64,000 nucleotides of DNA. Origin: Vicinamibacterales bacterium. Its GTDB lineage: Bacteria > Acidobacteriota > Vicinamibacteria > Vicinamibacterales > JAMQPK01. Both the position numbers and the translations under genes were made by a program. The notes below the pieces were generated by a model, which was not told where the DNA came from, ran no database searches, and was given only the letters and a program-made list of their open reading frames with translations. Positions within the stretch are counted from its first letter, which is position 1. Each line of letters starts with the position of its first letter. Positions 1 through 64,000 of this stretch are shown here, piece by piece. The stretch spans positions 17,668 to 81,667 of the forward strand of contig CAWBPA010000007.1 in assembly GCA_963790545.1 (NCBI GenBank), in the 5' to 3' direction.

Positions 1-719
1 GGCGTCCCGATTTCGTCGTTCAGTCCTTCTACAAGATCTTCGGGTACCCGACAGGGGTCGGCTGCCTGCTGGCGCGCAAAGCGGCGCTCGTGAAGCTTCG
101 TCGTCCGTGGTTTGCTGGTGGAACGATTACCGTGGCGTCAGTGCAGGGCGACAAGCACTATCCGGCGCAGAACGAGGCCGCGTTCGAAGATGGCACGATG
201 GACTACCTGGCGCTCCCCGCTGTGGAGATTGGGTTAGGCCATATCGAGGCCATCGGCTACGACGCCATTCACGAACGCGTCCGTTGTCTGACCGGCTGGC
301 TTCTCGATAACCTGGTCGCGCTGCGACACCCGAACGGTCAACCGCTTGCGCGAGTCTACGGTCCTCAAACGACCGATCGTCGTGGCGGCACGGTCACGTT
401 CAATTTCTACGATGCAGGCGGGCACCCCATCGACCACCGGGTTGTCGAGGAACGAGCGAATGCTGCGAACATCTCTCTCCGGACAGGCTGCTTCTGCAAC
501 CCTGGCGGAGGAGAGATTGCGCTCGGTATCAGCGGAACCGAACTCACCTCGTGCTTCCGCCAACCCAAACACCAAACGCATCTCACGGTCGATGATTTCC
601 GACTCTGTATTGACGGGAAGAGTTCTGGAGCCGTCCGCGTGTCGCTTGGCCTTGTGTCGAATCTCGCCGACGTCGAACGGTTTCTCGCGTTCGCCCGAGG
701 GTTTGTTCGCGACTTTTAG
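1..719 (+). CDS. Class-V aminotransferase-fold PLP enzyme (cysteine desulfurase / MOCOS-like), C-terminal part. The 5' end lies outside the window.
   Basis: The frame of ORF 90..719 stays open back to nt 3 (DFVVQSFYKIFGYPTGVGCLLARKAAL...). This block and the C-terminal RTGCFCNPGGGE block are typical of NifS/MOCOS-type class V aminotransferases. Confidence 0.65.
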   Translation, partial: RPDFVVQSFYKIFGYPTGVGCLLARKAALVKLRRPWFAGGTITVASVQGDKHYPAQNEAAFEDGTMDYLALPAVEIGLGHIEAIGYDAIHERVRCLTGWLLDNLVALRHPNGQPLARVYGPQTTDRRGGTVTFNFYDAGGHPIDHRVVEERANAANISLRTGCFCNPGGGEIALGISGTELTSCFRQPKHQTHLTVDDFRLCIDGKSSGAVRVSLGLVSNLADVERFLAFARGFVRDF

Positions 720-916
720 CCTTTCCTTCGGTCCTCTAATAATCGGAGAGGGCACTGTAAAGCAACGGATGAAGCGGATCAGCAGGGGTTGGTGCGCGGC
801 GGCCTGCCGAAGTGACATGGCCGCGTCAATCGACTCAGCACGACCTGCTGAGCCCGGGTCTGTTGCTTATGCTCCGTGCAAGAAATTGCTGGATTTTGCC
901 AGCACACCTGCCCGGA

Positions 917-1351
917 CTACCAGCGATTGACGGGGGGTACCGTGACGATGGGCGCGGCGGGCGGGGCAGGCACAGCGCCTGGCGCTTCAATCGGCGCTGG
1001 CACATCGTCGAACGCAATCGCTTTCCTGAAGGCAATCCCGAGGTCGAACCAGAGTTTTCCCGACGAGTCAATCTGAGCGACAACGCTGCGGACGATTCGG
1101 GCCGGAACGGACGCCGGCGAAAACCCGCCTTCGAACACCACATTCACTGCCGTGTCGGGGCGCAGTCGCGTCATGCACCTCACCAGCACGCCGGTTGCCG
1201 AGATGTTTACGAGCACCACCTCGCCACCAGCCGGTGAAAGGCGAACTCCTGTAATGGACGGCACGAGCGTCGCGGCATGGCGGGGCGAGCGCCGGTTCTC
1301 AACGCTAGGGGCTTGAAAATTTTCCGCTTGGTGATTCATCCCGAATTTCAT
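917..1351 (-). CDS. PilZ-domain protein (c-di-GMP effector type)
   Basis: ORF 917..1513 trimmed to the ATG at 1351, which overlaps the upstream stop (ATGA). Carries the PilZ motifs RxxxR (RRSPR) and N-x-S-x-x-G (NISATG). Confidence 0.65.
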   Translation of the reverse strand: MKFGMNHQAENFQAPSVENRRSPRHAATLVPSITGVRLSPAGGEVVLVNISATGVLVRCMTRLRPDTAVNVVFEGGFSPASVPARIVRSVVAQIDSSGKLWFDLGIAFRKAIAFDDVPAPIEAPGAVPAPPAAPIVTVPPVNRW

Positions 1352-2388
1352 TCCGAATCTGAAATTGTTTCCGGAATCGTCACGTCGAGCTCGGTGCTCT
1401 TTTTTGCGGCTTCGATATGCGCTTCCACAATCTGACCGGCCAGAGCGTTGGCCCATAACGTGTCGTTCCGAAGAATCTCTATCTCTTTCCTGACATCGGA
1501 TTGTGGCGGGCATCGCGACAGGAGTTGTGCGGCGCGATTCTCAACATTCGTTGTGGCCGTGCGCAGGTCGTTGGCAATTTGCACTCCCATTCGACCAGCG
1601 GCGACGAGCGGAGCCAGCCGGCGAGCGTGCTCAATCAGACCGTCCCGTTCGACAAGCGCATCGGTCAGCTCCTTCTTGGCGCGTTCCCGTTTGACGGCCG
1701 CCGCCGCCAGCACCCGCTCGACGACGATTTGGTCTGCTTCGTGTTCACCAACCATCCGACGATGCAAGGCGTCGAGTTCGGCCAATCGCGTTTCGAGCTG
1801 CTCTCGTGCCGCAATGGCGTGTTGAAGCTGTTCTCGGAGTTCCACGAGCGCGCGATCCGAGTCTCTCGCCTGTCGCCTCAGTTTTTCATCGTGCTGGGCT
1901 GCGAGGGTCTCCTCGAGCCGGGTCAGCTCGGCGGCATGCCGGGCTTCCAATCGTTCGCGATCCGCTTCCGACTCACTCAGTGTGTCGGTCAGCCGCGCCA
2001 GCACCGAGCTGTCCTGCACGGCCACAAGGACCGACGGGATGGTATCGGGATGATCGGGCAGCGAGATTCCACTGAACACGACCGTCCGTTGCCCACCTGA
2101 GCCACCGACCAGTTCGCATTCATATGAGCCAGGCGTGCCGCCCCAGACCCGAACGACGAATTCAGTGAACCGACCCTGCTGTTCGGCGGCAATTCGTGTT
2201 GTCAGAGTGCTTCCAAGCGCCTGCCCGAGATTTTCCACCTCCAACAGCCGCTGTGCGGCGTCGTTGACGGCGAGCATGCGCCCATCCGCTACGGCAATGC
2301 GTATGAGGCAGGACGGCTGAACCTCAATCAACCGTCGAAGGTGCGCGGCTTCCCTTGCTCCGTTGTTCGCTTCACCGCCCATGATCAC
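1348..2388 (-). CDS. PAS-like sensor domain plus long coiled-coil protein; no recognisable output domain
   Basis: 346-aa ORF. The N-terminal PAS-like segment reads ...CLIRIAVADGRMLAVNDAAQRLL.... It is followed by a Glu/Arg/Leu-rich heptad region. Both its start and its stop overlap the neighbouring genes by ATGA. Confidence 0.55.
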   Translation of the reverse strand: MIMGGEANNGAREAAHLRRLIEVQPSCLIRIAVADGRMLAVNDAAQRLLEVENLGQALGSTLTTRIAAEQQGRFTEFVVRVWGGTPGSYECELVGGSGGQRTVVFSGISLPDHPDTIPSVLVAVQDSSVLARLTDTLSESEADRERLEARHAAELTRLEETLAAQHDEKLRRQARDSDRALVELREQLQHAIAAREQLETRLAELDALHRRMVGEHEADQIVVERVLAAAAVKRERAKKELTDALVERDGLIEHARRLAPLVAAGRMGVQIANDLRTATTNVENRAAQLLSRCPPQSDVRKEIEILRNDTLWANALAGQIVEAHIEAAKKSTELDVTIPETISDSE

Positions 2389-2570
2389 CCACGCTTCCGC
2401 AATTCCCCTTCGAGCTCGTTCAATCGTGCGATGGCGTCCTCCGACCGCTGGAAGGACTCGAGCACGACGGTGTCGTGCTCTGAAACTCTCACGAGCGCGA
2501 ACCGACCCGTGCTCGAACTTCCGACGGTCAGCATCAGAAACGTTTCACGTTCTGGACAGAACCAAACCAT
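2385..2570 (-). CDS. Small (61 aa) hypothetical protein, first gene of the PAS/PilZ operon
   Basis: Strong SD (AAGGAGA, 7 nt spacer) precedes the ATG at 2570. Its stop overlaps the next start (ATGA). Confidence 0.45.
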   Translation of the reverse strand: MVWFCPERETFLMLTVGSSSTGRFALVRVSEHDTVVLESFQRSEDAIARLNELEGELRKRG

Positions 2571-2757
2571 GCGGTTGTCTCCTTCGATGCGACTCTATAT
2601 GACAGTGAAGTGCAACCAAGCGGCCAGACTCGTCCCGTCCGAACGAAAGCGCCTAAGTCCTTGACAGTGAACTTCTTACAGCAGTGTGCAGTACCATCAC
2701 CGGTTGGGAAGCGGGTCGGGGATGTTCCGTTCTGGAACTCGCGCTCCAAAAAGGGTT

Positions 2758-2809
2758 CGCGTGGGGCCCCACCCCCACGCGCTGCCGTCGCTTACGCTCC
2801 GGATCTTGC
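2758..2809. repeat. Solo partial copy of the ~80-bp hairpin repeat that is tandemly arrayed at 4439..4890
   Basis: cgcgtggggccccacccccacgcgctgccgtcgcttacgctccggatcttgc is identical to the first 52 nt of array unit 1. It contains a 9-bp stem: cgcgtgggg/ccccacgcg. Confidence 0.85.
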
Positions 2810-2838
2810 AACGAACATCGTGCCGCTTGAGTCATCGG

Positions 2839-3306
2839 TCATGGCTGGGGGAGCTGTCCCGCACCCCGTCGCATGGCATCGGTGACAATGCCGACGCGGT
2901 CGACACCAGCACCCTTGGCTGCGTCAATGACCGCCACGATATCCCGATATCGCAGCGTCGGTGCGCCAGCGATGAACATCGTCTTGTCGCGACGATCAGC
3001 GTAAATCTGTCGCAAGCGCTGCTCCAGTTCTGGAAGCGCCACAGCTTCTCGATTGACGGAAATGCGACGGTCAGCGCTGTACTCGAGCATGATCTGCTCG
3101 GAGGATGCCGACTCCGGCTCGGGTCTCGTCTCCGCCGGCAGGTTCGTGTCGATGCCTTTCTGGTTGAGCGGTAACGCTGCCATGAAGATGACGAGCAGAA
3201 CCAGGAGGACGTCGATGAGCGGCGTCACGTTCATATCCGCACTTCTTCGAGGGGTCGTGCCTCGGACGATTTTCTGCGCGTCGTGGTGAACTTCAGCCTG
3301 CGACAT
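2839..3306 (-). CDS. exbD: ExbD/TolR-family biopolymer transport protein
   Basis: NVTPLIDVLLVLLVIFM transmembrane signature plus a conserved periplasmic domain. GGGAGG SD lies 7 nt before the ATG at 3306. The maximal ORF runs to 3333. Confidence 0.8.
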   Translation of the reverse strand: MSQAEVHHDAQKIVRGTTPRRSADMNVTPLIDVLLVLLVIFMAALPLNQKGIDTNLPAETRPEPESASSEQIMLEYSADRRISVNREAVALPELEQRLRQIYADRRDKTMFIAGAPTLRYRDIVAVIDAAKGAGVDRVGIVTDAMRRGAGQLPQP

Positions 3307-3401
3307 AGCTCCGCCTCCCGCAATGTCCTTCACATTTCGGATCGACGCCGCGACGACTTACGTTCGTGGAAAGTTAGACACCGAGGAGCAAGAAACTGCT
3401 C

Positions 3402-4418
3402 TCAGGGCGCTTTCAGGGAAGATTCCTGCCCTTCCTGGACGCGGGCGGCGTTCAGGATGTTTGCGAGTCCGTAATTGCCCTCGTGGCAGGCGTATTCGAA
3501 AATCGGACCCTCGACCTGTCGAATGGTCGCCTCACCAGACCAGGGTTTCGTCCACGTCGCGGGGTCTTCGACCGTAAATTGATAGCGAATGGTGTCTTCA
3601 TCGACGCGCGTCAAGCGCTCGACCACGTGCAGCGTGCGGCTTGCGAAGATATCCTGCCGAGTCGTTTGCGGAGCGCCCCTGAAATTTGTGTCATCGGTGA
3701 AGTTGGTCGTATCGACGACGAGCGTGTGGCCTTCCCAGCGACCCCGTGAGTCGCCGGCCAGTTGCTGGACGTTCCTGCCCAGGTGCGGTCGTCCGTCAAG
3801 CGGAACGATGCGAACGTCGTGCATCATTTCATGGCGAATGACCACGTAGTCACGCGTCTGAAGAATTTGGAGATTGGCATTGTAGGTTGGCGGCACCATC
3901 GGTGGGCCGACGTTTCCCCAGGAAATACACCGCTCGGCCAACGATCGGTTCTGGGCGCTGTCCGAAGGTCCAGCCACACGCGCTTCGGCCCGGGCCGCTG
4001 CGCGTTTCTCAGCCGCTGGAGTCAGCGGCGGGATTCTTCCATCGGGTGGATCATTGATGAGCGACGTCCGAAGGTTTGCCTGCTTCAGATAATTCTCAGC
4101 CTGCCAGATTGCATCGTCGTAGTGAATGTTGTCCTTGGCTTGCCCAAGAAGCTGATCCTGACGCTTTTTGAAGTACGCCGCCGCTTCGGCTTCGGTGAAA
4201 AACTCCTTCTCCCCGAGCTCCAGCGGGCGTTCCACCGGAGTATAGGCATCGTTGGTCCAATATCCTTGGAGGTCTGGTTGACCGTCCGAAGTGCGCGGTG
4301 GAGTCCAGGTTGCCTTGGACGGCTCACCCGAACGCTGGTCAGCAATGGTCCCTGTGGTCAATGACAGCATCGCGATCAGGACCATGAGCACCGGCATAAC
4401 CATGACTCGACCGCTCAT
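3402..4418 (-). CDS. Secreted protein of unknown function, paralogue P1 of the 'FEYACHEGNY' family
   Basis: Has a signal peptide, then WTPPRTSDGQPDLQGYWTN, RIVPLDGRPH, GDSRGRWEGHTLVVDTTNF and FEYACHEGNY. The same blocks occur at 20114..21115 and 21248..22357. Confidence 0.75.
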   Translation of the reverse strand: MSGRVMVMPVLMVLIAMLSLTTGTIADQRSGEPSKATWTPPRTSDGQPDLQGYWTNDAYTPVERPLELGEKEFFTEAEAAAYFKKRQDQLLGQAKDNIHYDDAIWQAENYLKQANLRTSLINDPPDGRIPPLTPAAEKRAAARAEARVAGPSDSAQNRSLAERCISWGNVGPPMVPPTYNANLQILQTRDYVVIRHEMMHDVRIVPLDGRPHLGRNVQQLAGDSRGRWEGHTLVVDTTNFTDDTNFRGAPQTTRQDIFASRTLHVVERLTRVDEDTIRYQFTVEDPATWTKPWSGEATIRQVEGPIFEYACHEGNYGLANILNAARVQEGQESSLKAP

Positions 4419-4438
4419 ACGACCTCCATACTTTAGTG

Positions 4439-4890
4439 CGCGTGGGGCCCCACCCCCACGCGCTGCCGTCGCTTACGCTCCGGATCTTGCTAAACGGCCG
4501 TTCCACTAGTCAGCGATTCGCGTGGAGCCCCACCCCCACGCGCTGCCGTCGCTTACGCTCCGGATCTGCTAAACGGCCGTTCCACTAGTCAGCGATTCGC
4601 GTGGGCCCCACCCCCACGCGCTGCCGTCGCTTACGCTCCGGATTTCCACTATAGTCAGCGATTCGCGTGGGGCCCCACCCCCACGCGCTGCCGTCGCCCT
4701 TCGACTACGCTCAGGGCGACCCTGAGCCTGTCGAAGGGTCGCTTACGCTCCGGATCTTGCTAAAAACCGCCGTTCCACTTAGTCAGCGATTTTGAGTGGG
4801 CCGACACCCTCCCGCGCAGCCGTCGCCCTTCGACTACACAGGGCGACCCTGAGCCTGTCGAAGGGTCGCTTACGCTCCGGATCTTACTAC
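4439..4890. repeat. Tandem array of five ~66-125-bp units of a hairpin repeat; units 4 and 5 carry a nested second palindromic element
   Basis: Unit starts (cgcgtgg[g/a]gcccc...) fall at 4439, 4519, 4598, 4664 and about 4793. There are no unique spacers. The insert cccttcgac-N-tcagggcgaccctga-N-gtcgaaggg sits inside units 4 and 5. Confidence 0.9.
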
Positions 4891-4984
4891 CAGCGCTGAT
4901 CTTCACGTAGCGCGGACCCTTGAGGGTCCGCGGACCGAATAGCTGTACGGAAAAGGATGCAGGTGTTAGGATCCGGCTTGAATC

Positions 4985-6391
4985 ATGATGGTATCGGCAA
5001 CCGTTCTGTCCTTCGTTCTTGCCAGCGCTCCGCTTGGCGAGCCCTTGCGAGCTTCTCGAGCGGCAGCCCAAACTGGCGACTGCACGGACTGGCGTGATTG
5101 CCGTCAGCGAGCCCTCGACGCGGCAGAGCGGGGTGACTACGAGGCCTTCCACAACCTCGCGTGGCGAGCGGTGCAGACCGGGCCGGCCAGAGATCCCGAC
5201 TTGCTGTATCAACTGGCTCGGGCGCAATGCCTCAGCGGACGTCCGCACGATTCACTGGTGATGCTGAGGCGCCTGGCTGAGATGGGTGTCGCGACCGATG
5301 CGAGTACGAACGACGATTTTCGTTTGATGCGGGAGCTCCCGGGCTGGGCGGAAGTGGAACAGTTGATCGAGGGCGCCCGAAACGGCGGCGGCACATCGCT
5401 GATCAAGCCCACTCCGACACCTCCAGCACCGGTACCGGTCCGGACCAATGAGGCTCGTGCTCCGACGGCCGCGGCGCCAGGTGCAAAGTCTCCTCCCCCG
5501 GCGGGGTCCGGATCGGCAAGATTCAAGCCCGCACCGGTCCAGGAGGCGCTTCGATTCACAACAGAGCGCTTCGAGCCCGGGGGATTTGCCCATGATGTCG
5601 TCTCAGGACGATTCCTCTTCGGCGATGTGCATGGCCGCAAACTGATGATTGTGGCGGAAGGATCCACGTACACGGTGGACATGGTGCGGTCAGACTCGGC
5701 CGGATTCCACGACGTGATGGCGATCGAGATTGACGCGCGGCGCGGAGATCTTTGGGTTGCCAGCGCGATCAAGGACGGCGGAGCAGGAGCCGTTCACAAG
5801 CTGCAACTGATTTCGGGCCGGCCGTTGAAAATCTTTCCTGCTCCTTCGGAGCTCGAGCCAGTCAAGTTCGCCGATCTTGCGGTCAGCCCGGCAGGGGCCG
5901 TATACGTGCTGGAATCGCTGCGGGGACAGGTTCTGGTGCTCCGACCTGGCGGCACCGGTTTGGAACCGTTGGCACGGATCGACCGACTCGGACCGGTCAG
6001 CCTCACGGCAGCGGGCGAAGAGGGTGTCACCTACGTGGCGCATCGCGAAGGTATTTCGCGAATCGACGCCAAAACCCGAACGGCAACAGCCGTGACGGCA
6101 CGAAACGGCCTCGACCTGGCGAATTTCGAGCGGATCCGCTGGCATCGAAACCGGCTGGTGGGCGTTCAGGCTGCGCCGGACGGTTCGCGACGCATTGTCA
6201 GGCTTGAACTGAATACGAGCGGAAAGAGCGTGACGGCGGCAATGATTATCGATGCGTCGATTCCCGTTGCCGGCGAGTCGACGTTCGTGGCGTTATCGGG
6301 AGACTCTCTTTCCTACCTGACCGAATCGGCGGCGTCAGCCGGCCAACCCGCGCGGCCGGAGTTCGTTGTCCGCCGCATCCCGCTGCAATAG
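4985..6391 (+). CDS. Secreted protein of unknown function: helical/TPR-like N-terminus, Pro/Ala-rich linker, beta-propeller-like C-terminus
   Basis: 468-aa intact ORF with a hydrophobic N-terminus. PTPTPPAPVP linker. The repetitive beta-strand-rich C-terminal half is called by composition only. Confidence 0.5.
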   Translation: MMVSATVLSFVLASAPLGEPLRASRAAAQTGDCTDWRDCRQRALDAAERGDYEAFHNLAWRAVQTGPARDPDLLYQLARAQCLSGRPHDSLVMLRRLAEMGVATDASTNDDFRLMRELPGWAEVEQLIEGARNGGGTSLIKPTPTPPAPVPVRTNEARAPTAAAPGAKSPPPAGSGSARFKPAPVQEALRFTTERFEPGGFAHDVVSGRFLFGDVHGRKLMIVAEGSTYTVDMVRSDSAGFHDVMAIEIDARRGDLWVASAIKDGGAGAVHKLQLISGRPLKIFPAPSELEPVKFADLAVSPAGAVYVLESLRGQVLVLRPGGTGLEPLARIDRLGPVSLTAAGEEGVTYVAHREGISRIDAKTRTATAVTARNGLDLANFERIRWHRNRLVGVQAAPDGSRRIVRLELNTSGKSVTAAMIIDASIPVAGESTFVALSGDSLSYLTESAASAGQPARPEFVVRRIPLQ

Positions 6392-6394
6392 TTT

Positions 6395-7867
6395 TCAGTT
6401 CTCAGTTTTCAGTTTTGAGTTTTCAGAGCCGGGCTGACTCGAGGCCGGCACGGGTAAGCCCTGATCGCGCATTAATTTTCGCAGGAGCGCTGCCGCCTCA
6501 GGATACCGCTTGAGAACGTTCGGCGTGTACTCCACGCCATCAGCCGCCGTCAAAGGGGTCCAACCTTTCTTGTTCACGACATCGAGCTTGGCTCCGTGGT
6601 CGGCCAGGAACTGAATGACCGGGATTGCGCCTCCACGATACACGGCCCCATGCAATGCCGTTTCGCCGTTTTTGTTCACATCGTTGACGGCTCCTCCACC
6701 AGCGTCGAGCGCCAGCTTGACCGCGGCAAGTGCTTCCTCGTGCGTCCCGGGATTCTCTCCGGGAGCCCAAATCCCTACACCAGCCGCCACCATTACCGCC
6801 GTTGTCCCCTCGTCGGTCGTGAGCTTCGCGTCGGCACCAAGCTCGAGCAGCACACGCATCAACGGGACATCATCGGACTTGGCAGCCATCACGAACGGTG
6901 TCGAACCAATCCGGTTGAGCATGTTGCGGTTGCCGTCGCGCGGCTCTTTCTTTACCCGTGCGTTGATATTGCCACCCTGCGCCACAAGCTTCTTGACCAG
7001 ATCGAGGCTGTCGAGACTTCCAGTTGCGACGGGACCCGGAAGATTGAAACCGGCGTTATGTCTCCGCGACCACGCAATCTGGTGCAGCGCCGTCCACCCC
7101 TGCCCATCGGCATTGGGATCAGCACCCTTGTCGAGCAGAACCGCGGCAAGCTCATAATGCGCGTTGATCACGGCCACGACCAACGCACTGGTGCCGTCGG
7201 GAATAGTCGCGTTGACGTCCGCACCCGAGTCCAGCAGGGCACGCGTCGCCTCGACATGCCCACCGCGCACAGCAAACATCAACGGCGTGAACCGGCCAGC
7301 CTTCGACTGCGCGTGAACGTCTCCGCCCGCCTCCACCAGCACCTTGACGACGGCCGCGTTGTTTTCGGCCGCGGCCCACATGAGCGCCGTCTGTCCCTTG
7401 GACGGTTCCCTGGCGTCCACATGGGCGCCGTGGGTGAGGAGCGCCTTGACAGCCTCAATGGCCCCGGTCCGTGCTGCCGTCATCAGCACGGTCTCACCAT
7501 CTGGCAATGCCGTATTGGGATCAGCGCCGGCGTCGAGCAGCCGTCCAATCATGGCCGCGCTGCCGTTTGTGCTGGCAATGGATAACGGCGTCACGCCGTA
7601 GCGATTAGCGGTCTCGACGCGCGCGCCCGAGCGAATCAGCAGATCGGCAACCTGGAGATCGTCACGATGAACCGCCCAATGAAGGGCCGTCGTCCCGTCC
7701 GCCTCCGGACTGTTGACGTCGGCTTTCCGCGCCAGCAGGGTTCCGATCGTCGTCCTGTCACCGCTCTTGACGGCCTCGATGAGGGGCACTTCGCGGGCTT
7801 CCGCCCGCGCGCTGATGATCAGCAGGAGTATCGCCGCCAATGATCTGGTGAGATGTTTTCGATTCAC
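6395..7867 (-). CDS. Secreted ankyrin-repeat protein
   Basis: Signal peptide, then about 12 repeats of the ANK consensus (G-TALH-A...G....V..LL..GADVN). Confidence 0.85.
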   Translation of the reverse strand: MNRKHLTRSLAAILLLIISARAEAREVPLIEAVKSGDRTTIGTLLARKADVNSPEADGTTALHWAVHRDDLQVADLLIRSGARVETANRYGVTPLSIASTNGSAAMIGRLLDAGADPNTALPDGETVLMTAARTGAIEAVKALLTHGAHVDAREPSKGQTALMWAAAENNAAVVKVLVEAGGDVHAQSKAGRFTPLMFAVRGGHVEATRALLDSGADVNATIPDGTSALVVAVINAHYELAAVLLDKGADPNADGQGWTALHQIAWSRRHNAGFNLPGPVATGSLDSLDLVKKLVAQGGNINARVKKEPRDGNRNMLNRIGSTPFVMAAKSDDVPLMRVLLELGADAKLTTDEGTTAVMVAAGVGIWAPGENPGTHEEALAAVKLALDAGGGAVNDVNKNGETALHGAVYRGGAIPVIQFLADHGAKLDVVNKKGWTPLTAADGVEYTPNVLKRYPEAAALLRKLMRDQGLPVPASSQPGSENSKLKTEN

Positions 7868-7904
7868 AACGAAACCTTCGTCACGCGGCGGACCTAAAGG
7901 GCCG

Positions 7905-9278
7905 CTACACCCCCGCCAGAGGTTCGAGCTCTATTCGGCCCGTGCTATCACCAATCGTTTCAGCCGGGACGCCGACCTTGTCGAGCAGGCTCAGAAGCAG
8001 ATTGGTCATGGGCAACTCAGCGGGGAATGTGACATGGCGTCCCCCCTTCAGTCGACCTGCTCCACCGCCGACGACGGCCAGCGGCAAGTCGTAGTGGGCA
8101 TGCAGATTCGGATTGCTGAGCCCTGCGCCGTAAAGAAACAGGGAATGATCCAACAGGTTGCCATCGCCCTCGACCGTGCTCTGCAGCTTCTGCAGGAACC
8201 AGCCAAACAACTCGGTCTGATAGGTGTTCAACCTTGCGTACTTGGCGAGCTGCTCGGGCCGGTCCTGGTGGTGTGAGAGTCCGTGGTGTCCTTCGGTAAT
8301 CCCTATCTCCGGATACGTCCGGAAGTTCAGCTCGCGACCCAGCATGAAGGTCACAACGCGGGTGATGTCTGCCTGGAACGCGAGCCATTGGAGCTCGTAC
8401 ATCAACTTGACGTGCTCATCAAAGCGTTCCGGAATCCCCGTGGGTCGTGACAGGGCCGGCAGGTCGGAATCGGCACTTCGCGCTTCAACCCCGTGAATTC
8501 GTCGCTCCACTTCACGGACGGCTTCGACGTAGTCGTTGATCTTCGTTCGGTCGCCGGGCCCCAGGGTGCTCTGCAAGCGCGCCAGATCCTCCACCACCGA
8601 GTCCAAAATGCTGCGGTTCTCCTTCGCTTGCGCGAGTCTCTGGGCCGATGTCCCGCCGTCTCCGAAGAGGCGCTCGAAGACCACTCGCGGGTTGTTCTCG
8701 GTTGGCAGCGGGGTTGTGGGTGTCCGCCACGCCAGCGTGTTCAGATACGCGCAGCTGTAGCTGTTCTCGCATTGCCCGGCAAGAAAATTGAGATCGATAC
8801 TGAGCTCGAGCGACGGCAGGGCCGTGTCTTTGCCGATCGCAGCCGCAGCAATCTGGTCGGCGGAGATCCCGTTTCGCACGTCGGCGCCTTCGGTCCGCTT
8901 TGGATGAACACCCGTAAGCCACGAACTGGTCCCTCGGGTGTGATCGCCGTTTGCCCCGTCATCGAACGCATCCGCCTGGTGCTGCGCGAGACCACTCAGG
9001 ACGAGGAGTCGATCGCGAAACGGTGTGAGCGGGGTCAGAATGGGGGAAAACTCGAAGTTGGTGCCCTCACCCTTCGGCGTCCAATAGTTGATCCCGGTGA
9101 AGTTTCTCGCGACGCCGTTCGGAAGGTAGACGAATCCCAACCGTCGCACAGGGTTGGCAGCCGTCTGCGCCAGGGCGGAGAGCGCAGGCACCATGGCGTC
9201 CAAGAGCGGCAGCGCCAGCGCGGTCCCCATGCCGCGGAGGAACGTCCGACGCGGCAACGACATCTTGGTGATGAACAT
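7905..9278 (-). CDS. DUF1552-family protein with twin-arginine signal
   Basis: RRTFLRGMGTALALPLL Tat-type N-terminus. Sequence pattern and ~457-aa size fit DUF1552. It sits directly downstream of a DUF1592-type gene, the usual pairing. Confidence 0.7.
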   Translation of the reverse strand: MFITKMSLPRRTFLRGMGTALALPLLDAMVPALSALAQTAANPVRRLGFVYLPNGVARNFTGINYWTPKGEGTNFEFSPILTPLTPFRDRLLVLSGLAQHQADAFDDGANGDHTRGTSSWLTGVHPKRTEGADVRNGISADQIAAAAIGKDTALPSLELSIDLNFLAGQCENSYSCAYLNTLAWRTPTTPLPTENNPRVVFERLFGDGGTSAQRLAQAKENRSILDSVVEDLARLQSTLGPGDRTKINDYVEAVREVERRIHGVEARSADSDLPALSRPTGIPERFDEHVKLMYELQWLAFQADITRVVTFMLGRELNFRTYPEIGITEGHHGLSHHQDRPEQLAKYARLNTYQTELFGWFLQKLQSTVEGDGNLLDHSLFLYGAGLSNPNLHAHYDLPLAVVGGGAGRLKGGRHVTFPAELPMTNLLLSLLDKVGVPAETIGDSTGRIELEPLAGV

Positions 9279-9375
9279 CGGATCTCCTAACGCTGACAGT
9301 TTTCAGTCATCAGTTATCCGTTTTCAGTTCCCGATGTGATTCTTTTTCGGAAAACGGTTAACGGAGAACGGAAAA

Positions 9376-12067
9376 CTATTCGTGCGTCATCCGCATTCGG
9401 AACGGCGTGCTCTGCACGACGCCCAGGATGAACGAAGAGAACTGATAGTCTTGGCGCGCGGCATCGCGCACGATCGCCCGCACCGCGGGCCCGTCGTAGT
9501 ACTCCAGCCCGCGACCAAGGGCGTACGTGAGCATCTTTTCGGTTAACGTCGTGACAAACCGGTCCGACTGAACGAGGGCCTGCCTGAGCCCGGCTGGTCC
9601 GGTGAATTTCGTGCCGTCGGGAAACGCGCCAGATGCATCAACGGGTGCACCAGATTCACCGAGAGTCCGCCATTTCCCGACGCCGTCGAAGTTTTCGAGC
9701 GAAAAACCCAGCGGATCCATGACCGCGTGACAGCTCGCACACACGGGATTGGCCCGATGCTGAGCCATACGTTCGCGCATCGACAGCACGGCACCCGACT
9801 CGTTGGTCGGCTTCAGCGCCGGCACGTTGGGCAGCGGTGGCGGAGGCGGGGCCCCAAGAAGATTTTCGAGTATCCACTTGCCGCGCACGACCGGTGAAGT
9901 CCGGTCCGGGTACGACGTCACCGTCAAGATGCTGCCGTGCCCGAGCAGGCCGCTTCGCATGCTGTCTTTCGGCAGCGCGACCCGTCTGAAATGGCTTCCC
10001 TTCACGTTCGGAATCTCGTAGTGCCGCGCCAGCCGCTCGTTCAGGAACGTGTAGTCGGCATCCAGCAAATCGAGCGCGCTGCGATCTTCCCGGATGATGC
10101 TGTCGAAAAAGAGCTCCGTTTCGCGCTGAAACGCCTGGCGAAGGCCTTCGTCGAAGTCCGGAAAGATGCTTTGAACCGGGCCCGTCGCGGGAAGGTTACG
10201 GAGGAACAGCCATTGCCCTGCGAAGTTCTTCACAAAAGCTTCGGCACGGCGGTCTGCAACCATTCGCCGCACTTGCTGGGCGAGCACCGCGGGGCTGTTC
10301 AGCTGCCCCTTTGACGCCACATCGAGCAGCTCATCGTCAGGAATGCTGCTCCACAGGAAGAAGGACAACCGCGAGGCGAGCTCCAGGTTGGTGATCCGAT
10401 ACGGCGTTCCTGGTCGGGCCTTTGCGGGATCGCGCTCGACGCGGAACAGGAACTCTGGACTCACAAGCAGACGTCTCAATGCACGTTCAATTCCGGCATC
10501 GAAACCGCCCTGCCTGCGTCCCTCCTCGTAAAAGGAGAGCAGCGGTTCCAGGTCTTTATCGGTGACCGGGCGTCGGTACGCGCGTCGCGCAAGCGTGGAA
10601 AGGACCCTCTTCGCACATCCGCCTTCGCTCGTCTGGATGCCCCGCGAGCTACGGCGCGACAAGTCCGCTTCGCCCGCCTCGATCTCCTGCGAGCTACGGC
10701 GAGACAAGTTACGAGACGACGTCTCGGGACGGCACACGAAAATTCGCTCGCGGCTGGAGGCCTCGCCAGGTCCGCTTGGATCGTGCGGACCGCTGATCTC
10801 GACGGTCCGCAGATACGCGCCGGGCCTGCGTCTCCGGAATGTTGACGCCAGCAGGATACGGCCGCAGAAACGGCAGCCGCACGGTCTCTTCCAGCGCCGC
10901 CGTCCGATTGACGAAGGTGACCGCCACATCACGCTGTCCTGCCTTGACCGGAATCCGCAGATTCCAACTTTCGTCGGCCCGGTTGCGCAATTCTCTCTCA
11001 CGCGCGGACACGCGGACCGTTTGCTGGATCTGCGAAATGGCGGGTCTCTGCGGCTGAGAATTCTGTTGCGGCCGCCCCGCGGGTGCTTGTTGCGCATCCT
11101 GCTGTGGGGGCTCGTTCTGCGCCTCCACCTGCGAATCCGGTGGTTCGGTTGGCGGTGGAGTTTGCGGAGGGTTCGCGTTTGGCGTGGCGGGTGGCGCCTG
11201 ATTCTGCACGCCGGGCAACGTGAAAAGCCCTACTCGTTCGCCATCAAGGCTGATCTCGATCTGCTGCGGTTCGACGTAGAGCGGCACGCTCTCGTTGAGA
11301 TCTCGGAACAGCCTGACGCTGATGACGTACTCGGCATCCATTGGGAACGTGTAGCTGATCACCGTGCCACCGCGAGTCCCAAATGGAAGGCCAGGTAGTT
11401 GCGTGTTCTGCCCGAGGTCGTCCGCCACGCGGAAGTAGTCGATGTTGGGCGTTGGCGGAGCGGTCCCAATGGCCAGGCGGCTGACTTTCTGGGCGGCGGA
11501 AAGATACCGCTCCATCAAGGTCGGCGACACCTTCAGTACTCCCGCGATGTTGTCGAACCCGTAGCTGGCATCGTCCGGCGGAAGGAGAGCCGCAACATCG
11601 ACATCAACGCCGAGCAGATCGCGTATGGCGTTCTGGTACTCCGCTCGGTTGAGCCGATGGAAGGGTTCCGTTCTGCCGGGGTTTGGTGTGGCCACGGCCG
11701 ACCGGTCCAGCTCTGCTTCGATCCACGTCAGGAATGCGTCATGCGTGGCTCTGTCGGGACGGGGTGCCCCGGCAGGCGGCATCACTCCGGCCCGGAGCTT
11801 GCGCACGACTTTTTCCCATGCCTCGGCATCCGCAGCGACCTTCGACAAATCAAGCGCGTCGAGAGCAATTGGGACACTGCCCCGCGCCTTCTGAGCCTGC
11901 GAGTGGCAGTTGACGCAGTAACGTTTGAGGACAGCCTGATGGCTCGAGGATAAGGAGGCGACCGGGGCGGCCTGCTGCCCGGGCGTCGACGACCCAACCG
12001 TCGCGGAGAAGGCGAGCAGGACACCGATGCCTGCGCCACCGGCAACGGACACTTTCCGGAGCAGCAT
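9376..12067 (-). CDS. DUF1592/DUF1588/DUF1585/DUF1587-type protein (planctomycete-cytochrome-like, CxxCH motif), interrupted by one frameshift near 10830
   Basis: ORF 10709..12067 supplies the N-terminus, with a signal peptide and CVNCHS. ORF 9376..11097 supplies the C-terminus (...LLVSPEFLFRVE..., ...CASCHAVMDPLGF...). They overlap in different frames, and the join lies around ...PFLRP / YLRTVEISGP. Confidence 0.7.
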
Positions 12068-12388
12068 GCGTCTCCAGGCTCACGGCAGGCCTAAAGGCCT
12101 GCGCTACGTACACATAAATCCGCGTGATCCGCGAAGATCCGCGTCCCCCGATTATACCGGTGAATTTGCGCGGGAATATGGATCAGGTCGTTTCCTACCA
12201 AAAGACACGAGCCCTGCCCACTTGTTTTGGAACGCTTCAATGACTGTCCCCGACAGGTCGCAACGGGTCAGGTTGAACGCTCGCGGTCATCATTCAAATC
12301 CAAAGCATGGTCATCGGCTGCATTGGCCCGACTTTGGCATGACCACCCGTGTGCCTGCCCAACCATCTGAACAGCCAAGGTCTGCCCC

Positions 12389-15300
12389 ATGCCACTGCGC
12401 TTTCACATCCGCGTTGTTGCCCTGGTCATTGCCGCCACGGTAGGACTTGCAGGAACGGCCGACGCTCAGACGTCATACTTCGGTCGCAACAAGGTCCAGC
12501 ACAAAGACCTCAAGTTCGAGATCCTCAAGACGGAGCACTTCGACATCTATTTCTACCCCGAAGAGCGTGAAGCCGCCGTCCAGGTTGGCCGGCTGGCTGA
12601 ACGATGGCGCGCCCGTCTTTCGCAGCTTTTCGAGCACTCGCTCACGGCGCCTCAGCCCATCGTGCTCTATGCCTCGAACCCCGACTTCCACCAGACCAAC
12701 GTCGTCGACGGCGTGGGCGAGGGCACGGGTGGTGTGACGGAATCTTTGAAGCGACGCGTGGTCCTGCCCATGGCAGGAACGCTGGCGGACACTGATCACG
12801 TGCTCGGTCACGAGTTGGTACACGCCTTCCAGTACGACATCGCAAGCCGCCAGCAAACCGATTCGATGGGTTCCGCGCTCGAAGCGCTTCCGTTGTGGTT
12901 CATCGAGGGAATGGCCGAGTACTTTTCGCTCGGGCATGTCGACCCGCACACGGCAATGTGGATTCGCGACGCCTCGCGACAGGAGGAAAAGCTTCCGACG
13001 ATTCAACAGCTCAACGACGGCCGGTATTTCCCCTACCGGTGGGGCCAGGCCATGTGGGCGTACGTGGCTGGCCGATGGGGAGATCAGACGGTGGGAGCGT
13101 TATTCGATGCTGCCCTGCGGGCTCGAAGCACAGAGCTGGCCTTCAAGAGTGTTCTCGGCCTGACGTCGGACGAAATCTCGAAAGGCTGGCACGAGGCGAT
13201 TCACGAGCACTATCGACCGGTCCTGGAGACTACCGAGCGGGTGACGACGTACGGTCGCACGGTGGCGGGCGACAAGAAGGTTGGGCAAGGACTCAACGTG
13301 TCACCGTCGCTCAGCCCGGACGGTCGGCGGATCATCTACTTCTCGCAGCGGGGACTCTTGTCCGTCGATCTCTATCTGGCGGACGTGGAAACGGGACGCA
13401 TCATCCGCCGCCTCGTGAACACGGCCATCGATCCCCATTTCACGAGCCTGCAGTTCATCGGATCGGTTGGCTCGTGGCATCCGCAGGGGCGACAGTTCGT
13501 GTTCGGTGCGATCAGCGACGGTCGTCCGGAGTTGACCATCATCGATGTGGATCGCGGAGAGCGAGTGCGAGAGATTCCATTTTCCGATCTCGGCGAAATC
13601 CTCAACCCATCGTGGTCTCCCGATGGCCGCTCAATCGCGTTTTCGGCAACCAAAGCAGGCTTTTCCGATCTTTTCATTTACGACCTCGAAAAAAGCGCGC
13701 TGCGTCAGATCACGAGTGATGCGTTTGCAGAGCTTCAGCCGGCGTGGTCGCCAGATGGACAGCGTGTGGCGTTCGTGACTGATCGATTCTCGACAGACTT
13801 ATCGACGCTGCGGTCAGGTGCATTGAGGCTGGCAATCGTGGACACCACCTCCGGCGAGATCATCGAACTGACGACCTTCGAGCGGGGCAAGAGCATCAAT
13901 CCGCAGTGGCACCCCGATGGACGTCAGATCTTTTTTCTGTCGGACCAAAACGGCATTACGAATCTCTACCTCCTTAATGTTCCGGAAGGGCGAACCCGGC
14001 AAGTCACGAACCTCGACGGTGGTGTGAGCGGCGTGACCGCCTTGAGCCCGGCGTTGTCATCGTCTCTCGACGCGCGCCGTGTCGCATTTAGCGCCTACGA
14101 TGGGGGGCAACTCCGAATCTATCTCATCGACGGAGCTCCGACACTGAAGGACACGTCGGCTCCGACCGCGGCGGTGCAACCAGCCGCAGCGGTGCTGCCA
14201 CCGGCAGAACGCGCCTCAGATCTGGTGGCCAAACTCCTCGACGATCCCAACATGGGCCTTCCGGAAACGAACGGGGACGTGGTTCCGTATAGTCCGCGAC
14301 TGTCTCTCGACTTCGTCGGTCAGCCCTATGTCGCGGCGGGCGTCAGTCGGTTCGGGACGAGCATAGGCGGCGGGTTGTCGTTCCTCTGGAGCGACATGCT
14401 CGGCGACCATGTGCTGGGTGCGGCCTTTGACGTCAACACGTACGGCACGGGCCTCGACGACATCTTCAAGAACACCGGGGGCGTCCTGGGATACGAGAAC
14501 CGTAAGCACCGTTGGAACTGGGGCGTGTCCCTCGAGCAGGTCCCATATCTCACTGGCGGCATCGCGACCGGTGTGACGACAACGGGTGGGCAGCTCGCGT
14601 TTGTGGAAGAAACCGTCATTCAGCGTCAGACCTTCCGTGGTCTGAATGGAGCCGTCGCCTATCCCTTCAATCGCACACGTCGGATCGAGTTCGGTGGCGG
14701 GTACCAACAGGTGTCGTTCGATCAGGAAGTCCGCACGGTTATCACGTCGTTGCAGACCGGACGAGAGATCAGCGATCAGACCGAGACCACGTCACTTGCC
14801 GGCGCCCTGCGTCTTGGCACCGCGACCGCGGCCCTCGTGTCTGACAACTCGTCGTTTGGCGCAACCAGTCCAGTCGCGGGGCATCGATCGCGGGTGGCAG
14901 TCATGCCGACGGTCGGAACGATTTCCTACACCGGGATGCTGGCGGACTACCGTCGCTACTTCATGCCCGTGGACTTCTACACGATTGCCGGCCGGGTCTT
15001 GCACTATGGCCGGTACGGATCGGGCGCTGAAGACTCCCGGCTGATCGATCTCTTTATTGGTTATCCGGAGCTCCTGCGCGGGTACGACATCGGGTCATTT
15101 ACCACGGCGGAGTGTGTGGCCGGATCTTTGGGCACCTGTGAATCATTCGATCGTTTGATTGGTTCGCGCATCCTCGTTGGCAACCTCGAGCTGCGATTCC
15201 CGCTGTTGCGGCCTTTCGGTGTCCGCGAGGGCATGTATGGGCCCGTACCCGTGGAGGTCGCCTTCTTTGCCGACGCTGGTGTGGCCTGGACAAGTATTCA

Positions 15301-15466
15301 GCGACCTTCGTTTGCGGGCGGTGAACGTCGACCGGTCTCGAGTGCCGGCGTCACATTCAGGGCGAACGTCTTTGGCTTTGCGATCGCGCAAATTGACCTG
15401 GCGTATCCGTTTCAACGTCCAGGCCGCGGTTGGGTCTGGAGCTTCAGTTTGGCGCCGGGGTTCTAG
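12389..15466 (+). CDS. Outer-membrane fusion protein: gluzincin-type peptidase module + TolB-like PD40 beta-propeller + Omp85/BamA-type C-terminal barrel
   Basis: Intact 1025-aa ORF with a signal peptide. Peptidase motifs are HELVH plus downstream FIEGMAEY. At least four PD40 motifs are present (SPDGRRIIYFS, SPDGRSIAFSA, SPDGQRVAFVTD, HPDGRQIFFLSD). The C-terminus reads LELRFPL...AFFADAGVAW...SFSLAPGF and ends in Phe. Confidence 0.75.
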   Translation: MPLRFHIRVVALVIAATVGLAGTADAQTSYFGRNKVQHKDLKFEILKTEHFDIYFYPEEREAAVQVGRLAERWRARLSQLFEHSLTAPQPIVLYASNPDFHQTNVVDGVGEGTGGVTESLKRRVVLPMAGTLADTDHVLGHELVHAFQYDIASRQQTDSMGSALEALPLWFIEGMAEYFSLGHVDPHTAMWIRDASRQEEKLPTIQQLNDGRYFPYRWGQAMWAYVAGRWGDQTVGALFDAALRARSTELAFKSVLGLTSDEISKGWHEAIHEHYRPVLETTERVTTYGRTVAGDKKVGQGLNVSPSLSPDGRRIIYFSQRGLLSVDLYLADVETGRIIRRLVNTAIDPHFTSLQFIGSVGSWHPQGRQFVFGAISDGRPELTIIDVDRGERVREIPFSDLGEILNPSWSPDGRSIAFSATKAGFSDLFIYDLEKSALRQITSDAFAELQPAWSPDGQRVAFVTDRFSTDLSTLRSGALRLAIVDTTSGEIIELTTFERGKSINPQWHPDGRQIFFLSDQNGITNLYLLNVPEGRTRQVTNLDGGVSGVTALSPALSSSLDARRVAFSAYDGGQLRIYLIDGAPTLKDTSAPTAAVQPAAAVLPPAERASDLVAKLLDDPNMGLPETNGDVVPYSPRLSLDFVGQPYVAAGVSRFGTSIGGGLSFLWSDMLGDHVLGAAFDVNTYGTGLDDIFKNTGGVLGYENRKHRWNWGVSLEQVPYLTGGIATGVTTTGGQLAFVEETVIQRQTFRGLNGAVAYPFNRTRRIEFGGGYQQVSFDQEVRTVITSLQTGREISDQTETTSLAGALRLGTATAALVSDNSSFGATSPVAGHRSRVAVMPTVGTISYTGMLADYRRYFMPVDFYTIAGRVLHYGRYGSGAEDSRLIDLFIGYPELLRGYDIGSFTTAECVAGSLGTCESFDRLIGSRILVGNLELRFPLLRPFGVREGMYGPVPVEVAFFADAGVAWTSIQRPSFAGGERRPVSSAGVTFRANVFGFAIAQIDLAYPFQRPGRGWVWSFSLAPGF

Positions 15467-15476
15467 CAACAGAGAC

Positions 15477-15503
15477 GTAGCGCGGACCCTTTAAGGGTCC
15501 GCG
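15477..15503. repeat. REP-like hairpin (gtag-cgcggaccc-tttaa-gggtccgcg) between convergent genes
   Basis: 9-bp perfect stem with no U-tract. It belongs to a family seen at least 10 times in the window. Confidence 0.8.
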
Positions 15504-15510
15504 TCGGGAC

Positions 15511-16482
15511 TCACGGAGTCAGAAGAATCTTCCCCGCCGTCCGGCGCGCCTCGAGTTCCTGGTGTGCTTTCGCTGCGTCTGCCAGCGGAAGCACACGATC
15601 GATGCGCAGCTTGAGCGCGCCTTCGACAAGCCATCGGAAGAGATCTGTCGTGCGCATCACCAGTTCTTCACGCGTGGCAATGTAATGAGCGAGGCCCGGG
15701 CGCGTGAGGAACAGTGAGCCCTTCGCGCCAAGCGTCGCGGGATCGAAGAGCGGTACCGGACCACTGGAAAAACCGAACAACGCCAGACAGCCTCGCGGCC
15801 GTAGACAATTGAGGCTCTTCTCGAACGTGTCTTTGCCAACCGAGTCGTAGACCACATCCACGCCTCGACCGTTCGTCAGGCGCTTGATTTCGGCTTCGAA
15901 GTCCTCCGTCGAGTAGTTGATGACATGACTGGCCCCCGCCTCACGTGCCAGTGCAGCCTTCGCATCGCTGCCGACGGTCGCGTACACCCTGGCGCCCAGC
16001 TTGTCGGCGAGTTGCGTGATGAGTTGACCGACACCGCCGGCCCCGGCATGCACCAGCGCCGCGTGCCCTGGTTTGATCGGAAATGTGCTGTGAGTCAGGT
16101 AATGAGCGGTGGTCCCTTGAAGCATGACCGCTGCGCCGGTCTGAAAATCAAGACCGTCCGGCAGCTTGACAAGTCTGTCTGCGGGCGCAAGCGCAAACTC
16201 CGCATACGTCCCCGGAACCATCGTGTACACAACACGATCACCCACACGAACATCGGTAACGCCCGGACCAATCGCGGCGACGGTGCCCGCCCCTTCCGAG
16301 CCAATGGTGTATGGGAGCTGCGGAACTCGGTACTTTCCGATCCGTTGCTGGATATCGATGAAGTTGACGCCGGCGGCCGCAATTTTGACCACAGCCTCAC
16401 CCGATGCGGGCTGGGGCATCTCAGCTTCCTCGTATTTCAGAACTTCAGGTCCACCGTGCGCATGGATTCGGACGGCTTTCAA
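15511..16482 (-). CDS. NADPH:quinone oxidoreductase (zeta-crystallin / MDR family)
   Basis: MKAVRIHAHGGPEVLKYEE..., AAGVNFID and GAGGVGQL Rossmann motifs. The TTG start at 16482 overlaps the upstream stop (TTGA) and is preceded by GGAGGA. Confidence 0.8.
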   Translation of the reverse strand: MKAVRIHAHGGPEVLKYEEAEMPQPASGEAVVKIAAAGVNFIDIQQRIGKYRVPQLPYTIGSEGAGTVAAIGPGVTDVRVGDRVVYTMVPGTYAEFALAPADRLVKLPDGLDFQTGAAVMLQGTTAHYLTHSTFPIKPGHAALVHAGAGGVGQLITQLADKLGARVYATVGSDAKAALAREAGASHVINYSTEDFEAEIKRLTNGRGVDVVYDSVGKDTFEKSLNCLRPRGCLALFGFSSGPVPLFDPATLGAKGSLFLTRPGLAHYIATREELVMRTTDLFRWLVEGALKLRIDRVLPLADAAKAHQELEARRTAGKILLTP

Positions 16483-17333
16483 GAGTCCTCCGTCAGGACC
16501 TGTTGTTTGTTGAGGAAACCCAAAAGCAACGTATTGAATTCCTGTGGCTTTTCGATCATCAGGAAGTGACCGGTTCCCGGAATCTCCACATATTCCATCG
16601 ACGGAAAACGGGTCTTCATGACGTCGCGGTTCCCGAGTGCTGATTTGTCCGCATACAGTCCGAGAACGGGGATGGTCAACACATCCTCGCTCCATGCTGC
16701 GGGATCCAGCGTCGCCTTCAACGCACCCAGGGCGGTCGCATCCGGAGCCGCCATCATCATTGAGACGATGCGGGTTTGCATGGGCTGAGTGGTAGCGGCC
16801 GAGAACATGCCTCGTACAAACCGCTCGCGTGCCTGTCTGCCATCTGGTCCGGCGAAGTCCTGGCCGAGGGGAGGCGCACCGGGAGGAGGGGCGGGCGGCG
16901 TGACGAGCCCGTCGACAAACACCAGTGCGGCCGTATGCTTCGGGTGGAGGCGCGCGTATCGCAGCACTACTGGCGTGCCCATGCTGTGGCCGACGAGCAC
17001 CACGCGTTCGGCTTTGATCTCGCGGCGAACGGCCTCGACAGCTCGAGCGAACAGATCCATGGAAAAGTTTTCCGGCTTTGGCGAATCGCTCCGACCATGG
17101 CCCGGCAGGTCCAGCGTCACGACGCGGTACGTTTTAGACAACGCAGGCACCTGATCTCGCCACGTGCTCTCGTCGCACGTCCAGCCGTGAACCAGGATGA
17201 CCGTGTTTGGCCCCTTACCACTTGACGTCCAGTGGATGTTCAGGCCGTCGACCGTGGCCGCTGACAACGGCAGCGTCGACAGGACGGTCAGCGTCAGGAG
17301 GGCGCCGATCGTTCGGAAGAGGTGTGGCGCCAT
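16479..17333 (-). CDS. Secreted alpha/beta-fold hydrolase
   Basis: Signal peptide, HGW oxyanion motif (VILVHGWTCD) and nucleophile elbow GHSMG. The start is trimmed to the ATG at 17333, 1 nt after the cytochrome c stop. Confidence 0.75.
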   Translation of the reverse strand: MAPHLFRTIGALLTLTVLSTLPLSAATVDGLNIHWTSSGKGPNTVILVHGWTCDESTWRDQVPALSKTYRVVTLDLPGHGRSDSPKPENFSMDLFARAVEAVRREIKAERVVLVGHSMGTPVVLRYARLHPKHTAALVFVDGLVTPPAPPPGAPPLGQDFAGPDGRQARERFVRGMFSAATTQPMQTRIVSMMMAAPDATALGALKATLDPAAWSEDVLTIPVLGLYADKSALGNRDVMKTRFPSMEYVEIPGTGHFLMIEKPQEFNTLLLGFLNKQQVLTEDS

Positions 17334-17334
17334 G

Positions 17335-17701
17335 CTATCGCTCCTTCGATCGCGTGAGGTAAGCAGCCAGGGCATCGAGCTCGGCATCGGATATTTCCGT
17401 CTTGCGGAACGGAGCCATGACACTGACGCCCTGACGTACAAAAAATCTGACCGAGGCTGGCGTGAGATCGGTTCGGTCCTCGAGCACGGCCGCGACAGCT
17501 GGCTGTCGCCCCTTGTATTTGGCTGCCAACGCGGCCGTGCCGGGCATGCCCGGACCGCTGCTGTGACACGTAGCACACCAGTACCTGATACACGGCCCGT
17601 CCCTGGTCGATTCTGGCCTTGTCGCCAGCTGCGCCTTGGCCACTCGCCTCACCGGCACAAAGGAGGATTCCCCCGACCACGAAGAATGCCAACCTCATCA
17701 T
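17335..17701 (-). CDS. Monohaem class I cytochrome c (PchC-like partner of the flavoprotein), one frameshift near 17585
   Basis: The signal peptide and GRAVYQ lie in the frame of ORF 17294..17701. YWCATCHSSG...VMAPF lies in the frame of ORF 17335..17658. The ATG at 17701 overlaps the flavoprotein stop (ATGA). Confidence 0.7.
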
Positions 17702-19314
17702 GCGCGATTCCCTCGGAGATGTTTGGGCCAGATACCGTACCGGCCTGCGGAAATGATTCCATTTGGATCGACGGCATCCTTGATGGCTTCGTGAAAACGC
17801 AAAAGCGCATTGTTGTTGTACGAGTATGCGCCCACGACGGCATCCATGAATGCCGGCGCCGTCCGATACTCGCCCCAGCCATGTTCGGCGGCAATCTGCA
17901 CGAGGCGGTTGAACGCGTCACGGTTTCTTTTGTTCGTCGCGATGTCCCGCGTAATCGGAAACGCGATAATCAGGACGAACGCACGCAGCCAGTACATCGT
18001 CGGGATCGCGGAAATGTTGAACGGCAACTTCAGATCGCGTGCCGCCTGCGACAACACGCGTTGCGCCTCGAAGACCGCCTCGCCAGTCCTCGGGATGATT
18101 GGCGAAAACCACATATGCCCATTCGTCGGGTTGGGATTGGTTTCCGACCTCGCGCCAATTGAAAACATCTCGAGACTTGGGATGCCAAACTCGGGCTTGT
18201 GCACGCGCTGGCGTTGTTCGGGAGTGAGCGGAAGCCGGAATAGTTCGCCGTCCTGGAAGGTCGCTCCCGGAATTGCAGAGAACTTTTCCTTCGTGTGCTC
18301 CCACTGTGCCGCAATGGCTTTGGCCGGCCCGTAAAACCTGAGCGAGCAGTTCCAGTACGGAATGCCCTTTTGCAGTGCGTAACGCTCGATCTCTTCCGGT
18401 GGGACGCCGCCAGGGCGTGTGAGCAGTGCCGCAAGCTCCTTATCACGTGGTGGTCCTAAGCCGAACCCGCCGCCGAGCGTTCCGATCATGGGCATGCCGT
18501 TGGAAACGCCGGCATTCTCTATGTAGGTGAGGATGTCGACCAGAGGAACGAGGTCGGCGTGCCTGGGCACGCTGACTGTCCCTGACAGGTACGCGTCAGG
18601 GGTCGGCATGAGCCAGAACCCCATTTTCGTGACAACGCCGAAATTTGATTGCGAAAAGATGCCGTCGATCCACGGACCGACTCCGAACTTGAACTGCTGC
18701 CAGGTCCCGGCGCCAGGAAGGGCGCCCATGCCCGTGCGTATCACGTCGCCATTGGCGAGCACCACCTCCATGCCGCAATGGGCGTCGAAGTGGTTGCGAT
18801 ACAAAGCCGTCGTGTAACCGCCGCCGTGATCGAGCGCATTGCCAATCACGCTGCCCCAGCCTGGATCGGGCACATCGACCCACAGCTTGAGGTTCTTTTC
18901 CTCTATGTGCCGGCAAAGGTCGAAATAGCTGACGCCCGGCTCGACCAGACACGAGGCATTTCTCTCGCTGACCTCGAGAATCCGGTTCATGCGCTTCAGG
19001 TCGAGCACGACGCTGCCCGAATACGCCGGCGCAGCGCCACCGTAGCCAAGATTTCTTCCCGTAGAGACGGGATAGATCGGAATCTTGTACGTATTGGCAA
19101 TCTTGACAATCTGCTGCACCTGTTCCACGCGATCCGGCGCCACCGCACCCGAAGCAACCCGCTCCTCGGGCTCACCAAAAAGAGGCGAATAGGCATCGCG
19201 ATAAAGATTGAGATCATCGTCGCTGGTAAACACCCACTCTTTACCGACCACTTGCTCGAACTGGGTGACGGCGCTCCCAAAATCGCCGGCGCTGATGCCC
19301 GGAGGGATTCTCAT
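17698..19314 (-). CDS. FAD-linked oxidase of the vanillyl-alcohol oxidase / p-cresol methylhydroxylase (PchF) family
   Basis: STGRNLGYGGAAP, LDLKRMNRILEV, VEPGVSYFDL, PDPGWGSVIGN and MEVVLANGDVIRTGMGA blocks over a 538-aa length. No signal peptide. The start at 19314 overlaps the upstream stop (ATGA). Confidence 0.75.
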   Translation of the reverse strand: MRIPPGISAGDFGSAVTQFEQVVGKEWVFTSDDDLNLYRDAYSPLFGEPEERVASGAVAPDRVEQVQQIVKIANTYKIPIYPVSTGRNLGYGGAAPAYSGSVVLDLKRMNRILEVSERNASCLVEPGVSYFDLCRHIEEKNLKLWVDVPDPGWGSVIGNALDHGGGYTTALYRNHFDAHCGMEVVLANGDVIRTGMGALPGAGTWQQFKFGVGPWIDGIFSQSNFGVVTKMGFWLMPTPDAYLSGTVSVPRHADLVPLVDILTYIENAGVSNGMPMIGTLGGGFGLGPPRDKELAALLTRPGGVPPEEIERYALQKGIPYWNCSLRFYGPAKAIAAQWEHTKEKFSAIPGATFQDGELFRLPLTPEQRQRVHKPEFGIPSLEMFSIGARSETNPNPTNGHMWFSPIIPRTGEAVFEAQRVLSQAARDLKLPFNISAIPTMYWLRAFVLIIAFPITRDIATNKRNRDAFNRLVQIAAEHGWGEYRTAPAFMDAVVGAYSYNNNALLRFHEAIKDAVDPNGIISAGRYGIWPKHLRGNRA

Positions 19315-19937
19315 GTCAGATTCCTCCTCATCACGCCGTCGACCGGAGCAATGACCCATGACATCAAAGGCTCTTGCTCATCGTCTGTCGCCGTCGCCAG
19401 CGGCGTGATGATTGTCGTCTTCGAGACTTGGCGTCGATCCGGAGGACAGTGCATGACCACCCGTGCGATAAGCGTCCCCCAATTCGGACCGCCAGCCACG
19501 AGCTCCGCGGCATGGCGCAGCATGATGTCCGGACCCGAGATCGTATGTTCGATGCGGCCGTCGCCGAGCGAACGATGCTCGGCCGAAAACACGACTCGCA
19601 TACGGTGGTCCCACGAGAGGCGTTCGAGGCAAAAGACCGGACCGTGCGCCGTCAACCCGGCAATCGCCACGGGTCCCCTTTTCCATCGAGGATCCAGATC
19701 GTGAAGCCAGAAGTCCGTGATATCCCCGCTGATTCCGTGAGCCGGCACGCCCAGTCGCTTCATCTCGATGCCGAATGCGACGCTGTCGGGGAATCGCTCG
19801 TCGAACACGACCTTATAGAGAGGCGTACGCGCCGGTTCGTTCGAAGTCAGCAGGTCGGAGGACAGGCCGCCTGCGCCGGTCATCGGCAGGGCTGAGGCGG
19901 CAATCCCGAACTGAAGGAATTCTCTGCGGCTGGCCAT
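19311..19937 (-). CDS. Twin-arginine-signal protein of unknown function (candidate small subunit / Tat escort of the flavocytochrome)
   Basis: MASRREFLQFGIAASALP is a consensus Tat motif. AAGGAGA SD precedes the ATG at 19937. Translationally coupled to the flavoprotein gene. Confidence 0.6.
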   Translation of the reverse strand: MASRREFLQFGIAASALPMTGAGGLSSDLLTSNEPARTPLYKVVFDERFPDSVAFGIEMKRLGVPAHGISGDITDFWLHDLDPRWKRGPVAIAGLTAHGPVFCLERLSWDHRMRVVFSAEHRSLGDGRIEHTISGPDIMLRHAAELVAGGPNWGTLIARVVMHCPPDRRQVSKTTIITPLATATDDEQEPLMSWVIAPVDGVMRRNLT

Positions 19938-19963
19938 GAGTTCATCTCCTTGGGGCGTATGAT

Positions 19964-20060
19964 AAATGGGGTCAGACCCCATTTTTTCGAAAATCGTAAA
20001 TGACTGCGGCCAAGATAGTGCGGTTTACGATTCGCGTAAAAATGGGGTCTGACCCCTTTT
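19964..20060. repeat. ~97-bp palindromic MITE-like element built on the GGGGTCAGACCCC motif
   Basis: The left arm is aaatggggtcagaccccattttttcgaaaatcgtaaa. The reverse complement of the right arm is aaaaggggtcagaccccatttttacgcgaatcgtaaa. About 32 of 37 positions match. Confidence 0.8.
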
Positions 20061-20113
20061 AGAACGCTTACAATGAATGGAAACGAGAACTGAGTCTTCC
20101 AAGGAGTTTTCCT

Positions 20114-21115
20114 ATGCGGTCTCTCCGTTTTCTGGCGGGAAGCATTGCGGTCCTGGCGCTCGCGTCGATTCCGGTGTTTGGGCAGCAAACCAATCGGGCC
20201 CCGGCGAGCCGTGCGGCAACGGCAAAGGACTGGACGCCCCCGCGCACGCCATGGGGTCACCCCGATCTGCAAGGCATCTATACAAACAAAGATGAGTCGG
20301 GAATCCCGATGGAAAAACCCGATGGCCTTGCGACGAAAGGGACCGAAGAGGTCGAAGACAGCGAATTTGCAGAAATCGTGAGAGAACGAAACAAACAGAT
20401 TGTCGAGCGCGCACCGCTTGCCGGTGGCATCACGGGCGCCGGCCCAACGCACTGGTACGAAAACTACGACGCCAAGAACAGCCGCCTGTGGCTGTTGGTC
20501 GATCCGCCAGGCGGCAAGATCCCGGCCGAGACCGACGAAGCCAAAGCACGAGCGGCAGCCCGTGCTGACGCGCGCGCGAGAAGCGGCCGCGGCCCCGCCG
20601 ACTCCTGGGAAGATCGCAGTCTGTACGACCGCTGCATCTCTCTCAGCGTGCCAGGATCGATGACGCCAAAAATCTACGGCAACTCCTACGAAATCTATCA
20701 AGCGCCCGACTACGTGGCCATTCGATACGAGATGGTGCACGAGACGCGGATTATTCCGCTTGATGGGCGGCCGCACGTCAGCCCAGCCATTCGACAGTAC
20801 ATGGGCGACGCGCGCGGGCGTTGGGAAGGCAACACGCTGGTTGTCGAGACCACGAACTTCCACCCGAACGTCAACAACCGTGGAGCGACCGATCAGCTCA
20901 AGTTGATTGAACGTTTCACCGCCGTGTCTCCTGATAAGGTCGAGTGGTCGGTCACCTACGACGACGCGAAGACCTGGACGAAGCCCTGGACCTTCGCGAT
21001 GCGCTTGACCAAGGATCCGAGCCAGCAGATTTTCGAGTATGCCTGTCACGAGGGAAATTACGGCTTGCGCAACATCCTGAGCGCGGCGCGTGCTGAAGAA
21101 AAAGCCGGGAAGTAG
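20114..21115 (+). CDS. Secreted protein of unknown function, paralogue P2 of the 'FEYACHEGNY' family
   Basis: AAGGAG SD, signal peptide, DWTPPRTPWGHPDLQGIYTN, RIIPLDGRPH, GDARGRWEGNTLVVETTNF and FEYACHEGNYGL. Confidence 0.75.
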   Translation: MRSLRFLAGSIAVLALASIPVFGQQTNRAPASRAATAKDWTPPRTPWGHPDLQGIYTNKDESGIPMEKPDGLATKGTEEVEDSEFAEIVRERNKQIVERAPLAGGITGAGPTHWYENYDAKNSRLWLLVDPPGGKIPAETDEAKARAAARADARARSGRGPADSWEDRSLYDRCISLSVPGSMTPKIYGNSYEIYQAPDYVAIRYEMVHETRIIPLDGRPHVSPAIRQYMGDARGRWEGNTLVVETTNFHPNVNNRGATDQLKLIERFTAVSPDKVEWSVTYDDAKTWTKPWTFAMRLTKDPSQQIFEYACHEGNYGLRNILSAARAEEKAGK

Positions 21116-21134
21116 CGCGGACTAAGCAGCAGCA

Positions 21135-21202
21135 CGTAGGGCGGGCCTTGCTTTTCAGGCCCGCCTGGAGCCGGGTCCAAAGAGCAGGACCCGGCCTACG
21201 TA
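21135..21202. repeat. 68-bp composite double-hairpin element, copy 1
   Basis: cgtagggcgggccttgcttttcaggcccgcctggagccgggtccaaagagcaggacccggcctacgta. Nearly identical to 26389..26456. Termini are inverted (cgtagg/cctacg). Confidence 0.9.
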
Positions 21203-21247
21203 CTGCAGTTAAGGAAATTCCGATGCCCAACAACATCTGGCGAGCTT

Positions 21248-22357
21248 TTGACGCTCGTGACAACCCTGGCGTTGGCCTCAGTTCCAATCACAGGCCAGCA
21301 GGGCGCTGCGCGCTCGAGCAATACGGCCGCCGCAGCGGCCGATTGGACGCCGTCCAAAACGCCGTGGGGCGATCCCGATCTGCAGGGAACGTGGACCACC
21401 GATTCCGCAAACGGGATCCCGTTGCAACGTCCGGTCGAGTACGGAAACCGTGCGGAATTGACCGACGAAGAGTTCGCTCAGAAGCTGGCGAGAGACGAGC
21501 GGACGCGAACGGCGGCCGAGAATGCCGTCGGCTCCTTCCGGGGGGATGGAGCGTGGCTCACCCAGTCACTTCGCCAAACGTCGCTCATCATCGAACCGGT
21601 CGACGGCCGACTCCCGCCCTACGCGCCTGGCGCCGAAGCGCGGAGCTCCCCGCAAGGGACGTACGGGGAAGGTCCACTCGACGGGCCCGAAGACTTCACG
21701 ATGTACGATCGTTGCCTGACGCTCGGCGTCGTGGGCTCGATGACCCCGAAAATCTATGGAAATGGCCATCGCATCGTCCAGGGGCCTGGATACGTTTCGA
21801 TCATGAACGAGATGATTCACGAGGCCCGCATCATCCCGCTCGACGGTCGTCCGCACGTGGGAAGCAACATCCGACTGTACATGGGTGATGGACGCGGACG
21901 GTGGGAGGGCAACACGCTGGTCGTGGAAACGACCAATCTCACAGACAAGACGAACGCGCCTGGAGGCCGCATCCGTCACACGACCGAGATGAAGATCATC
22001 GAGCGTTTCACGCGGACCGCAAACGACACGCTTCGATATGAAGCCGTGCTCGACGATCCGAAGACCTTTACCAAGCCGGTGAAGATCTCCATTCCGTTGA
22101 CGTCGCCCTCTGGATATTTCGTCCTTCCCTACGATTGCCACGAGGGGAATCTTGCGTTGCTCCAGTCTCTGGGTGGTGAGCGCGCTGAGGACCTCGCAAT
22201 CGAGGAAGATCGCAAGAGAGGCATTATCCGGCCGAGGAAGATTATTCAGGGTCTCACCGTTCCAGGTGGACCGCTCGGGTCTCCCGGGCCCGTCAGTGGC
22301 GCAGCCCCACCGGCTCCCGCATCGCCCCAGGGAGGAACAGCGCCTCAGCCACGCTGA
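21248..22357 (+). CDS. Secreted protein of unknown function, paralogue P3 of the 'FEYACHEGNY' family
   Basis: DWTPSKTPWGDPDLQGTWTT, RIIPLDGRPH, GDGRGRWEGNTLVVETTNL and LPYDCHEGNL. The track start is TTG 21248. An ATG at 21223 with an AAGGA SD lies in another frame, so either a 1-nt indel near 21245 or a TTG start is possible. Confidence 0.7.
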   Translation: MTLVTTLALASVPITGQQGAARSSNTAAAAADWTPSKTPWGDPDLQGTWTTDSANGIPLQRPVEYGNRAELTDEEFAQKLARDERTRTAAENAVGSFRGDGAWLTQSLRQTSLIIEPVDGRLPPYAPGAEARSSPQGTYGEGPLDGPEDFTMYDRCLTLGVVGSMTPKIYGNGHRIVQGPGYVSIMNEMIHEARIIPLDGRPHVGSNIRLYMGDGRGRWEGNTLVVETTNLTDKTNAPGGRIRHTTEMKIIERFTRTANDTLRYEAVLDDPKTFTKPVKISIPLTSPSGYFVLPYDCHEGNLALLQSLGGERAEDLAIEEDRKRGIIRPRKIIQGLTVPGGPLGSPGPVSGAAPPAPASPQGGTAPQPR

Positions 22358-22382
22358 GCCGATTAATTTTCGACTGCAACCT

Positions 22383-24077
22383 TTGGAACAATCACGCACC
22401 AACGAGTCGCTGGCATCATTCCTTCAAGCTCGCGACTTTGTCCTGCAGCACCGCACCGACCACGAGATGGTGGTTCGTGATTTCCACTGGCCCGTGCTGA
22501 AGCGGTTCAACTGGGCACTCGACTTCTTCGATTCCCTGGCCGTCGGCAACTCCTATCCAGCTCTCCACATCGTCGACGAAGATGGCGGCGAGCACGTCCG
22601 ATCGTTTGCGGAGTTGTCCACGTCATCCAATCGAGTCGCCAATCTCTTCTCCAGTCTGGGGCTCGGTCGCGGCCACCGAGTGCTGCTGATGCTGGGAAAC
22701 GAAGTGGGACTTTGGGAGACGTTGCTCGCGGCCATGAAACTTGGGGCAGTCGTCATCCCAGCTTCGACACTTCTCACCCGTGACGACATACAGGATCGGA
22801 TCGATCGCGGACGTGTGGGCTTTGTCGTCGCCGGTGCGGCGCAAGCCACCAAGTTCGAAGGCCTCCTCGCCAATCTGACAAAAGTCGTCGTTGGCGGCGA
22901 AGCGAGCGGCTGGGTGCCGCTCGAAGAGAGCCAGCAGATGCCGCCGGAGTTCACTCCTGATGGTGAAACGCTCTCGACCGATCCGCTCCTTCTCTATTTC
23001 ACGTCTGGAACCACATCTAAACCGAAGCTGGTGCTCCATACACACCAGAGTTACCCGGTTGGCATCCTCTCGACGCTGCACTGGTTGGGGCTTCAACCAG
23101 GAGATCGGCACTGGAACATCAGCTCGCCCGGCTGGGCAAAGCATTCGTGGAGCAGCGTGTTCGCACCCTGGACCGCAGGTGCCACGGTGTTTGCCTTCAA
23201 CCAGGCCCGGTTCCAGCCAAAGGCCGTCCTGGATGCACTGGTCCGGCATCGATTAACCACGTTGTGCGCACCACCAACCGTGTGGCGGATGCTGGTTCAG
23301 GAGCCGCTGACGGAATACTCCCCTTCACTCCGCGAAGCGTGTGCCGCAGGTGAGCCTCTCAATCCTGAGGTCATTGAACGTGTGAAGAGGGCGTGGGGAT
23401 TGACGGTTCGCGACGGTTATGGCCAGACAGAGACGACCGCCCTCATCGGCAACTCACCGGGGCTGTCCGTAAAAGCTGGATCGATGGGTCGACCCCTTCT
23501 CGGTTTTCACATTGAGCTTCTGGACGCCAATGACCGACCGGCCGAGGAGGGTGAAATCTGTATCGCGCTTGCGCCTCGCCCGGTCGGTTTGATGCCTGGG
23601 TACCTTGATGATGACGCGAAGACCTCTCAGGCGATGCGGGAAGGCTTCTACCACACGGGTGATGTCGCCCGTCGCGATTCGGACGGGTACATCACATACA
23701 TCGGCCGCGCCGACGATGTGTTCAAGTCTTCCGATTATCGGATTAGCCCGTTCGAGCTGGAAAGTGTGCTCATCGAACACCCGGCCATTGCGGAGGCCGC
23801 GGTCGTGCCGAGTCCCGACCGCGTTCGGCACACGGTTCCAAAGGCTTTTGTCGTCGCCGCTGCTGGTCATGAACCATCCAGCGAACTGGCTCGGAGCATT
23901 TTCGACTACACGCGGCAGGTTCTCGCTCCGTACAAGAGGATTCGCCGGCTCGAGTTTGCCGAGCTGCCAAAAACGGTGTCGGGGAAGATCCGGCGTACCG
24001 AACTTCGCGATTTGGAGGCGGGGCGCCGCGCCACAGGCGCACGCGCCCCACTGGAGTTCTTCGAAGAGGATTTCTAG
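22383..24077 (+). CDS. AMP-forming acyl-CoA synthetase (medium-chain/AcsM-like)
   Basis: LYFTSGTTSKPK AMP-binding motif, GYGQTE, YHTGD and PKTVSGKIRR. The ORF track starts at 22152 inside the upstream gene. I trimmed it to the first alternative start after that gene (TTG 22383), and this start is uncertain. Confidence 0.8.
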   Translation: MEQSRTNESLASFLQARDFVLQHRTDHEMVVRDFHWPVLKRFNWALDFFDSLAVGNSYPALHIVDEDGGEHVRSFAELSTSSNRVANLFSSLGLGRGHRVLLMLGNEVGLWETLLAAMKLGAVVIPASTLLTRDDIQDRIDRGRVGFVVAGAAQATKFEGLLANLTKVVVGGEASGWVPLEESQQMPPEFTPDGETLSTDPLLLYFTSGTTSKPKLVLHTHQSYPVGILSTLHWLGLQPGDRHWNISSPGWAKHSWSSVFAPWTAGATVFAFNQARFQPKAVLDALVRHRLTTLCAPPTVWRMLVQEPLTEYSPSLREACAAGEPLNPEVIERVKRAWGLTVRDGYGQTETTALIGNSPGLSVKAGSMGRPLLGFHIELLDANDRPAEEGEICIALAPRPVGLMPGYLDDDAKTSQAMREGFYHTGDVARRDSDGYITYIGRADDVFKSSDYRISPFELESVLIEHPAIAEAAVVPSPDRVRHTVPKAFVVAAAGHEPSSELARSIFDYTRQVLAPYKRIRRLEFAELPKTVSGKIRRTELRDLEAGRRATGARAPLEFFEEDF

Positions 24078-24095
24078 GTGAACTCGGTTAACTTG

Positions 24096-24533
24096 TCAGA
24101 GTACGCCCGGCTTGAAGATGAAACTCTTCGGCGTGTTGGGATCGGGATCCCGATACTTCATGTGGCACGCCTGACATGCGCCGAAGATTTCTTTCACCGC
24201 CATCCCAGCGGCCGCCGCATCGGTGCCTGACAGCGCTTTGTCAGCGGCATCCATTCTCGACAGAGCGTCCTTGGCGATCATTGCCGGGTCGTCCTTCTTT
24301 CTCTCCACCCAAAATGCCTGGACCGCCATCATGTTCGTTCGCGCGGTTGCCAGCGACATCTTGGCATCGGGGAGAGAGCCGGAGGCGATAGCCTTGTTGG
24401 TGGCACCCATGGCTCCGCCAATGGCTTTCATCGTCTTGTCGTAATCCTCGGGCGTCGCGATCTTCGTCTGCGCGTACCCTGCCGACGCCACCCACGCGAC
24501 CAACAATGCCGCACACACGAGAAATCGTCGCAT
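24096..24533 (-). CDS. Class II cytochrome c (cytochrome c' / c556 type)
   Basis: 145 aa with a signal peptide, four-helix-bundle-type composition and a single C-terminal CQACH haem motif. Confidence 0.7.
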   Translation of the reverse strand: MRRFLVCAALLVAWVASAGYAQTKIATPEDYDKTMKAIGGAMGATNKAIASGSLPDAKMSLATARTNMMAVQAFWVERKKDDPAMIAKDALSRMDAADKALSGTDAAAAGMAVKEIFGACQACHMKYRDPDPNTPKSFIFKPGVL

Positions 24534-24613
24534 CAGGCCCTCCTTAAGTAGATCAAACCCCGCGCGATGCTAGCGCAGTCGTGTGAATGTAAGCAATCGA
24601 AAAACTGAGATTT

Positions 24614-26353
24614 CTACCTGCGCCGTGCAGCTTCGTCAGCGATCTGACGCTCGACGTCGGCCAGGTGACGTTGCGCGTCAACGTTCTTTGGATCGAAGTT
24701 CACGGCTTGACGAAAGTGATGGAGCGCCTCGCTCAATCGACCCTGCGATTGCAGGACCAGGCCCAGCCTGTCGTGAGCCAATACATAGTCCGGTTTCAAC
24801 GCCAGCGCTTTGACGAAATAGCCACGAGCCTCGTCCCGCTTTCCCTGCAGGAGAAGCGCGCTCCCGACGTTGTAGTTGGCGGCGGGTGAATCGGGGCTCA
24901 GACGAAGCGTGGCAGCAAAATGAGCCGCCGTCTGGTCGAGGTTGCCAACTTCCGCGTACAGGAGCGCCGCGCCGTCGTGCAGGGCGACGTTTGCAGGATC
25001 CGCCTCCAGCATCTTCTCGTGCCCGACAATCTCTTCGCGCAACATCTTCGTCTGGACAGCATCGACCAGCCTGGCACGGTCGGTTGGGTTTCTGGCGATG
25101 GCTTGAAACCAGAGCTCGGCCATCTCGTTGGTGGTTCGCTGCCCGTAAGTCACGCGCCGAGGGGGCGTGAACTGCTTGTGCGGGTTCTCTGCGGAGTTGT
25201 CATACACATACTCCATCGTGATTGTCGTCCCGGCCGGCAAGGAAACGGGGCGTGCGTACCGATACACGCCTTGCCAGTCGAAATCCCACTCGCGGATGTA
25301 CACAAGCCACTTCCGCGCACCGTCGGGAAGGGTTGCGAACCCTTTGACTTCCTTCGCAAGATAGTGGGCGTGAGGCTGAACCGTGTAGAGATCGACGTCC
25401 ACGTTCAACGTGATCGAATCAGAAACGAAATAGTTTTTCTCGCCGGGCGGGATGTCCAGGTGTTGCCGGGTCAGTCTGATCAAAGCAGGGTTCAGCGACG
25501 GAGGGGCGTCGCTGAAATAGAGCCCAAGCATGGCCTGCACCGGTTCCCTTTGCCCGCTCGGTCGCAGGTGCAACATCATGACAAGGTCGACGCCCTTTTC
25601 AAGCGGCCATGCCATCCCGTTCGGGGCGACGTACGGGGCATGACCGGGGCCCCAGTCGAGAAAATATCCATCAGGGCTCCGCACCGAGTGCGGGATCAAG
25701 CCCTCGTATCCCGGCAGCGGATCCTCCGCGTCCAGTCGCCGTGACAGCCCTGCCCGATCGAACTGCATCGTTGCGTGATGCACCACGCGAGGGTTCCCCG
25801 GCAGAAACTCCCAGGCCCTGATATACCGCGTCATGTCGCCGGGGATCGACAGCACGAAGTTTCTGTACATGTCGTCGCCGGTCGGGCGAAGCTCGAAGAG
25901 TTCGGTCTGAAGCACGAGATCGGGCTCGCCGAGCTGCCAGCGGCCGCTCCACTTCGGCAGTGGAGGAACCAAGGTCGGATCACCTTCAACCGCACCGTCG
26001 TCGACCCATCTTTGGATCAGCCCGATTTGCTCGTCGGTGAGCCGGCGCTCACCGGCAAACTCGCCGAAGCCCGGCTCCGGTTTCCACGGCGGCATCTGGC
26101 GCTGCAAGACGGCTTGCTTGATGGACTTTGCCCACGGACGGGCGTCCTCATATGACAGGAGGCTGAACGGGGCCGAACCCGCAGGTCGATGACAAGAGGC
26201 GCACTCGTTAAAGAGGATTGGCGCAACCTGCGAAAACGTCACCGGCGATTTCTGCAGAGCACGAGGTGACGCGGTCAGTGGACCGGGCTGGAGATGTAGA
26301 GCGATCGCCAGCGTCGCCACAAGCATCGCGCCCCAGCATCGGATGATCTGCAT
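24614..26353 (-). CDS. Secreted PHM/DBH-like copper monooxygenase-fold protein with N-terminal CxxCH motif and C-terminal TPR repeats
   Basis: CASCH near the N-terminus. The His/Met pattern is VVHHATM, MMLHLRP, QPHAHY and TNEMAEL, with PHM-like spacing (69/66/81 aa). Four to five TPR units close the protein. Start trimmed to the ATG at 26353 (MQIIRCWGAMLVATLAIAL). Confidence 0.65.
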   Translation of the reverse strand: MQIIRCWGAMLVATLAIALHLQPGPLTASPRALQKSPVTFSQVAPILFNECASCHRPAGSAPFSLLSYEDARPWAKSIKQAVLQRQMPPWKPEPGFGEFAGERRLTDEQIGLIQRWVDDGAVEGDPTLVPPLPKWSGRWQLGEPDLVLQTELFELRPTGDDMYRNFVLSIPGDMTRYIRAWEFLPGNPRVVHHATMQFDRAGLSRRLDAEDPLPGYEGLIPHSVRSPDGYFLDWGPGHAPYVAPNGMAWPLEKGVDLVMMLHLRPSGQREPVQAMLGLYFSDAPPSLNPALIRLTRQHLDIPPGEKNYFVSDSITLNVDVDLYTVQPHAHYLAKEVKGFATLPDGARKWLVYIREWDFDWQGVYRYARPVSLPAGTTITMEYVYDNSAENPHKQFTPPRRVTYGQRTTNEMAELWFQAIARNPTDRARLVDAVQTKMLREEIVGHEKMLEADPANVALHDGAALLYAEVGNLDQTAAHFAATLRLSPDSPAANYNVGSALLLQGKRDEARGYFVKALALKPDYVLAHDRLGLVLQSQGRLSEALHHFRQAVNFDPKNVDAQRHLADVERQIADEAARRR

Positions 26354-26388
26354 CTTTCTTAAGTCTAGGGCATGTTGCGAAATGAGGT

Positions 26389-26456
26389 CGTAGGGCGGGC
26401 CTTGCTTTGTAGGCCCGCCTGGAGCCGGGTCCAAAGAGCAGGACCCGGCCTACGTA
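26389..26456. repeat. 68-bp composite double-hairpin element, copy 2
   Basis: Differs from 21135..21202 at only about 2 positions, in the loop of the first hairpin. Confidence 0.9.
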
Positions 26457-26464
26457 CTGCAAGT

Positions 26465-26941
26465 CTAACGTGGCGCATGCCCGCGTTTGTACACCATGAA
26501 CGTGCGCTTGAATTCGAGCACGACGGTTCCATCCTGATTGAGCCCGGTCGTTTTCACGCGCACGATACCAACGGTTGGCCGAGACTTCGATTCACGAATC
26601 TCGAGCACCTCGCTTCTCGCATAGAGCGTGTCCCCCTCGAAGACCGGATGCGGCATTCGCACCTCGTCCCACCCGAGATTGGCCACCGCGTTCTGGGAGA
26701 GATCGGTGACCGACTGACCCGTCACGATGGCAAGCGTGAGGCAGGAATTGACCAGGGGCTTGGCGAACTCAGTCTTGGCCGCGTAATGCGTGTCGAAGTG
26801 CACCGGGTTCGTGTTCATGGTGAGAAGCGTGAACCAGACGTTATCCGCTGACGACACCGTCCGGCCAAGCGGATGCTCGTAAACATCCCCGACTTCAAAG
26901 TCTTCGTAGAGGCGACCGGTCCAGCCTTTCTTGATCGTCAT
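26465..26941 (-). CDS. MaoC-like (R)-specific enoyl-CoA hydratase / hot-dog-fold dehydratase
   Basis: 158 aa. Shows YAAKTEFAKPLVNSCLTLAIVTG and a hot-dog-fold pattern (GDTLYARSEVLEIRESKSRP..GIV). Confidence 0.7.
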   Translation of the reverse strand: MTIKKGWTGRLYEDFEVGDVYEHPLGRTVSSADNVWFTLLTMNTNPVHFDTHYAAKTEFAKPLVNSCLTLAIVTGQSVTDLSQNAVANLGWDEVRMPHPVFEGDTLYARSEVLEIRESKSRPTVGIVRVKTTGLNQDGTVVLEFKRTFMVYKRGHAPR

Positions 26942-26966
26942 GTTATGGGCGATGTAGCGTCCGGCT

Positions 26967-28007
26967 TCAGCCGGACGTCAACCGCGAAACCGGCCTCTTG
27001 AGATAACCGCTCCAGAAGTTCCAGAGCACGGCAGGGTGCAGGTCGAACACGCCGCGGTTTTCATTCAACCACGTGTTGTAGCAGTCGAAACAAGAATGGC
27101 AGGACGCGTGGCGCCATGCAGCCTCGACGCCATCGGTGTACACGTTTTTCGGCTTGAAGCTCCCGATGTGAAGCACACAGGGATAAATATCACCGTTGGG
27201 CTCGACCTGCAGGAAGTACTGTCCGGCGGTGCAGGGCGATCGTTCACCGGGATGCTCGATACGCTCGCGCGTGAAATCGGCCCACTCGAGCGTGCGCCGG
27301 TAAGAGTGAGCCGTGAAGAGCACCGGGGCGCCGCTCTCTTTTGCGACAATGATGCGCGAGATGACCTCACGAATCCCGTCGGGGTCGGGCATCCAGGCGC
27401 GTGCACCAGGTCCGTACATTTCCGGATTGAACTGCGGAATCTGGAAGTTGACACGCACGCGATAACGCCGGGCTGTTTCGATGAGCCAATCGATCTGGTC
27501 TGTCGTGTGACGCGTGACGACAGCACTGAGAAAGAAATCGACCCTCGCGTCGGCGCAGGCTTCAATCGCCGCCATGACCTTCTTCCACGTTCCAGTCCCT
27601 CGCTGCCCGTCGTGTGCGGCCTCATTGCCGTCGATCGAAATGACGAGCTCGTCAAGCGCCCGGACGATGTCCATGTGCCGCGGGACGAGAAGCCCGTTCG
27701 TCACCATTGCGGCGCGCATGCCGAGCGTCTTGACCGTGCGGACCAGCGGCTCGATATCGGGATGGAGTAACGGCTCACCGCCGAGAAACTTGATGCGGGC
27801 AGCGCCCAGTCGGGCGAAGTCTTCCAGCACGCGAATGTGGCTGGCCAAATCGGCTCGCGGGTCAGGACGCTGCGGACAATTGCAGTACACGCAGGACGCG
27901 TTGCACCCATTCAGAAGCGAGTACTGAACGAAAAACGGACGCGGCCGACCGGTGACTTTCGCGAGCAGAATTTGACTACCAATGCGAAGTTTCTGACCGT
28001 TCGTCAT
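26967..28007 (-). CDS. Radical SAM enzyme with SPASM/twitch-like C-terminal Cys cluster
   Basis: CNASCVYC (CX3CX2C), GGEPLL, C-X12-G-X4-C (CTAGQYFLQVEPNGDIYPC), then CHSCFDC. The ATG at 28007 overlaps the GT2 stop (ATGA). Confidence 0.8.
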   Translation of the reverse strand: MTNGQKLRIGSQILLAKVTGRPRPFFVQYSLLNGCNASCVYCNCPQRPDPRADLASHIRVLEDFARLGAARIKFLGGEPLLHPDIEPLVRTVKTLGMRAAMVTNGLLVPRHMDIVRALDELVISIDGNEAAHDGQRGTGTWKKVMAAIEACADARVDFFLSAVVTRHTTDQIDWLIETARRYRVRVNFQIPQFNPEMYGPGARAWMPDPDGIREVISRIIVAKESGAPVLFTAHSYRRTLEWADFTRERIEHPGERSPCTAGQYFLQVEPNGDIYPCVLHIGSFKPKNVYTDGVEAAWRHASCHSCFDCYNTWLNENRGVFDLHPAVLWNFWSGYLKRPVSRLTSG

Positions 28008-29359
28008 TCGGGCTCCCTCGCGAACCTGCACTCAGAAGGCCGGAGCACCTTCGGAAACGAGGCGGTCTGCCGCGAGAATGGATAGCAAACGAGCGCGGAC
28101 GCGGATACACCCGCCAGAATCCCCGCGAGACAGGCAAAACGCAACAGCTGGCGCGCCGGGCGCGTTGCGAGACCGAATGCTCCAATGCCAAGAGCCCACA
28201 GTTCGACCTCGCCGACCGATTGAAATACCTTGCCCGCGAGAGATGTCGTTAGCAGTACAACACCTGCCACGGCTACCAGCGGCACCACCGTCATCAGAGC
28301 AGCTCGCCAGAGGAAAATGCCGCGCATTGGCGAAGGCATGTGCCCGACATACGGCAGGAACCGGAACACCTCACGCAAGTAAGCATCGGCCTTGCGGTGC
28401 TTGTGGCGAAGCAACATGCGAAGGCTGCGTGGGGAGCGAAGTTCCACGACCGTCGTGGCTGCCACCTCGATGCGCTGACCCGCCGCCATCGCCCTGCACG
28501 ACACATGCACGTCGTCCGCCACGGTGTCGGCGGGAAGATTTTCGATGAGCTCACGCCGGACCAGATAACAAGGGGCAGTGACGATCGACGCGGAACCACG
28601 CTGGCGCTCACGTCCCCTTAGCCACTCTGCAAACCGCCAGTGGAGTGATTCGAGCGTGTGCGCTTCGCGCGGCCGGACAGAAGCCCCTGCGACCCCAACC
28701 TGCGGGTCGGCAGAGATCACCGCCGTCAACCGTTCGAGGGCATCGGGTTGCAGCACAGCATCAGCATCCGTGACAAGTATCCATGTGGCATCGGGATAGT
28801 TTTCCAGTGCGGAATTGATCTGGGCGGTCTTGTTCCGATGGGATGTACGCAGCAACTCGAAGCCGGGATGCGAAGCGATCCAACTTGCCGCTTGTTCCTC
28901 CGATCCGTCTGTGGATCCACCATCGACAATGACCACTTGACGGTGGCGATAGCGGAGACCGGAGAGATTGTTCAGTTTGCCGATGATGAACGGCGCTTCG
29001 TCAAAAACAGGAACGACAACCAGGACGTCGAGCGGTGCCCCGGGTTCAGCACAAGCGCGAGGGGACGCCGGTAATGAGAGCCACGCGATGTACGCGAGGA
29101 CGAATAGAGTCGCCCACGCAGCAAGCAGCGCGGCAAGTACCGGAATGGACAAGCGGTGGCAGTTTACCCGGGCCCACGGCCGGCCGACAAGATCGGACGG
29201 CGTGGCCACCCGCACGCCGTCATCATGACGAGCAGCGGTACGGTCGGGGCGCGGAATCGGCTGTTGCCTGGGACGCCGCCGCCGGCAATCAAGAGGTACG
29301 TCACAACAGCCGTTAACAGCACGAACGGCGCCCGCGTCCGAGGGTTCAGCCGCCAACAC
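28004..29359 (-). CDS. Membrane-anchored family-2 glycosyltransferase
   Basis: VVVPVFDE...VVIVDGGSTDGS, VTDADA, and C-terminal TM helices. This is the maximal ORF. The real start is probably downstream (for example TTG about 29153), after the stop of the upstream gene at 29164. Confidence 0.7.
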   Translation of the reverse strand: MLAAEPSDAGAVRAVNGCCDVPLDCRRRRPRQQPIPRPDRTAARHDDGVRVATPSDLVGRPWARVNCHRLSIPVLAALLAAWATLFVLAYIAWLSLPASPRACAEPGAPLDVLVVVPVFDEAPFIIGKLNNLSGLRYRHRQVVIVDGGSTDGSEEQAASWIASHPGFELLRTSHRNKTAQINSALENYPDATWILVTDADAVLQPDALERLTAVISADPQVGVAGASVRPREAHTLESLHWRFAEWLRGRERQRGSASIVTAPCYLVRRELIENLPADTVADDVHVSCRAMAAGQRIEVAATTVVELRSPRSLRMLLRHKHRKADAYLREVFRFLPYVGHMPSPMRGIFLWRAALMTVVPLVAVAGVVLLTTSLAGKVFQSVGEVELWALGIGAFGLATRPARQLLRFACLAGILAGVSASALVCYPFSRQTASFPKVLRPSECRFAREPE

Positions 29360-30487
29360 GCGGCGAGCGGCCCGATGAGGTATAGCAGGGAGATGGTTGC
29401 GAGGCAGATCGATGCAATGACCGTCGCAGGGTAACGGCGCGTGAGCGTCACGATGGCGCTCGAAATTCCTTCGTCAACAGCCCTCGCCTGGAAATCCGCC
29501 GACAATTGGATACCATCCCAACATCCGCATGTACTCAACCCCGGCGGGGTCGAAAACCGTACGGAGAATTCCTTCCAAGTGAATGCGGACATAGATCAAA
29601 GGATTGTCGGCCAGAGTTTCCCATGCTTTCCCGCGGATGACGGCCCCGGCTGGCCGCCCTAATGTCGGTCCAGCTATACCAAGTCGATCGAGAATTCCCT
29701 GGCGAACCTCGAGGAACGGTCGGTGGTCGCGGTGAGCGTCGATCGCGCCGGCGACAGAAATGACCAGCATTCGCTCGCCCACCATGGAAAAGGCTGGGTA
29801 CTCTGCCACCAGCCAATTACGCAGATGCCATGGGGCGACGAGAGCAGCAGTCACGATTAGCAAGATCGCCGATCGGCGCAATCTCATCATCAAGCTTCCC
29901 GGCCCCATTAAAGCCAACATCACGGGCACGATCACTACCAGCGGATAGGCGATCGGTCGAACGTAGATCGAAGCTGCAAGCGCAACGGCGGCGATTACTG
30001 CCCACCTGTGGCCGCCACCTTGGAGCGTGCGAAGGGCAGCGGCAACACACGCGACCAGACATGCGGTAAACAGTGTTTCCGAGAGTACTTTTAACGACCA
30101 CACGAGCATCGTTGGCTCGAGCGCAACGGCCCACGCAGATACTGTCGCGACAAGATCGTCGGACGTCAGGCGACGCACCGCATAAAACACCATCGCCACA
30201 ATCGCAACCGTGAGCGCAAGATGAGCGGCCAGCGCGAACCAGACTGGTTTCCCCAGCCATGCGCCAATGGCAATGACGAGTGGATACCCAGGTGTGCGGA
30301 AGAGTTCGGGGAAGCCGGCCGCGTCGCTGAACGTGTGCCGCTCGACGAGCGAAGAGGCTAACGCTAAATACGTGCTGGAGTCGGGTGTGACGAACGCGTC
30401 GACCCCACGGACGTACCACGCTGCGAGTCCGACGAGGACTCGCAGCAGGCCGCCCGTCAATGCAGCCCAGATCCAGGTTCGATGCAG
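29164..30487 (-). CDS. Polytopic GT-C-type (GT39/ArnT-like) membrane glycosyltransferase, one frameshift near 29480-29590
   Basis: ORF 29474..30460 reads ...TPDSSTYLALASSL...FRTPGYPLVIA... and holds many TM helices. It continues in ORF 29164..29592. The likely start is CTG 30487 or TTG 30460, just after the upstream stop. Confidence 0.55.
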
Positions 30488-30490
30488 TCC

Positions 30491-31135
30491 CTACTTCCCT
30501 TTCGTCACTTCAAACCCCTCGACGTGCACGTCGAGGACGTGATTCACCCGAACACCAGCAATGCCATCAGTCTTGGCCGTCATGCCGGTCTTGGGCGTGG
30601 TATGAACCACGGTGCCGTTGACGACGTAAGAAATCGTATTGCCGGCCACACGGGCTTCCAGAGTATTTCTCGATTGGCCTTTGGCATCGGGCTGCTGAAT
30701 GGCCTTGTGTGGAGTGGCCCTCTGCACATCGTGTGTGGCCTCGCCCGCCCGGTGCTTCACGAGGTACGTGCCGTCCTGTGCGATCAGGAAATAGATGTAG
30801 TTCTGACCGGCAGCGTCGAGGTCCCCGCCGCCAACGATGAGACCGTAGTAGTTGGTGTGGTTGCTCGGCTTGACGAGCGTAAACGTCGCCTTGACCGTGT
30901 AGTCCCCGGTGGCCGTGTTCGCAGGATTCCAGAACGTGCCGGCCGGACCACCAGTCACGTGGAAGCCCTTCCCCATGGTGACGAACTTCAGGTTGGGCGT
31001 ATTGTCGGGGTCCCCCGCACTCTGGCTGCGGTCAACGCGCACCTTCCAGCCCGCCGGGGCCTGTGCAGCAAGGGGAACGGTTAAGGCCGTAAGAACCGCG
31101 ATAATTCGAAGCAATTCGTGTGATCCACGTTTCAT
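30491..31135 (-). CDS. Secreted concanavalin-A-like / DUF1080-like jelly-roll protein
   Basis: GGAGG SD and a signal peptide (MKRGSHELLRIIAVLTALTVPLAAQA). The body is beta-rich. The similarity to DUF1080 is a weak judgement by eye. Confidence 0.4.
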   Translation of the reverse strand: MKRGSHELLRIIAVLTALTVPLAAQAPAGWKVRVDRSQSAGDPDNTPNLKFVTMGKGFHVTGGPAGTFWNPANTATGDYTVKATFTLVKPSNHTNYYGLIVGGGDLDAAGQNYIYFLIAQDGTYLVKHRAGEATHDVQRATPHKAIQQPDAKGQSRNTLEARVAGNTISYVVNGTVVHTTPKTGMTAKTDGIAGVRVNHVLDVHVEGFEVTKGK

Positions 31136-31242
31136 TCGCGACGCCTCCTCAGGCAATTGATTTTCTCTGACTGATACGTCTGCCCAGTGCCCGCAGTTTA
31201 CCAGCACAGACCGCGGGACCACATCGGCTTTCTCTGATATCC

Positions 31243-33127
31243 TTGCCTTCCAAACCCCTTACTTCGCCGGATCGAATGGCCAGGATGCATACACGGGGAC
31301 GCGGATCGCGCCGATCACGCACATGGTCCATGTGCGCGACCGCGCTGACGGGACTGTTCCTGCTAAGCGTCGTGACGGCTGGTCAAAGTCCGCGCGTAGA
31401 TGATGCGGTCTTGAAGGGCGCAGGCAAGACCGGCGAAGACTGGCTTACCTACGGGTTGAGTCAGTCGGAAACACGTTTCAGTCCCCTCGATGAAATCAAC
31501 ACGACCAATGTGAGTCGCCTTGGGTTGTCGTGGTCCTACGACCTTGGTCCAGGTGGCGGCGGTCAGGAAGCCACGCCGCTCGTCTGGAACGGCACGATTT
31601 ACGGAATTACGAACTGGAGCGTGGTATTCGCGGTCGATGCTCGCACCGGTAAAGAGCGCTGGCGTTGGGATCCGGAGGTGAACCAGACAGCGGTCCGTCC
31701 GAAGAATCTGTTGCGGCGTCGTCAATCGCGGTCTGGCGATTTACCAGGGGAAGATCTTCGCGCCCGTCATCGACGGCAGGCTGCAGGCCCTGGATGCGGA
31801 GACTGGAAAGGTCATTTGGGAATCGCGCGTCGCTTTTCCGCAAGACCAATTCACGATCACCATGGCGCCTCGTATTGCCAAGGGCAAAGTGATCATTGGT
31901 GTGAGCGGTGGCGATCGGCCGACTCGCGGATTTTTTGACGCCTACGATGCGGCCACGGGCCGGCGAGTGTGGCGCTTCTATACGGTCCCCGGCGATCCGT
32001 CCAAGCCGTTTGAGAACGCAGCCATGCGGAAGGCCGCCGAGACCTGGGATCAGGAGTGGTGGAAATTCGGCGGCGGCGGGGCCGTGTGGGACGGCATGGC
32101 CTACGATCCCGACGCCGGCCTCGTGTATGTCGGCACAGGCAACGCGGAGCCCTGGGCGCTGCAGTTCCGTTCATCCAAAGGGAAAGACAATCTCTACGTG
32201 TGCTCCATACTCGCGGTGCATGTGGACACTGGCGAGTTGAAGTGGCACTACCAGGTCGTGCCTGGCGACATTTGGGACTTCGACAGCGTGCAGCATCTGA
32301 TCCTGGCCGACCTGCCCATCGCTGGCCGTGTCCGCAAAGTCATCATGCAGGCCAACAAGAATGCGTTCTACTACGTGATCGATCGGATCACGGGAGAGTT
32401 CATCTCGGCTCAGCCGTTCTCAAAAGTGACGTGGGCCAAGGGCATCGACCAGAAGACCGGTCGCCCAATAGTGAATCCCGAGGCGTATTACGGCACCGAA
32501 CCGATTTCGATCTCACCCGGCGGAGGCGGCGCACACAACTGGTCGCCAATGTCGTTCAATCCCGTCACTGGTCTCGCGTATATCCCGACATCAACGAACA
32601 ACAGCTTCACGTACGCTGCAGAAGCCGCCTACACGCCTCAGCCAGGCCGGATGACCGGCACAGTCAGGCCGATGCCCACAGCGACGCGTCCTCCGCCGCC
32701 GGCCATCGGGCCAGAACCGCTCGAAGGTCCAGGGTCGAGAGGAGCCTTGGTGGCGTGGGACCCTGTTGCCCAACAAATGCGTTGGCGCATGCGCGGCGGG
32801 GGCGGGATTGGTGGCGGGACGCTGACGACTGCAGGAAATCTGGTCTTCCAAGTGATCAATGATGGACGTCTGCTGGCTTATAGTGCCGACAAGGGCGAGA
32901 AGTTGTTGGAGTTTCAGACCGGCTTGCGCAGCGGCATGGGGCCGCCCATCACCTATCAGCTCGATGGCAAACAGTACGTCTCGCTCATGGGTGGGGTTGG
33001 CACGGTGACGCTTGGAAACGCCGGCCCAGGCAATGCTGAGACGCTTTTTTCACCGAAGTTGCTGACGCTCGTTCTCGAGGGCAAGGCGCCGCTCCCATGG
33101 GCAACGCCGACGACGAGCTCTGAGTAA
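31243..33127 (+). CDS. Soluble PQQ-dependent alcohol dehydrogenase (type I quinoprotein), one frameshift near 31700
   Basis: ORF 31243..31938 joins the frame of ORF 31862..33127, which is open upstream. Shows vicinal CCGVVNRG, GGGAVWDGMAYDP, GTGNAEPW and WDFDS. It has eight-bladed-propeller length and no cytochrome domain. Confidence 0.8.
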
Positions 33128-33190
33128 GACATTTGTTTGCTAACGTAGCGGCGGGTCTTTAGACCCGCCGTCGATTGTCCCGGAGGAAAC

Positions 33191-33586
33191 ATGCGAGCAT
33201 GGCGATGCGTTGTGTTTTCGGTTGCGTGCCTCCTTGTTGTTACAGTCACAGCACAGGAAGGACATCCCCTGAAGGGCTCGTGGCTCGGCACCTGGGGTCC
33301 CAGCAAGCTTCACAGCAATGAAATCGTCCTCGTCATGAACTGGGACGGCAAAGCGATCACGGGCATGATCAATCCTGGCACCGACGACATTCCCATCAAG
33401 AATGCGACGCTCAATCCCGAAGGCTGGGTCGTACACCTCGAAGCGGACGCGAAGGACAAATCCGGCGCGATGATCAGCTACGTCATCGACGGCAAGATCG
33501 AGAACCTCTCGTTCCACAATCGCTCGATTGTTGGAACGTGGAAGAGTCAAAAAGAGAACGGACCGTTCAAGATCAGTCGGCAGTAG
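33191..33586 (+). CDS. Small secreted protein of unknown function (131 aa)
   Basis: GGAGGA SD, signal peptide, intact ORF directly downstream of the PQQ dehydrogenase. Confidence 0.5.
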   Translation: MRAWRCVVFSVACLLVVTVTAQEGHPLKGSWLGTWGPSKLHSNEIVLVMNWDGKAITGMINPGTDDIPIKNATLNPEGWVVHLEADAKDKSGAMISYVIDGKIENLSFHNRSIVGTWKSQKENGPFKISRQ

Positions 33587-33587
33587 T

Positions 33588-33652
33588 CGTAGCAGCGCAG
33601 GCCTTTAGGCAGTCGGCAGCAATCGTACGTAGCGCAGGCCTTTAGGCCTGCC
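33588..33652. repeat. Two adjacent REP-like hairpins (cgtagc-gcaggcc-ttta-ggcctgc type)
   Basis: The first copy is degenerate and the second is perfect. They belong to the same family as 12084..12110. Confidence 0.75.
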
Positions 33653-33663
33653 GGGAGCCGCGG

Positions 33664-34784
33664 ATGAAATCTGTTGCAAGCGTGTTGGCGTCAGTCGTTG
33701 TCGGACTCGTGCTGGCCACGGGGCTGGGGCTCGCGCACCATCCCATTTCGGCAAAGTTTGACGATACGCAAGCCGCTGACCCTCAGCGGAATCGTCACGT
33801 TGCTCGATTGGAGAAACCCCCACGTCCATGTGTTCATGAATGTTCGAGGGACGAACGAAACCGTGAACTGGGCCGTGGAGCTGGAGAGTCCCATCGAGCT
33901 GCAGCAGAGCGGCTGGAATCAGCGAATCGTTGCAACCCGGGGATGCGATCACCGTGGAAGGGATTGCCGCTCGCAACGGAAGCAATCAAGTGTGGGCCCG
34001 ATCGATTGTCCTGACAGGCACCGGTCGAAGGGTTCTGTACGTCACGCCCTCCCAGCCGCCTGCGCCTCTTCAGGTCCGCGCCACGCCGCGTTGGCCCGAC
34101 GGCCAGCCGAGGCTTGGCTCTGCAGTCGGTGGAACTCCGGGCTACTGGGCCAGCCCGAGCGCAACAGTGCTGAAGGAGAACGGGGTCGACGTCCCAATGG
34201 ATGCTTACGGCCTGCTCAAGAACATCGCCGATGCCTCCAAAGTGGCTCCGCTCCAGCCATGGGCCCTGGCCCTTTACACTCATCGCCAGAGAGAATTTCT
34301 GAAAGACGACCCAACATTTCTCAACTGCAAGCCGCCGGGCGGACCGCGTCAATTCCAGCTGCCGACCGGGGTGCAGTTCCTGGAAGACCGCGAACGACGG
34401 CGCATTTTTGTGCTAGTCGGTGGAGGTAATAACAACTTTCGTCTGATCTACCTGGATGGGCGGGGTCATGTAGGCCAGGTGGGGGGGGATGATGACAATC
34501 CTCTCTATTACGGCCGTTCGGTGGGAAAATGGGAGGGGGAGACACTGGTCCTCGACACCCGGGGGTTCAACGAAGATTTCTGGTTCACGAACGGGGGTCT
34601 GCCACATACCGAACAGCTTCGTCTGGTCGAGCGTTTCTCGCGACCCGATTTCGACACGCTGAAGTACGAGGTCACGGTTGAAGACCCGGGAGCGTATACG
34701 CGAGCCTGGTCGAGCGGGTGGACGATGCGATGGGTGGCGGGACAGGAGTTACCGAGAAGTTTGTGTCAGGATAATAGGCCGTAG
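33664..34784 (+). pseudogene. DUF6152 module fused to a 'W-[ED]-G-[DE]-T-L-[IV]' secreted-protein module (paralogue P4), with two 1-nt frame breaks near 33768 and 33925
   Basis: Three overlapping ORFs (33664.., 33674.., 33930..) read through as signal peptide-AHHPISAKFDD / KPLTLSGIVTLLDWRNPHVHVF...SGWNQ / LQPGDAITVEGIAARNGSNQVWARSIVL-...GRSVGKWEGETLVLDTRGFNEDFW.... There is no stop between the two modules. Confidence 0.6.
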
Positions 34785-34871
34785 ACTGTGCAACGTGACG
34801 CGCGTCACGTAAATGTAGAGGCGGGTCTTTAGACCCGCCGATCTGCGGTTCGTCAACAAGGAGAGACGACG

Positions 34872-35288
34872 ATGAGAGCGTACATACTCGGTGGCGTGAT
34901 CGCGATTGGAGTACTCCTAGCTGCCGGAAGAACCACCGCGCACCATTCGTTTGCCGCTGAGTTCGACGCCAACAAGCCCATCACGCTGACGGGCAAGGTC
35001 ACCAAGGTGGACTGGACGAACCCGCACGTGTGGTTCTACATCAACGTGAAGGACGAGAAGACGGGCGAGGTGTCCAACTGGGGCGCTGAAATGGGTCCAC
35101 CGCACGGACTCCAGCGGAGAGGGTGGCGGCGAGACACGCTCAAGATTGGTGAAGAGGTCACCGTATCGGGCTCGCTCGCGAAGAACGGCAGCAAGCGAAT
35201 GAATGCCAGGAGCGTCACGCTCACATCGACCGGCGGGCGTCCCGGCGAAACGCTGGATGCGCAGTCGAGCCAGCGCGAGAATCCGTAG
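34872..35288 (+). CDS. DUF6152-family small secreted protein
   Basis: AAGGAGAG SD and a signal peptide. The mature N-terminus is HHSFAAEFD, then TLTGKVTKVDWTNPHVWF and GWRRDTLKIGEEVTV. I recall this as the DUF6152 pattern. Confidence 0.7.
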   Translation: MRAYILGGVIAIGVLLAAGRTTAHHSFAAEFDANKPITLTGKVTKVDWTNPHVWFYINVKDEKTGEVSNWGAEMGPPHGLQRRGWRRDTLKIGEEVTVSGSLAKNGSKRMNARSVTLTSTGGRPGETLDAQSSQRENP

Positions 35289-35387
35289 GAAGGCTCAAGG
35301 CTGAAGGCTGAAGGCTCAAGTAGTCGGTACGTAGGGCGGACCTTCCAGGTCCGCCTCATAGGTCAACTGGTCTTAGGAGATCGCTCA

Positions 35388-36290
35388 ATGCGTCACCGAT
35401 TCATCCTGCTTGCCGCCGCAATGCTGTTCGCGTCGTCTCTACCAACCGGGTGGTTGTCGGCGCAGCAGCAACAGCAGCCGCCACGCGAATCAGACCGCAA
35501 CCAGCAGGTCGGCGTGCCTGCCGGCCGCCAAGGCGGCGAAGGACGGGGGGTGCAGGGTGTCGTCGGTGGTCTCGCCCAGCCACAAAAGGAACCGCCGCGC
35601 CCGGCGCCGCGCGGAGAGAATGGCCGTGTGCTGCTTGGGGGCGCGACTCCAGAGGATAAAGGGGTCTGGCTTCCTGGGCGCGGAGCCCTTGCGGCCTTTG
35701 TGGAGACCGAAGCGGTTCCCTTTCAACCGTGGGCGCGGGCGCTTTACGCCGATCGCCGACAAAATCAGCTGGAGCCGCACACGCGGTGCAAGCCCTCAGG
35801 CACGGTTCGACAATTCATTACGCCGTATGGCGTCGAGTTCGTCGAGTTCCGGGATCTCCAGCGGATCTACATCTTCGACATTGGGGGCCCTCACACCTAC
35901 CGCACGATTTACATGGACGGGCGCACGCATCCCAAGAACCTGACGCCCAGCTACTACGGTCACTCGATTGGCTGGTGGGACGGCGACACGCTCATCGTCG
36001 AGACGACCGGGTTCAACGAGAGCTTCTGGATGGATCGGCAAGGGCTGCCGCACACCGAAAAGCTGCGCACGCTCGAGCGCTTCACCCGCGCGGATGCCGC
36101 GACAATCAAGTACGAGCTGATGGTTGACGATCCTGGCGCTTACACGGCCACGTGGAAGGCCGGGATGGATCTGCGCTGGGAGCGCGGGACGGAGCTATTC
36201 GAATACGTGTGCCAGCAGGCGAATTACGCGCACGAGCTCATGCTGGGGCAGCATGAGTCGGTGGATCGCAGCAGTCCGATTGTGCCGTAA
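35388..36290 (+). CDS. Secreted protein of unknown function, paralogue P5 (distant branch of the 'FEYACHEGNY' family)
   Basis: GGAGA SD, signal peptide, Gln-rich linker, then RCKPSGTVRQF, IYMDGRTHP, GHSIGWWDGDTLIVETTGFNESFW and LFEYVCQQANY. Confidence 0.7.
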   Translation: MRHRFILLAAAMLFASSLPTGWLSAQQQQQPPRESDRNQQVGVPAGRQGGEGRGVQGVVGGLAQPQKEPPRPAPRGENGRVLLGGATPEDKGVWLPGRGALAAFVETEAVPFQPWARALYADRRQNQLEPHTRCKPSGTVRQFITPYGVEFVEFRDLQRIYIFDIGGPHTYRTIYMDGRTHPKNLTPSYYGHSIGWWDGDTLIVETTGFNESFWMDRQGLPHTEKLRTLERFTRADAATIKYELMVDDPGAYTATWKAGMDLRWERGTELFEYVCQQANYAHELMLGQHESVDRSSPIVP

Positions 36291-36557
36291 GCCACGTCGC
36301 CAACGGCGGTCGTCGTCGATTGACGAGGACATGTCACTTCGGCACCGCTCATGCTCGCGACACCCCGAACAAGGTATGTGTCGCTCGCGCCGGCCTGCCT
36401 TCGGACATGTCCTCGCCAATCGACTGAAACGACCGGTCTCCGATTGGCGTTCGCCCGCTTGAGTAGCGCTGTGCGACGGGCGTAGCGTCCGGCTTCCGCC
36501 TTCGCATAAAGCTTCGGCGGACCGCCATAGCCTTGGCGACGGCGGTTAGCCGGACAT

Positions 36558-37499
36558 CTAGTGATCCCATGAGGCCGCGGTGATTCTGTCCGAAGGCCCG
36601 GCTGGCTCGATCAGGTCAAGCGCGAACCGCATACGCCGCAACAGGACGCCATGGTCGCGACAGATGCCGCTGATCATGGCAGTCTGGTCCGCTGGAAGTC
36701 GCGAATCGCAATCAGAAAAGTGGAAATTTCGCGACGCTCGAGAAGTGGCTGGCAGATCCACGATGCTGCCGACGACGCGCACGCCTTCGATGTTCCAGCG
36801 ACGCTTGGTCGGATCGTCGTCGATGAATCCCGCCGGCGTCAGTCCGATATCCGGGTTCTGAAGCAGCTCGCGAACGAGCAGGTGTCCCCCCTTCCCCGCC
36901 CCGTATATCAAGGCTTTGCTGCCACGCGTGCGCCGTTTGCGGAGATATTCGTCTGCCTTCGTGATCATCACTCGAGAACACACCAGCAAAAAGGCGAGGA
37001 TGGCGCCATCGGTCACGAACACGCCGCGCGAGAACCCGACGAACCGGTAGAGATACACCAGCAGGAGAACCGACGCCGCCAGGCCAAGAACCAAACCCTT
37101 CAGGATGGTGATGAGCTCTGGTGATCCGAATGTTGAGCTTGCCTGGCGATACTTGCCAACCCACCAGAGGCTGGCCAGTTGCGCGGCCACCACGAGTGGA
37201 AACGACCTCACAAAATAGGGGATGAACTGCGAAAATTGCGGCTCCGCAAAACGAATGCTGAACGCCGCGTAGTACGCGAGAACGATCAGGCCAACGTCCA
37301 GCAGGACTTCGTAGACCCGATATCGGTACGTCAGCTCAGACACGAGCGGCGTCTGTGAACTGGCATCTTCTTCAGCCGCGTCCGCTTCCGATGGATTGAC
37401 ATGACCTAACACGATGCCGAGCCCCATCAGAAGCAGCGTATACAGGCCTGTCAGCGTTGCCGCATAGCGGAGGCTGAGATACTGGAAGCTTAGCGCCAC
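36558..37499 (-). CDS. N-terminal 4-TM + Rossmann-like module of a CapD/PglF/WbaP-type polysaccharide biosynthesis protein; the catalytic C-terminal domain is absent
   Basis: TM helices, then KALIYGAGKGGHLLVRELLQNPDIGLTPAGFIDDDP...VRVVG. At 313 aa it is much shorter than full-length family members. Confidence 0.45.
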   Translation of the reverse strand: MALSFQYLSLRYAATLTGLYTLLLMGLGIVLGHVNPSEADAAEEDASSQTPLVSELTYRYRVYEVLLDVGLIVLAYYAAFSIRFAEPQFSQFIPYFVRSFPLVVAAQLASLWWVGKYRQASSTFGSPELITILKGLVLGLAASVLLLVYLYRFVGFSRGVFVTDGAILAFLLVCSRVMITKADEYLRKRRTRGSKALIYGAGKGGHLLVRELLQNPDIGLTPAGFIDDDPTKRRWNIEGVRVVGSIVDLPATSRASRNFHFSDCDSRLPADQTAMISGICRDHGVLLRRMRFALDLIEPAGPSDRITAASWDH

Positions 37500-38381
37500 G
37501 CCCCTCCGATCGCAGCCAGACAGTAAAGGAGGAATACGGCCTCACGCTCAGTGGCTCCCAACCGCACAAGGCGGTGCGAGCTGTGGTCCCGTCCGCCCAC
37601 CATCGCGCGGCGGCCTGCGAGTCGCCTCGTCAGCGTCACGAGGAAGGTGTCGAAAATTGGCACCAGCAGAATGAGCAACGGGACGAGCAGAATCGAGACA
37701 AGCTCAGTCTTCAAGCCCGGCATCGACAGAAGACTGACACCGGCCAAAAACGACCCGATGAAATGACTGCCCGAGTCGCCCATGAAGATGGAGGCCGGCC
37801 GGAAGTTGTAAATAAGAAACCCAATCATCGCGCCCACGAACGCGGCAAGGGCCACAGCCGTCGCGCTCTCCGCAGTGGCGAGCACGATCAGATAGAACGT
37901 CCCCCCGATAGCGGCAACACCCGCCGCCAGGCCGTCGATGTTGTCGAGCAAGTTGAACGCGTTGGTCATGCCGACGATCCATGCGAAGGCCAGAACCAGG
38001 TCGAGGACCGGAAGCCCGGTGATGTTGAATTGGCAGCGCGTAGTAAATCGCCACCGCTGCCACAACCATCTGACCGACGAACTTCGTGACGGGCCTGAAG
38101 CCGCCGTAAATCGTCCACCACGCCGAACGCGAACATCAGTCCGGAGCAGACCAAAAGTGGGAGAGCGGCCGAAGCTCAGCCGTAACAGCGACCCCAATGA
38201 CAGTGGCGGCGGCCATGGCGACTCCACCAAGCAGCGCCACCGGTTGCCGGTGCCAGCGATCTCGCTGCGGGTAGGACAGAATCTGATAGTGAGAGGCGAT
38301 TGACCGAACTAGAGGGGTGAGGATTGCGGCGGCTGACAAAGGCGATGCCAAACGGTACGAGATCTCAATCGCCCGTAGCAC
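37490..38381 (-). pseudogene. WecA/MraY-family polyprenyl-phosphate HexNAc-1-phosphate transferase (GT4 family), at least 3 frame breaks
   Basis: The gene is spread over four frames. Pieces include RDRWHRQPVALLGGVA (38136..38381), GVVDDLRRLQ (37966..38154), and NAFNLLDNIDGLAAG and IFMGDSGSHFIG (37490..38230). Confidence 0.65.
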
Positions 38382-38613
38382 GGCGATACTGTACCGCAGC
38401 GGGTCGCTTTAGGAAAGAGGCCGTCGCGTCTCGGATTGACTGAGTTGGATCACCGGAATAGACTCAAGATTCAAGATGTCGCGACTTGTCTGTGATTCGA
38501 CAGTGAAGAATAGTCCCTCGACTTCAGCTGATGTCCCCTCGCGAACCTCTGGAAATGACGAGCCGCGCCACGGCGGCCCCCGAGCCTGCTCGTGGGGATG
38601 AGCCGTCCGGACC

Positions 38614-39764
38614 ATGCCGTCGCCCACCGTATCGGTTCTGGTTCTCAACCTCAACGGCTGTGAGCATCTGAAATCCTGCCTGCCCACGCTCGAAGCCCAG
38701 ACCTATCCGAGGAATCGTTACGAAATTGTCGTCGTGGATAACGGTTCCACCGACGACTCGCTCGCCTTCGTTCGAGACGCGCCATCCCGACGTCCGCATC
38801 ATTTCGTACAGTTCGAATCGAGGTTTTGCCGAGGCCTACAACGCCGCGGCAGCGCTCTGTCAGACCGAATTCGTCGCGTTCCTGAACAACGATACCCGCG
38901 TGGCCCCAGGCTGGCTCATGGAACTCATGGCAACCGCGAATCGACATGGCGCAGCCTGCGCCGCCTCCAGGATTCTGGACTGGACCGGCGAGCGCATCGA
39001 CTTCGCTGGCGGGTACGTTTCGTTCCTCGGTCATTCCTGGCAGCGGGACGCAGGCCAGCCAGCAACGAAAGAGTATGGGGAAGATCGGCTGCTGTTTGCC
39101 TGCGGTGGGTCCATGCTGGTCAATCGCGCCACGTTCCTTGATGCCGGCGGCTTCGACCCTCAGTTCTTTGCCTATTTCGAGGACGTGGATCTCGGTTGGC
39201 GATTGTCATTGCTGGGACACACGACCGTGTTCGCGCCCGCTGCGGTAACGTATCACCGGTTGCACGGTACTGCGGGGCGATGGGCCGCGGCACCTCGCCT
39301 TCGACTGTACGAACGCAATGCGCTCATGATGATCTACAAGAACTACGAGCGCGAGACGCTCGCCCGCGTCTTCCCGGTGGCGGTGGCGCTGGCGCTTGCC
39401 CGCGCGTGCGCTCACACGGCGCTCGATCCCCGAACCTTCGAGTTCGGCAACAGGATTCCGGATCGGGTGCCTGTGTCGCCCCGCACAATTGCCCAGCTGA
39501 TTGGCCTCGAGGATTTCGCGTGTCAACTTCCCCTCCTCGCCGAGAAACGGCAGGAGATTCAGCGACGCCGGCAGCGCACTGACCGAGAGCTATTTCCGCT
39601 TTTCTCGGATCCTTTGCGGCTGCATGACATCGACACCCAGTACGAAGCAGACTGCACGCTCGCTGATTGCGGAGTTCGAGATAGACAAATGGTTTGGCGC
39701 GACGCGAGCCGTATCGCGATGCCTCCAGTCGGTCACCAGCCGTGGGACGTCGACGTCGATATCA
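38614..39764 (+). pseudogene. Family-2 glycosyltransferase module 1 (paralogue of 39765..41253; may be one two-domain protein with it), at least 2 frame breaks
   Basis: VSVLVLNLNGCEHLKSCLPTLEAQTYP..EIVVVDNGSTDDS (ORF 38614..) is followed by NRGFAEAYN, FLNNDT, YFEDVDLGWR and RLYERNAL (ORF 38726..). It then shifts into the frame of ORF 39501... Confidence 0.6.
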
Positions 39765-41253
39765 ATGAGCGGGCTCGACCGGCCCGTCGAGGAAGTGGGT
39801 CAGCCGGGCGAATTCGATCGCCCACTCGTGACGGTTGTCATTCTCGTGGCGGGTACGCCGGTTCATCTTCCCGAATGCCTGGCGTCGTTGCGCACGCAGA
39901 CCTATCCGGCCGAGAGTCGCGAAGTCATTGTCGTTGACAATGGATCGGTCGAGGATCCAACGGCAGTGGTTGAAGCGGACTATCCCGGGGCACGCGTGAT
40001 CAGAAACGCGACGAACCTTGGCTTCGCCGCCGGCAACAACATAGGCGCCCGTGCGGCAAGAGGGAAGTTCGTCGCGTTTCTCAACGACGACACGAGGGCA
40101 CATCCTGACTGGCTAATGCGGCTCGTCACGACGGTTCAACGTCGTCGCGTGGCATGCGTGGCAAGCCAGATCCTTACGTGGGATGGTCAGCACATCGATT
40201 TTGCCGGCGGTTCGTCAAACTTCGAGGGCAAAGGCTTTCAGAGCGGTTACGGGCGGCCCGCAGGCTGCAACTTCCGAACAGCCGTTGCTCTTCCCTTGCG
40301 GCGCGGCCATGCTGGTGGACCGCGAGACGTTCCTCAACGCCGGCGGCTGGGACGAAGGGACGTTCGCGTACTACGAGGATGTCGAGCTCGGCTGGCGCTT
40401 GTGGCTGTTGGGCGAGGAAGTCTGGCTCGTGCCACAGGCCACCGTTTTTCATAAACACCACGGGACCTCGGGCCGATGGAGCGAGGTGTCGCGTGTTCGC
40501 TTGTACGAACGTAACGCGCTACGCATGCTCTACACCCATCTGGAGCGTGAGAACCTCGAACGCGTGCTGCCCGCAGCGCTGCTGCTTTCAGCCGACCGCG
40601 TCCTGCTCCATGCCGGCTTTGGTCGCGACGGTCGGGAGCATGAGTGGGACGGAACCTTGCCGATCGCGAGACCAGGCATCCTCCGACGGCTGATCGCCGC
40701 CTCGCGCGCTTTGCCGCTCTCCTTCAAACGGGAACTTGTGGCCCGGGGTGCAGTCAAATATCTGTCCGCCTCTGAGAACCTGAGCCGCGTCGGTGTGCGG
40801 GGTCTCTTGGGTGCGGCAAGAGCGGCAATTCGGACCGCTCCACTCCGCCAGGACCCACGACCGTGCGGGTTCGAACCTCGTACCTGATTGAACGTGGGGC
40901 GCAGGACCCGGTTTTCGATCGGTCCAGTGAGCTGATTCCGGCGACTTCTGGTGCCGGGATTGGTGGGATTGACAGAGTTTCTGGAGAGTTTGCCGCAGCT
41001 CGAGCAGCGACGAACCTGGTTGCAGGCGCGTCGCCGACGCAGCGACCTCGACATCCTCGGGCGCTTCAATCAGCATTGGCTGTCCCACTCTCCAGCCGCT
41101 CGCCAGCAACCGCACGACGAGCTGCAGAAGCTCCTTGTCGAGACGTTCCGCATCGCCGAGATTGCTGGTATCCACGCGACCAGACAGTCCGTTGGTGCGG
41201 AAAGCGCGTCGTACAGGCCGAACGGTAGACCAGCGCTGAAACGGGTTCCCTGA
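39765..41253 (+). pseudogene. Family-2 glycosyltransferase module 2, at least 3 frame breaks
   Basis: VTVVILVAGTPVHLPECLASLRTQTYP..EVIVVDNGSVED, NLGFAAGNN and FLNDDT (ORF 39501..40454); YYEDVELGWR and RLYERNAL (40183..40887); tail in 40863.. and 40951..41253. Confidence 0.6.
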
Positions 41254-41255
41254 TC

Positions 41256-43576
41256 TTGTCACTAACTGCTTCGCTCAGGCGCGTCCTCAACAGGTCGCCG
41301 ATAGCTCTGCTTCGAAGCGGAATCGAGCGAGTGTGCTTCCATCGCCTGCTGCTTCGAGAGCTGCACGTCGTCGAGCAGCAGACGACCGGGTCGAGCCGAG
41401 GCCGCGATCCGGTGGATGGGGCCCGTCACCGTTGACGGCGTCGCTCGGGAAGGACTTTCCTGTCCTCTGAACTCGGATCTGGAGTTCCACGTAACCAACT
41501 GGTCCCAAGGCCGCATCGTGGTCTGGTGTTCTCTGTTGCCCGACGCGGGGGCCGAGGACTGCGGCGAAGTCGAGTTTCGCATGACAGTGCGCACGGCCGA
41601 TGGAGACTGGGAACGAACGACATCGCTGCGGACCGGGCCACGTCGGGAGTGGGCGAAATCAAACGTGGCGGCGCTTGCATGTTCCGCTGGCCGGATGGGA
41701 TCGGGATCTTCATGTGCACCTTTCAACCCAGGTGCCACCCGGCGTGGCAGGCGGCTCCGCCCGTGTTGTCTGGGGTGATCCACGGGTCGAACGTTGGCGA
41801 CCGGCCGGTGAACTCTTGAGTTCTTTCTTGGCTTCCATTCGTTTGATGGGATTGAGAGGCACGTTCAGGCGCCTCCGACAGCTCGGCGCCCAAAGTGACG
41901 ACAACCTGACATATCAGCGCTGGCTCGCCCGCAACACCCTGACGGCTGAAGATCTTCGGCAGATGGCGGCAGAGGCGTTCCAGTTCACCTATAGACCGAA
42001 AATCAGCATCGTAACGCCAGTGTACAACACCGATCCTCGATGGCTACAGGCGTGCATCGACTCGGTGCGGCGTCAGGTCTACGAGGATTGGGAACTCTGC
42101 CTCTGCGACGACGGCTCGAGCTCTGAAGCGACGGTGAATGTACTGCGACAATCTGCCTCCGATCCCCGTGTGCGCATCGTCCGCCTGGAGTCGAACCAGG
42201 GTATATCCGTTGCATCGAACGCGGCGCTTGCCATGGCCACAGGCGAATTCGTCGCCATGCTGGATCACGACGATGTGCTTGCCCCGGAGGCTCTTTATGA
42301 GGTGGTGAGATTCCTCAACAATCAGCCGGCTGCGGACATGATCTACAGCGACGAGGACAAGCTCGACCAGAGCGGTCGGCGTTGCGACCCGCACTTCAAG
42401 CCCGACTGGTCGCCGGACTATTTCCTCACCTGCATGTACACGTGCCACCTCATGGTGCTCCGCACCAGTCTTGTGGCAGAGGTTGGTGGCTTCCGTGCCG
42501 GGTACGAGGGCTCGCAGGACTACGATCTCGTTCTGCGGGTCATGGCGAGAACGTCGACGGATCCACCACATCCGGAAGGTTCTGTATCACTGGCGCAAAG
42601 TGAAAGGTTCCGCCGCCGAATCAGGCCTGTCAAAGCCATGGGCGGTCGATGCCGGCCGTCGAGCGATCGTGGATTATGCAATGCGGGCTGGCGTGGACGC
42701 TGCGGTCGAGCCGGGCGCTGGGCCCGGGCAGTATCGCCTGCGCCATCGTGTGCGGTCGCGCCCGCTCGTCTCGATTCTCATGGTCGGTGCCGACGCTCGG
42801 CGACCAATCGGCGCTTCTGATACGGTTTCCCTGCTGCGCTGCGTGCGCCGTCTGCAAAAGACCACGTACGACAACTACGAAATCATCGTGGTGGATGACG
42901 GCAGCCTGCCCGACACGACTCGCGCCGCGCTGCACACCGATCCGCAGCCGCCCGGTAACCTGTCCATCAAGCAGATCTGGCCGGCCGCGTGAACTTTGGT
43001 GTCTGCGAAGCGCGCGGGACACACCTCGTCATTTGCTGCGATCTGGTAGAGGTCATCAAGCCCGAGTGGCTCACCTCGCTGCTCGAGTACTCCCAACTGC
43101 CGGCCGTAGGCGCAGTCGGCGCCAAGCTTCTGTATCCAGACGGCCGCATTCGTCACGTTGGTCTTCTGCTTGGTGTTGGCGGCATTGCTGCGCTGCCATT
43201 CCACGGGCTGCCCGGATGGTCGCCAGGGTACATCTCGAGTGCGGTAAGTATCCGGAACTACTCGGCGGTGAGCGGTTCGTGCATGATGACTCGTCGTGCG
43301 GTGTTCGACGAAGTGGGGGGATTTCAGTCGACGTTCGGAGCGGATTTTACCGACATCGACTACTGCCTGCGCGTGCAGGCGGCCGGCTACCGGATCGTCT
43401 TCACGCCTTACGCGGAACTCCGCTACCGCGGCCCCGATGCCGGGGCGTTCATCACAACGAATGGGCAACCGGCGGAGGAGATGAGGCGTGTCTGGGCAGA
43501 TGTCCTGGCCAATGATCCTTACTACAACCCGAATCTCACCCGTGAGTTCCTCGACTATCGACCGCGGCTGGATTAG
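41256..43576 (+). pseudogene. Large glycosyltransferase with an N-terminal unknown domain and two GT2 domains, at least 4 frame breaks
   Basis: ISIVTPVYNTDPRWLQACIDSV...CDDGS...LDHDD...YSDEDK (41600..42820). VSILMVGAD...EIIVVDDGS (42471..42992). AVGAKLLYPDGRIRHVG...DIDYCLRV (42989..43576). The start is uncertain (TTG 41256). Confidence 0.6.
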
Positions 43577-44247
43577 CCCGCCTTCCGCATCACCAGCAAA
43601 GTCTCAGGACCGTTCCGCTGAAAGAGCTCGAGCTCGAACGGCAGCTGCTTGTTGAGCTTGTGGACGAGCTCCATCAATTCCACAGCTCCCCACACGTGAT
43701 AGTGAATGCTGTAGTCGATGCTCATCAGGTGTCGTACTTCTTCATCTACCTGATCTTCCCGCTCGCGCTTGTTGACAAGCCGGCTCCACTCCTCGAAATG
43801 CTCGCGCTTTGACCAGGCGGGGCCTTCAGTAAAGTCGCGCATCACGTGGTCGATCGGCGTACAGGGCCGATCAACGTCAAACGTGAACCGCTTGTCCGGG
43901 AACCGCCATATAGAGAATGCCGCCGATCTTCAGGGTGCGGAAGAGATTCTGAAACGCCAGGATTGGGTTTTGGCAGTGCTCGATGAAATGATTGGCAATC
44001 ACGAAGTCCTGAGTGGCGTCCTGAATACTCTGCAGCGTTTCGCCGTCGTCGATGATGTCGGTTTCGACCAGTCGAAATTCTGATAGCTCGACGTACTGCT
44101 TGCGCAGATCTGCTGCGGACATCCGATCGACGTACTTGACCTTCACCGTCGGGAGGTACTTGCGAGCGGTTGGTGAAGTGCACCAATTTCGAGCCCTGCT
44201 CCCCGAAGAAACGTGGCCGCAACCGACTTGCGCACGTCGCGGATCAT
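43573..44247 (-). pseudogene. Class I SAM-dependent methyltransferase, 2 frame breaks (about 44152 and about 43887)
   Basis: MIRDVRKSVAATFLRGAGLEIGALHQPL / KYLPTVKVKYVDRMS...ANHFIEHCQNPILAFQNLFRTLKIGGILYMAVP / DKRFTFDVDRP...HFEEW. The reading cccggacaag needs cccgacaag to stay in frame. Confidence 0.65.
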
Positions 44248-44377
44248 GTCTTCTGGTCGTGTCAGTCCGCGAACCCGATCGCGACCAACCCGGCTTTTAA
44301 GGAAGGTAGTTACGTCGCACCGGCAGAGACGCCCGTACCGCCAGGGAGTGACATCTTCTCGCCGATCTTACACCGGT

Positions 44378-47036
44378 TCACTTCTCGGTTTGATCGATGC
44401 CCTCAGGGATGATCACCCGCACGACTCGCATCTGGTTGAAGGTTCCCGTCAGTGTGCTCCGCGCGTACACCACGAGGTCGTAAGTGCCTGCGCCTAGTCC
44501 CGGACGTTCAGACCATAGCCGGAGTTTGTGAACCGACTACCGAAGAATCCACCAACGTCTGGCCGAACGCACTCCCATACGTGCCTAGACCAAGGAAAAA
44601 CGGCGAGCCGCCGCACCGCGATAGGCCCAGGCGTGAATCGTGTCGCACCCGTTCCCCCACTGGACACCACGATCGCTGCCCCGTGCCCCAGTATCACGAG
44701 ATACCACGTGCCATTGGACGGGCCGAAAGGGGCGATGTCGGTCTTGCCGTCGCGGTAAGTCCCCGGGAACGGGCTCGACGCTCCCGTTCCGGCCATTGGA
44801 CGCCCGCAGCGGTCCACCGTCCCGGGTAGCACGGATACCAGGTGCCGAATCGGAACGGCCAGAAAGACCGCGATGTCGGTCTTCCCTCACCGTGGCGATC
44901 CCCGGGAACGGTGGCGTCGCGCCCGTTCACCCCACTGGAAGCCGCCGGTCGGTCGCCGGTGCACGAGATCGCCCAAAACCACGGTGCCATTGGACGGGCG
45001 AAAGACCGGGATATCGTCTTCATCGCCGTCGTAATCCCCGGGAACGGCACGACGATCCGTGCCCCATTGAAAGCCACGGCGGTCCCCGTCGCCGAGGCGC
45101 GCGAGATACCAGGTGCCGTTAGACGGGCGGAAGACCGCCACGGTGATGCCGTCACCGTCGTAAATCGCCAGGCAAACGCAGGCACGTCGCTCCCGTTGGC
45201 CCCATTGCAACGCCTGCGGAGGTCTGCGGGCCGCAACGGGCTGGGCATATACATGAATGGTGCCATTCTGAGCCGGGCGAAAGACCGTGATATCGGCCCT
45301 GCCGTCGCCATCGAAATCGCCGTTCCCGCGTCCTGGCGGCGCTGTTCACCCGAACGGGGCGTCCGAATAGCTGCCGGCAGGCTGGATTCCGTCATTGGCC
45401 TCCGCGTAGATGTAGTACTCGCCGGGGGAGAGTCCGGCTGTATTCCACACGACTGCCCAGCCCCGATTGGGACGGAAGCGATCGCCGTCTTCCCATTCGA
45501 CGGGTTAAGGTCGTATCCCAATACAACGTGACGGTCGTAGCTGTCGCCGTCGGCGTCGGAGCCGGTGAATCTGATCGTGTAGGTCCCTAAGCGAAACAGG
45601 CTTGGCCGTCAGCTTGATGTCATCGATGTGAAACGTCCGCGCTGTGCTGAACTCGTGGGGATCCAGCCGAAAAATGCGCTTGTGGGCGGCCGACCAGATC
45701 TCGGCGGCTCCAGTCGCTTCGAGCCCTCCATCGGGCGCAGCCGATAACGTCGCGAGATCGATGGTGTAGCTGTTCGTTCCTGCCCAAACAAGATATCCCG
45801 CGAGGTCGTTGCCGTAAACGATCGAGCCACGGGCCCGAGGTCCAGAAGAGTCGCGCCACGGAGCCCAATGCCAGGTCGAACGGTCCGTCAATCCGTAGGC
45901 GATAGGTCAGATATCTGAATTCGACGTATCAATCGGGGTCGCGTTGTTGGTAGTGTAAGAAGGGCACATTTGGATCGGCGTTCGTGTTGGTCGCGTGCAT
46001 CTCACCGTCGAAAGACACGTTCGTGATGCCGCCGCTGGCGGCCAGTTGAACATCCTCGGGTCCGTCCATGTCCCACGGATTCCCCAGCACGCTGGTCGCG
46101 TAATCTTCGCCAGTGACACGTGAGGGATCGGTGACTCGAATCGCCGGCGGGTTGTTGATGCTGAAGGCCTGGATCGCCTCAGCGGCGCCGACGCGTACGC
46201 GCAGTCGATAATTCCCCGGTGGCAGAACACCATAGTTCCAGTTGAAGCCAGTTGACGGCACCGGTCGCGACAGTAAGGATGACCGTCGGGCCTGCCGAAT
46301 CCAGCACCTCGATCGTGGCCCCGCCACCGCCGGTCCATTGAATCACCTGCATTGCCGCGCCCGGCGCGTTGTCGGCCGCGGTCAGCCGTACCCAGTCGAA
46401 GAAGACCTGGTGACCGGCATGCGCATGATTTGGATCAATCCGAAGACCTCGCGGCATGCCGGCTGTCCAAGGCGTGTCCTGGCTTGCCTGGGTCAGATCT
46501 GCGACGTAGACTTTGAAGCCCGCAGACCGCCGTTTCCATGAAGCGGAGGCCGAAGCCTGGGTCCGCTGGATCGGCTATTGGCGAATGAAACCAGTACACG
46601 TGCGGAACCTCGCCTGCCAGTCCGAACTCATGCGAAACGCGAGCTTGCGGTATCGGTTCGTATCGATGGGAAAATTGCGCCCGTTCTTGCCTGGATTGAT
46701 GAGCCCCCAATAGCCCCGGTGCAGGAATGAGATCGAAGTGTCAGCCGCTCCGCCGGGGGTCAGGGCCGTCGTTCCTCCGGCCAACCCGCCCGAAACACTG
46801 AAGGTCGCCCAGTGGCCGGTCTCATAAGGACTGAGCCCGATGTCAGCGGCATTGCTCATGTCCCAGGGATCGCCTAGCACTTCAGTCGCGTAGTCGGGGC
46901 CGGCTGCGAGACGAGTGGGAAAGTTCTGGATCACAACTTGAGCGCCAGCCGGTGAGGCGACGACTAATCCAGCTATCGTCATCGCCACCGCAACCGCCAG
47001 TCGGCCTCGAAGGTTCACGTTATTGAAGAGGCGCAC
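44378..47036 (-). pseudogene. Large secreted protein: two 'DYATxVLGxPWDM' domains plus a C-terminal FG-GAP/VCBS-like repeat array; at least 6 frame breaks
   Basis: A signal peptide opens ORF 46575..47036. Fragments follow in ORFs 46179.., 45929.., 45505.., 44887.., 44585.. and 44494... ([18 protein letters not shown]) units recur. The final segment ...GAGTYDLVVYARSTLTGTFNQMRVVRVIIPEGIDQTEK stops at 44378. Confidence 0.55.
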
Positions 47037-47242
47037 CGATTGGATCCTTCCTTTTGGATGGCATGCTCAAGACCGCACAAGATTTCATGACTCGTATCGT
47101 CAGATTGGCTCTGAACCGGATGGACGGAGCAACACCTGGGCCATGTTCTTTGCTGCCGAAATCCTTTTGAACAGGGGCCACCGTGACTCCCCAGGACGCA
47201 CATGCTGGTGCATGAATTACACGATTGTTCGAGGTGGGCGAG

Positions 47243-47864
47243 CTACGGCCGCGACGTGTCGGGCGGGACAGCCGCGGCATGGATGCCGAGTGCCGGGCCA
47301 AGGACGCTCAGGAGTTTCTGCGTGGCCTGGCTCACCGATTCACGATCGGTGTGAATGACTGCATCGGGCGCGTTCGGGGGCTCATACGGATCGGAGATGC
47401 CCGTAAAGCGATCGAATCTCCCCAGCCAGCGCCTTGCGATAAAGGCCTTTCACGTCCCTGCTGATGAGCGTTTGCAGCGGTGCTGTGACGAAGACTTCCA
47501 GGAACGTAATCCCAGATTGCTCTGCCGATCGTCGAACCTCTCCGCGAGTTTCTGAATACGGAGAGATCGCTGCAACAACCACCAGGACCCCATGAGAAGC
47601 AAGCAATCGTGCGACAAACCCAATCCGCCGCACATTGATGTCGCGGTGGTCCTTCGTGAATCCAAGTTCGCTGGCCAGGTGCATCCGGATGCTGTCGGCG
47701 TCGAGGACCCCGACGGAGAGACCTCGCGTCCGCAGTTCACCCGAGAGCGCGGAGGCCAAAGTCGGATCTTTGCCCGCACCTGAAAGGCCTGTCAGCCAGA
47801 TGATGCTACCGCGAGGGCGGAGAGGACTGACTGTTTCCGACATGGGCGTCGGCGTATCCACCAT
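47243..47864 (-). CDS. Adenylylsulfate (APS) kinase, one frameshift near 47405 and a non-canonical Walker A
   Basis: [65 protein letters not shown], then in another frame [11 protein letters not shown]. The P-loop reads GAGKDPT instead of G[SA]GKST. Confidence 0.75.
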
Positions 47865-47983
47865 AGTCTGCCTTTCACGATGCTCACGAAGGCCCGGTCC
47901 TGGCTCGGCAAAGCCTTTGACCAGTCGTCACCAGCAGCGTATTGTAAAGTCCCTAAAATGGCTCTGCACACGATGCTGGATAT

Positions 47984-48450
47984 TTGGCGATGCCGGTACG
48001 GCTAGAGCGATGCCGGCTGGGCTGGACGGCGGCGGCTATCGACGTGCTAGTTGCGCTCGCGTGCTACATCGCGGCGTATCGCCTGCGCTTTGAGGGTCCA
48101 GACTTCGCTCGGTTTTTCTTTCTGGCGCTCCGCGTATTCCCTCATGATGGCCGGCCTTCACGTGGGGGGCGCTTGCACTGCTTCAACTCTATAGTGCCCG
48201 CAGTCAACGAGTGTGGCCAGTTCGTCTGATCGCGGGCACCATCGTCGGTGCGATCCTGGGCTTTGCGTCGGCAGGGGCCCTTGTCGGGCTCGAGGGTCTG
48301 TCCCGCCAGGCGACGCTCGGCTACGTCTTGATGCTCGTGCTCGCCGGGCTCGCGTGGAGGTCGGCAATCGGGCTTTGGACACGTGTGATCGTGCTGCGCC
48401 GCCCGCTGGAAGGCGACGATTTGGAGATACGTGGCGAACATTTCCGCTCG
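47984..48450 (+). pseudogene. Remnant: 4-TM N-terminal module of a CapD/WbaP-type protein (paralogous to 36558..37499), truncated before the Rossmann domain
   Basis: IDVLVALACYIAAYRLRFEG (47984..) continues, with one frame break, as LLQLYSARSQRVWPVRLIAGTIVGAILGF...LAWRSAIGLWTRVIVLRRP (frame of 48211..). It runs straight into wzm. Confidence 0.45.
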
Positions 48451-49230
48451 ATGAGCGGCGGGTGCTCCTCGCAGTCGGATATCGCGATCTGCTGCGCAAC
48501 CTCGTGGCTAAAGATTTGAAACTGAAGTACCGGGGATCGGTGCTCGGGTTCCTCTGGTCCCTTATCAACCCGCTCGTGATGATCGTGGTTTACACGTTCG
48601 CCTTCACATACGTGCTGAAAGTCCCAACAGAGCGCTTTGCGTTCTTCGTGCTGATCGGCGTCTTGGCATGGACGTTCTTTGCCGGCGCCACGCTTGGATC
48701 TTCGAGCGCGATTGTCGACGGCGGCAGTCTGATCAAAAGCGTAGTCTTCCCGCGCATCATTCTGCCAGTCTCAGGCGTGACCTTTCACCTCGTGCAGTTC
48801 GTGTTGAGCGTCAGCGTGCTCCTGCCGGTGCTTCTAGCGTGGTACCAGATTCCGCTTGGAGCGCAGATGCTGTTGTTCCCTGTTTTTGTGCTGCTGCAGG
48901 TCCTCTTCATCACAGGAATTGCCCTGCTGCTCTCGGCGGCAACCGCGTTCATGCGCGATCTTCGGCACCTGGCCGAAATCGGCATCAGCGTTGCGTTCTG
49001 GGCAACGCCGATCATCTACGGGTACACGTTTGTCGCCAGAGGAGTTCCGCTTCGCAATCCTGTTGAGTCCGATGGCGCCGTTTATTCGAGCTTATCAGGA
49101 CATTTTTTACTATCTGGTGTGGCCCGACTTGTCGATCTGGCTCGTAGCCGTCACCTACGGTGTCGGTGCATTCGTGTGTGGCCTCAGCGTCTTCGTGGCC
49201 TATGAAGATCGTTTTTCTGAGCAGGTCTAG
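48451..49230 (+). pseudogene. wzm: ABC-2 type polysaccharide exporter permease (Wzm/TagG-like), copy A, 2 frame breaks (about 48462 and about 49035)
   Basis: RDLLRNLVAKDLKLKYRGSVLGFLWSLINPL signature and six TM segments. Comparison with copy B pinpoints the indels: gtcgccagagg versus gttccagagg. Confidence 0.7.
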
Positions 49231-49232
49231 GG

Positions 49233-50005
49233 ATGCCCGCCGTCATCGTGGCCGACCAGGTATCGAAGCGCTTCTACTTGCACCGCAACCGCACGTACTC
49301 GCTCAAAGAGCGCTTCCTTGGCCTCTTCCACGACAGACACCGGACGGAGCTCACGGAATTCTGGGCGCTCCGTCACGTGTCGTTGACCATCTCAGCCGGC
49401 GAGTCGGTGGGCATTGTCGGTCGCAACGGCTCCGGCAAGAGCACGTTGCTGAAGCTCATCGCGGGGATTCATACTCCGACCGAAGGGCGGCTTCTGGCAC
49501 GACGAGGCGCTCGAGTGGCGAGCCTGATCGAACTGGGGGTCGGCTTTCATCCTGAACTCACCGGAATCGAGAACGTGTATCTCAACGCGTCGGTCCACGG
49601 CCTCACGCGCGCCAAGTGGACCGACTTTATGGGTTTTCTGAATACGCCGGCATCGGGCAGTTCATCGAAGAGCCGATCAAGAATTACTCGTCAGGGATGG
49701 TGGTTCGACTGGCCTTCGCCGTCGCAGCGCATCTAGATCCGGATGTGCTGCTTCTGGACGAGATTTTTGCGGTCGGCGACGCTGATTTTCAGCAGCGGTG
49801 TCTTCAGACGATGCGGGAATTCGTGAGACGGGGACGAACGATCGTGTTCGTATCCCATTCTCCAGAGGCCGTCAGGCAAATGTGCAGTCGAGTGTGCGTG
49901 CTGGATGAAGGGCGACTCGTGTTCGATGGTAGGGTCAACGAAGGATTACGGCGATATGATGAGATTTTTCAGGCGAAGCCGGCCGATGTGGTCGAAAACG
50001 TGTGA
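49233..50005 (+). pseudogene. wzt: Polysaccharide ABC exporter ATP-binding protein (Wzt/TagH-like), copy A, 1 frame break near 49610
   Basis: Walker A GRNGSGKSTLL, signature YSSGMVVRLAF, Walker B LLLDE. ORFs 49233..49736 and 49616..50005. Confidence 0.75.
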
Positions 50006-50639
50006 TAAAGCTTTTCCGCGCGTGTTCTCCGTGACCTGTGCGGCAAAGACTGCACTGCTATCGATAAGCGTGTTCTGCATTGCTGCAAAGTTGAACGCCC
50101 CCGCCGCCCCATTGACATTCACGCCGCCGCGATTGTTCAGAAGCTGCGAATCGTCAACAAAGACGCGGGCGTTCATCGTTCCCGCGAGATTGACGCCGTT
50201 TTGCGAGAAATTCCGGACCAGCACCGCGATGTCGTCCTCCCGCTCCATATATAAACGCCGTTCAAACCCGACCCAAGGCCTTCGATATCGAGCCCCTCGA
50301 GGAGGACCCTATCGGTTGCCCCCGGCAGACTCACGATGATGGCGTTGGCCCCAGGGAAGGCTGGCCGGCAACGAACCCGACGGCGATGATGCTGATTGAC
50401 TTCGTGATGGTCACGGCCCCGTAACCGCCGTGATCAAGCACGTTGATTTCCCCGCCGGTCGCGGTCTTAGAAATGGCGCCAGCAAACGTCTTGCACGGCG
50501 CGGTGCGGGAGCACGGGTTGACGTCATCGCCGACGCCCGACACCCAAGTGCGCGTCGCTTGAGCTTGAGCCGGCGCTGCGTACCGGCAAATGGCCACGAT
50601 AACGCCGAGGACGTCTAACCGCAGTGTCATCTTGCGCAT
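49946..50639 (-). pseudogene. Secreted right-handed beta-helix-like protein, at least 2 frame breaks
   Basis: Signal peptide MRKMTLRLDVLGVIVAI..AQA, then TRTWVSGVGDDVNPCSRTAPCKTFAGAI..GGEINVLDHGGYGAVTITKSISI. Continues as VLLEGLDIEGLG.., ..IAVLVRNFSQNGVNL. The 3' end is uncertain and overlaps the wzt A stop region. Confidence 0.45.
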
Positions 50640-50885
50640 GATGACTCCCTGTCGAATGTCGTATCGTGCCGATCGAAAAGGGGCCACTTGTAGCCTGATC
50701 GCCTCATGGCAAACCTCCTCAGCGACAGGCCTTCGCGCAGCACGGTCCGTATGAGGTATATCGAATTGTGCGCAGAGGGAGTCAGGGGTGACCCTGCCGC
50801 TACTCAGTCAGGGCCAGAGATGGCGTGTGACTGCAAGACGATGGCACGGTTGTCGCGACATCGATGGCGTTCAAGTTCATGAGAC

Positions 50886-53025
50886 TCAGGGACGTCTGAA
50901 GATAGGAATGTCGCTCGCATTGCCCCATTGCACGCCGTAGGTCGTTCCCGTACTGAATCTGATGACGAACCAGGTCCCATCCGAGGGACGGAACACCGCG
51001 ATGTCGGTCCTGCCGTCACCGTCATAATCGCCTGGCACGGGCGTGTCGGATCCGTTCCCCCATTGCACGCCCACGCCGCCGCCGCTCGAGTACCCGATGT
51101 ACCACGTCCCATTCGAGGGACGGAACACTGCGATGTCCGTTTTCCCGTCGCCGTCGTAGTCGCCAGGGACGGTCACGTCGGCGCTGTTGCCCCATTGCAC
51201 GCCGTAGGGTTCCCCGTGCTGGATCTGATGACGTACCAGGTCCCATCCGACGGCCGGAACACCGCGATGTCGGTCTTGCCGTCACCGTCGTAATCGCCTG
51301 GCACGGGCATGTCGCTCCGTTCCCCATTGCACGCCCACGCCGCCGCCGCTCGAGTGCACGAGGTCCCACGTTCCATCCGAGGGCCGGAACACCGCGATGT
51401 CCGTTTTCCCGTCGCCGTCGTAGTCGCCAGGCACGGTCAGTCGGCGCTGTTGCCCCAATTGCACGCCGTAGATTGTTCCCGTATCATCCGATGACGTACC
51501 AGGTGCCATTCGACGGCCGGAACACCGCGATGTCGGTCCTGCCGTCACCGTCGTAATCGCCTGGCACGGGCGTGTCGGATCCGTTCCCCCATTGCACGCC
51601 CACGCCGCCGCCGCTCGGTCCTCGATGTACCACGTTCCATCCGATGGCCGAAACACCGCAACATCATCAGGTCCATCGCCATCGAAATCACCGACTCCGC
51701 TCGGCCGCGGATTTTGAATCACCGTGAAGACCTGGCCGGCAATATTAACGTTCGCGATTCGTGTTTGTCGGCTTCGGTTCGAGGCGATGGAGAGACTTAC
51801 GTTGCCGGGCCCGGTTCCGGAGGCTCCGGAAGTGATAGTGAGCCATGCGGCGTCCGAAGTTGCCGTCCAAATGCACCCGCTGGGCGCACTAACGGAGGCC
51901 ATCCCGTTCGCATTCCCGCTCGAGACCGATGTGAATGGGAAGATTACTGAGTACGTGCACACGATGTTTCCGGCCTGTGTGACTGTAAAGGTTTGACCGG
52001 CGATCGTCATCGTGCCTGTGCGGGGACCCTGTGTATTCGGAGCCACAGAGAACGTAAGTGTGCCGTCTCCATTACCGGCCGCTGCACTTGTAATCGTGAT
52101 CCACGGGACATGACTTGTCGCGCCCCAGGTACAGTTGCCAACGACAAAGACGGTTACCGCTTCCGCCGCCAAGGCCGAACGCTTGTGCCGCAGGGGTAAT
52201 GCCGTATTCGTCCCACTCCATAGCAAAGCGGCCAACGCTGTTTGCGGGCCGTAAGAATGAGCCTGAATACCCTACCGTCGCTCCGGGACTAACCACCGAG
52301 GTGCTTGAGGTACCACAAAGATTGGCGGTCGCGCCATCTACGTACGTGAAGGTGACATCGTTGATGAGTCCGTTTTGGTGGCCAGCGAGAGCAGTAAGTG
52401 TGAAGAACGTCGTGAAGCTGCCAGTCACATTCCGAACTGTGCCGCTATAATTCGTGCCACCGATCGCGTTCGGGACAAGACTGATTCCTCCAATCTGAAA
52501 GGCAGCAAATACTGGGGCGAGCGCATAGGTTTCCGCGTCACTTCGAAAGAACAGAGATGTGATCCCGAAATAGGGGAGGTTTGTCCAGACTTTGAAGAAC
52601 CCGATGCCGCCGGGCGGAAGTACCAGATGTGGGCGCCCGTTAACAGGAGGCGTCCATTCTGAGAACCGAAGACGTAATTATAATCTGACCCGACGTATGC
52701 ACCGTTATTGTAGAAATCGAAAATGGCCCGGCTAAAGCTGAGCGTTGTGCCACTGATATTCTGGACTTCACCGACGACAACCTCGTTTCCATCAAAATCG
52801 GGGAAGGATCTCCATGAGATCAATGACAATACGTTTGGGACGGCTAGCGGTTCGAAAGTGTCGAGTGCAGAGCTCCCTTCGGCGGCTCGAGTCCGTTCGA
52901 GGGCGCGGTTCCGTTTTTTCCTTCGCGCGAACCCACTCATCCCTTGTCGACTGCGCAAATGCGGGAGAACTAACCAGCAGCAGCAGGATCAACGCGATCG
53001 TGATTCGTCCGGGCAACATGACCAT
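50886..53025 (-). pseudogene. Secreted protein with two BACON/Ig-like modules and a C-terminal FG-GAP/VCBS-like repeat array, at least 5 frame breaks
   Basis: Signal peptide MVMLPGRITIALILLLLVSSPAFAQ. Modules CTWGATSHVPWITITS..GNGDGTLTFSV..N....RTGTMTIAGQTFTVTQ and CIWTATSDAAWLTITSG..GPGNVSLSI. About 6 units of [17 protein letters not shown][ND]GTW...GVQWGN. Ends ...IPIFRRP. Confidence 0.55.
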
Positions 53026-54426
53026 TGGTCTGAAGGAAAGGCCGGTCAAATGGGAGGTGCGTATCGTGAGCCAACTCGGCCTGTGATGTAAACCGTAATC
53101 CGCGCGGCGCCTTCCTGTGCGACAAGCGTGGGTGTGAAGTGGCGAGAAAAATCAGCGAGAACGTGCGTGGCAACCCCGACTGTGGTGACGAGGTCGAGGA
53201 CGACGACGACGAGCAGTCTTTTCATACGCAGGCTCTTGATGCAGGTTCTCCCATTTCGCCCTCTCCACCTCCTATGAGACCATTAAAGACGCGAGTTCCA
53301 TTGACAGGAGGCGCCAAACTGTTGATATTTGGCGCCAGCTGTATGGCGTTGCAGATCGAACGGCTTATCGGCCCGATACCAATCCCGCGAGAGCCTAAGT
53401 CCGTGCATTTCCTCTTCCCATGCGAGCATTACGGGATCGCCGGCATTGACCGGAACGCTACGGCCACATCGGTTCGGACATTCAGTGGGTCGCGCTCGAT
53501 ACGTTGGTCGCGCCGCCGCATCAAAAAGAGGGCGAGGACTTCAGAAAGAACAATGCGCACCAGAATTGAGCAGAGTGGGCACAGAAACGGGCACAGTTGC
53601 GGCCGCTTATGAAAGGACGCGTCGTAGGTTCTTGAAGGGTTGGCTCGCCGCACTAGACGATTTCCGAAACTGGCTCATCTGTGTGGCCGCCTGATGTAGC
53701 GGTTTGCTAAACGAAATCCGCCTCTCGGACATCCACAATTTTCCTCGCAAATCTTTCCGATTCTTTCACTTCCCCGATCAGACGACTTGGCTCCTGTTGG
53801 CTCGGAAGCCTCGTTTTGGGAGCTCAGAGGGACAATCGTGCGGACATCGACTTTGTCGCGTGAGAAGAAGGACTTCAGAATCGTCTGGCCAATGACGTCG
53901 CCAGTCTGGTGCGCTCACGTCGCTCGAAGAAGTTCGCCAGCCAGCCCTGCACGTTCTGAAGGTCACATGGAAACGTGGTCTTCGGGTTGAACTGCCCCGC
54001 GGCGTCGCCCTCACGCCAGCAATCCATTCCGAGGATGCCCACGTCGTAGATCTCTGGGCCGTAACTTCCCAAGTCGATAAAGCCGATGTTCGTGAGTCCA
54101 TCGACTTCGCTTCGGGACTCGAAGAACGTGAGGCAGGTTTGGGCGGCTGGTTCACCGGGATCAGCTGGGTTCTCAATCGTATGCTGACTGCGTGATTTCG
54201 AACGACCTCGGCTGGCACTGGCGACCGCGCGCCCGTCTGGAAGAAACGCGAGCCCCGAGCATAACCTAGGGAATCGAACACGAGACTCCTATTCAGCCCG
54301 CGGATGCGGCCCGGCGTGACTCGGCAATGTCGAGATCGTCGGGGCCCACCGTCAGGCTATGCGGCAGAAGATGCGGCTTGCGAAGGTTGCACAGAGACAC
54401 GAGCAGTCGCAGAAGCGTTCTGGTTT

Positions 54427-55721
54427 ATGGTTGGAATCAACGACAGTGGACGACTTGCCGTACACCCTGCGTTCAAGGGTGCGGCGATCGTAGTTAGTCG
54501 GGCGCTCCTAATAACCGCCTCCCTGTATGCATTTCTCGAAGGTTGGATCGCAGTATCCGGGTGCCGCTCAGTTTCTCCAGCAACGGTCTGCTTGCATTGA
54601 TGCAAAGCAAGAGCACAGTCGACAACGGCTGGTGGTGGTTCAATCCGATGCTCGGCGCCCCCTTCGGCCTGGACGAACTGGCGTTTCCTGCCAATAGCAA
54701 TGTGGATCAGGCAATTGTCTGGGCGGTAAGCCGAGTTGTAACTGACCCCGCAGCGGCCATTAACCTTGCGTGGGGACTCATCGTCGTGTTGGGCGGCCTG
54801 TTGGCGAGCTGGTGCATGCGGAAGGTGGGGGCATCGACCAGCAGTTCGCTCGTCGCTGGAACCCTGTTCGCCTTGAGCCCTTATGCGTGGTATCGCAACA
54901 TCGACCATTTCTGGATGGTCATCTACCTTGTGCCGTTTGCATGTGCCGCCGCGTTACTGCTCGCTTCGGGAAGACTCCCCAGTGGTGGCACCGGAAGGGT
55001 GCTTGCTTCCTGTTACTTGCCGGCTGTGCGCTTTTGGGGTTCAACTACGTCTATTACGTGTTCTTCGCGTTCTTCTTCCTAGTCGTCGCGTCGCTCATAG
55101 GGTGTCTGGCGCAGCGCAATATATGCGCACTGTTGTGGCCGGCGGTATCTGCATAGGCCTCATCATGGGTTGCACTCTGGTCAACCTGGCGCCCAGTTTG
55201 TCTTCGTGGACCCGGTCGGTAGGCCACTCATCGGCGTGACAAAGTGCCCGCGGAATCAGAAGTGTATGGCTTGAAAATCAGGCAGCTGGTAAGCCCTGCC
55301 TTCCAGCATTGGTTTCCACCTTTCCGGCGGTGGGCCGAGAGGGGAGCGCGCAGCGCAATTCCCCCTGGAAACTGAGAACATGACCTCCCGGCTCGGATTG
55401 GTGGGAACTCTGGGGTTTCTTGGTCTCCTGGGCCTGTTGTTTGCTCCCGTGGGTGGGGAGCGCTCACGTACGGGCCAAACGCTGCTCAACGCGAGTCGGC
55501 TCGCGCTCGCCGCGGTCCTGCTAGGAACGATTGGAGGATTCAGCAGTCTGTTCAGTTTGTTGATCAGCCCGGAGATTCGGGCGTGGACCCGGCTCACCCC
55601 CTTCATTGCATTCTTTTCCCTTACAGCCGTCGCGATGGTAATGGATTCCATTTCCAGGACACGGGAGATCGGCTATCGGGCTTTGGACGCGCGTGATCGC
55701 GCTTCGCCGCCCCATTCTTGA
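54427..55721 (+). pseudogene. Polytopic membrane protein (GT-C-like, function unknown), copy B. At least 4 frame breaks, and the 3' part is replaced by the wzm-wzt duplication.
   Basis: LALMQSKSTVDNGWWWFNPMLGAPFGLDELAFPANSNVDQAIVW..., about 80% nt identity to copy C at 62870... Fragments lie in ORFs 54304.., 54543.., 54770.., 54883.. and 55380... Confidence 0.5.
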
Positions 55722-55758
55722 GGGCAACTTCGAGATACCCGGGGAGCATTTTCGTTCG

Positions 55759-56539
55759 ATGACCGGCGGCCTTCTTCTGGCCGTGGGCTATCGGGATCTT
55801 CTGCGAAACCTGGTGGCTAAGGATCTGAAACTGAAGTACCGCGGATCGGTGCTCGGGTTCCTCTGGTCACTTGTCAACCCGCTCGTGATGATCGTGGTTT
55901 ACACCTTCGCGTTCACGTACGTGCTGAAAGTTCCGACAGAGCGATTTGCGTTTTTCGTGCTCATCGGCGTGCTGGCCTGGACGTTCTTTGCCGGCGCGAC
56001 GCTTGGATCCTCGAACGCGATTGTCGACGGCGGCAGCCTGATCAAGAGCGTGGTCTTCCCGCGCATCATTCTGCCGGTCTCGGGCGTGGTCTTTCATCTG
56101 GTGCAGTTCCTGTTGAGCGTCAGCGTGTTGCTGCCGGTGTTGCTGAGCTGGTACCGGCACGCCGCTCGGTGCGCAGATGCTGCTGTTCCCTGTGTTCGTG
56201 CTCCTGCAGGTGCTCTTCGTCACCGGGGTTGCGCTGTTGCTGTCGACGGCGACTGCGTTCATGCGCGACCTGCGGCACCTGGCCGAAATCGGCATCAGCG
56301 TTGCGTTCTGGGCCACACCCATCATCTACGAGTACACATTCGTTCCAGAGGAGTTCCGCTTCGCGATTCTTCTGAGCCCCATGGCCTCATTCATCCGCGC
56401 CTATCAGGATATCTTCTACTATCTGGTGTGGCCCGATTTGTCGATCTGGCTCGTGGCGGTCACTTACGGGGTGGGTGCGTTCGTGTGCGGTCTCAGCGTC
56501 TTCGTGGGCTACGAGGATCGGTTTTCTGAGCAGGTCTAG
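55759..56539 (+). pseudogene. wzm: ABC-2 type polysaccharide exporter permease (Wzm-like), copy B, 1 frame break near 56155
   Basis: About 90% nt identity to copy A. MTGGLLLAVGYRDLLRNLVAKDLKLKYRGSVLGFLWSLVNPL. ORFs 55693..56529 and 56177..56539. Confidence 0.7.
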
Positions 56540-56541
56540 GG

Positions 56542-57307
56542 ATGCCCGCAGTCATCATTGCCGATCGGGTGTCGAAACGCTTTTACCTACACCGCAACCG
56601 CACGTCCTCGCTGAAAGAACGCTTCCTCGGTCTCTTCCATGACAGGCATCGAACCGAGCTCACGGAATTCTGGGCTCTCCGTCAGGTGTCGTTGACCATC
56701 CAGGCGGGCGAATCGGTGGGCATTGTGGGTCGCAACGGCTCGGGCAAGAGCACGTTACTTAAGCTGATCGCGGGCATTCACACGCCGACCGAGGGGCGAC
56801 TTGTTGCGCGGCGGGGCTCGCGTATGGCCAGCCTGATCGAGCTGGGGGTCGGCTTTCATCCCGAGCTGACCGGGCTCGGAGAACGTGTATCTCAACGCGT
56901 CAGTCTACGGGCTGACGCGGGCCCAGTGTGGATCGGCTTTACGGCTCCATCGTCGAATACGCCGGCATCGGTCGGTTCATCGAGGAGCCGATCAAGAACT
57001 ACTCATCGGGGATGGTGCTTCGACTGGCTTTTGCGGTTGCCGCGCACCTCGACCCTGATGTGCTGCTGCTGGACGAGATTTTTGCTGTGGGCGATGCCGA
57101 TTTTCAGCAGCGGTGTTTTCAGACGATGCGTGAGTTTGTTGAACGGGGACGGACGATCGTGTTCGTGTCGCATTCGTCCGGAGGCCGTCAGGCAGATGTG
57201 CAGCCGCGTGTGCGTGCTGGATGCAGGGCGACTGGTGTTTGATGGTGGGGTAGACGAAGGATTGCGGCCGCTACGACGAGATGTTTCAGGCCAGCCATGG
57301 TCGGTGA
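56542..57307 (+). pseudogene. wzt: Polysaccharide ABC exporter ATP-binding protein (Wzt-like), copy B, about 4 frame breaks
   Basis: Walker A GRNGSGKSTLL, YSSGMVLRLAF and LLLDE. Relative to copy A there are extra bases at about 56878 (gggctcggagaac vs ggaatcgagaac), about 56925, about 57180 (tcgtccggagg vs tctccagagg) and about 57268. Confidence 0.65.
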
Positions 57308-57444
57308 GCTCACATCGCCGACACAACGTCGATAACGTCCCGGAAGAAGCGATACGTGGCTGCGCTGCATTGACCCCTCGACGGTGGTTCGCTACAGTTG
57401 ACATGGGCTTGCGGTGAATTTTGCCGGGATGTGAGGCGAATTGC

Positions 57445-57930
57445 ATGCCATATTCAATAGTCGTCGTGCTACTAGTAGCCGGTGTTGTGTCTTCACCGGT
57501 CTCGGCGAATGCCCAAATGGTGCAGGAGTTACGACTTCGCTGGGACTCGCCCTCGGCCGTGGCGGCAGGGCAGCCGAAGCCGGACGCGGCCCCGGCGCCG
57601 CACTTCACCCCACTTCAGCGCAAACGGACTCCCGGTTCACTACCGCGTCGACGCAGCCTGGAGTTGTCTCCTGATCAGATCGTTGTCGTCGGGTTGGATG
57701 CGCAGGGCAAGGAGATTTATCGCGACATCATGCCGGACCCTCGTATCCTTCGCGCCGAGAGTCCGGGCCCGACGGGGGAGTTAACCGGCGAGTTGCTCTA
57801 TCATGCCAGCACGGAGTTTCTCATCGCTTTTCCCGACGACCAGGAGATCGTGGAGCTCCGGCTCTATCATCCGCGCTGGACGGGAGGTGCTTTCGCCTTG
57901 GACCTCCTGGTCTCGATTGCTCTCCGGTAG
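57445..57930 (+). CDS. Secreted hypothetical protein (about 160 aa)
   Basis: Intact ORF with signal peptide MPYSIVVVLLVAGVVSSPVSANA. I recognised no motif. Confidence 0.45.
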   Translation: MPYSIVVVLLVAGVVSSPVSANAQMVQELRLRWDSPSAVAAGQPKPDAAPAPHFTPLQRKRTPGSLPRRRSLELSPDQIVVVGLDAQGKEIYRDIMPDPRILRAESPGPTGELTGELLYHASTEFLIAFPDDQEIVELRLYHPRWTGGAFALDLLVSIALR

Positions 57931-57980
57931 GTCGAATCGCCACCGGGCTATACTTCACCATCGCTCGGCCCTCTTTCATC

Positions 57981-60081
57981 TTGGTGATCCTCGCTTCCGG
58001 AACATTCGGGTTCTTCCAGTTGTCGCTCGATCTTTATCGATTCCTTCTTGACAGACTTTCGACAATCCGTCCGACGGATCGCCGAAACACGTTACGGGTT
58101 CGAGCCACACTTGTCACCCGACTGGACATCGTCGTTCTCGCGCTCCTGTTGGCTTCTGTCCCCCTGGATGTGTGGGGCGAGCCAGTCACGACCATTCGCA
58201 ACAACGGTAATCCCGACAACCGGGTGGATCTGGTCATCCTGGGTGACGGCTACACCGCCGGTGAGCTAACCAAGTACGCCGCCGATGTCGAGGCAATCGT
58301 TCAGGGCTTCTTTGCCGATGAGGCCTTCCGTGAATACCAGCGCTATTTCAATGTCCATCGGATCGACATGACGAGCAATCAATCTGGGGCTGACCACCCG
58401 GATCGAACACCTCAGGTCTTTAGAGATACGGCCGTCGATGCCACGTACCAACTTCGCGGGTATTCAGCGGTTGATTTGCGTCAACTTCACCAAGGTGAAC
58501 GACGTCGTGACCGCAAGCGTTCCTGTCGGCAGCCGCGACGTTCTCATCGTCCTCGTAAACGATGAGGAGTACCGGAGGATCGGGAGGGGCCGTAGCAGTC
58601 GCATCGATTCACGACTTGGCGGTTGAGATCGTCTTTCACGAAATCGGCCATAGTTTCGCCCTTTTGGCAGATGAGTACTGGGACTCGGGTCCCCCGTTCT
58701 GCGTTCTGGACGAGCCGTGGGAGGTCAATGCCACACGACAAACCGATCGCGCGCTGATCAAGTGGAAAAACTGGATCGACCAGAACACTCCTATTCCAAC
58801 ACGAGGATCGACATCAGGCGTACCCGGGCTCTACGAAGGGGCGAAGTACTGTGCCAATGGACTGTACCGTCCCACTAACGCGTCCAAGATGCGTTTTCTC
58901 AATTTCCCCTTCGAGCAGATCAACTCCGAACAGCTCATAAAACGGATCTACAACTTGGTGTCCCCTCTCGATTCGGTCGAGCCGCCGGAGTCGAGTCTGA
59001 CGCTATCGCAGGGGAATACTCACGAGTTCCGCGTGACCGTGCCAGCTCCGCTGACTCACGCCCTGGACGTTAGCTGGACCGTAGATGGTGACCCTGCCGG
59101 CAACGGTACCACCTTCACCTTGGACTCGAGCCTGTTGGCCCTGGGGAACCACGTGGTAGAGGTTGTCGTAAATGACTCCACGCCGATGGTCCGTACGGAC
59201 TCGGAAGGCCTTTTGAATGAGCGTCGTGGTTGGACGGTGACTGTACGGAGTGGCCACACGAATCCTGGCGATTTCGACGGTGACGGCAAGAGCGACGTCT
59301 CGGTTTTTCGCCCGTCGAATGGCACGTGGTACATCATGAGTCCTGGCACCGGAATCGCCAAGGCCTTCCAATGGGGGAACTGGCTCGACGTGCCCGTGCC
59401 CGGAGATTATGACGGCGACGGCCAAAGACGACATCGCGGTCTTTCGGCCGTCGAATGGCACGTGGTATCTCGTGTACTCGGCCACGGGAACCACGGCGGG
59501 TGTCCAATGGGGGAACGGGAGCGACGTGCCCGTCCCGGGGATTACGACGGCGACGGGAAGACCGATATCGCGGTGTTTCGACCTGCCGACGGCACCTGGT
59601 ATCTTGTGTACCCGGCCACAGGAACCACCGCGGGCGTCCAATGGGGGAACGGGCTCGACATACCCGTGCCCGGGGATTACGACGGCGACGGCCAGACCGA
59701 CATCGCCGTCTTTCGCCCGTCCAATGGCACGTGGTACTTGGTATCGGCCACTGGAAGCACGGCGGGTGTCCAATGGGGGAACGGGCTCGACGTGCCCGTG
59801 CCGGGGACTATGACGGCGACGGGAAAACCGACATCGCCGTCTTTCGCCCGTCCAATGGCACCTGGTACCTCGTGTACTCGGCCACTGGAACCACGGCGGG
59901 TGTCCAATGGGGGAACGGGTTCGATGTGCCCGTGCCCGGGGATTACGACGGCGACGGGAAAACCGACATCGCCGTCTTCCGCCGTCCAATGGCACCTGGT
60001 ATCTCTTTATCGAGCACAGGGACCACGGCGGGCGTCCAATGGGGGAACGGCCTGGACATTTCGATCGTAGGGCGTCCCTGA
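57981..60081 (+). pseudogene. Peptidase-M64 (IgA-peptidase-like) zinc metalloprotease domain fused to an Ig-like domain and an FG-GAP/VCBS-like repeat array, at least 5 frame breaks
   Basis: NRVDLVILGDGYTAGE...FNVHRID..SNQSGAD (57981..), RDVLIVLVNDEEY (58438..), FHEIGHSFALLADEYW (58562..), then about 6 units of [22 protein letters not shown]...GVQWGNG. The start is unresolved. Confidence 0.6.
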
Positions 60082-60635
60082 GAATCTCTCGCTCAGCCAA
60101 TAAGTGATCGGTACTGCACCCATGCGGAACACCGGTCGCAACATTCAGCCTGTACGGCAGGGTGCCGGCGTCCCGCCTTTCTTAGGCTGCGTTACTGCGT
60201 CGTCTTAATACGTTCTTGACGCCTACACAGGCGCAAATGTTTGGACCGGAGCCGCCCGAGTCCTTTAGCTATCGTTCGCTGATTTTGGACCACCACTGAC
60301 TCTGTCTCTGTACGTTCAAAGTATCAATTCGAACGGAACTGTGGTTATTGACGTTCGAGACACCGCGCAGCTCCCTACCGAATCTGGGGCGTCTCCACGG
60401 CGAGTCGGCAATTCGTCCCGCATATCCCGAAGCCAACGCTACGCCAAAGACGCCAATGGAAATAAACGAGGAAAACTCGGACCCTCTGCTCCCTGGAGAA
60501 TCACCTGACTCCGGCCGGACTGATAGCTTCCTCGCACTGGCAAAAGTGGCCCGACTTTGCTAGGTCGACCGGTGCTGCGGATCGAATGCGCCGTCGCGCC
60601 AGAATAGTGCCGGCGCGGTCGAGCCCCGAGGTGAA

Positions 60636-62800
60636 TTGGCCCTTGCGGCGTGCTCGATGGCGCTTGGTCTCTTTAGTGTTGGCACGTTGGTCGCGGTCGG
60701 GTATTTCAACTACTCCACGCTGCCATGGTTCGATGCGTGGGACCACTGGATTGGTTATCTGAGTTCCAGCGATTCACTAACGTTTCTGTTCAGCCGGCAC
60801 AACGAGCATAGGATTCCGGTCACGCGGCTTCTCTATTTCGCCGATCGGATCTGGTTTAGCGCCGACACACGGCTCCTCCTTTGGTGCAGCTTCCTCGCGC
60901 AGTTCGGCAGCGCGCTGATGTTGTATCGACTGGTTTGTTCATCGGCAGACCTGACCTTCGCGCGTCGACTTACGTCTTGGGTATCATTCTGACGTTCGCG
61001 TTTGCGGCTTCGCAGTGGATCAACTTTACGTGGACGTTCTGTGTGGGTTTCCTCGTGGTCTTCTTCGCAGGTATCGCGGCTTTCGTCGCCTTGAAGAATA
61101 GCGCGGAAAGTCCGCGTCCGCTGTCGACGACATGGGTGATCGTGTCTGTCATGATGGGGTTGATCGCGACAGGGAGCATGGCCAACGGCCTCCTGGTGTG
61201 GCCCTTAATTGTGCTGATGGCGGCAACTTTGGCCTGCCGAGGAGGGTCATGGGTGGCTTGGCAGTCGCTGGACTGACCGTGTCATTGGCCTATATGCAGG
61301 GGTACGAGCGAACAGCGGAAGACTGTGGCCCATTCTTTGATGAGGGCTCCAGAAGTCCTTGTATTTGACTTGTCTACCTCGGCTCGGCTGTGGACGAGCC
61401 GTTCGTGGCTCTTACCAAAGCGATCGGACTTGAGTGGGAGGCCTACGTGTCTTTTAGCCGCAATCGTTGGCTCGATTGGGTCGCCTGGTTCTTCTATCTC
61501 GTCATCGGCGCCATTCGTGAACGACCCAAAAACCGCCCGAGCCGGATTGCGATCCTATATGTTCTTGCCTTCGTGGCTGGTTCTAGCGCCCTGACGGCTT
61601 TGGGGCGCGTGCAGTTTCCTATGGAGGTTGCATTGACCTCGCGATATGTCACGCCATCCCTCCTGTTCTGGGCTTGCCTATTCGCGCTCGCCGTCTCGGC
61701 CTCCGCAACGGGGCGTCCATCGAGCAGCCTAGTCCGCCGCTATCGGCTGCGTGTTGCCGCCCTCTTTGCAGCCTGGTTCGTCGGCGGCCTTGTACAGTTG
61801 CCCAAAGCTGCCTATGCGGTCGAGTCAGAGCGGTTTCTTAGCGAGGGGGAACATGCCCTCATCAACGGCGTTTTCGCCGCCGAAGGTTGGCAACGATTCT
61901 ATAGATCGCCTGGCGCAATGATTCCGGTAGTCCGTCATTTTCGTGATCGACGCCTCGCCTCGTTTTCCCGTGAGTGGACGCGATGGATCGATGACCCTGC
62001 CCCTGCCCATTTCCAGGTGATGTCAGAGGATTTGGATTGTATTGGCGCGTGGGAATCATTGGATCCTGCAGGCGGATCATTCAGCCCAGCCGTTATCGCA
62101 ACAGGTTGGGGCTATGACCGGCGCTTTCGTCGTGCTCCAGAGCGAATAGTGTTTGTTGATGCGGCGAGACGCATCGTGGGCTTCGCTGCCGTAACGCGCC
62201 GACGTCCCGACCTGCTCCCCGGTTACCCCGAGATATCCAGCGATCGGGTCGGTTGGGTGAGTTTCCTGCCCGCGGCACGACGTCGGACCTTACCGCCTAT
62301 CTCTTGCTCGGTGACGGTCGCAGTCTGTGCCGGTCGGGCTATGCGAATTCGGGGGCGCTATCTGACGGCCGAAGCTGCCAAGGCGGGCGACGCCATCACG
62401 GGTGTTGACGTGAGCGCCCAGGGTCCTTGGGTTCGCGATCTGCCGGCACCACGGCTTCAAGCCCTCCGTTCGCGACTCATACCTGGAGCTCACATGCGCT
62501 GCACTTGCGGACCGGCGTACTTCGGCTGGGTCCCGTGAAGCTACGGCCGAATTGAGCATCGGTCTTCCGGTGATTACGGGGGCTGCCGCTTCTGCCATTC
62601 GAATCTCCGCGATCGAACGCGCGACAGGTCGGGTGCTGGCCACGAGCAATCCACCGGCCGGTATGTCGACCTGGGATCTCTGGAGGCTCGATATGCCGGC
62701 CGGGGCTCCCGACATGATGATTGATTACGTAGTTGAACACGGGGAAACAGGTCCGGGTAACTGGGTCATGGTGGGTGTACCGAGATTGATCAAGCCCTAA
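60636..62800 (+). pseudogene. Polytopic membrane protein with a C-terminal soluble domain (possible polymerase/GT-C-type, function unknown), at least 5 frame breaks
   Basis: Fragments: 60636.. (..FSRHNEHRIPVTRLLYFAD..), 60881.., 61132.., 61325.., 61390..62538 and 62552..62800. The first two-thirds contain many TM helices. Confidence 0.45.
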
Positions 62801-62869
62801 ACTCTGGCGCAGATGCACGTGGGCTGAAACATATTGCAATTATGGATATGCATGTTCCGAACGATGAAT

Positions 62870-64000
62870 ATGGCGGATGAATCGCCCGATCGCCACCCGA
62901 ATACGGGTCATTCCTCGCTGTGGAACGGGTCTATCGCAATGGGTCAGGCGCTCCTGATCGTTGCCGTTCTGTTCGTGTTTTTGCGAGGGTGGAGTCGCGA
63001 CATTCGAGTCCCTCTCGGTTTTTCGAGCGACAGTCTGTTGGCCCTCATGCAAAGCAAGAGCACAGTTGACAACGGCTGGTGGTGGTTCAATCCGATGGTT
63101 GGCGCGCCCTTTGGCCTCGACGAGCTGGCGTTTCCTGCGAACAGCAACGTGGATCAGGCGATTGTGTGGGCGGTTAGCCGTATGACGCCTGACTTCGCGC
63201 CGGCCACGACGCTTGCATGGGCGATCACCGTGGTTCTGAGCGGCCTGTCGGCGAGTTGGTGCATGCGACAGGTCGGTGTATCGACGAGCAGTTCGTTCGT
63301 CGCCGGAACCCTGTTCGGGTTGAGTCCTTATGCCCTGTATCGACATATCGATCACTTCTGGATGGTCATCTACCTCGTGCCGTTTGCGTGCGCGGCCGCA
63401 CTAATCGTGGCTTCTGGACAAGTGAAAGACGCGCGGGTACTGGAGGCGATCCGGCGTCTTCCTTCTCGCCGGATGTGCGCTCCTGGGGTTTAACTACGTT
63501 TACTATTCGTTCTTCGCATCTTTCATTATCGGCGTCGCGCTAGTCCTGGGATTCCTGACCCATCGGAACAGGCCCGTTCTGATGGCCGGCGGCCTCGCCA
63601 TCGTGCTCGTTGCGGTCTGCACCACGCTCAACCTGGCGCCCAGCATCTATTCGTGGAGCCTTCACGGCCGGCCAATGATCCTGCGCGACAAATTGCCCGC
63701 GGAATCAGAAGTCTATGGTCTCAAGATCAGACAGCTCGTGAGCCCGGTCTTCAATAATTCGCTGCCACCTCTGCGGCGATGGGCGGAGAGGGAAGGCGCG
63801 GCGCAGTTTCCCCTGGAGACCGAGAACACCAAATCCCGGCTTGGCGTTGTGGGTACATTGGGGTTTCTCATTCTCATGAGCTTTTGGTTTCTTCCCGGCG
63901 TTGCCCAACGATTCCATTCGTCGAGGCTGCTGCTCGGGGCGAGTCGTCTCACGCTGGCCGCGATCCTGCTCGGCACGATCGGCGGGTTTGGGAGTCTGTT
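62870..64000 (+). CDS. Polytopic membrane protein (GT-C-like, function unknown), copy C. Continues beyond the window, with at least 1 frame break near 63440-63460.
   Basis: LALMQSKSTVDNGWWWFNPMVGAPFGLDELAFPANSNVDQAIVW... (ORF 62834..63493). An open frame then runs to nt 64000 (..FLLAGCALLGFNYVYY..ESEVYGLKIRQLVSP..LGTIGGFGSL). Confidence 0.55.

What the first reader, a model, noticed from the sequence alone, without database searches (positions are those of the whole stretch)
12389..15466. Omp85/BamA-type barrel whose POTRA region is replaced by a zinc peptidase and a TolB-like propeller
A single intact 1025-aa ORF combines four parts:
- a signal peptide
- a gluzincin motif (HELVH ... FIEGMAEY)
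- at least four PD40 repeats
- a C-terminal Omp85-type barrel (LELRFPL, FFADAGVAW, terminal Phe)

Canonical Omp85 proteins carry POTRA domains there. A protease-propeller-barrel fusion implies a self-anchored, possibly surface- or periplasm-exposed protease, or a quality-control device at the outer membrane. This 3-kb ORF is uninterrupted, which contrasts with the frame-broken genes elsewhere.
Basis: partly seen in the sequence, partly recalled or inferred. Interest (0 to 1): 0.65.

Follow-up and report, generated by a model that had tools for sequence, protein, structure and literature searches.

The report
Outer-membrane barrel carrying a gated protease
This soil-bacterium gene really does encode one protein that joins a zinc protease and a six-bladed propeller to a BamA-like outer-membrane barrel, but this design was already catalogued in 2014 as the "WD40-like Omp85" subfamily; it is widespread and its function is still untested.

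Summary
Window 12389..15466 (+) is an intact 1025-aa ORF with five parts:
- a Sec-type signal peptide;
- a zinc-peptidase domain with the clan-MA (HExxH) motif set, whose HExxH, Glu173/Glu177 and Tyr216 are conserved across about 110 homologues;
- a six-bladed TolB/tricorn-like PD40 propeller;
- a Pro/Ala-rich linker with no POTRA;
- a 16-strand Omp85 barrel of about 390 aa, not 250.

The barrel carries both Omp85 hallmarks: RGY in loop 6 and FxDxG in strand 13. A barrel-only AlphaFold model hits only BamA, TamA and Toc75 in the PDB.

The architecture is not new. Heinz and Lithgow (2014) defined the "WD40-like Omp85" subfamily, and their Table S3 already lists an aminopeptidase/collagenase-like domain in it. 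Papers from 2024 still call the subfamily uncharacterised. Relatives occur in at least 424 species genomes, mostly Acidobacteriota and Gemmatimonadales in the 80 loci listed. No neighbouring gene is conserved.

Most likely this is an active zinc endopeptidase tethered to the periplasmic face of the outer membrane. The propeller would restrict access to unfolded chains or peptides, and the barrel would act as an anchor and possibly as a substrate-docking site. Topology and substrates are inferred, not shown.

Verdict: a new member of a known but functionally unexplored kind, of moderate interest.

The parts
12389..12466 (+). Sec-type signal peptide, residues 1-26 (MPLRFHIRVVALVIAATVGLAGTADA|Q). 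Not a lipoprotein.
   Evidence: Read from the sequence. It is the least conserved segment of the protein, at 18% identity against about 64% for the peptidase and barrel domains. No predictor was run.
12467..12502 (+). Conserved mature N-terminal tail, QTSYFGRNKVQH (residues 27-38). Role unknown.
   Evidence: G32 and N34 are invariant, and Y30, F31, K35 and Y38 are at least 90% conserved, in 86 homologues. pLDDT is below 50.
12467..13264 (+). Zinc metallopeptidase domain with the clan-MA gluzincin (HExxH plus downstream Glu) motif set, residues 27-292.
   Evidence: For the window protein the Pfam hits to M9, BSP and Peptidase_MA_2 are below the curated cut-offs. Across 22 family members the matches at E<=0.01 are BSP 20/22, M9 14/22 and Peptidase_MA_2 12/22, with a best E of 3.5e-9. 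The NCBIfam flagellinolysin HExxH model matches 21/22. In the AF2 model, strands 44-47, 51-55, 89-94 and 124-127 precede helix 132-153, which carries HExxH, and helix 169-181, which carries E173/E177.
12809..12823 (+). HELVH zinc-binding and catalytic motif (H141, E142, H145).
   Evidence: H141 and E142 are invariant and H145 is at least 90% conserved.
12890..12922 (+). PLWFIEGMAEY 'glutamate helix', holding the putative third zinc ligand E173 (28 residues after H145), plus E177 and Y178.
   Evidence: E173 and G174 are invariant, and E177 and Y178 are at least 90% conserved. The segment is helical in the model.
13265..14134 (+). Six-bladed PD40 (TolB/tricorn-like) beta-propeller, residues 293-582.
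   Evidence: Pfam PD40 E=1.4e-26. The NCBIfam TolB propeller model scores E=4.5e-37 but 128 bits against a cut-off of 343. PDB TolB chains match by sequence at E=1.6e-20. Foldseek on the full model gives TolB 1crz at E=1.1e-12, plus S9 peptidases and tricorn 1k32. Repeat motifs start at residues 306, 362, 407, 451 and 505, with a degenerate repeat near 553.
14135..14293 (+). Pro/Ala-rich linker with one short helix, residues 583-635. No POTRA.
   Evidence: It is the least conserved stretch after the signal peptide, at 44% identity. DSSP shows only helix 612-618 and strand 630-633. No PF07244 hit was found.
14294..15463 (+). 16-strand Omp85-superfamily beta-barrel, residues 636-1025.
   Evidence: The barrel-only AF2 model has pLDDT 87.6 and 16 strands. 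All 50 top Foldseek PDB hits are BamA, TamA or Toc75, with E from 2.2e-9, probability 1.00 and TMq up to 0.60. Pfam Omp85 matches 11 of 22 family barrels, best E=6.3e-14. NCBIfam BamA gives 4.4e-7. hhalign against E. coli BamA gives E=2.5e-4 over 260 columns.
15077..15085 (+). RGY motif in loop 6, the Omp85 hallmark (V/I)RG(F/Y).
   Evidence: R897 and G898 are at least 90% conserved. The motif aligns to VRGF of E. coli BamA and VRGY of N. gonorrhoeae BamA. It lies in the long loop between strands 11 and 12.
15113..15139 (+). Cys909...Cys917, the only two cysteines in the protein, both in loop 6. Probably a disulfide.
   Evidence: Positions. They are conserved in about 60 of 111 homologues. They align with the Cys pair in loop 6 of E. 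coli BamA.
15266..15280 (+). FADAG, the FxDxG motif of strand 13, second Omp85 hallmark.
   Evidence: F960 and D962 are invariant and G964 is at least 90% conserved. The motif aligns to FWDMG of E. coli BamA and FADAG of N. gonorrhoeae BamA.
15434..15466 (+). Last strand ending in ...APGF plus the stop codon. The C-terminal aromatic acts as a beta-signal.
   Evidence: The terminal residue is W or F in 107 of 111 sequences.

Best explanation
The gene encodes a member of the 'WD40-like Omp85' subfamily.

Proposed mechanism:
1. The protein is exported by Sec and inserted into the outer membrane by the cell's BAM machinery, through its C-terminal aromatic beta-signal.
2. The 16-strand Omp85 barrel sits in the outer membrane. 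The roughly 555-residue N-terminal part stays in the periplasm, tethered by a flexible Pro/Ala linker.
3. That part is a catalytically competent HExxH+E zinc endopeptidase, closest to M9 collagenase and flagellinolysin, followed by a six-bladed TolB/tricorn-type propeller.
4. As in tricorn, DPP-IV and S9 peptidases, the propeller most likely limits access to the active site to unfolded chains or peptides, or recruits them.
5. The result is a protease held at the inner face of the outer membrane, acting on unfolded envelope proteins or peptides.
6. The barrel is at least an anchor. Because it keeps the BamA loop-6 and strand-13 lock, it may also dock substrates.

Shown here: the domain identities, the conservation of the catalytic and Omp85 motifs, and the absence of POTRA. 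Inferred: the periplasmic location, enzymatic activity, the gating role of the propeller, and the class of substrate.
For: - The ORF is intact.
- H141, E142 and E173 are invariant, and H145, E177 and Y216 are at least 90% conserved, across homologues down to 31% identity. This argues for a working enzyme rather than a relic.
- Clan-MA Pfam families match most family members: BSP 20/22, M9 14/22 and Peptidase_MA_2 12/22. The flagellinolysin model matches 21/22.
- The predicted strand and helix order, with HExxH and E173/E177 on consecutive long helices, fits the zincin layout as I read it; this was not tested by a fold search.
- The propeller matches TolB, S9-peptidase and tricorn propellers. 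Precomputed Pfam hits for homologue P0010 include Tricorn_N and Tricorn_2nd.
- The barrel has 16 strands, and every top PDB fold hit is BamA, TamA or Toc75. RGY in loop 6, FxDxG in strand 13 and the loop-6 Cys pair all align with BamA.
- The N-terminal domains of all studied Omp85 proteins are periplasmic. The enzyme domain of PlpD, once thought to be secreted, was shown to be periplasmic (PMC11116518).
- All three domains are similarly conserved, at 61-64% identity among close homologues. The tripartite length of about 1000-1100 aa holds in nearly all of the top 150 cluster representatives.
- Related alleles appear in rhizosphere and soil metatranscriptome contigs.
Against: - No experiment exists for any member of this subfamily.
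- The peptidase domain of the window protein scores below every curated Pfam and NCBIfam cut-off.
- A profile of the peptidase domain finds no solved structure by sequence.
- I could not run a fold search on the peptidase domain alone.
- I could not inspect the relative positions of the domains in the model, because no coordinates or PAE were available. Gating by the propeller is therefore an argument by analogy.
- No conserved neighbouring gene points to a pathway.
- The metatranscriptome evidence is weak: it consists of contigs 92-99% alike, and DNA carry-over is possible.
Confidence: 0.55

Rival explanations
1. Surface-displayed or released protease. The barrel, alone or with BAM, would export the N-terminal peptidase and propeller to the cell surface in the manner of type V secretion. 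There it would digest environmental proteins for nutrition.
For: - The 600-residue N-terminal part contains no cysteine, as is usual for passengers that must cross the membrane unfolded.
- The organisms are soil and rhizosphere heterotrophs.
- Heinz and Lithgow raised translocation by analogy with PlpD, but for their separate 'Metallo' subfamily.
- The nearest peptidase relatives, collagenase and flagellinolysin, are extracellular enzymes (their location is from my own knowledge).
Against: - The PlpD precedent has been overturned. Its enzyme domain is periplasmic, and Hanson et al. argue that translocating a folded domain through an Omp85 barrel is highly unfavourable.
- No N-terminal domain of an Omp85 protein has been found outside the periplasm.
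- The barrel keeps the BamA-type loop-6 lock (RGY with FxDxG), which I take from my own knowledge of BamA structures to plug the lumen.
- A six-bladed propeller would have to refold outside the cell without an energy source.
Confidence: 0.15
2. Outer-membrane polypeptide or peptide conduit coupled to digestion. The Omp85 barrel would pass unfolded polypeptides or peptides across the outer membrane, as FhaC and Toc75 do. The tethered, propeller-gated peptidase would cut them as they emerge in the periplasm. Alternatively, the barrel's lateral gate would capture stalled outer-membrane-protein intermediates for degradation, giving a self-contained BepA-like quality-control device.
For: - Toc75, a translocating Omp85 protein, is among the fold hits.
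- All three domains are conserved together over a wide phylogenetic span. This suggests the barrel is more than an interchangeable anchor.
- Several genomes in the 2014 table appear to carry more than one paralogue, judged from UniProt accession prefixes and my own knowledge. That would fit diversification of substrates.
Against: - No evidence for an open pore or an open gate could be obtained here.
- The barrel's best matches are BamA barrels, which by my own knowledge are closed on the outside by a loop dome.
- There is no POTRA to guide substrates.
- There is no conserved partner gene.
Confidence: 0.2
3. Non-proteolytic assembly factor. This would be a 'BamA-BamB fusion', as Heinz and Lithgow suggested: the propeller is a protein-protein platform, the peptidase-like domain only binds substrates, and the protein helps insert outer-membrane proteins.
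For: - This is the suggestion made in the main text of PMC4104836.
- The barrel keeps the BamA hallmarks.
Against: - The propeller is a six-bladed PD40/TolB type. BamB is an eight-bladed propeller.
- The full catalytic set, HExxH plus E173, is invariant or nearly so over the whole family. That is not expected of a mere binding module.
- There is no POTRA, the domain that BAM lipoproteins dock to in BamA.
Confidence: 0.08

Closest known systems
'WD40-like Omp85' subfamily (Heinz and Lithgow 2014, Front Microbiol 5:370, PMC4104836)
   Same: Both have an Omp85 barrel (PF01103) preceded by PD40/TolB-like repeats (PF07676, PF00930) and no POTRA. Their Table S3 gives Phyre2 best hits of BamA 4k3b or TamA 4c00 for the barrel, TolB 2w8b for the propeller, and M1 aminopeptidases (1z5h, 4kxd, 3qnf) or collagenase (4ar1, 4ar9) for a third domain. 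That is the same three-part plan as found here.
   Different: The 2014 set of about 95 UniProt proteins appears, judging from accession prefixes and my own knowledge, to come mainly from Bacteroidetes, Myxococcales, Rhodothermus/Salinibacter, Ignavibacteria, Vibrio and one Gemmatimonas. The paper's main text does not mention Acidobacteria. The window protein belongs to a large branch seen here mostly in Acidobacteriota and Gemmatimonadales. I could not align it directly to the 2014 sequences, because UniProt entries could not be fetched.
BamA / TamA (Omp85 insertases)
   Same: All have a 16-strand barrel, (V/I)RG(F/Y) in loop 6, FxDxG in strand 13, a loop-6 Cys pair and a C-terminal aromatic.
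   Different: The window protein has no POTRA domains. It scores 25.6-28.6 bits on the NCBIfam BamA model against a cut-off of 297. It carries an enzyme and a propeller instead. It is not expected to be the cell's essential insertase.
PlpD / patatin-like Omp85 (Hanson et al. 2024, PMC11116518)
   Same: Both tether a hydrolytic enzyme domain N-terminally to an Omp85 barrel. PlpD is the best experimental precedent: its enzyme domain is periplasmic and the barrel has been re-purposed as a scaffold.
   Different: PlpD has a patatin lipase and keeps one POTRA. The protein here has a zinc peptidase plus a propeller and no POTRA. The dimerisation seen in PlpD was not tested here.
TolB
   Same: Both have a six-bladed PD40 propeller. 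TolB chains are the best sequence and fold matches for residues about 300-580.
   Different: The window protein lacks TolB's own N-terminal domain. It scores 128 bits against the equivalog cut-off of 343. Nothing suggests binding to Pal or a role in Tol-Pal.
Propeller-gated peptidases: tricorn protease, DPP-IV, S9 acylaminoacyl/prolyl oligopeptidases
   Same: A PD40/DPPIV_N-type propeller is joined to a peptidase. This supports the idea that the propeller filters substrates.
   Different: Those enzymes are serine peptidases and soluble, or inner-membrane or cytoplasmic. Here the catalytic domain is a zincin placed N-terminal to the propeller, and the whole is anchored in the outer membrane.
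M9 collagenase / flagellinolysin-type gluzincins (clan MA)
   Same: Both have HExxH plus a downstream Glu on the next helix. These are the best, though sub-threshold, model matches. The 28-residue spacing between His and Glu equals that of ColG (my own knowledge).
   Different: Scores are below the curated cut-offs for the window protein. No collagen-binding or flagellin parts are present. Membership in MEROPS M9 is not established. Comparison with the M1 peptidase PepN aligned only the HExxH turn, with probability 2%.
BepA (M48 metalloprotease working at BAM)
   Same: It is a functional analogue for the quality-control reading: a periplasmic zinc protease acting at the outer-membrane assembly site (PMC13655028, listed).
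   Different: BepA belongs to a different peptidase family (M48). By my own knowledge it carries TPR repeats and is a separate soluble protein that docks on BAM rather than being fused to a barrel. No homology is claimed.

Membership tests
Omp85 superfamily | C-terminal 16-stranded transmembrane beta-barrel | tested here: met
   The barrel-only AF2 model (pLDDT 87.6) has 16 strands. All 50 top Foldseek PDB hits are BamA, TamA or Toc75, with probability 1.00.
Omp85 superfamily | Loop 6 (V/I)RG(F/Y) motif between strands 11 and 12 | tested here: met
   LLRGY lies at residues 895-899. R897 and G898 are at least 90% conserved. The motif aligns to VRGY/VRGF of BamA and sits in the 50-residue loop after strand 11.
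Omp85 superfamily | (F/G)xDxG motif in strand 13 | tested here: met
   FADAG lies at residues 960-964. F960 and D962 are invariant. The motif aligns to FWDMG/FADAG of BamA.
Omp85 superfamily | Match to the Pfam Omp85 model PF01103 above its gathering score | tested here: inconclusive
   The window protein has no PF01103 hit at E<=1. However, 11 of 22 aligned family barrels match, best E=6.3e-14, and many close homologues carry a precomputed PF01103 hit.
Omp85 superfamily (classical definition) | [quoted passage not shown] | tested here: not met
   There is no PF07244 hit in this protein or in 8 divergent relatives. Residues 583-635 show no beta-alpha-alpha-beta-beta unit. The noNterm, Metallo and WD40-like subfamilies also lack POTRA.
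BamA (the outer-membrane-protein insertase, NCBIfam TIGR03303) | Equivalog score of at least 297 bits; five POTRA domains | tested here: not met
   The score is 25.6 bits for the full protein and 28.6 bits for the barrel alone. There is no POTRA.
WD40-like Omp85 subfamily (Heinz and Lithgow 2014) | Omp85 barrel preceded by PD40/TolB-like propeller repeats, with no POTRA | tested here: met
   compared with the subfamily's domain profiles PF01103+PF07676xN in Table S2.
WD40-like Omp85 subfamily (Heinz and Lithgow 2014) | Extra N-terminal aminopeptidase/collagenase-like zincin domain (their Table S3) | tested here: met
   The HExxH+E domain at residues 27-292 matches the M9, BSP and Peptidase_MA_2 models. 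Table S3 lists 1z5h, 4kxd, 4ar1 and 4ar9 as best hits.
WD40-like Omp85 subfamily (Heinz and Lithgow 2014) | Direct sequence clustering with the published members | not testable with these tools
   The UniProt entries of Table S1/S3 could not be fetched. Membership rests on the identical architecture.
Clan MA gluzincin metallopeptidases | HExxH on the active-site helix plus a Glu zinc ligand on the following helix | tested here: met
   H141, E142 and H145 lie in helix 132-153, and E173 and E177 lie in helix 169-181. These residues are invariant or at least 90% conserved.
Clan MA gluzincin metallopeptidases | Zincin fold confirmed by structure comparison | tested here: inconclusive
   The full-length model returned only propeller hits in the 50 rows shown. 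A profile search against PDB sequences found nothing.
Clan MA gluzincin metallopeptidases | Curated family model above its cut-off | tested here: not met
   For the window protein, M9 scores 22.5 bits against 26, BSP 22.9 against 23.8, and Peptidase_MA_2 22.7 against 32.4. Flagellinolysin scores 29.1 against 205. Some family members score higher, with Peptidase_MA_2 reaching E=3.5e-9.
M1 aminopeptidases | Homology to the PepN catalytic domain, with GxMEN and HExxH-X18-E | tested here: not met
   hhalign of the domain profile against E. coli PepN aligned 19 columns around HExxH only, with probability 2%. The His-to-Glu spacing is 28 residues, not 18 (sequence).
TolB (Tol-Pal system) | Equivalog score of at least 343 bits, including the TolB N-terminal domain | tested here: not met
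   The score is 128 bits and only the propeller part of the model is matched.

The most novel reading that the evidence does not exclude
The barrel may be more than an anchor. Its BamA-like seam or lumen might capture unfolded polypeptides and hand them to the tethered, propeller-gated zinc protease. The polypeptides could be stalled outer-membrane-protein intermediates or chains coming from outside the cell. The protein would then be a one-polypeptide 'capture and degrade' machine at the outer membrane. The almost invariant N-terminal tail (QYFGxNKV) might act as a regulatory strand that pairs with the barrel or blocks the active site.
Probability: 0.15. Interest if true: 0.75.

Novelty: new member of a known kind. 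Interest (0 to 1): 0.35.

Why it matters
Omp85 proteins are the universal machines that build bacterial and organelle outer membranes. Subfamilies that replace the POTRA arm with enzymes show that the barrel scaffold has been re-used for other jobs.

The peptidase-propeller-barrel subfamily is very large: thousands of sequences and at least 424 species genomes in one scan. It is common in soil Acidobacteriota and Gemmatimonadales. It still has no known function, topology or substrate.

The present gene adds a well-supported, intact member with fully conserved catalytic and barrel motifs. It does not by itself open a new question. It does sharpen an existing one: is this an outer-membrane-tethered quality-control or peptide-processing protease?

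Tried and rejected
- Full-length Foldseek against the PDB returned only propeller proteins in the 50 rows shown, so it said nothing about the barrel or the peptidase. I then modelled the barrel alone.
- The full-length profile against PDB sequences was likewise swamped by propellers.
- The barrel profile against PDB sequences gave only a marginal BamA hit (E=0.011), although the motifs aligned correctly.
- The peptidase profile against PDB sequences found nothing relevant.
- I considered an M1 aminopeptidase assignment because 'LWFIEGMAEY' recalls the M1 'WLNEGFA' helix and because of the 2014 Phyre2 hits. hhalign against E. coli PepN aligned only HExxH with probability 2%, and the Glu spacing differs. 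I rejected it as a membership claim.
- I searched for a conserved neighbouring gene across 82 loci (81 fetched plus the window). Only the gene itself and antisense artefact ORFs recur; the next best family is present in 11 of 82 loci. The neighbours in the window are unrelated: DUF1552 and DUF1592 genes, a quinone oxidoreductase, an alpha/beta hydrolase and an FAD oxidase.
- The promoter and terminator scan gave nothing above chance.
- Literature searches for a functional study of this subfamily found none.
- I looked for a relic POTRA in longer variants (1083-1284 aa) and found none. One variant carries a fused M50 peptidase.

Full report
**Observation**

Window 12389..15466 (+) is an uninterrupted 1025-aa ORF and the longest in the 64-kb window.
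- Residues 1-26 read as a Sec signal peptide (MPLRFHIRVVALVIAATVGLAGTADA|Q) without a lipobox. They are the least conserved part of the protein.
- The gene is flanked by genes on the opposite strand with unrelated functions: a DUF1552/DUF1592 pair upstream, and a zinc-type dehydrogenase, an alpha/beta hydrolase and an FAD oxidase downstream.
- It therefore looks monocistronic.

**Peptidase domain (residues 27-292)**

- For the window protein, Pfam gives only sub-threshold hits to clan-MA families: M9 collagenase, BSP, Peptidase_MA_2 and DUF6055. NCBIfam gives sub-threshold hits to flagellinolysin and two other HExxH families.
- The hits are consistent across the family. Of 22 diverse members, 20 match BSP, 14 match M9, 12 match Peptidase_MA_2 (best E=3.5e-9) and 21 match flagellinolysin.
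- In an alignment of 86 full-length homologues of 31-83% identity, G140, H141, E142, E173 and G174 are invariant. H145, E177, Y178, Y216 and R217 are at least 90% conserved. The same holds in 110 cluster representatives.
- In the AlphaFold model, HExxH lies in a long helix (132-153) and E173/E177 in the next long helix (169-181). A small sheet and a backing helix (57-81) precede them. As I read it, this is the zincin/gluzincin layout.
- E173 lies 28 residues after H145. That spacing equals the one I recall for ColG collagenase, and differs from the 18 residues of M1 enzymes.
- A direct profile comparison with E. coli PepN (M1) aligned only the HExxH turn, with probability 2%. A profile search of PDB sequences found nothing.
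- I therefore call it a clan-MA gluzincin of unassigned family, nearest to M9/flagellinolysin-type endopeptidases, and very probably active.

**Propeller (residues 293-582)**

- Pfam PD40 scores E=1.4e-26 with four repeats. The NCBIfam TolB propeller model scores E=4.5e-37 but far below its equivalog cut-off.
- TolB chains are the best PDB sequence hits. Foldseek on the full model returns TolB (1crz, E=1.1e-12), S9 peptidases and tricorn.
- Precomputed Pfam hits for homologue P0010 include Tricorn_N and Tricorn_2nd.
- Five clear 'P.WSPDG..IAF' motifs, one degenerate repeat and 23 predicted strands indicate six blades.

**Linker (residues 583-635)**

The linker is Pro/Ala-rich and poorly conserved, with one short helix. 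No POTRA is detected in this protein or in eight divergent or longer relatives.

**Barrel (residues 636-1025)**

- The window protein itself does not reach Pfam Omp85, and the NCBIfam BamA hit is weak at 25.6-28.6 bits.
- Eleven of 22 family barrels match Pfam Omp85, best E=6.3e-14.
- A barrel-only AlphaFold model (pLDDT 87.6, pTM 0.78) has 16 strands, with a 50-residue loop between strands 11 and 12.
- All of its 50 best PDB fold matches are Omp85 proteins: BamA of E. coli, Neisseria, Haemophilus, Salmonella and Fusobacterium, TamA, and Toc75. E-values start at 2.2e-9, probability is 1.00 and TMq reaches 0.60.
- hmmsearch and hhalign alignments to BamA are marginal in score (E=0.011 and E=2.5e-4). 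They nevertheless place RGY 897-899 on VRGY/VRGF of loop 6, Cys909 and Cys917 on the loop-6 cysteine pair of E. coli BamA, FADAG 960-964 on the FxDxG of strand 13, and the C-terminal Phe on the terminal Trp.
- E934, R936, F960 and D962 are invariant in the family.
The barrel is real, but it occupies about 390 residues rather than 250.

**Distribution**

- The word-indexed search returned 7985 hits. The top 120 are essentially all near-full-length proteins of 57-89% identity (two partial sequences aside), and those that carry an organism name are from Acidobacteria or Vicinamibacterales assemblies.
- The exhaustive search of cluster representatives gave 2581 clusters at E<=1e-30. Nearly all of the top 150 are full-length tripartite proteins, down to 32% identity.
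- A scan of one genome per species found 424 genomes with a relative. In the 80 loci listed these are mainly Acidobacteriota (Vicinamibacterales, Aminicenantes) and Gemmatimonadales, and the best is only 61% identical.
- Clustering of flanking ORFs over 82 loci found no conserved neighbour, and the context of P0010 differs from that of the window.
- DNA of related strains is present in soil, rhizosphere, cave and mine metagenomes. Contigs of rhizosphere and soil metatranscriptomes, 92-99% alike, cover parts of the gene. This is weak evidence of expression.

**Prior knowledge**

- Heinz and Lithgow (2014, PMC4104836) split the Omp85/TpsB superfamily into ten subfamilies. One of them is 'WD40-like Omp85', which has a TolB-like propeller in place of POTRA. 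They likened it to a BamA-BamB fusion.
- Their Table S2 lists PF01103+PF07676 profiles. Their Table S3 lists best hits for about 95 members: BamA or TamA for the barrel, TolB for the propeller, and a 'best aminopeptidase hit' (1z5h, 4kxd, 3qnf, or collagenase 4ar1/4ar9) at about 99% confidence.
- A 2024 paper summarises this subfamily as having 'divergent WD40 and peptidase domains' (PMC11358297).
- Hanson et al. 2024 state that the metalloprotease, WD40-like and patatin-like subfamilies 'have not been well characterized'. They also show that the enzyme domain of PlpD, long thought to be secreted, is periplasmic (PMC11116518).
- I found no functional or structural study of the peptidase-propeller-barrel subfamily.

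**Mechanism**

- Shown here: the domain identities, the conservation of catalytic and Omp85 motifs, the absence of POTRA, and the gene's stand-alone status.
- Inferred location: the N-terminal 600 residues stay in the periplasm. This follows from the even strand number, from all known Omp85 N-terminal domains being periplasmic, and from the PlpD precedent.
- Inferred activity: the zincin is active, because its catalytic residues are invariant.
- Inferred role of the propeller: it filters or recruits unfolded substrates, as in tricorn, DPP-IV and S9 peptidases.
- Open question: whether the barrel only anchors the enzyme or also docks or conducts substrates.
- Rival readings are listed separately with the tests that would exclude them: surface display, a conduit-plus-protease device, and a non-catalytic assembly factor.

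**Verdict**

The protein is a new member, from a probable Vicinamibacterales-like soil acidobacterium, of a subfamily catalogued since 2014 and still uncharacterised. I rate interest at 0.35. The open questions are the function and topology of the subfamily, not the existence of this architecture.

Noticed in passing
window 9376..12067 (-): Two overlapping ORFs in different frames (573 aa and 452 aa, overlapping at 10709-11097) together carry the domain set of one DUF1592-type protein. One has Cytochrome_CBB3+PSD3, the other PSD5+PSD4+PSCyt3+PSD2. This looks like a frameshift, either a pseudogene or an assembly indel. The gene sits next to its usual DUF1552 partner at 7905..9278 (-).
   Followed up: partly
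window 12467..12502 (residues 27-38 of the target protein): The first residues after the signal peptide, (Q)YFGxNKVxY, are invariant or nearly so across homologues down to 31% identity. AlphaFold places them with pLDDT below 50. This is a conserved tail with no assigned role. It could be a regulatory or pro-segment, or a strand that docks on the barrel or the propeller.
   Followed up: partly
L084 6001..9855 (protein P0143): One family member of 1284 aa has an M50 (RseP-like site-2 protease) domain fused to its N-terminus and is followed by an M28 peptidase gene. In E. coli, rseP lies directly upstream of bamA (L083). This is a single case and may be a gene-call fusion.
   Followed up: partly
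window 15113..15139 (Cys909, Cys917): These are the only two cysteines in the 1025-aa protein. They lie in loop 6 and align with the loop-6 cysteine pair of E. coli BamA in the hhalign alignment. About 60 of 111 homologues keep both.
   Followed up: partly
window 12076..12149 (intergenic, upstream of the gene): A soil-metagenome contig (run X1) replaces these 74 bases with 36 unrelated bases. This is strain-level variation in the divergent promoter region. The RNA runs X25 and X26 and the DNA run X1 also lack one base at 15493, just after the stop codon.
   Followed up: no
window 12473..13006 (-), 14216..14707 (-); L050 5995..8736 (-): Long antisense ORFs overlap the gene. Equivalents recur in 60 of 82 related loci and reach 913 aa in L050. 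I read them as a by-product of high G+C content and the conserved sense frame, not as genes.
   Followed up: partly
P0127, P0163, P0177, P0196, P0210 (1083-1101 aa): A subset of family members is 60-75 residues longer and matches the query in two stretches, with the break after the propeller. This suggests an insertion between the propeller and the barrel, or within the first barrel strands. Pfam shows no POTRA there.
   Followed up: partly

What the first reader, a model, noticed from the sequence alone, without database searches (positions are those of the whole stretch)
33664..36290. DUF6152 paired twice with an uncharacterised secreted protein, once as a natural fusion
- **Second pair (separate genes):** 34872..35288 is a 138-aa DUF6152-type protein (mature HHSFAAEFD..., WTNPHVWF). 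It is followed by 35388..36290, a 300-aa secreted protein (GHSIGWWDGDTLIVETTGFNESFW, LFEYVCQQANY).
- **First pair (fused):** 33664..34784 repeats both modules (AHHPISAKFDD...LLDWRNPHVHVF..., then GRSVGKWEGETLVLDTRGFNEDFW). There is no stop codon and no second signal peptide between them. It reads as one polypeptide once two 1-nt frame breaks (about 33768 and about 33925) are bridged.
- **Interpretation:** conserved adjacency plus a fusion is classic evidence that two families act together. Neither has a known function as far as I know.
- **Context:** the block sits directly downstream of a PQQ dehydrogenase and its small secreted partner.
Basis: partly seen in the sequence, partly recalled or inferred. 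Interest (0 to 1): 0.75.

Follow-up and report, generated by a model that had tools for sequence, protein, structure and literature searches.

The report
Conserved DUF6152 plus partner gene cluster
A four-gene cluster for secreted proteins pairs a small histidine-tipped domain (DUF6152) twice with an uncatalogued barrel protein, once fused and once as neighbouring genes; the cluster is real and conserved across soil and marine bacteria, it points to an uncharacterised and probably metal-handling periplasmic complex, and the two frame breaks in this copy are assembly errors.

Summary
Window 33664..34784 encodes a DUF6152 domain joined to a C-terminal module "X". It is followed by a separate DUF6152 gene (34872..35288) and a separate X gene (35388..36290).

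- **Frame breaks.** They are single extra bases at 33766 and 33919. A 90%-identical relative lacks both and carries its own indels elsewhere. Substitutions are mostly synonymous. Hundreds of intact ~372-aa orthologues exist. The fusion is therefore real and the breaks are assembly errors.
- **Unit.** The true unit has four genes, s–DX–D–X. The 131-aa "partner of the PQQ dehydrogenase" (33191..33586) is its first gene. About 50 of 78 reference-genome loci from Vicinamibacterales, Gamma- and Alphaproteobacteria carry it. The PQQ dehydrogenase neighbour is not conserved.
- **DUF6152.** It is a secreted OB-fold. Its only invariant residues are His-His at the predicted mature N-terminus and a Pro-His about 27 residues later.
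- **X and s.** Neither has a Pfam family or a significant structural relative.
- **Other partner.** In other lineages DUF6152 pairs with a small membrane protein (DUF6644).

Best reading, with the mechanism inferred: a periplasmic N-terminal-histidine metal-binding head working with interchangeable partners. No paper in the searched library mentions DUF6152 or DUF6644. Interest is moderate to high.

The parts
33191..33586 (+). Gene 's': a 131-aa secreted protein and the first gene of the conserved cluster. The predicted mature N-terminus QEGHPxKGSW and the C-terminal RQ are invariant.
   Evidence: It sits directly upstream of the fused gene in L001-L003 and in about 50 of 78 reference loci. 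In a 30-sequence alignment, Q22 E23 G24 H25 P26 and others are invariant. It has no Pfam or PDB hit.
33664..34784 (+). Gene 'DX': a natural fusion of DUF6152 to the X module, 372 aa once two spurious bases (33766 and 33919) are removed.
   Evidence: Intact orthologues such as P0121 are 85% identical over 100% of the length.
33733..34031 (+). DUF6152 OB-fold domain of DX. It starts at the predicted mature N-terminus His-His (residues 25-26) and contains NPH.
   Evidence: Pfam PF19649 at E=9.5e-22. The AlphaFold2 model of orthologue P0121 has strands 33-49, 56-63, 66-73, 95-103 and 109-117. Foldseek finds only OB-fold proteins, at E around 1e-4.
33766..33766 (+). Extra A that shifts frame 1 to frame 2; an assembly indel.
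   Evidence: The window reads GACGATACGCAAG where L082 reads GACGAT-CGCAAG, which is in frame there (FDDRKPLT).
33919..33919 (+). Extra T that shifts frame 2 to frame 3; an assembly indel.
   Evidence: The window reads TGGAATCAGCGAA where L082 reads TGGAA-CAGCGAA, which is in frame there (GWNSEA).
34077..34781 (+). X module of DX. It begins at the conserved PRWPDGQPRLG arm and ends ...CQDNRP.
   Evidence: It is 42% identical to 35388..36290. The model shows helices followed by eight beta strands.
34872..35288 (+). Gene 'D': a stand-alone 138-aa DUF6152 protein with signal peptide ...TTA|HHSF.
   Evidence: Pfam E=8e-30. It belongs to a separate orthogroup from the fused D domain.
35388..36290 (+). 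Gene 'X': a stand-alone 300-aa partner. It has a signal peptide, a disordered Q/G/P-rich tail of about 45 residues, then a helical segment and a beta-barrel core.
   Evidence: More than 5,000 homologues, none with a Pfam domain. The AlphaFold2 model has pLDDT below 50 for residues 17-62. Invariant residues are C134, R172, D177, G191, W197, E230, D248 and C275.
33149..33170 (.). GC-rich intergenic hairpin CGGCGGGTCTTTAGACCCGCCG between the PQQ dehydrogenase and s.
   Evidence: The same element recurs at 34820..34839.
34820..34839 (.). Intergenic hairpin GGCGGGTCTTTAGACCCGCC between DX and D.
35335..35355 (.). Intergenic hairpin GGCGGACCTTCCAGGTCCGCC between D and X.

Best explanation
The locus is a conserved, self-contained four-gene operon, s–DX–D–X, whose products are all exported to the periplasm.

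Shown here:
- DUF6152 (D) and X are obligate-looking partners. They appear as a covalent fusion and as adjacent genes, and the fused and split units are two ancient paralogous pairs kept side by side. This suggests a hetero-oligomeric assembly that also includes s.
- The frame breaks in this copy are assembly errors.

Inferred:
- D is an OB-fold 'head'. After signal-peptide cleavage its first two residues are histidines. Together with the invariant Pro-His of the NPH motif, and possibly the conserved Asp of FD, they form a transition-metal site of the N-terminal-histidine ('histidine-brace-like') kind.
- D docks onto its partner and hands over, or shares, the bound ion or ligand. The partner is the disulfide-closed beta-barrel X in this cluster, or the 4-TM membrane protein DUF6644 in other lineages.
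- The system would therefore work like CopC–CopD (YobA–YebZ), YcnI–YcnJ, or the 'anglerase' domains fused to HupE/UreJ permeases. It is not a member of any of those families.

The metal, and whether X stores, passes on or uses it catalytically, remain open.
For: Partnership:
- The best 120 homologues of the bridged protein are intact fusions of 363-388 aa that carry PF19649.
- The cluster s-DX-D-X is found in L001-L003. It is clean in 42 of 78 GTDB loci, and about 8 more carry it broken by frameshifts or contig ends. The hosts are Vicinamibacterales, Gammaproteobacteria, Hyphomicrobiales and Rhodospirillaceae.
- 108 of 169 X domains have D within 900 bp upstream.
- Other D/X arrangements occur in cultured Sphingomonadales.
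- No other neighbour is shared by more than 16 of 82 loci.
- Fused D and stand-alone D form distinct orthogroups. Median identity is 67% among stand-alone copies and 49% among fused copies across phyla, against 37-39% between the two types.
- The AlphaFold2 model of fused orthologue P0121 has pLDDT 81 and pTM 0.76. That pTM is more than the X module alone could contribute, which hints at a defined D:X arrangement.

Frame breaks are errors:
- L082 is in frame at both sites and has three different 1-nt indels of its own.
- The window also carries an extra G at 31704 in the PQQ dehydrogenase and a split GT2 gene.
- Substitutions against L082 fall 17/10/65 by codon position, with 54 synonymous and 23 non-synonymous codons.

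Metal head:
- In 138 of 138 N-terminally complete DUF6152 representatives, HH directly follows an Ala at a median leader length of 24 residues. 137 of 138 have [N/D]PH.
- In an 82-sequence alignment the only invariant residues are H24, H25, P51 and H52.
- In all nine tandem D-D proteins the internal second domain has lost HH, NPH or both.
- Conserved N-terminal histidines after signal peptides were shown experimentally to bind Cu or Ni in four unrelated folds (PMC12537917).
- The fold is an OB-fold, and the periplasmic haem chaperone CcmE is among the structural hits.

Interchangeable acceptor:
- Another branch of D is followed at 0-12 bp by a 162-170 aa DUF6644/DUF2214-like membrane protein with an invariant His.
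- Some loci contain D, X and DUF6644 together.
Against: - No metal transporter, metallochaperone or metal-responsive regulator is conserved next to the cluster, and I recognised no Fur- or Zur-like box upstream of s.
- Signal-peptide cleavage before HH is predicted, not measured.
- Three internal second domains of tandem D-D proteins keep HH (P0285, P0313, P0375), so a free N-terminus may not be essential.
- X has no recognisable metal motif and only insignificant matches to avidin, FABP and lipocalin barrels (best E=0.04). Those folds usually bind small organic ligands.
- In Sphingomonadales the pairs sit beside TonB-dependent receptors, flavin monooxygenases and sulfonate-utilisation genes, which fits handling of an organic substrate equally well.
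- 21 of 78 loci have X with no D nearby.
Confidence: 0.5

Rival explanations
1. The fused gene in this organism is a genuine pseudogene, inactivated by two real frameshifts, and the split D+X pair has taken over its role.
For: Two +1 breaks lie within 155 nt of each other. The nearest relative L082 also has a broken DX gene. No 99%-identical intact copy was found.
Against: - L082 is in frame at both window sites and is broken at a different place.
- Both assemblies show sporadic 1-nt indels in other, unrelated genes (PQQ dehydrogenase, GT2, D, X).
- Substitutions are concentrated at third codon positions (17/10/65), with 54 synonymous and 23 non-synonymous codons.
- DX is a separate orthogroup retained in about 50 loci.
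Confidence: 0.07
2. D–X is a periplasmic carrier or processing module for an organic, probably hydrophobic or sulfur-containing, substrate imported through TonB-dependent receptors. X's barrel binds the ligand, and the D histidines serve in docking or catalysis without a metal.
For: - The best, though insignificant, fold matches of X are the ligand-binding barrels avidin, FABP/UnaG and Tp0751.
- In Croceibacterium the order is D-D-X-TonB receptor-MarR. In Sphingobium, X-D-X-D lies among TonB receptors, LLM monooxygenases, a peroxiredoxin, tauD and ssu genes.
- X carries invariant Arg, Asp and Glu residues typical of a polar ligand pocket.
Against: - TonB receptors are absent from the s-DX-D-X neighbourhoods and from the D-DUF6644 loci.
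- It does not explain why the only invariant residues of D are three histidines and a proline, two of the histidines at the mature N-terminus.
- All fold matches are above E=0.04.
Confidence: 0.2
3. D–X is an extracytoplasmic copper (or other redox-metal) enzyme. The N-terminal histidine site of D is the active centre and X supplies the substrate pocket, so it would be a new oxidase or peroxygenase rather than a carrier.
For: - The N-terminal His-plus-His signature resembles LPMO and PmoB-type braces (PMC10952591 listed).
- Peroxide-handling genes lie nearby in two unrelated contexts: GSHPx and CMD in L001, and a peroxiredoxin in L084.
- X has an invariant cluster of charged residues.
Against: - Other newly tested N-terminal-His proteins showed only weak oxidase activity and were judged to be binders or transporters (PMC12537917).
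- The pairing of D with a small membrane protein in many genomes fits hand-over better than catalysis.
- No electron-donor gene is conserved nearby.
Confidence: 0.15
4. The adjacency is only operon hitch-hiking of two abundant secreted families, with no physical or functional coupling.
For: X has many solitary paralogues: three in this window and 21 X-only loci. D also occurs without X.
Against: - The covalent fusion is conserved in thousands of proteins.
- The same adjacency recurs in at least five gene orders and across phyla.
- 64% of sampled X domains have D directly upstream, although D is a rare family.
Confidence: 0.03

Closest known systems
CopC–CopD copper handling pair (E. coli YobA–YebZ; B. 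subtilis YcnI and the fused YcnJ)
   Same: A small periplasmic protein whose mature N-terminus is a histidine (YobA...VWA|HAH) is encoded next to its acceptor protein. Both split and fused forms exist in nature (my own knowledge; YcnI/YcnJ papers listed). The D–DUF6644 two-gene unit has the same layout.
   Different: D is an OB-fold, not the Ig-like CopC fold, and has no CopC Pfam hit. The partner in this window is a soluble barrel, not a membrane protein. The DUF6644 profile shows no detectable homology to YebZ (hhalign probability 0.2). Metal binding is untested.
N-terminal-histidine 'signal-strapped' metalloproteins (DUF4198, DUF6702, and the anglerases Ang-1/Ang-2 fused to HupE/UreJ permeases; PMC12537917)
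   Same: A secreted DUF family with a conserved His immediately after the signal peptide, and a head domain fused or adjacent to an acceptor protein. Conservation of His1 in DUF6152 (138/138) equals or exceeds that reported for those families (65-100%).
   Different: DUF6152 appears in neither the text nor the supplements of that paper. Its fold differs (OB-fold versus beta-sandwich or cleft folds). It has a His-His doublet plus NPH. Its acceptors (X, DUF6644) are different families.
Periplasmic OB-fold chaperones CusF (Cu/Ag) and CcmE (haem)
   Same: A small secreted five-stranded OB barrel that carries a metal or cofactor to a partner. CcmE is among the Foldseek hits (8ce8_E, E=5.8e-4).
   Different: No sequence similarity. 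CusF uses His/Met/Met/Trp ligands and CcmE uses a C-terminal His (my own knowledge), not an N-terminal His-His.
Calycin-type beta-barrels (avidin/streptavidin, FABP, lipocalin-like Tp0751)
   Same: The X core is predicted as an up-and-down barrel of about eight strands, and these are its best structural matches.
   Different: The matches are not significant (E of 0.04 or above, query TM 0.2). X has an extra N-terminal arm and a helical segment, an invariant Cys pair, and no Pfam family.
Rosetta-stone fusions of periplasmic metal proteins, such as ZnuA-like AdcA fused to a ZinT domain versus separate ZnuA and ZinT (my own knowledge)
   Same: Two secreted partners are found either fused or as separate genes.
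   Different: Here the fused and split versions coexist as paralogues in the same operon, and the families are unrelated to ZnuA and ZinT.

Membership tests
Pfam DUF6152 (PF19649) | HMM score above the gathering threshold (27 bits) | tested here: met
   103.2 bits for 34872..35288 and 77.4 bits for the bridged 33664..34784.
Pfam DUF6152 (PF19649) | Family signature of signal peptide, then Ala|His-His, then W-x-N-P-H | tested here: met
   Both window copies carry it (TTA|HHSF...WTNPH and GLA|HHPI...WRNPH). Family-wide it is present in 138/138 and 137/138 representatives.
OB-fold superfamily (for D) | Five-stranded barrel recognisable by structure comparison | tested here: met
   Foldseek of the fused-orthologue model hits the LysRS anticodon-binding domain, CcmE, SSB and PriB at E 1.5e-4 to 5e-3, probability 1.0. 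This rests on a predicted model only.
Histidine-brace / N-terminal-His metalloproteins | His is residue 1 of the mature protein | tested here: inconclusive
   The sequence context (hydrophobic leader, AxA|HH, median leader 24 aa) predicts it in all 138 representatives. Cleavage was not measured.
Histidine-brace / N-terminal-His metalloproteins | A second ligand histidine lies close to His1 in space | not testable with these tools
   The invariant H52 (NPH) is a candidate.
Histidine-brace / N-terminal-His metalloproteins | Demonstrated binding of Cu or another transition metal | not testable with these tools
   Needs recombinant protein with ITC, EPR or crystallography.
CopC family | CopC sequence profile and Ig-like beta-sandwich fold | tested here: not met
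   No CopC hit in Pfam at E up to 1. The predicted fold is an OB-fold.
CopD family (for the alternative partner DUF6644) | Detectable homology to a CopD protein | tested here: not met
   DUF6644 profile against E. coli YebZ gives hhalign probability 0.2. Only weak Pfam hits to DUF2214 were seen. This was a weak test against a single sequence.
BOF / YgiW-YdeI periplasmic OB-fold stress proteins | Match to NCBIfam NF033674 | tested here: not met
   1 of 82 members matched, at E=0.025.
Calycin / lipocalin / avidin superfamily (for X) | Significant structural match to a member | tested here: not met
   Best Foldseek E=0.042 (shwanavidin 3szh_A), query TM 0.21. No Pfam lipocalin hit in 136 members.
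Any Pfam / NCBIfam family (for X and s) | Profile hit above threshold | tested here: not met
   0 of 136 X members and 0 of 30 s members reach any family, apart from DUF6152 in the fused rows. There were no PDB profile hits.

The most novel reading that the evidence does not exclude
DUF6152 would be a new, very widespread class of secreted histidine-brace-type metalloprotein built on an OB-fold, with about 10,900 clusters at 50% identity. With its dedicated partners (the uncatalogued barrel X, the small protein s, or the membrane protein DUF6644) it would form a previously unrecognised periplasmic system for capturing and handing over a metal, or for metal-dependent oxidation, in soil Acidobacteriota and Proteobacteria.
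Probability: 0.3. Interest if true: 0.75.

Novelty: new variant of a known kind. Interest (0 to 1): 0.6.

Why it matters
- **Testable handle on three uncharacterised families.** The system links DUF6152 (about 10,900 clusters at 50% identity) with the Pfam-less families X (more than 5,000 homologues) and s.
- **Strong partner evidence.** The fusion and the repeated adjacency give unusually good genomic grounds for which proteins to co-express.
- **First experiment is obvious.** The invariant N-terminal His-His and NPH signature points to testing metal binding of mature D and transfer to X or DUF6644.
- **Payoff if confirmed.** It would add an OB-fold member to the short list of N-terminal-histidine metalloproteins. 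It would also reveal a periplasmic metal-handling route in abundant, mostly uncultured soil bacteria (Vicinamibacterales).
- **Annotation warning.** The case shows how indel-rich long-read assemblies disguise real fusions as pseudogenes or split genes.

Tried and rejected
- **Sequence searches of X, s, D and DUF6644 against the PDB, as single sequences and as profiles:** nothing below E=0.05.
- **Pfam and NCBIfam scans of every member of the X, s and D alignments at relaxed thresholds:** no consistent weak family.
- **Foldseek of the X model against the PDB:** no significant match.
- **Foldseek of the fused model:** only the OB domain was informative.
- **Profile comparison of s with X:** unrelated.
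- **DUF6644 compared with the E. coli CopD-family protein YebZ:** no homology detected. I therefore dropped the idea, recalled from memory, that DUF6644/DUF2214 is CopD-like, and kept only the analogy.
- **Search for conserved neighbours of the cluster by all-against-all clustering of ORFs from 82 loci:** nothing is shared by more than 16 loci. The shared genes are ankyrin, metallo-beta-lactamase, DUF1552 and TolB-like. A DUF1080-like gene is nearby in only 7.
- **PQQ dehydrogenase link:** rejected, because the adjacency appears only in the congeneric L082.
- **Programmed frameshifting:** rejected, because the sites are not conserved and a close relative reads through them in frame.
- **Promoter and terminator consensus scan of 32900..36700:** no promoter-like site, and terminator-like sites no more frequent than in shuffles.
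- **GC3 frame plot:** too noisy to map frameshifts.
- **Exact look-up of the window's X protein in the contig collection:** not on record.
- **Literature:** DUF6152 and DUF6644 each return 0 papers, and 'histidine brace' with 'OB-fold' returns 0.
Full report
**1. What is in the sequence**

ORF listing and three-frame translation show four consecutive plus-strand genes.
- 33191..33586 encodes a 131-aa protein, here called 's'.
- 33664..34784 is read in three frames.
- 34872..35288 encodes a 138-aa protein.
- 35388..36290 encodes a 300-aa protein.

Pfam places 34872..35288 in DUF6152 (PF19649, E=8e-30). The frame-bridged 33664..34784 product also falls in DUF6152 (residues 19-107, E=9.5e-22).

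The 300-aa protein, here called 'X', has no Pfam, NCBIfam or PDB sequence match.

The C-terminal two-thirds of the bridged protein is 42% identical to X (E=5e-56). Its N-terminal domain is 47% identical to the stand-alone DUF6152 ('D'). The two modules are joined by a Pro-rich linker, with no stop codon and no second leader peptide.

**2. The frame breaks are assembly errors**

A close relative was found through a 91%-identical X protein: L082, from ENA sample ERZ25039555. It is 89-90% identical at the DNA level over 5.3 kb and has the same gene order.

A global alignment gives the following picture.
- The window has one extra base at 33766 (A) and one at 33919 (T). L082 is in frame at both sites (FDDRKPLT and GWNSEA).
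- The window also has an extra G at 31704 inside the PQQ dehydrogenase, which is intact (613 aa) in L082.
- L082 has its own single-base indels at other places in DX, D and X (window positions 34135, 34911 and 35487).
- Pfam profile coordinates confirm the PQQ dehydrogenase break and show a further split gene in the window: a family-2 glycosyltransferase is divided between two frames at about 38700-38800.

After removing the two bases, the gene is a clean 372-codon ORF. Its differences from L082 fall 17/10/65 on codon positions 1/2/3, with 54 synonymous and 23 non-synonymous codons. That is the pattern of purifying selection.

The best 120 database homologues of the bridged protein are intact proteins of 363-388 aa that carry PF19649. 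The closest is 85% identical over its full length.

I conclude that the fusion is real and the breaks are sequencing or assembly indels. I put the chance of a genuine pseudogene at roughly 0.07. Programmed frameshifting is excluded because the sites are not conserved.

**3. The real unit is a four-gene cluster**

Contexts of two fused orthologues from other genomes show the same order both times: a small protein of 124-132 aa, then a fused protein of about 373 aa, then a DUF6152 of about 140 aa, then a Pfam-less protein of 292-306 aa. The flanking genes are otherwise unrelated.

I then fetched 78 loci from the GTDB species-representative genomes with an alignment of X. I scanned them with HMMs built from the session's own alignments of D and X, and with a phmmer search using s.
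- 42 loci have a clean s-DX-D(-D)-X(-X) cluster.
- About 8 more have the same cluster broken by frameshifts or contig ends.
- 21 show X only.
- The rest show other D/X arrangements, such as X-X-X-D or divergent D-X pairs.
- Across all loci, 108 of 169 X domains have a D domain within 900 bp upstream on the same strand. Of these, 49 are fused and 59 are separate.

Hosts include Vicinamibacterales and other Acidobacteriota, Gammaproteobacteria and Pseudomonadales, Hyphomicrobiales and Rhodospirillaceae.

All-against-all clustering of flanking ORFs found no other gene family in more than 16 of 82 loci. The cluster is therefore autonomous.

The PQQ dehydrogenase is adjacent only in the window and its congener L082. 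The 'small secreted partner' of the dehydrogenase is in fact gene 1 of the cluster. Thirty s proteins share an invariant predicted mature N-terminus QEGHPxKGSW and an invariant C-terminal RQ.

**4. Two old paralogous pairs, not one gene in two states**

D domains of fused proteins and stand-alone D proteins form separate orthogroups.
- Stand-alone copies are 67% identical (median) across phyla.
- Fused copies are 49% identical across phyla.
- The two types share only 37-39% identity (maximum 49%), even within one locus.

The duplication and fusion therefore predate the spread of the cluster, and both units are retained. This suggests non-redundant subunits of one assembly.

**5. What the proteins look like**

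*Fused orthologue P0121.* The AlphaFold2 model has pLDDT 81 and pTM 0.76. The D part is a five-stranded barrel. Foldseek matches only OB-folds: the LysRS anticodon-binding domain, the periplasmic haem chaperone CcmE, SSB and PriB, at E around 1e-4.

*X.* The model has pLDDT 73. It shows a signal peptide, a disordered Q/G/P-rich stretch of about 45 residues, an ordered arm, helices, and about eight beta strands. Its best PDB matches are avidin, FABP-like proteins and lipocalin-like Tp0751. None is significant (E of 0.04 or above). Invariant residues across X and its distant paralogues are C134, C275, R172, D177, G191, W197, E230 and D248. The two cysteines are a likely disulfide pair.

*Coverage by known families.* Neither X nor s belongs to any Pfam family.

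*Paralogues.* X is part of a larger superfamily. The window alone has three more paralogues without D.

**6. The DUF6152 signature**

An exhaustive phmmer search finds 10,905 clusters at 50% identity with E up to 1e-3.
- In all 138 N-terminally complete representatives, His-His directly follows an alanine after a hydrophobic leader of median length 24. This is the layout of a signal peptide cleaved as AxA|HH. In 137 of them [N/D]PH follows about 25 residues later.
- In an 82-sequence alignment spanning the family, the only invariant residues are H24, H25, P51 and H52.
- In nine tandem D-D proteins the first domain keeps both motifs. Every internal second domain has lost HH, NPH or both, although three of them keep HH.

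A 2025 study showed experimentally that a conserved histidine exposed by signal-peptide cleavage predicts Cu or Ni binding in four unrelated folds, including head domains fused to HupE/UreJ permeases (PMC12537917). DUF6152 is mentioned in neither its text nor its supplements. No paper in the library mentions DUF6152 or DUF6644.

**7. A second partner**

*Cultured Sphingomonadales.* D and X are again adjacent.
- Croceibacterium has D-D-X-TonB receptor-MarR.
- Sphingobium has X-D-X-D beside two DUF6644 genes, TonB receptors, monooxygenases, a peroxiredoxin and sulfonate-utilisation genes.
- Novosphingobium humi has DUF6644 x2, a GH39-like gene, then X-D-TetR.

*Other lineages.* In Azospirillum, Cupriavidus and four unrelated metagenomic contigs, D has no X. 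It is followed at 0-12 bp by a 162-170 aa membrane protein of the DUF6644/DUF2214 type, which has an invariant histidine.

*Mixed loci.* DUF6644 pairs also occur beside some s-DX-D-X clusters.

The layout resembles E. coli yobA (CopC, mature N-terminus His) followed by yebZ (CopD). However, a DUF6644 profile shows no detectable homology to YebZ. This is an analogy, not membership.

**8. Interpretation**

*Shown.*
- D and X are functionally coupled, by fusion and by repeated adjacency in several orders and phyla.
- The coupling is embedded in a conserved four-gene cluster for secreted proteins.
- The window copy is intact apart from assembly indels.

*Inferred.*
- D is a periplasmic OB-fold head with an N-terminal-histidine metal site formed by His1, His2 and the NPH histidine.
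- It works with interchangeable acceptors: soluble X here, membrane DUF6644 elsewhere.
- The closest analogies are CopC-CopD, YcnI-YcnJ and anglerase-HupE.

*Open.*
- The identity of the metal.
- Whether X stores, relays or uses it.
- The role of s.

*Rivals.*
- An organic-ligand carrier linked to TonB uptake (0.2).
- A new copper oxidase (0.15).
- A true pseudogene (0.07).
- Mere hitch-hiking (0.03).

*Weak points.*
- No metal genes or regulator boxes are conserved nearby.
- Signal-peptide cleavage is predicted only.

**9. Verdict**

- The frame breaks are at 33766 and 33919 and are artefacts.
- The small protein belongs to the cluster.
- The PQQ dehydrogenase is incidental.

The system is an undescribed association of one catalogued DUF with two uncatalogued families. 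Under the best explanation it is a new variant of the known kind 'secreted N-terminal-histidine metal-binding protein plus partner'. Interest is 0.6.

Noticed in passing
window 31704; 33766; 33919; about 38700-38800: The window carries sporadic single-base indels that split real genes: the PQQ dehydrogenase at 31704, DX twice, and a family-2 glycosyltransferase (38614..39141 and 38726..39937). Truncated Pfam coverage of neighbouring genes (the GT4 gene 37490..38230, the CoA_binding_3 gene 36558..37499 and the GT2 gene 39501..40454) suggests further breaks, which I did not verify. The related assembly L082 has different indels. This looks like an indel-rich long-read assembly, so any 'pseudogene' call in this window needs caution.
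   Followed up: partly
window 3402..4418 (-), 20114..21115 (+), 21248..22357 (+): Three further secreted paralogues of the X superfamily (338, 333 and 369 aa; motifs DGQPDLQG.W, DGRPH, G.W.G.TLVV.T.N and FEYxCHEGN) have no DUF6152 nearby and no Pfam family. Two of them are in tandem. X is therefore a large multi-copy superfamily, and only one branch is tied to DUF6152.
   Followed up: partly
window 33149..33170, 34820..34839, 35335..35355 (also 4911..4932, 15481..15503; a second type at 2758..2781, 4438..4463, 4664..4687): Near-identical GC-rich perfect hairpins recur in intergenic gaps (GGCGGGTC-TTTA-GACCCGCC, CGCGGACCC-TT(T)-A(A)GGGTCCGCG and CGCGTGGGG-CCCCAC-CCCCACGCG). Three of them separate the genes of the cluster. 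They look like REP-type repeated palindromes rather than T-tailed terminators.
   Followed up: partly
L009-L011, L015, L016, L021, L035, L037, L038, L042, L044, L052: 60-110 bp upstream of the s gene: A conserved promoter-like element, CTTGAACAC(G/A)CTTTCGTGAAT(G/A)GCTTACGCTTGC, lies upstream of s in many Vicinamibacterales loci. It combines a TTGAA(C) -35-like box, a CACG-N4-CGTG palindrome and a TACGCT -10-like box, and could be an operator. It is absent from the window, where s follows the PQQ dehydrogenase by 64 bp.
   Followed up: no
L087-L092, L047, L049, L055, L058, L067, L084-L086: DUF6152 forms a tight two-gene unit with a DUF6644/DUF2214-like 4-TM membrane protein, often present as two tandem copies, in Azospirillum, Cupriavidus, Sphingomonadales and metagenomic contigs. 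DUF6644 has an invariant His in its first helix and a GR(W/L)IAY C-terminus. No paper in the searched library mentions either family.
   Followed up: partly
P0261, P0285, P0293, P0313, P0319, P0329, P0365, P0375 (220-248 aa); P0295 (390 aa): Tandem DUF6152-DUF6152 proteins exist. The N-terminal copy always keeps HH and NPH, and the internal copy is degenerate at one or both motifs. P0295 has two internal domains without HH behind a long N-terminal region.
   Followed up: partly
L055, L058, L066, L067 (about 1500..3700, minus strand): In several proteobacterial loci a long X-family protein of about 530 aa, followed by a D gene, lies divergently upstream of the s-DX-D-X cluster. In L055, L058 and L067 two DUF6644 genes sit beside it, giving three D/X units plus membrane partners in about 7 kb.
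   Followed up: no
window 30491..31222 (-); L001 6884..7510; L050 3004..3717: A secreted DUF1080-like / 3-keto-disaccharide-hydrolase-like protein (weak Pfam hit) lies close to the cluster in 7 of 82 loci. It is directly upstream of s in L001 and L050, so the association is loose and possibly coincidental.
   Followed up: partly
L019, L025, L062 (record titles): Three loci with typical Vicinamibacterales-like clusters come from MAGs titled 'uncultured Bifidobacteriaceae bacterium'. This is probably a mislabelled or contaminated bin.
   Followed up: no

Follow-up and report, generated by a model that had tools for sequence, protein, structure and literature searches.

Gene content of the locus

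The window (the whole stretch of 64,000 nucleotides that was analysed) falls into a conserved first part and, from 36.6 to 64 kb, an island predicted from its gene content to be a strain-specific surface-polysaccharide gene cluster of the Wzm/Wzt ABC-transporter-dependent type, in a metagenome-derived genome of Vicinamibacterales (Acidobacteriota). Pfam matches to a Glycos_transf_4/CoA_binding_3 initiating transferase, ABC2_membrane, ABC_tran and four GT2 modules are all clustered here, which places an initiating transferase, Wzm, Wzt and glycosyltransferases together, the combination that marks a predicted glycan cluster of this type. The order of the island genes is syntenic with that in L001, where the same cluster type has uninterrupted genes of 1036, 846, 420 and 256 aa. 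Once its frames are corrected, the locus reads as a glycan cluster of the ordinary Wzm/Wzt type in which the transporter pair is duplicated.

A preliminary description of this DNA had equated the zone of dense frame disruption with the glycan locus. The zone does contain the glycan genes, but it extends beyond them to an M64-like peptidase, FG-GAP/BACON proteins and an adenylylsulfate (APS) kinase (Table 1).

Table 1. Genes and other features of the window, with the frame disruptions assigned to each
Feature	Position	Strand	Frame disruptions and basis
Isolated +1 insertion in a PSD/PSCyt (DUF1592-type) gene	10806..10827	-	four references agree
Three +1 insertions shortly before the island	31703..33924	+	in a PQQ dehydrogenase and one conserved gene
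Boundary of conserved core and strain-specific island	36287..36560	.	frameshift density rises here
WecA-like initiating transferase (Glycos_transf_4 + CoA_binding_3)	36561..38351 (aligned 36,615-38,351)	-	6 frameshifts
GT2a, two GT2 modules	38516..41235	+	frameshifts at ~38783, 39648, 40264, 40839, 40951
GT2b, two GT2 modules	40996..43605	+	frameshifts at ~41392, 41654, 42558, 42943-42977
Methyltransferase	43576..44163	-	at least 1 frame switch near 43,903 (Viterbi junction)
Secreted protein, no family match	45351..47036	-	seven frame segments, at least 6 switches
APS kinase	47255..47924	-	at least 1 frame switch near 47,416 (Viterbi junction)
wzm-wzt copy A (ABC-2 permease + ATPase)	48041..49966	+	frameshifts at 48144, 48166, 48459, 49036, 49613
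Secreted protein	50.0-50.66 kb, within 50003..53240	-	Viterbi segments
FG-GAP/BACON repeat protein	50.9-53.2 kb, within 50003..53240	-	Pfam BACON + FG-GAP
Membrane protein, paralogue of 62,852-64,000	54555..55674	+	eight 1-2-nt gaps between copies
wzm-wzt copy B	55756..57267	+	frameshifts at 56159, 56873, 56928, 57181
M64-like peptidase with C-terminal FG-GAP repeats	57673..60066	+	at least 6 frame switches
730-780-aa membrane protein, family without Pfam model	60606..62797	+	~10 frameshifts
Membrane protein, continues past window end	62852..64000	+	at least 1 frame switch near 63,452

Density of frame disruptions

Frameshifts were called by aligning homologous proteins to the DNA with a purpose-written frameshift-aware dynamic-programming aligner, which made 0-1 spurious calls per 850 aa on intact homologue pairs at about 57% identity. 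It was used in place of the chaining of tblastn matches, which missed most junctions. Between 36.6 and 64 kb we found 34-39 frame-breaking indels in 12,554 reference-covered nt (2.7-3.1 per kb), against 4 solid frameshifts in 20,736 covered nt of the first 36.5 kb (0.19 per kb). The rate ratio is about 16 (binomial p = 6e-13), and is 8 if doubtful calls are included (8 first-half events). The roughly ten-fold excess reported earlier is thus real and somewhat understated.

The step in density is sharp, at about 36.3-36.6 kb. Open reading frames of 900 nt or longer occupy 81% of positions 1-36,500 and 38% of 36,500-64,000. In a Viterbi trace based on codon usage, the first 36.5 kb falls into about 50 frame segments and the last 27.5 kb into about 90; the island stretches that lack references add at least 25 more frame switches. 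Because this trace detects just about 46% of verified events, the estimate for the whole of 36.6-64 kb was raised to 64-95 frame breaks. An earlier count of about 50 corrections had the order of magnitude right and was low.

Breaks in the island genes

The WecA-like gene has ±1 frameshift sites at about 38163, 38096, 38026, 37499, 36745 and 36698, twice the minimum of three previously proposed. Five sites are common to four references of 52-63% identity. The sixth event (-1) appears with all four references as well, placed at 36,650-36,698, near the C-terminal end of the alignment, where it falls under the end-of-alignment filter. After correction the Glycos_transf_4 match spans 3-159/160.

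The two double-GT2 genes (38,516-43,605) carry 9 frameshifts with several references, and up to 14. For GT2a the calls come from concordant dynamic-programming alignments to L001, L002 and P0028, with weaker calls at 38575, 40998 and 41167, and tblastn against the 1036-aa homologue of L001 runs through frames 1, 2, 3, 1 and 3. The GT2b breaks are backed by up to six references (P0002 at 60% identity, L001, P0028, P0004, P0005 and P0008), with weaker calls at 41199-41253.

In wzm-wzt copy A, the events are based on alignment to the L001 homologues and on 1-nt gaps relative to copy B; four lie in wzm (48,041-49,227) and one in wzt (49,233-49,966). Near 49,613-49,640, wzt A shows clustered gaps of 1 and 2 nt within a few bases. 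All four events of copy B are insertions at sites outside runs, with one in wzm (55,756-56,536) and three in wzt (56,542-57,267), where about four in 770 bp had been counted. The ABC_tran match of wzt B grows from 1-45/137 in the raw ORF to 1-136/137 in the corrected gene. Copies A and B do show the 1-nt differences on which the preliminary description drew.

Several further genes show the same picture. The joined translations of the methyltransferase and the APS kinase match Methyltransf_11 over 20-94/95 and APS_kinase over 1-151/152, respectively. The secreted protein at 45351..47036 has no Pfam match, its switch count comes from codon usage alone, with no reference, and it holds the sole in-frame stop of the whole Viterbi path. 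Across the two genes within 50003..53240 the Viterbi trace finds at least 6 frame switches, and the FG-GAP repeats there are spaced by 132, 134, 130 and 133 nt, not all multiples of 3. In the M64-like peptidase, successive near-identical 44-aa repeats are read in frames 2, 1 and 0, and the Peptidase_M64 match extends from 134-205 in the raw ORF to 3-205/302 when the frames are joined. The breaks in the 730-780-aa membrane protein rest on the agreement of five references (P0207-P0210 and P0212); two compensating pairs, 61445/61480 and 62274/62338, are hidden in the apparently intact ORF 61,390-62,538.

The broken genes lie on both strands and comprise transferases, transporters, a peptidase, repeat proteins and a kinase. 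Most verified genes were hit 3-10 times, whereas wzm B and wzt A took one hit each. As the preliminary description warned, automated annotation yields meaningless fragments here: the gene calls of the record include a 377-aa piece of a protein of about 750 aa.

The edge of the island

Genes at 34,197-36,287 have 87-99% identity to references and zero frameshifts. No covered frameshift was found from 33,930 to 36,560, for which P = 0.001 at the island rate. Two short-read contigs match the window up to this region, L163 (93.6% nucleotide identity) ending at 36,286 and L164 (96.6%) at 36,432; both, at 93-97% identity, end or diverge in the intergenic region before the WecA-like gene. Since the relatives with at least 90% identity stop at about 36.3-36.6 kb, where the density also steps up, the position of the step is the edge of the strain-specific island.

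First-part proteins have relatives at 90-99% identity. Ten junction-spanning island peptides, searched against 5.8 billion proteins, gave no match above 69% identity. A contig search with the gene adjoining the island returned relatives of at most 76% identity, and the island is absent from all of them. We also considered whether sequence of two organisms had been joined into a chimera at 36.4 kb. This is ruled out, as codon usage and G+C content run on across this point; it is also contradicted by the JGI contig L161, which has the same gene order.

Error spectrum, selection and domain recovery

The 39 events, 20 insertions and 19 deletions, are all ±1 or ±2 nt in size. Homopolymers are not enriched at the sites: the mean longest run is 2.79, versus 2.61 at random positions, and the longest run near sites is mostly 2-3 nt. 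The preference for short G/C runs suggested earlier did not hold, for G/C or for other runs, and the cases followed at the nucleotide level are of an arbitrary base inserted outside runs.

At most 3 in-frame stops, all doubtful, stand against the 39 frameshifts; a 10:1 excess of substitutions over indels would have led us to expect about 14. The probability of at most 3 stops is 0.0006 at 10:1 but 0.09 at 5:1, which makes nonsense codons a test of no more than moderate strength. The island genes aligned to homologues showed no truncation, large deletion or insertion sequence, and after correction they align almost end to end. Frame correction gives full-length Glycos_transf_4, ABC_tran and APS_kinase matches and a longer Peptidase_M64 match.

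The corrected wzm copies share 94% and the wzt copies 92% protein identity, with dS of 0.66-0.77. The dN/dS of reconstructed genes had been put forward as a check on pseudogenisation; between the wzm/wzt copies it is 0.056-0.063, far from the value of 1 that relaxed selection approaches, which speaks against decay, although dN/dS between such old paralogues is insensitive to very recent inactivation.

Breaks outside the island and in a sister assembly

The same kind of insertion is present in conserved non-glycan genes at 10,827, 31,706, 33,766 and 33,917. The PSD/PSCyt insertion, an extra T by nucleotide alignment, was located at 10,827 by an intact 876-aa protein of 93% identity from L162. 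Of the three insertions before the island, that at ~31,706 lies in the PQQ dehydrogenase, and those at ~33,766 and ~33,917 lie together in the one conserved gene. Aligned at the nucleotide level, the short-read JGI contig L081 (92% amino acid identity) resolves GAT[A]CGC and GGCTGG[A]A at 33.7-33.9 kb, with the inserted base in brackets.

L162 (ENA ERZ25039555 contig_17018), the closest long relative, is about 90% identical to the window and syntenic with it. This contig comes from an ENA metagenome assembly and bears a Flye-style name; many other relatives are Microflora Danica Nanopore genomes. Private +1 insertions in L162 break four genes: those of 1025 and 338 aa, an ADH gene and the gene at window positions 90-719. 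Both the window and short-read proteins of 95-98% identity have the 1025-aa and 338-aa genes in intact form, and L162 in turn is intact at sites where the window is broken. Private indels thus differ between independent assemblies, a comparison that covers regions outside the island only (the first 16.6 kb for L162 and 33.7-33.9 kb for L081).

Origin of the frame breaks

We consider, with a probability of about 0.85, that the dense frame breaks are consensus errors, left where a long-read metagenome assembly had low depth or strain-variable sequence; most likely they are not a real feature of the organism. Three marks of such an artefact were observed, namely 1-nt indels without matching nonsense codons, full-length proteins once the indels are removed, and private indels across assemblies. 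The 0-36.3 kb core would be common to several co-occurring strains, with deep, concordant reads that allow near-perfect polishing. The island, carried by one strain or existing in several divergent versions, would have received very few or conflicting reads and would be poorly polished for that reason, so that raw-read indels may survive there. We infer both the long-read platform of the 83,334-nt contig and a fall in read depth over the island.

The sites do not lie in homopolymers, unlike those of classical Nanopore error, and the absence of this bias therefore requires very low depth or mixed-strain pile-ups, not ordinary systematic error. Homopolymer-type Nanopore error and slippage mutation were both ruled out, as the sites show no run enrichment. 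Confusion of polishing by the 85%-identical wzm/wzt paralogues was rejected as the sole cause, since the dense zone is 27 kb long and mostly unique sequence. Soil genomes from Nanopore-only Flye/Medaka have been produced at scale (PMC12313526), a near-finished consensus needs about 40-fold coverage (PMC9262707), and apparent pseudogenes are often artefacts that depend on coverage and platform (PMC11017572).

The preliminary description had listed genuine decay, consensus errors and, as far less likely, phase variation, and chose none of them. The data favour the second, disfavour the first and lead us to reject the third. Genuine recent pseudogenisation would mean that the need for the glycan was lost, a first hit inactivated the pathway and the island then gathered neutral indels. 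In its favour, decay of surface-antigen loci is known from some lineages, the step falls at the border of a unit defined by both function and evolution, the strain-specific island, and the low dN/dS of the old paralogues is compatible with a very recent loss. We nevertheless regard this as unlikely. The lesions are not of mixed types: there are 39 frameshifts against at most 3 doubtful stops, and genes that align end to end, free of truncations, large deletions and insertion sequences. Spontaneous bacterial indels are slippage-prone and deletion-biased, whereas the sites here lie outside homopolymers and insertions equal deletions. To reach about 3 indels per kb the locus would have had to evolve neutrally for a long time, and deletion bias should have eroded it meanwhile. 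Moreover, non-glycan genes are equally affected, and insertions that look identical are found in conserved genes beyond the island, together with private ones in the sister assembly. In a further reading the indels would be real, and the 27-kb glycan island of a free-living soil strain, silenced very recently, would have been altered by an unusual indel-only, homopolymer-independent and region-limited mutational process, with the rest of the genome clean, which we find quite improbable.

A mixture, in which a minority of sites are real strain mutations or strain length differences and the remainder are errors from collapsed divergent versions of the island, is highly unlikely in our assessment. 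Several versions probably do co-occur, because same-species contigs diverge at the island edge, and the gap clusters in wzt A at 49,613-49,640 have the look of a switch between haplotypes or of patches of low quality. Apparent frameshifts are a known result of collapsed alleles (PMC8445201). However, the indel spectrum is uniform across genes, with nothing to separate real from artefactual sites. Phase variation or programmed frameshifting would make the breaks reversible switches, or breaks bypassed in expression. Glycan genes are classic targets of phase variation, in which frame changes sit inside long homopolymer or short tandem repeat tracts, mostly one to a gene. Against this, the sites have no homopolymer or short-repeat tracts, genes are struck several times along their whole length (compensating pairs included), and about 20 genes of unrelated function are affected. 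Phase variation is refuted for practical purposes, and the chance left to either process is negligible.

If consensus error is the explanation, one contig may be near-perfect over its conserved core and yet near raw-read quality over a strain-specific island, and genome-wide quality scores would mask such local error. Such islands would give badly wrong gene calls, pseudogene counts, pangenome singletons and glycan-type predictions, and the resulting protein fragments are already in databases. Should the breaks be real after all, this would be a free-living bacterium in which a whole surface-glycan locus has decayed, an unusual case.

Comparison with known systems

The island resembles the decayed O-antigen loci of host-restricted pathogens in that many adjacent glycan genes are frame-disrupted. 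In real decayed loci of this kind nonsense mutations occur alongside slippage indels, deletions and insertion sequences, and each gene has taken far fewer hits. The island, by contrast, has 3 indels per kb, stops are essentially absent and its genes are not truncated.

The likeness to long-read consensus artefacts is closer. There too, single-base indels split genes into adjoining fragments that match one reference protein, and protein-guided correction restores full-length domains. In such artefacts density follows local read support, and here the step in density coincides with the edge of strain-specific sequence. Population heterogeneity, where localised, is a described cause of parts of a long-read assembly being unpolishable (10.1101/2021.08.23.457338). 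Typical Nanopore consensus errors are tied to homopolymers (PMC9262707), but the errors here are not, and a density that shifts about 16-fold at one defined place in a single contig also sets this case apart.

Finally, the locus shares with hypervariable surface-polysaccharide islands (O-antigen/capsule; the Pelagibacter hypervariable region, 10.64898/2026.04.03.716430) its strain-specific glycosyltransferases, methyltransferases and transport genes between conserved flanks, and the same-species contigs diverge exactly at its edge. It differs in its host, a soil member of the Vicinamibacterales, and in that the interest lies in sequence quality and not in island biology. Hypervariable islands of this kind create low-coverage branches in metagenome assemblies.

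Frame disruption along the window

Frameshifts were counted with our own protein-to-DNA aligner, which permits shifts of ±1 and ±2 and, when run on intact homologues ~57% identical to each other, made no more than one spurious call per 850 residues. The references came from the syntenic ENA locus L001, a second locus (L002) and a representative search with the ORF at 61,390-62,538. They covered 12,554 nt of the surface-sugar cluster at ~36.6-64 kb, here called the island, and 20,736 nt of the first 36.5 kb, many of them being 95-99% identical. We also used a codon-usage Viterbi trace, which sees only ~46% of verified events.

The covered part of the island contains 34-39 frameshifts, against only four solid ones in that of the first 36.5 kb (10,827; 31,706; ~33,766; ~33,917). 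This is a 16-fold difference in rate (p = 6e-13), or 8-fold if doubtful first-half calls are counted generously. ORFs ≥900 nt long account for 81% of the first 36.5 kb vs 38% of the remainder, and the trace gives ~90 frame segments in the last 27.5 kb vs ~50 before. Island stretches lacking references show at least 25 more frame switches on this trace and, given its low detection rate, we estimate 64-95 frameshifts for the whole island. In the FG-GAP arrays, near-identical 44-aa units fall in three different frames. The preliminary description had claimed a roughly ten-fold excess of frame disruptions in a glycan locus, which is correct and, in quantity, conservative.

Frame correction extends the Pfam matches, an independent confirmation of the breaks. 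Raw ORFs gave partial matches (ABC_tran 1-45/137, Peptidase_M64 134-205/302, GT2 51-161/168), and corrected translations gave ABC_tran 1-136/137, Glycos_transf_4 3-159/160, APS_kinase 1-151/152 and Peptidase_M64 3-205/302.

Features of the window and frameshifts counted in them
Feature	Position	Strand	Frameshifts	Remarks
DUF1552/PSD pair	first 36 kb
1025-aa PD40/Omp85-type protein	first 36 kb
AMP-binding enzyme	first 36 kb
Radical-SAM protein	first 36 kb
PQQ dehydrogenase	first 36 kb
REP-type palindromes	4644-4889, 33574-33647, 36430-36560
328-aa PMT_2-type glycosyltransferase ORF	29164-30460	-	possible	coding signal in other frame at 29217-29518
Last core gene	35388-36290
WecA-like transferase	3' end ~36,560		6
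Two double-GT2 glycosyltransferases	38,516-43,605	+	9 with multi-reference support, up to 14
Tandem 44-aa FG-GAP repeat gene	44690-45330	-		132-134-nt units
wzm A	48,041-49,966 (with wzt A)	+	4	duplicated segment 48356-49952
wzt A		+	1
Tandem 44-aa FG-GAP repeat gene	50898-51768	-		132-134-nt units
Membrane-protein gene upstream of wzm-wzt B	54497-55552			73% nt identity to 62943-64000
wzm B	55,756-57,267 (with wzt B)	+	1	duplicated segment 55664-57268
wzt B		+	3
Tandem 44-aa FG-GAP repeat gene	59270-60066	+		132-134-nt units
730-780-aa multi-pass membrane protein	60606-62797		~10	two compensating pairs, included in the count, within its sole intact-looking ORF
Membrane-protein paralogue	62943-64000			at window end

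Gene content

The first 36 kb carries ordinary genes, most of them without interruption; a further frameshift is possible in the PMT_2-type ORF. Exact matching places the proteins from this 36 kb on a single 83,334-nt contig present in NCBI and ENA. Many short-read metagenomes contain 90-99% identical relatives of these proteins, and their 90%-identity cluster mates are annotated as Vicinamibacterales or Acidobacteria from metagenome-derived genomes. G+C is ~0.60 throughout the window. G+C-rich REP-type palindromes, such as GTAGCGTCCGGCTT...AGCCGGACG and GGCGGGTCTTTAGACCCGCC, are repeated in intergenic DNA, some in tandem duplicate. They also occur in the tails of three related contigs (L081, L163, L164) and are common to related populations.

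In the island, the wzm-wzt pair (ABC-transporter permease and ATPase) is present twice by segmental duplication. The membrane-protein gene upstream of the second pair has a paralogue at the window end, so a third pair may follow beyond 64 kb. Three FG-GAP repeat genes, linked to BACON domains or an M64-like peptidase, lie amid glycan genes. The 730-780-aa membrane protein, which may be a glycan polymerase or transferase, belongs to a family without a Pfam model (775 cluster representatives at E <= 1e-3); its JGI-contig homologue also adjoins a methyltransferase and an 840-aa unknown protein. As for the double-GT2 genes, a single 1682-aa protein (P0028, from the 6.99-Mb contig of one ENA genome) spans both at 38846-43605, so their boundary is uncertain, as are the frameshifts called within the weakly conserved linker (40.8-41.4 kb).

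The island edge

Frameshift density steps up at the WecA-like gene. The covered part of 33,930-36,560, including genes with 99%-identical protein matches, has no frameshift (P = 0.001 at the island rate). In L163, a same-species short-read contig of 93.6% nucleotide identity, the match ends at 36,286, a few bases from the stop codon of the last core gene, and in L164 (96.6%) it continues only ~140 nt further. The more distant JGI contig L161 keeps the gene order, with a WecA-like C-terminus just 36% identical. The interval 36287-36432 thus marks a hypervariable island edge, and the density step coincides with this evolutionary boundary. A search of 5.8 billion proteins with ten junction-spanning island peptides gave no match exceeding 69% identity.

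Composition and codon usage run on across 36.4 kb and L161 has the same gene order, which makes a chimeric join there unlikely.

The coincidence of step and divergence identifies the dense zone as a strain-specific island, of the type known from hypervariable surface-polysaccharide loci, and the name glycan locus is too narrow for it: the APS kinase, the M64-like peptidase, BACON/FG-GAP proteins and unknown secreted proteins are equally broken.

Event spectrum and selection

Island events comprise 20 insertions and 19 deletions, each of 1-2 nt. Within 8 nt of a site, the longest mononucleotide run has a mean length of 2.79, compared with 2.61 for random positions in these genes. Where sites are visible at nucleotide level, an arbitrary base is inserted outside runs (TCGAG to TCGGAG, TTC-TCC to TTCGTCC, GTT-CCA to GTCGCCA, GAT-CGC to GATACGC).

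In-frame stops are nearly absent, with three doubtful ones in poorly aligned ends vs 39 frameshifts. A random substitution in these genes has a ~3% chance of creating a stop. At the general-knowledge ratios of ten and five substitutions per indel, neutral decay predicts ~14 stops (P(<=3) = 0.0006) and ~7 (P = 0.09), respectively. Truncations are absent from these genes. Furthermore, the wzm and wzt duplicates share 85% of their DNA and 92-94% of their corrected protein sequence, with dS of 0.66-0.77. Their dN/dS of 0.056-0.063 implies strong purifying selection on both copies for essentially all of the divergence.

Sister assemblies

The 449-kb contig L162 (contig_17018, ENA assembly ERZ25039555, also in NCBI) is syntenic with window 1-16.6 kb at ~90% identity. 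Its PSD gene is an intact 876-aa ORF, whereas the window copy has a single added T at 10,827. In the other direction, +1 insertions occur in L162 at positions corresponding to window 660, 3853, 4011, 13,673, 14,117 and 16,091 (its own ~6837, 9300, 9460, 18458, 18906 and 20825). These split four genes (window 90-719, 338-aa, 1025-aa and ADH). Two of them, the 338-aa and the 1025-aa gene, are unbroken both in the window and among short-read proteins 95-98% identical. The two related, same-style assemblies thus each have private single-base insertions, outside homopolymers, in genes that are conserved, which looks like a process of technical error.

Some genes of L001, which belongs to the same ENA series, are split too, but its homologous glycan cluster is intact, so this locus type has no inherent decay. 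Its region 16208-18631 is among those with such insertions, and an Epimerase_2 gene is among the conserved genes split in L162/L001. Protein collections contain fragments of genes split in the sister assemblies.

Origin of the frame breaks

Real, recent pseudogenisation of the island is unlikely. Decay would have to leave indels only, away from homopolymers and with insertions balancing deletions, without truncations and across functionally unrelated genes; moreover, like events occur outside the island and in L162. Less probable still is that some sites are real and others artefactual. Phase variation or programmed frameshifting is rejected, as repeat tracts are absent and most genes are hit several times.

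The explanation we favour is a technical artefact limited to the strain-variable island. Long-read metagenome assembly is the probable source of the contig: its closest long relatives bear Flye-style contig names, and many Nanopore genomes of Microflora Danica, a project using Nanopore-only data, Flye assembly and one Medaka polishing round (PMC12313526), are among its relatives. If several strains of one species shared the soil sample, the common core would receive the pooled depth of all, and the island that of a single strain, or else a pile-up in which divergent versions conflict. Either very low depth or strain collapse could thus produce the island errors. One would then expect the core to be clean, the island dirty and the edge between them sharp, which matches our observation.

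The biological interest is low, and the real worth of the case is as a quality-control warning. A near-finished Nanopore consensus requires roughly 40-fold depth (PMC9262707), and apparent pseudogene counts vary with platform and coverage (PMC11017572). Lastly, localised within-population heterogeneity is a recognised cause of unpolishable parts in long-read assemblies (10.1101/2021.08.23.457338).
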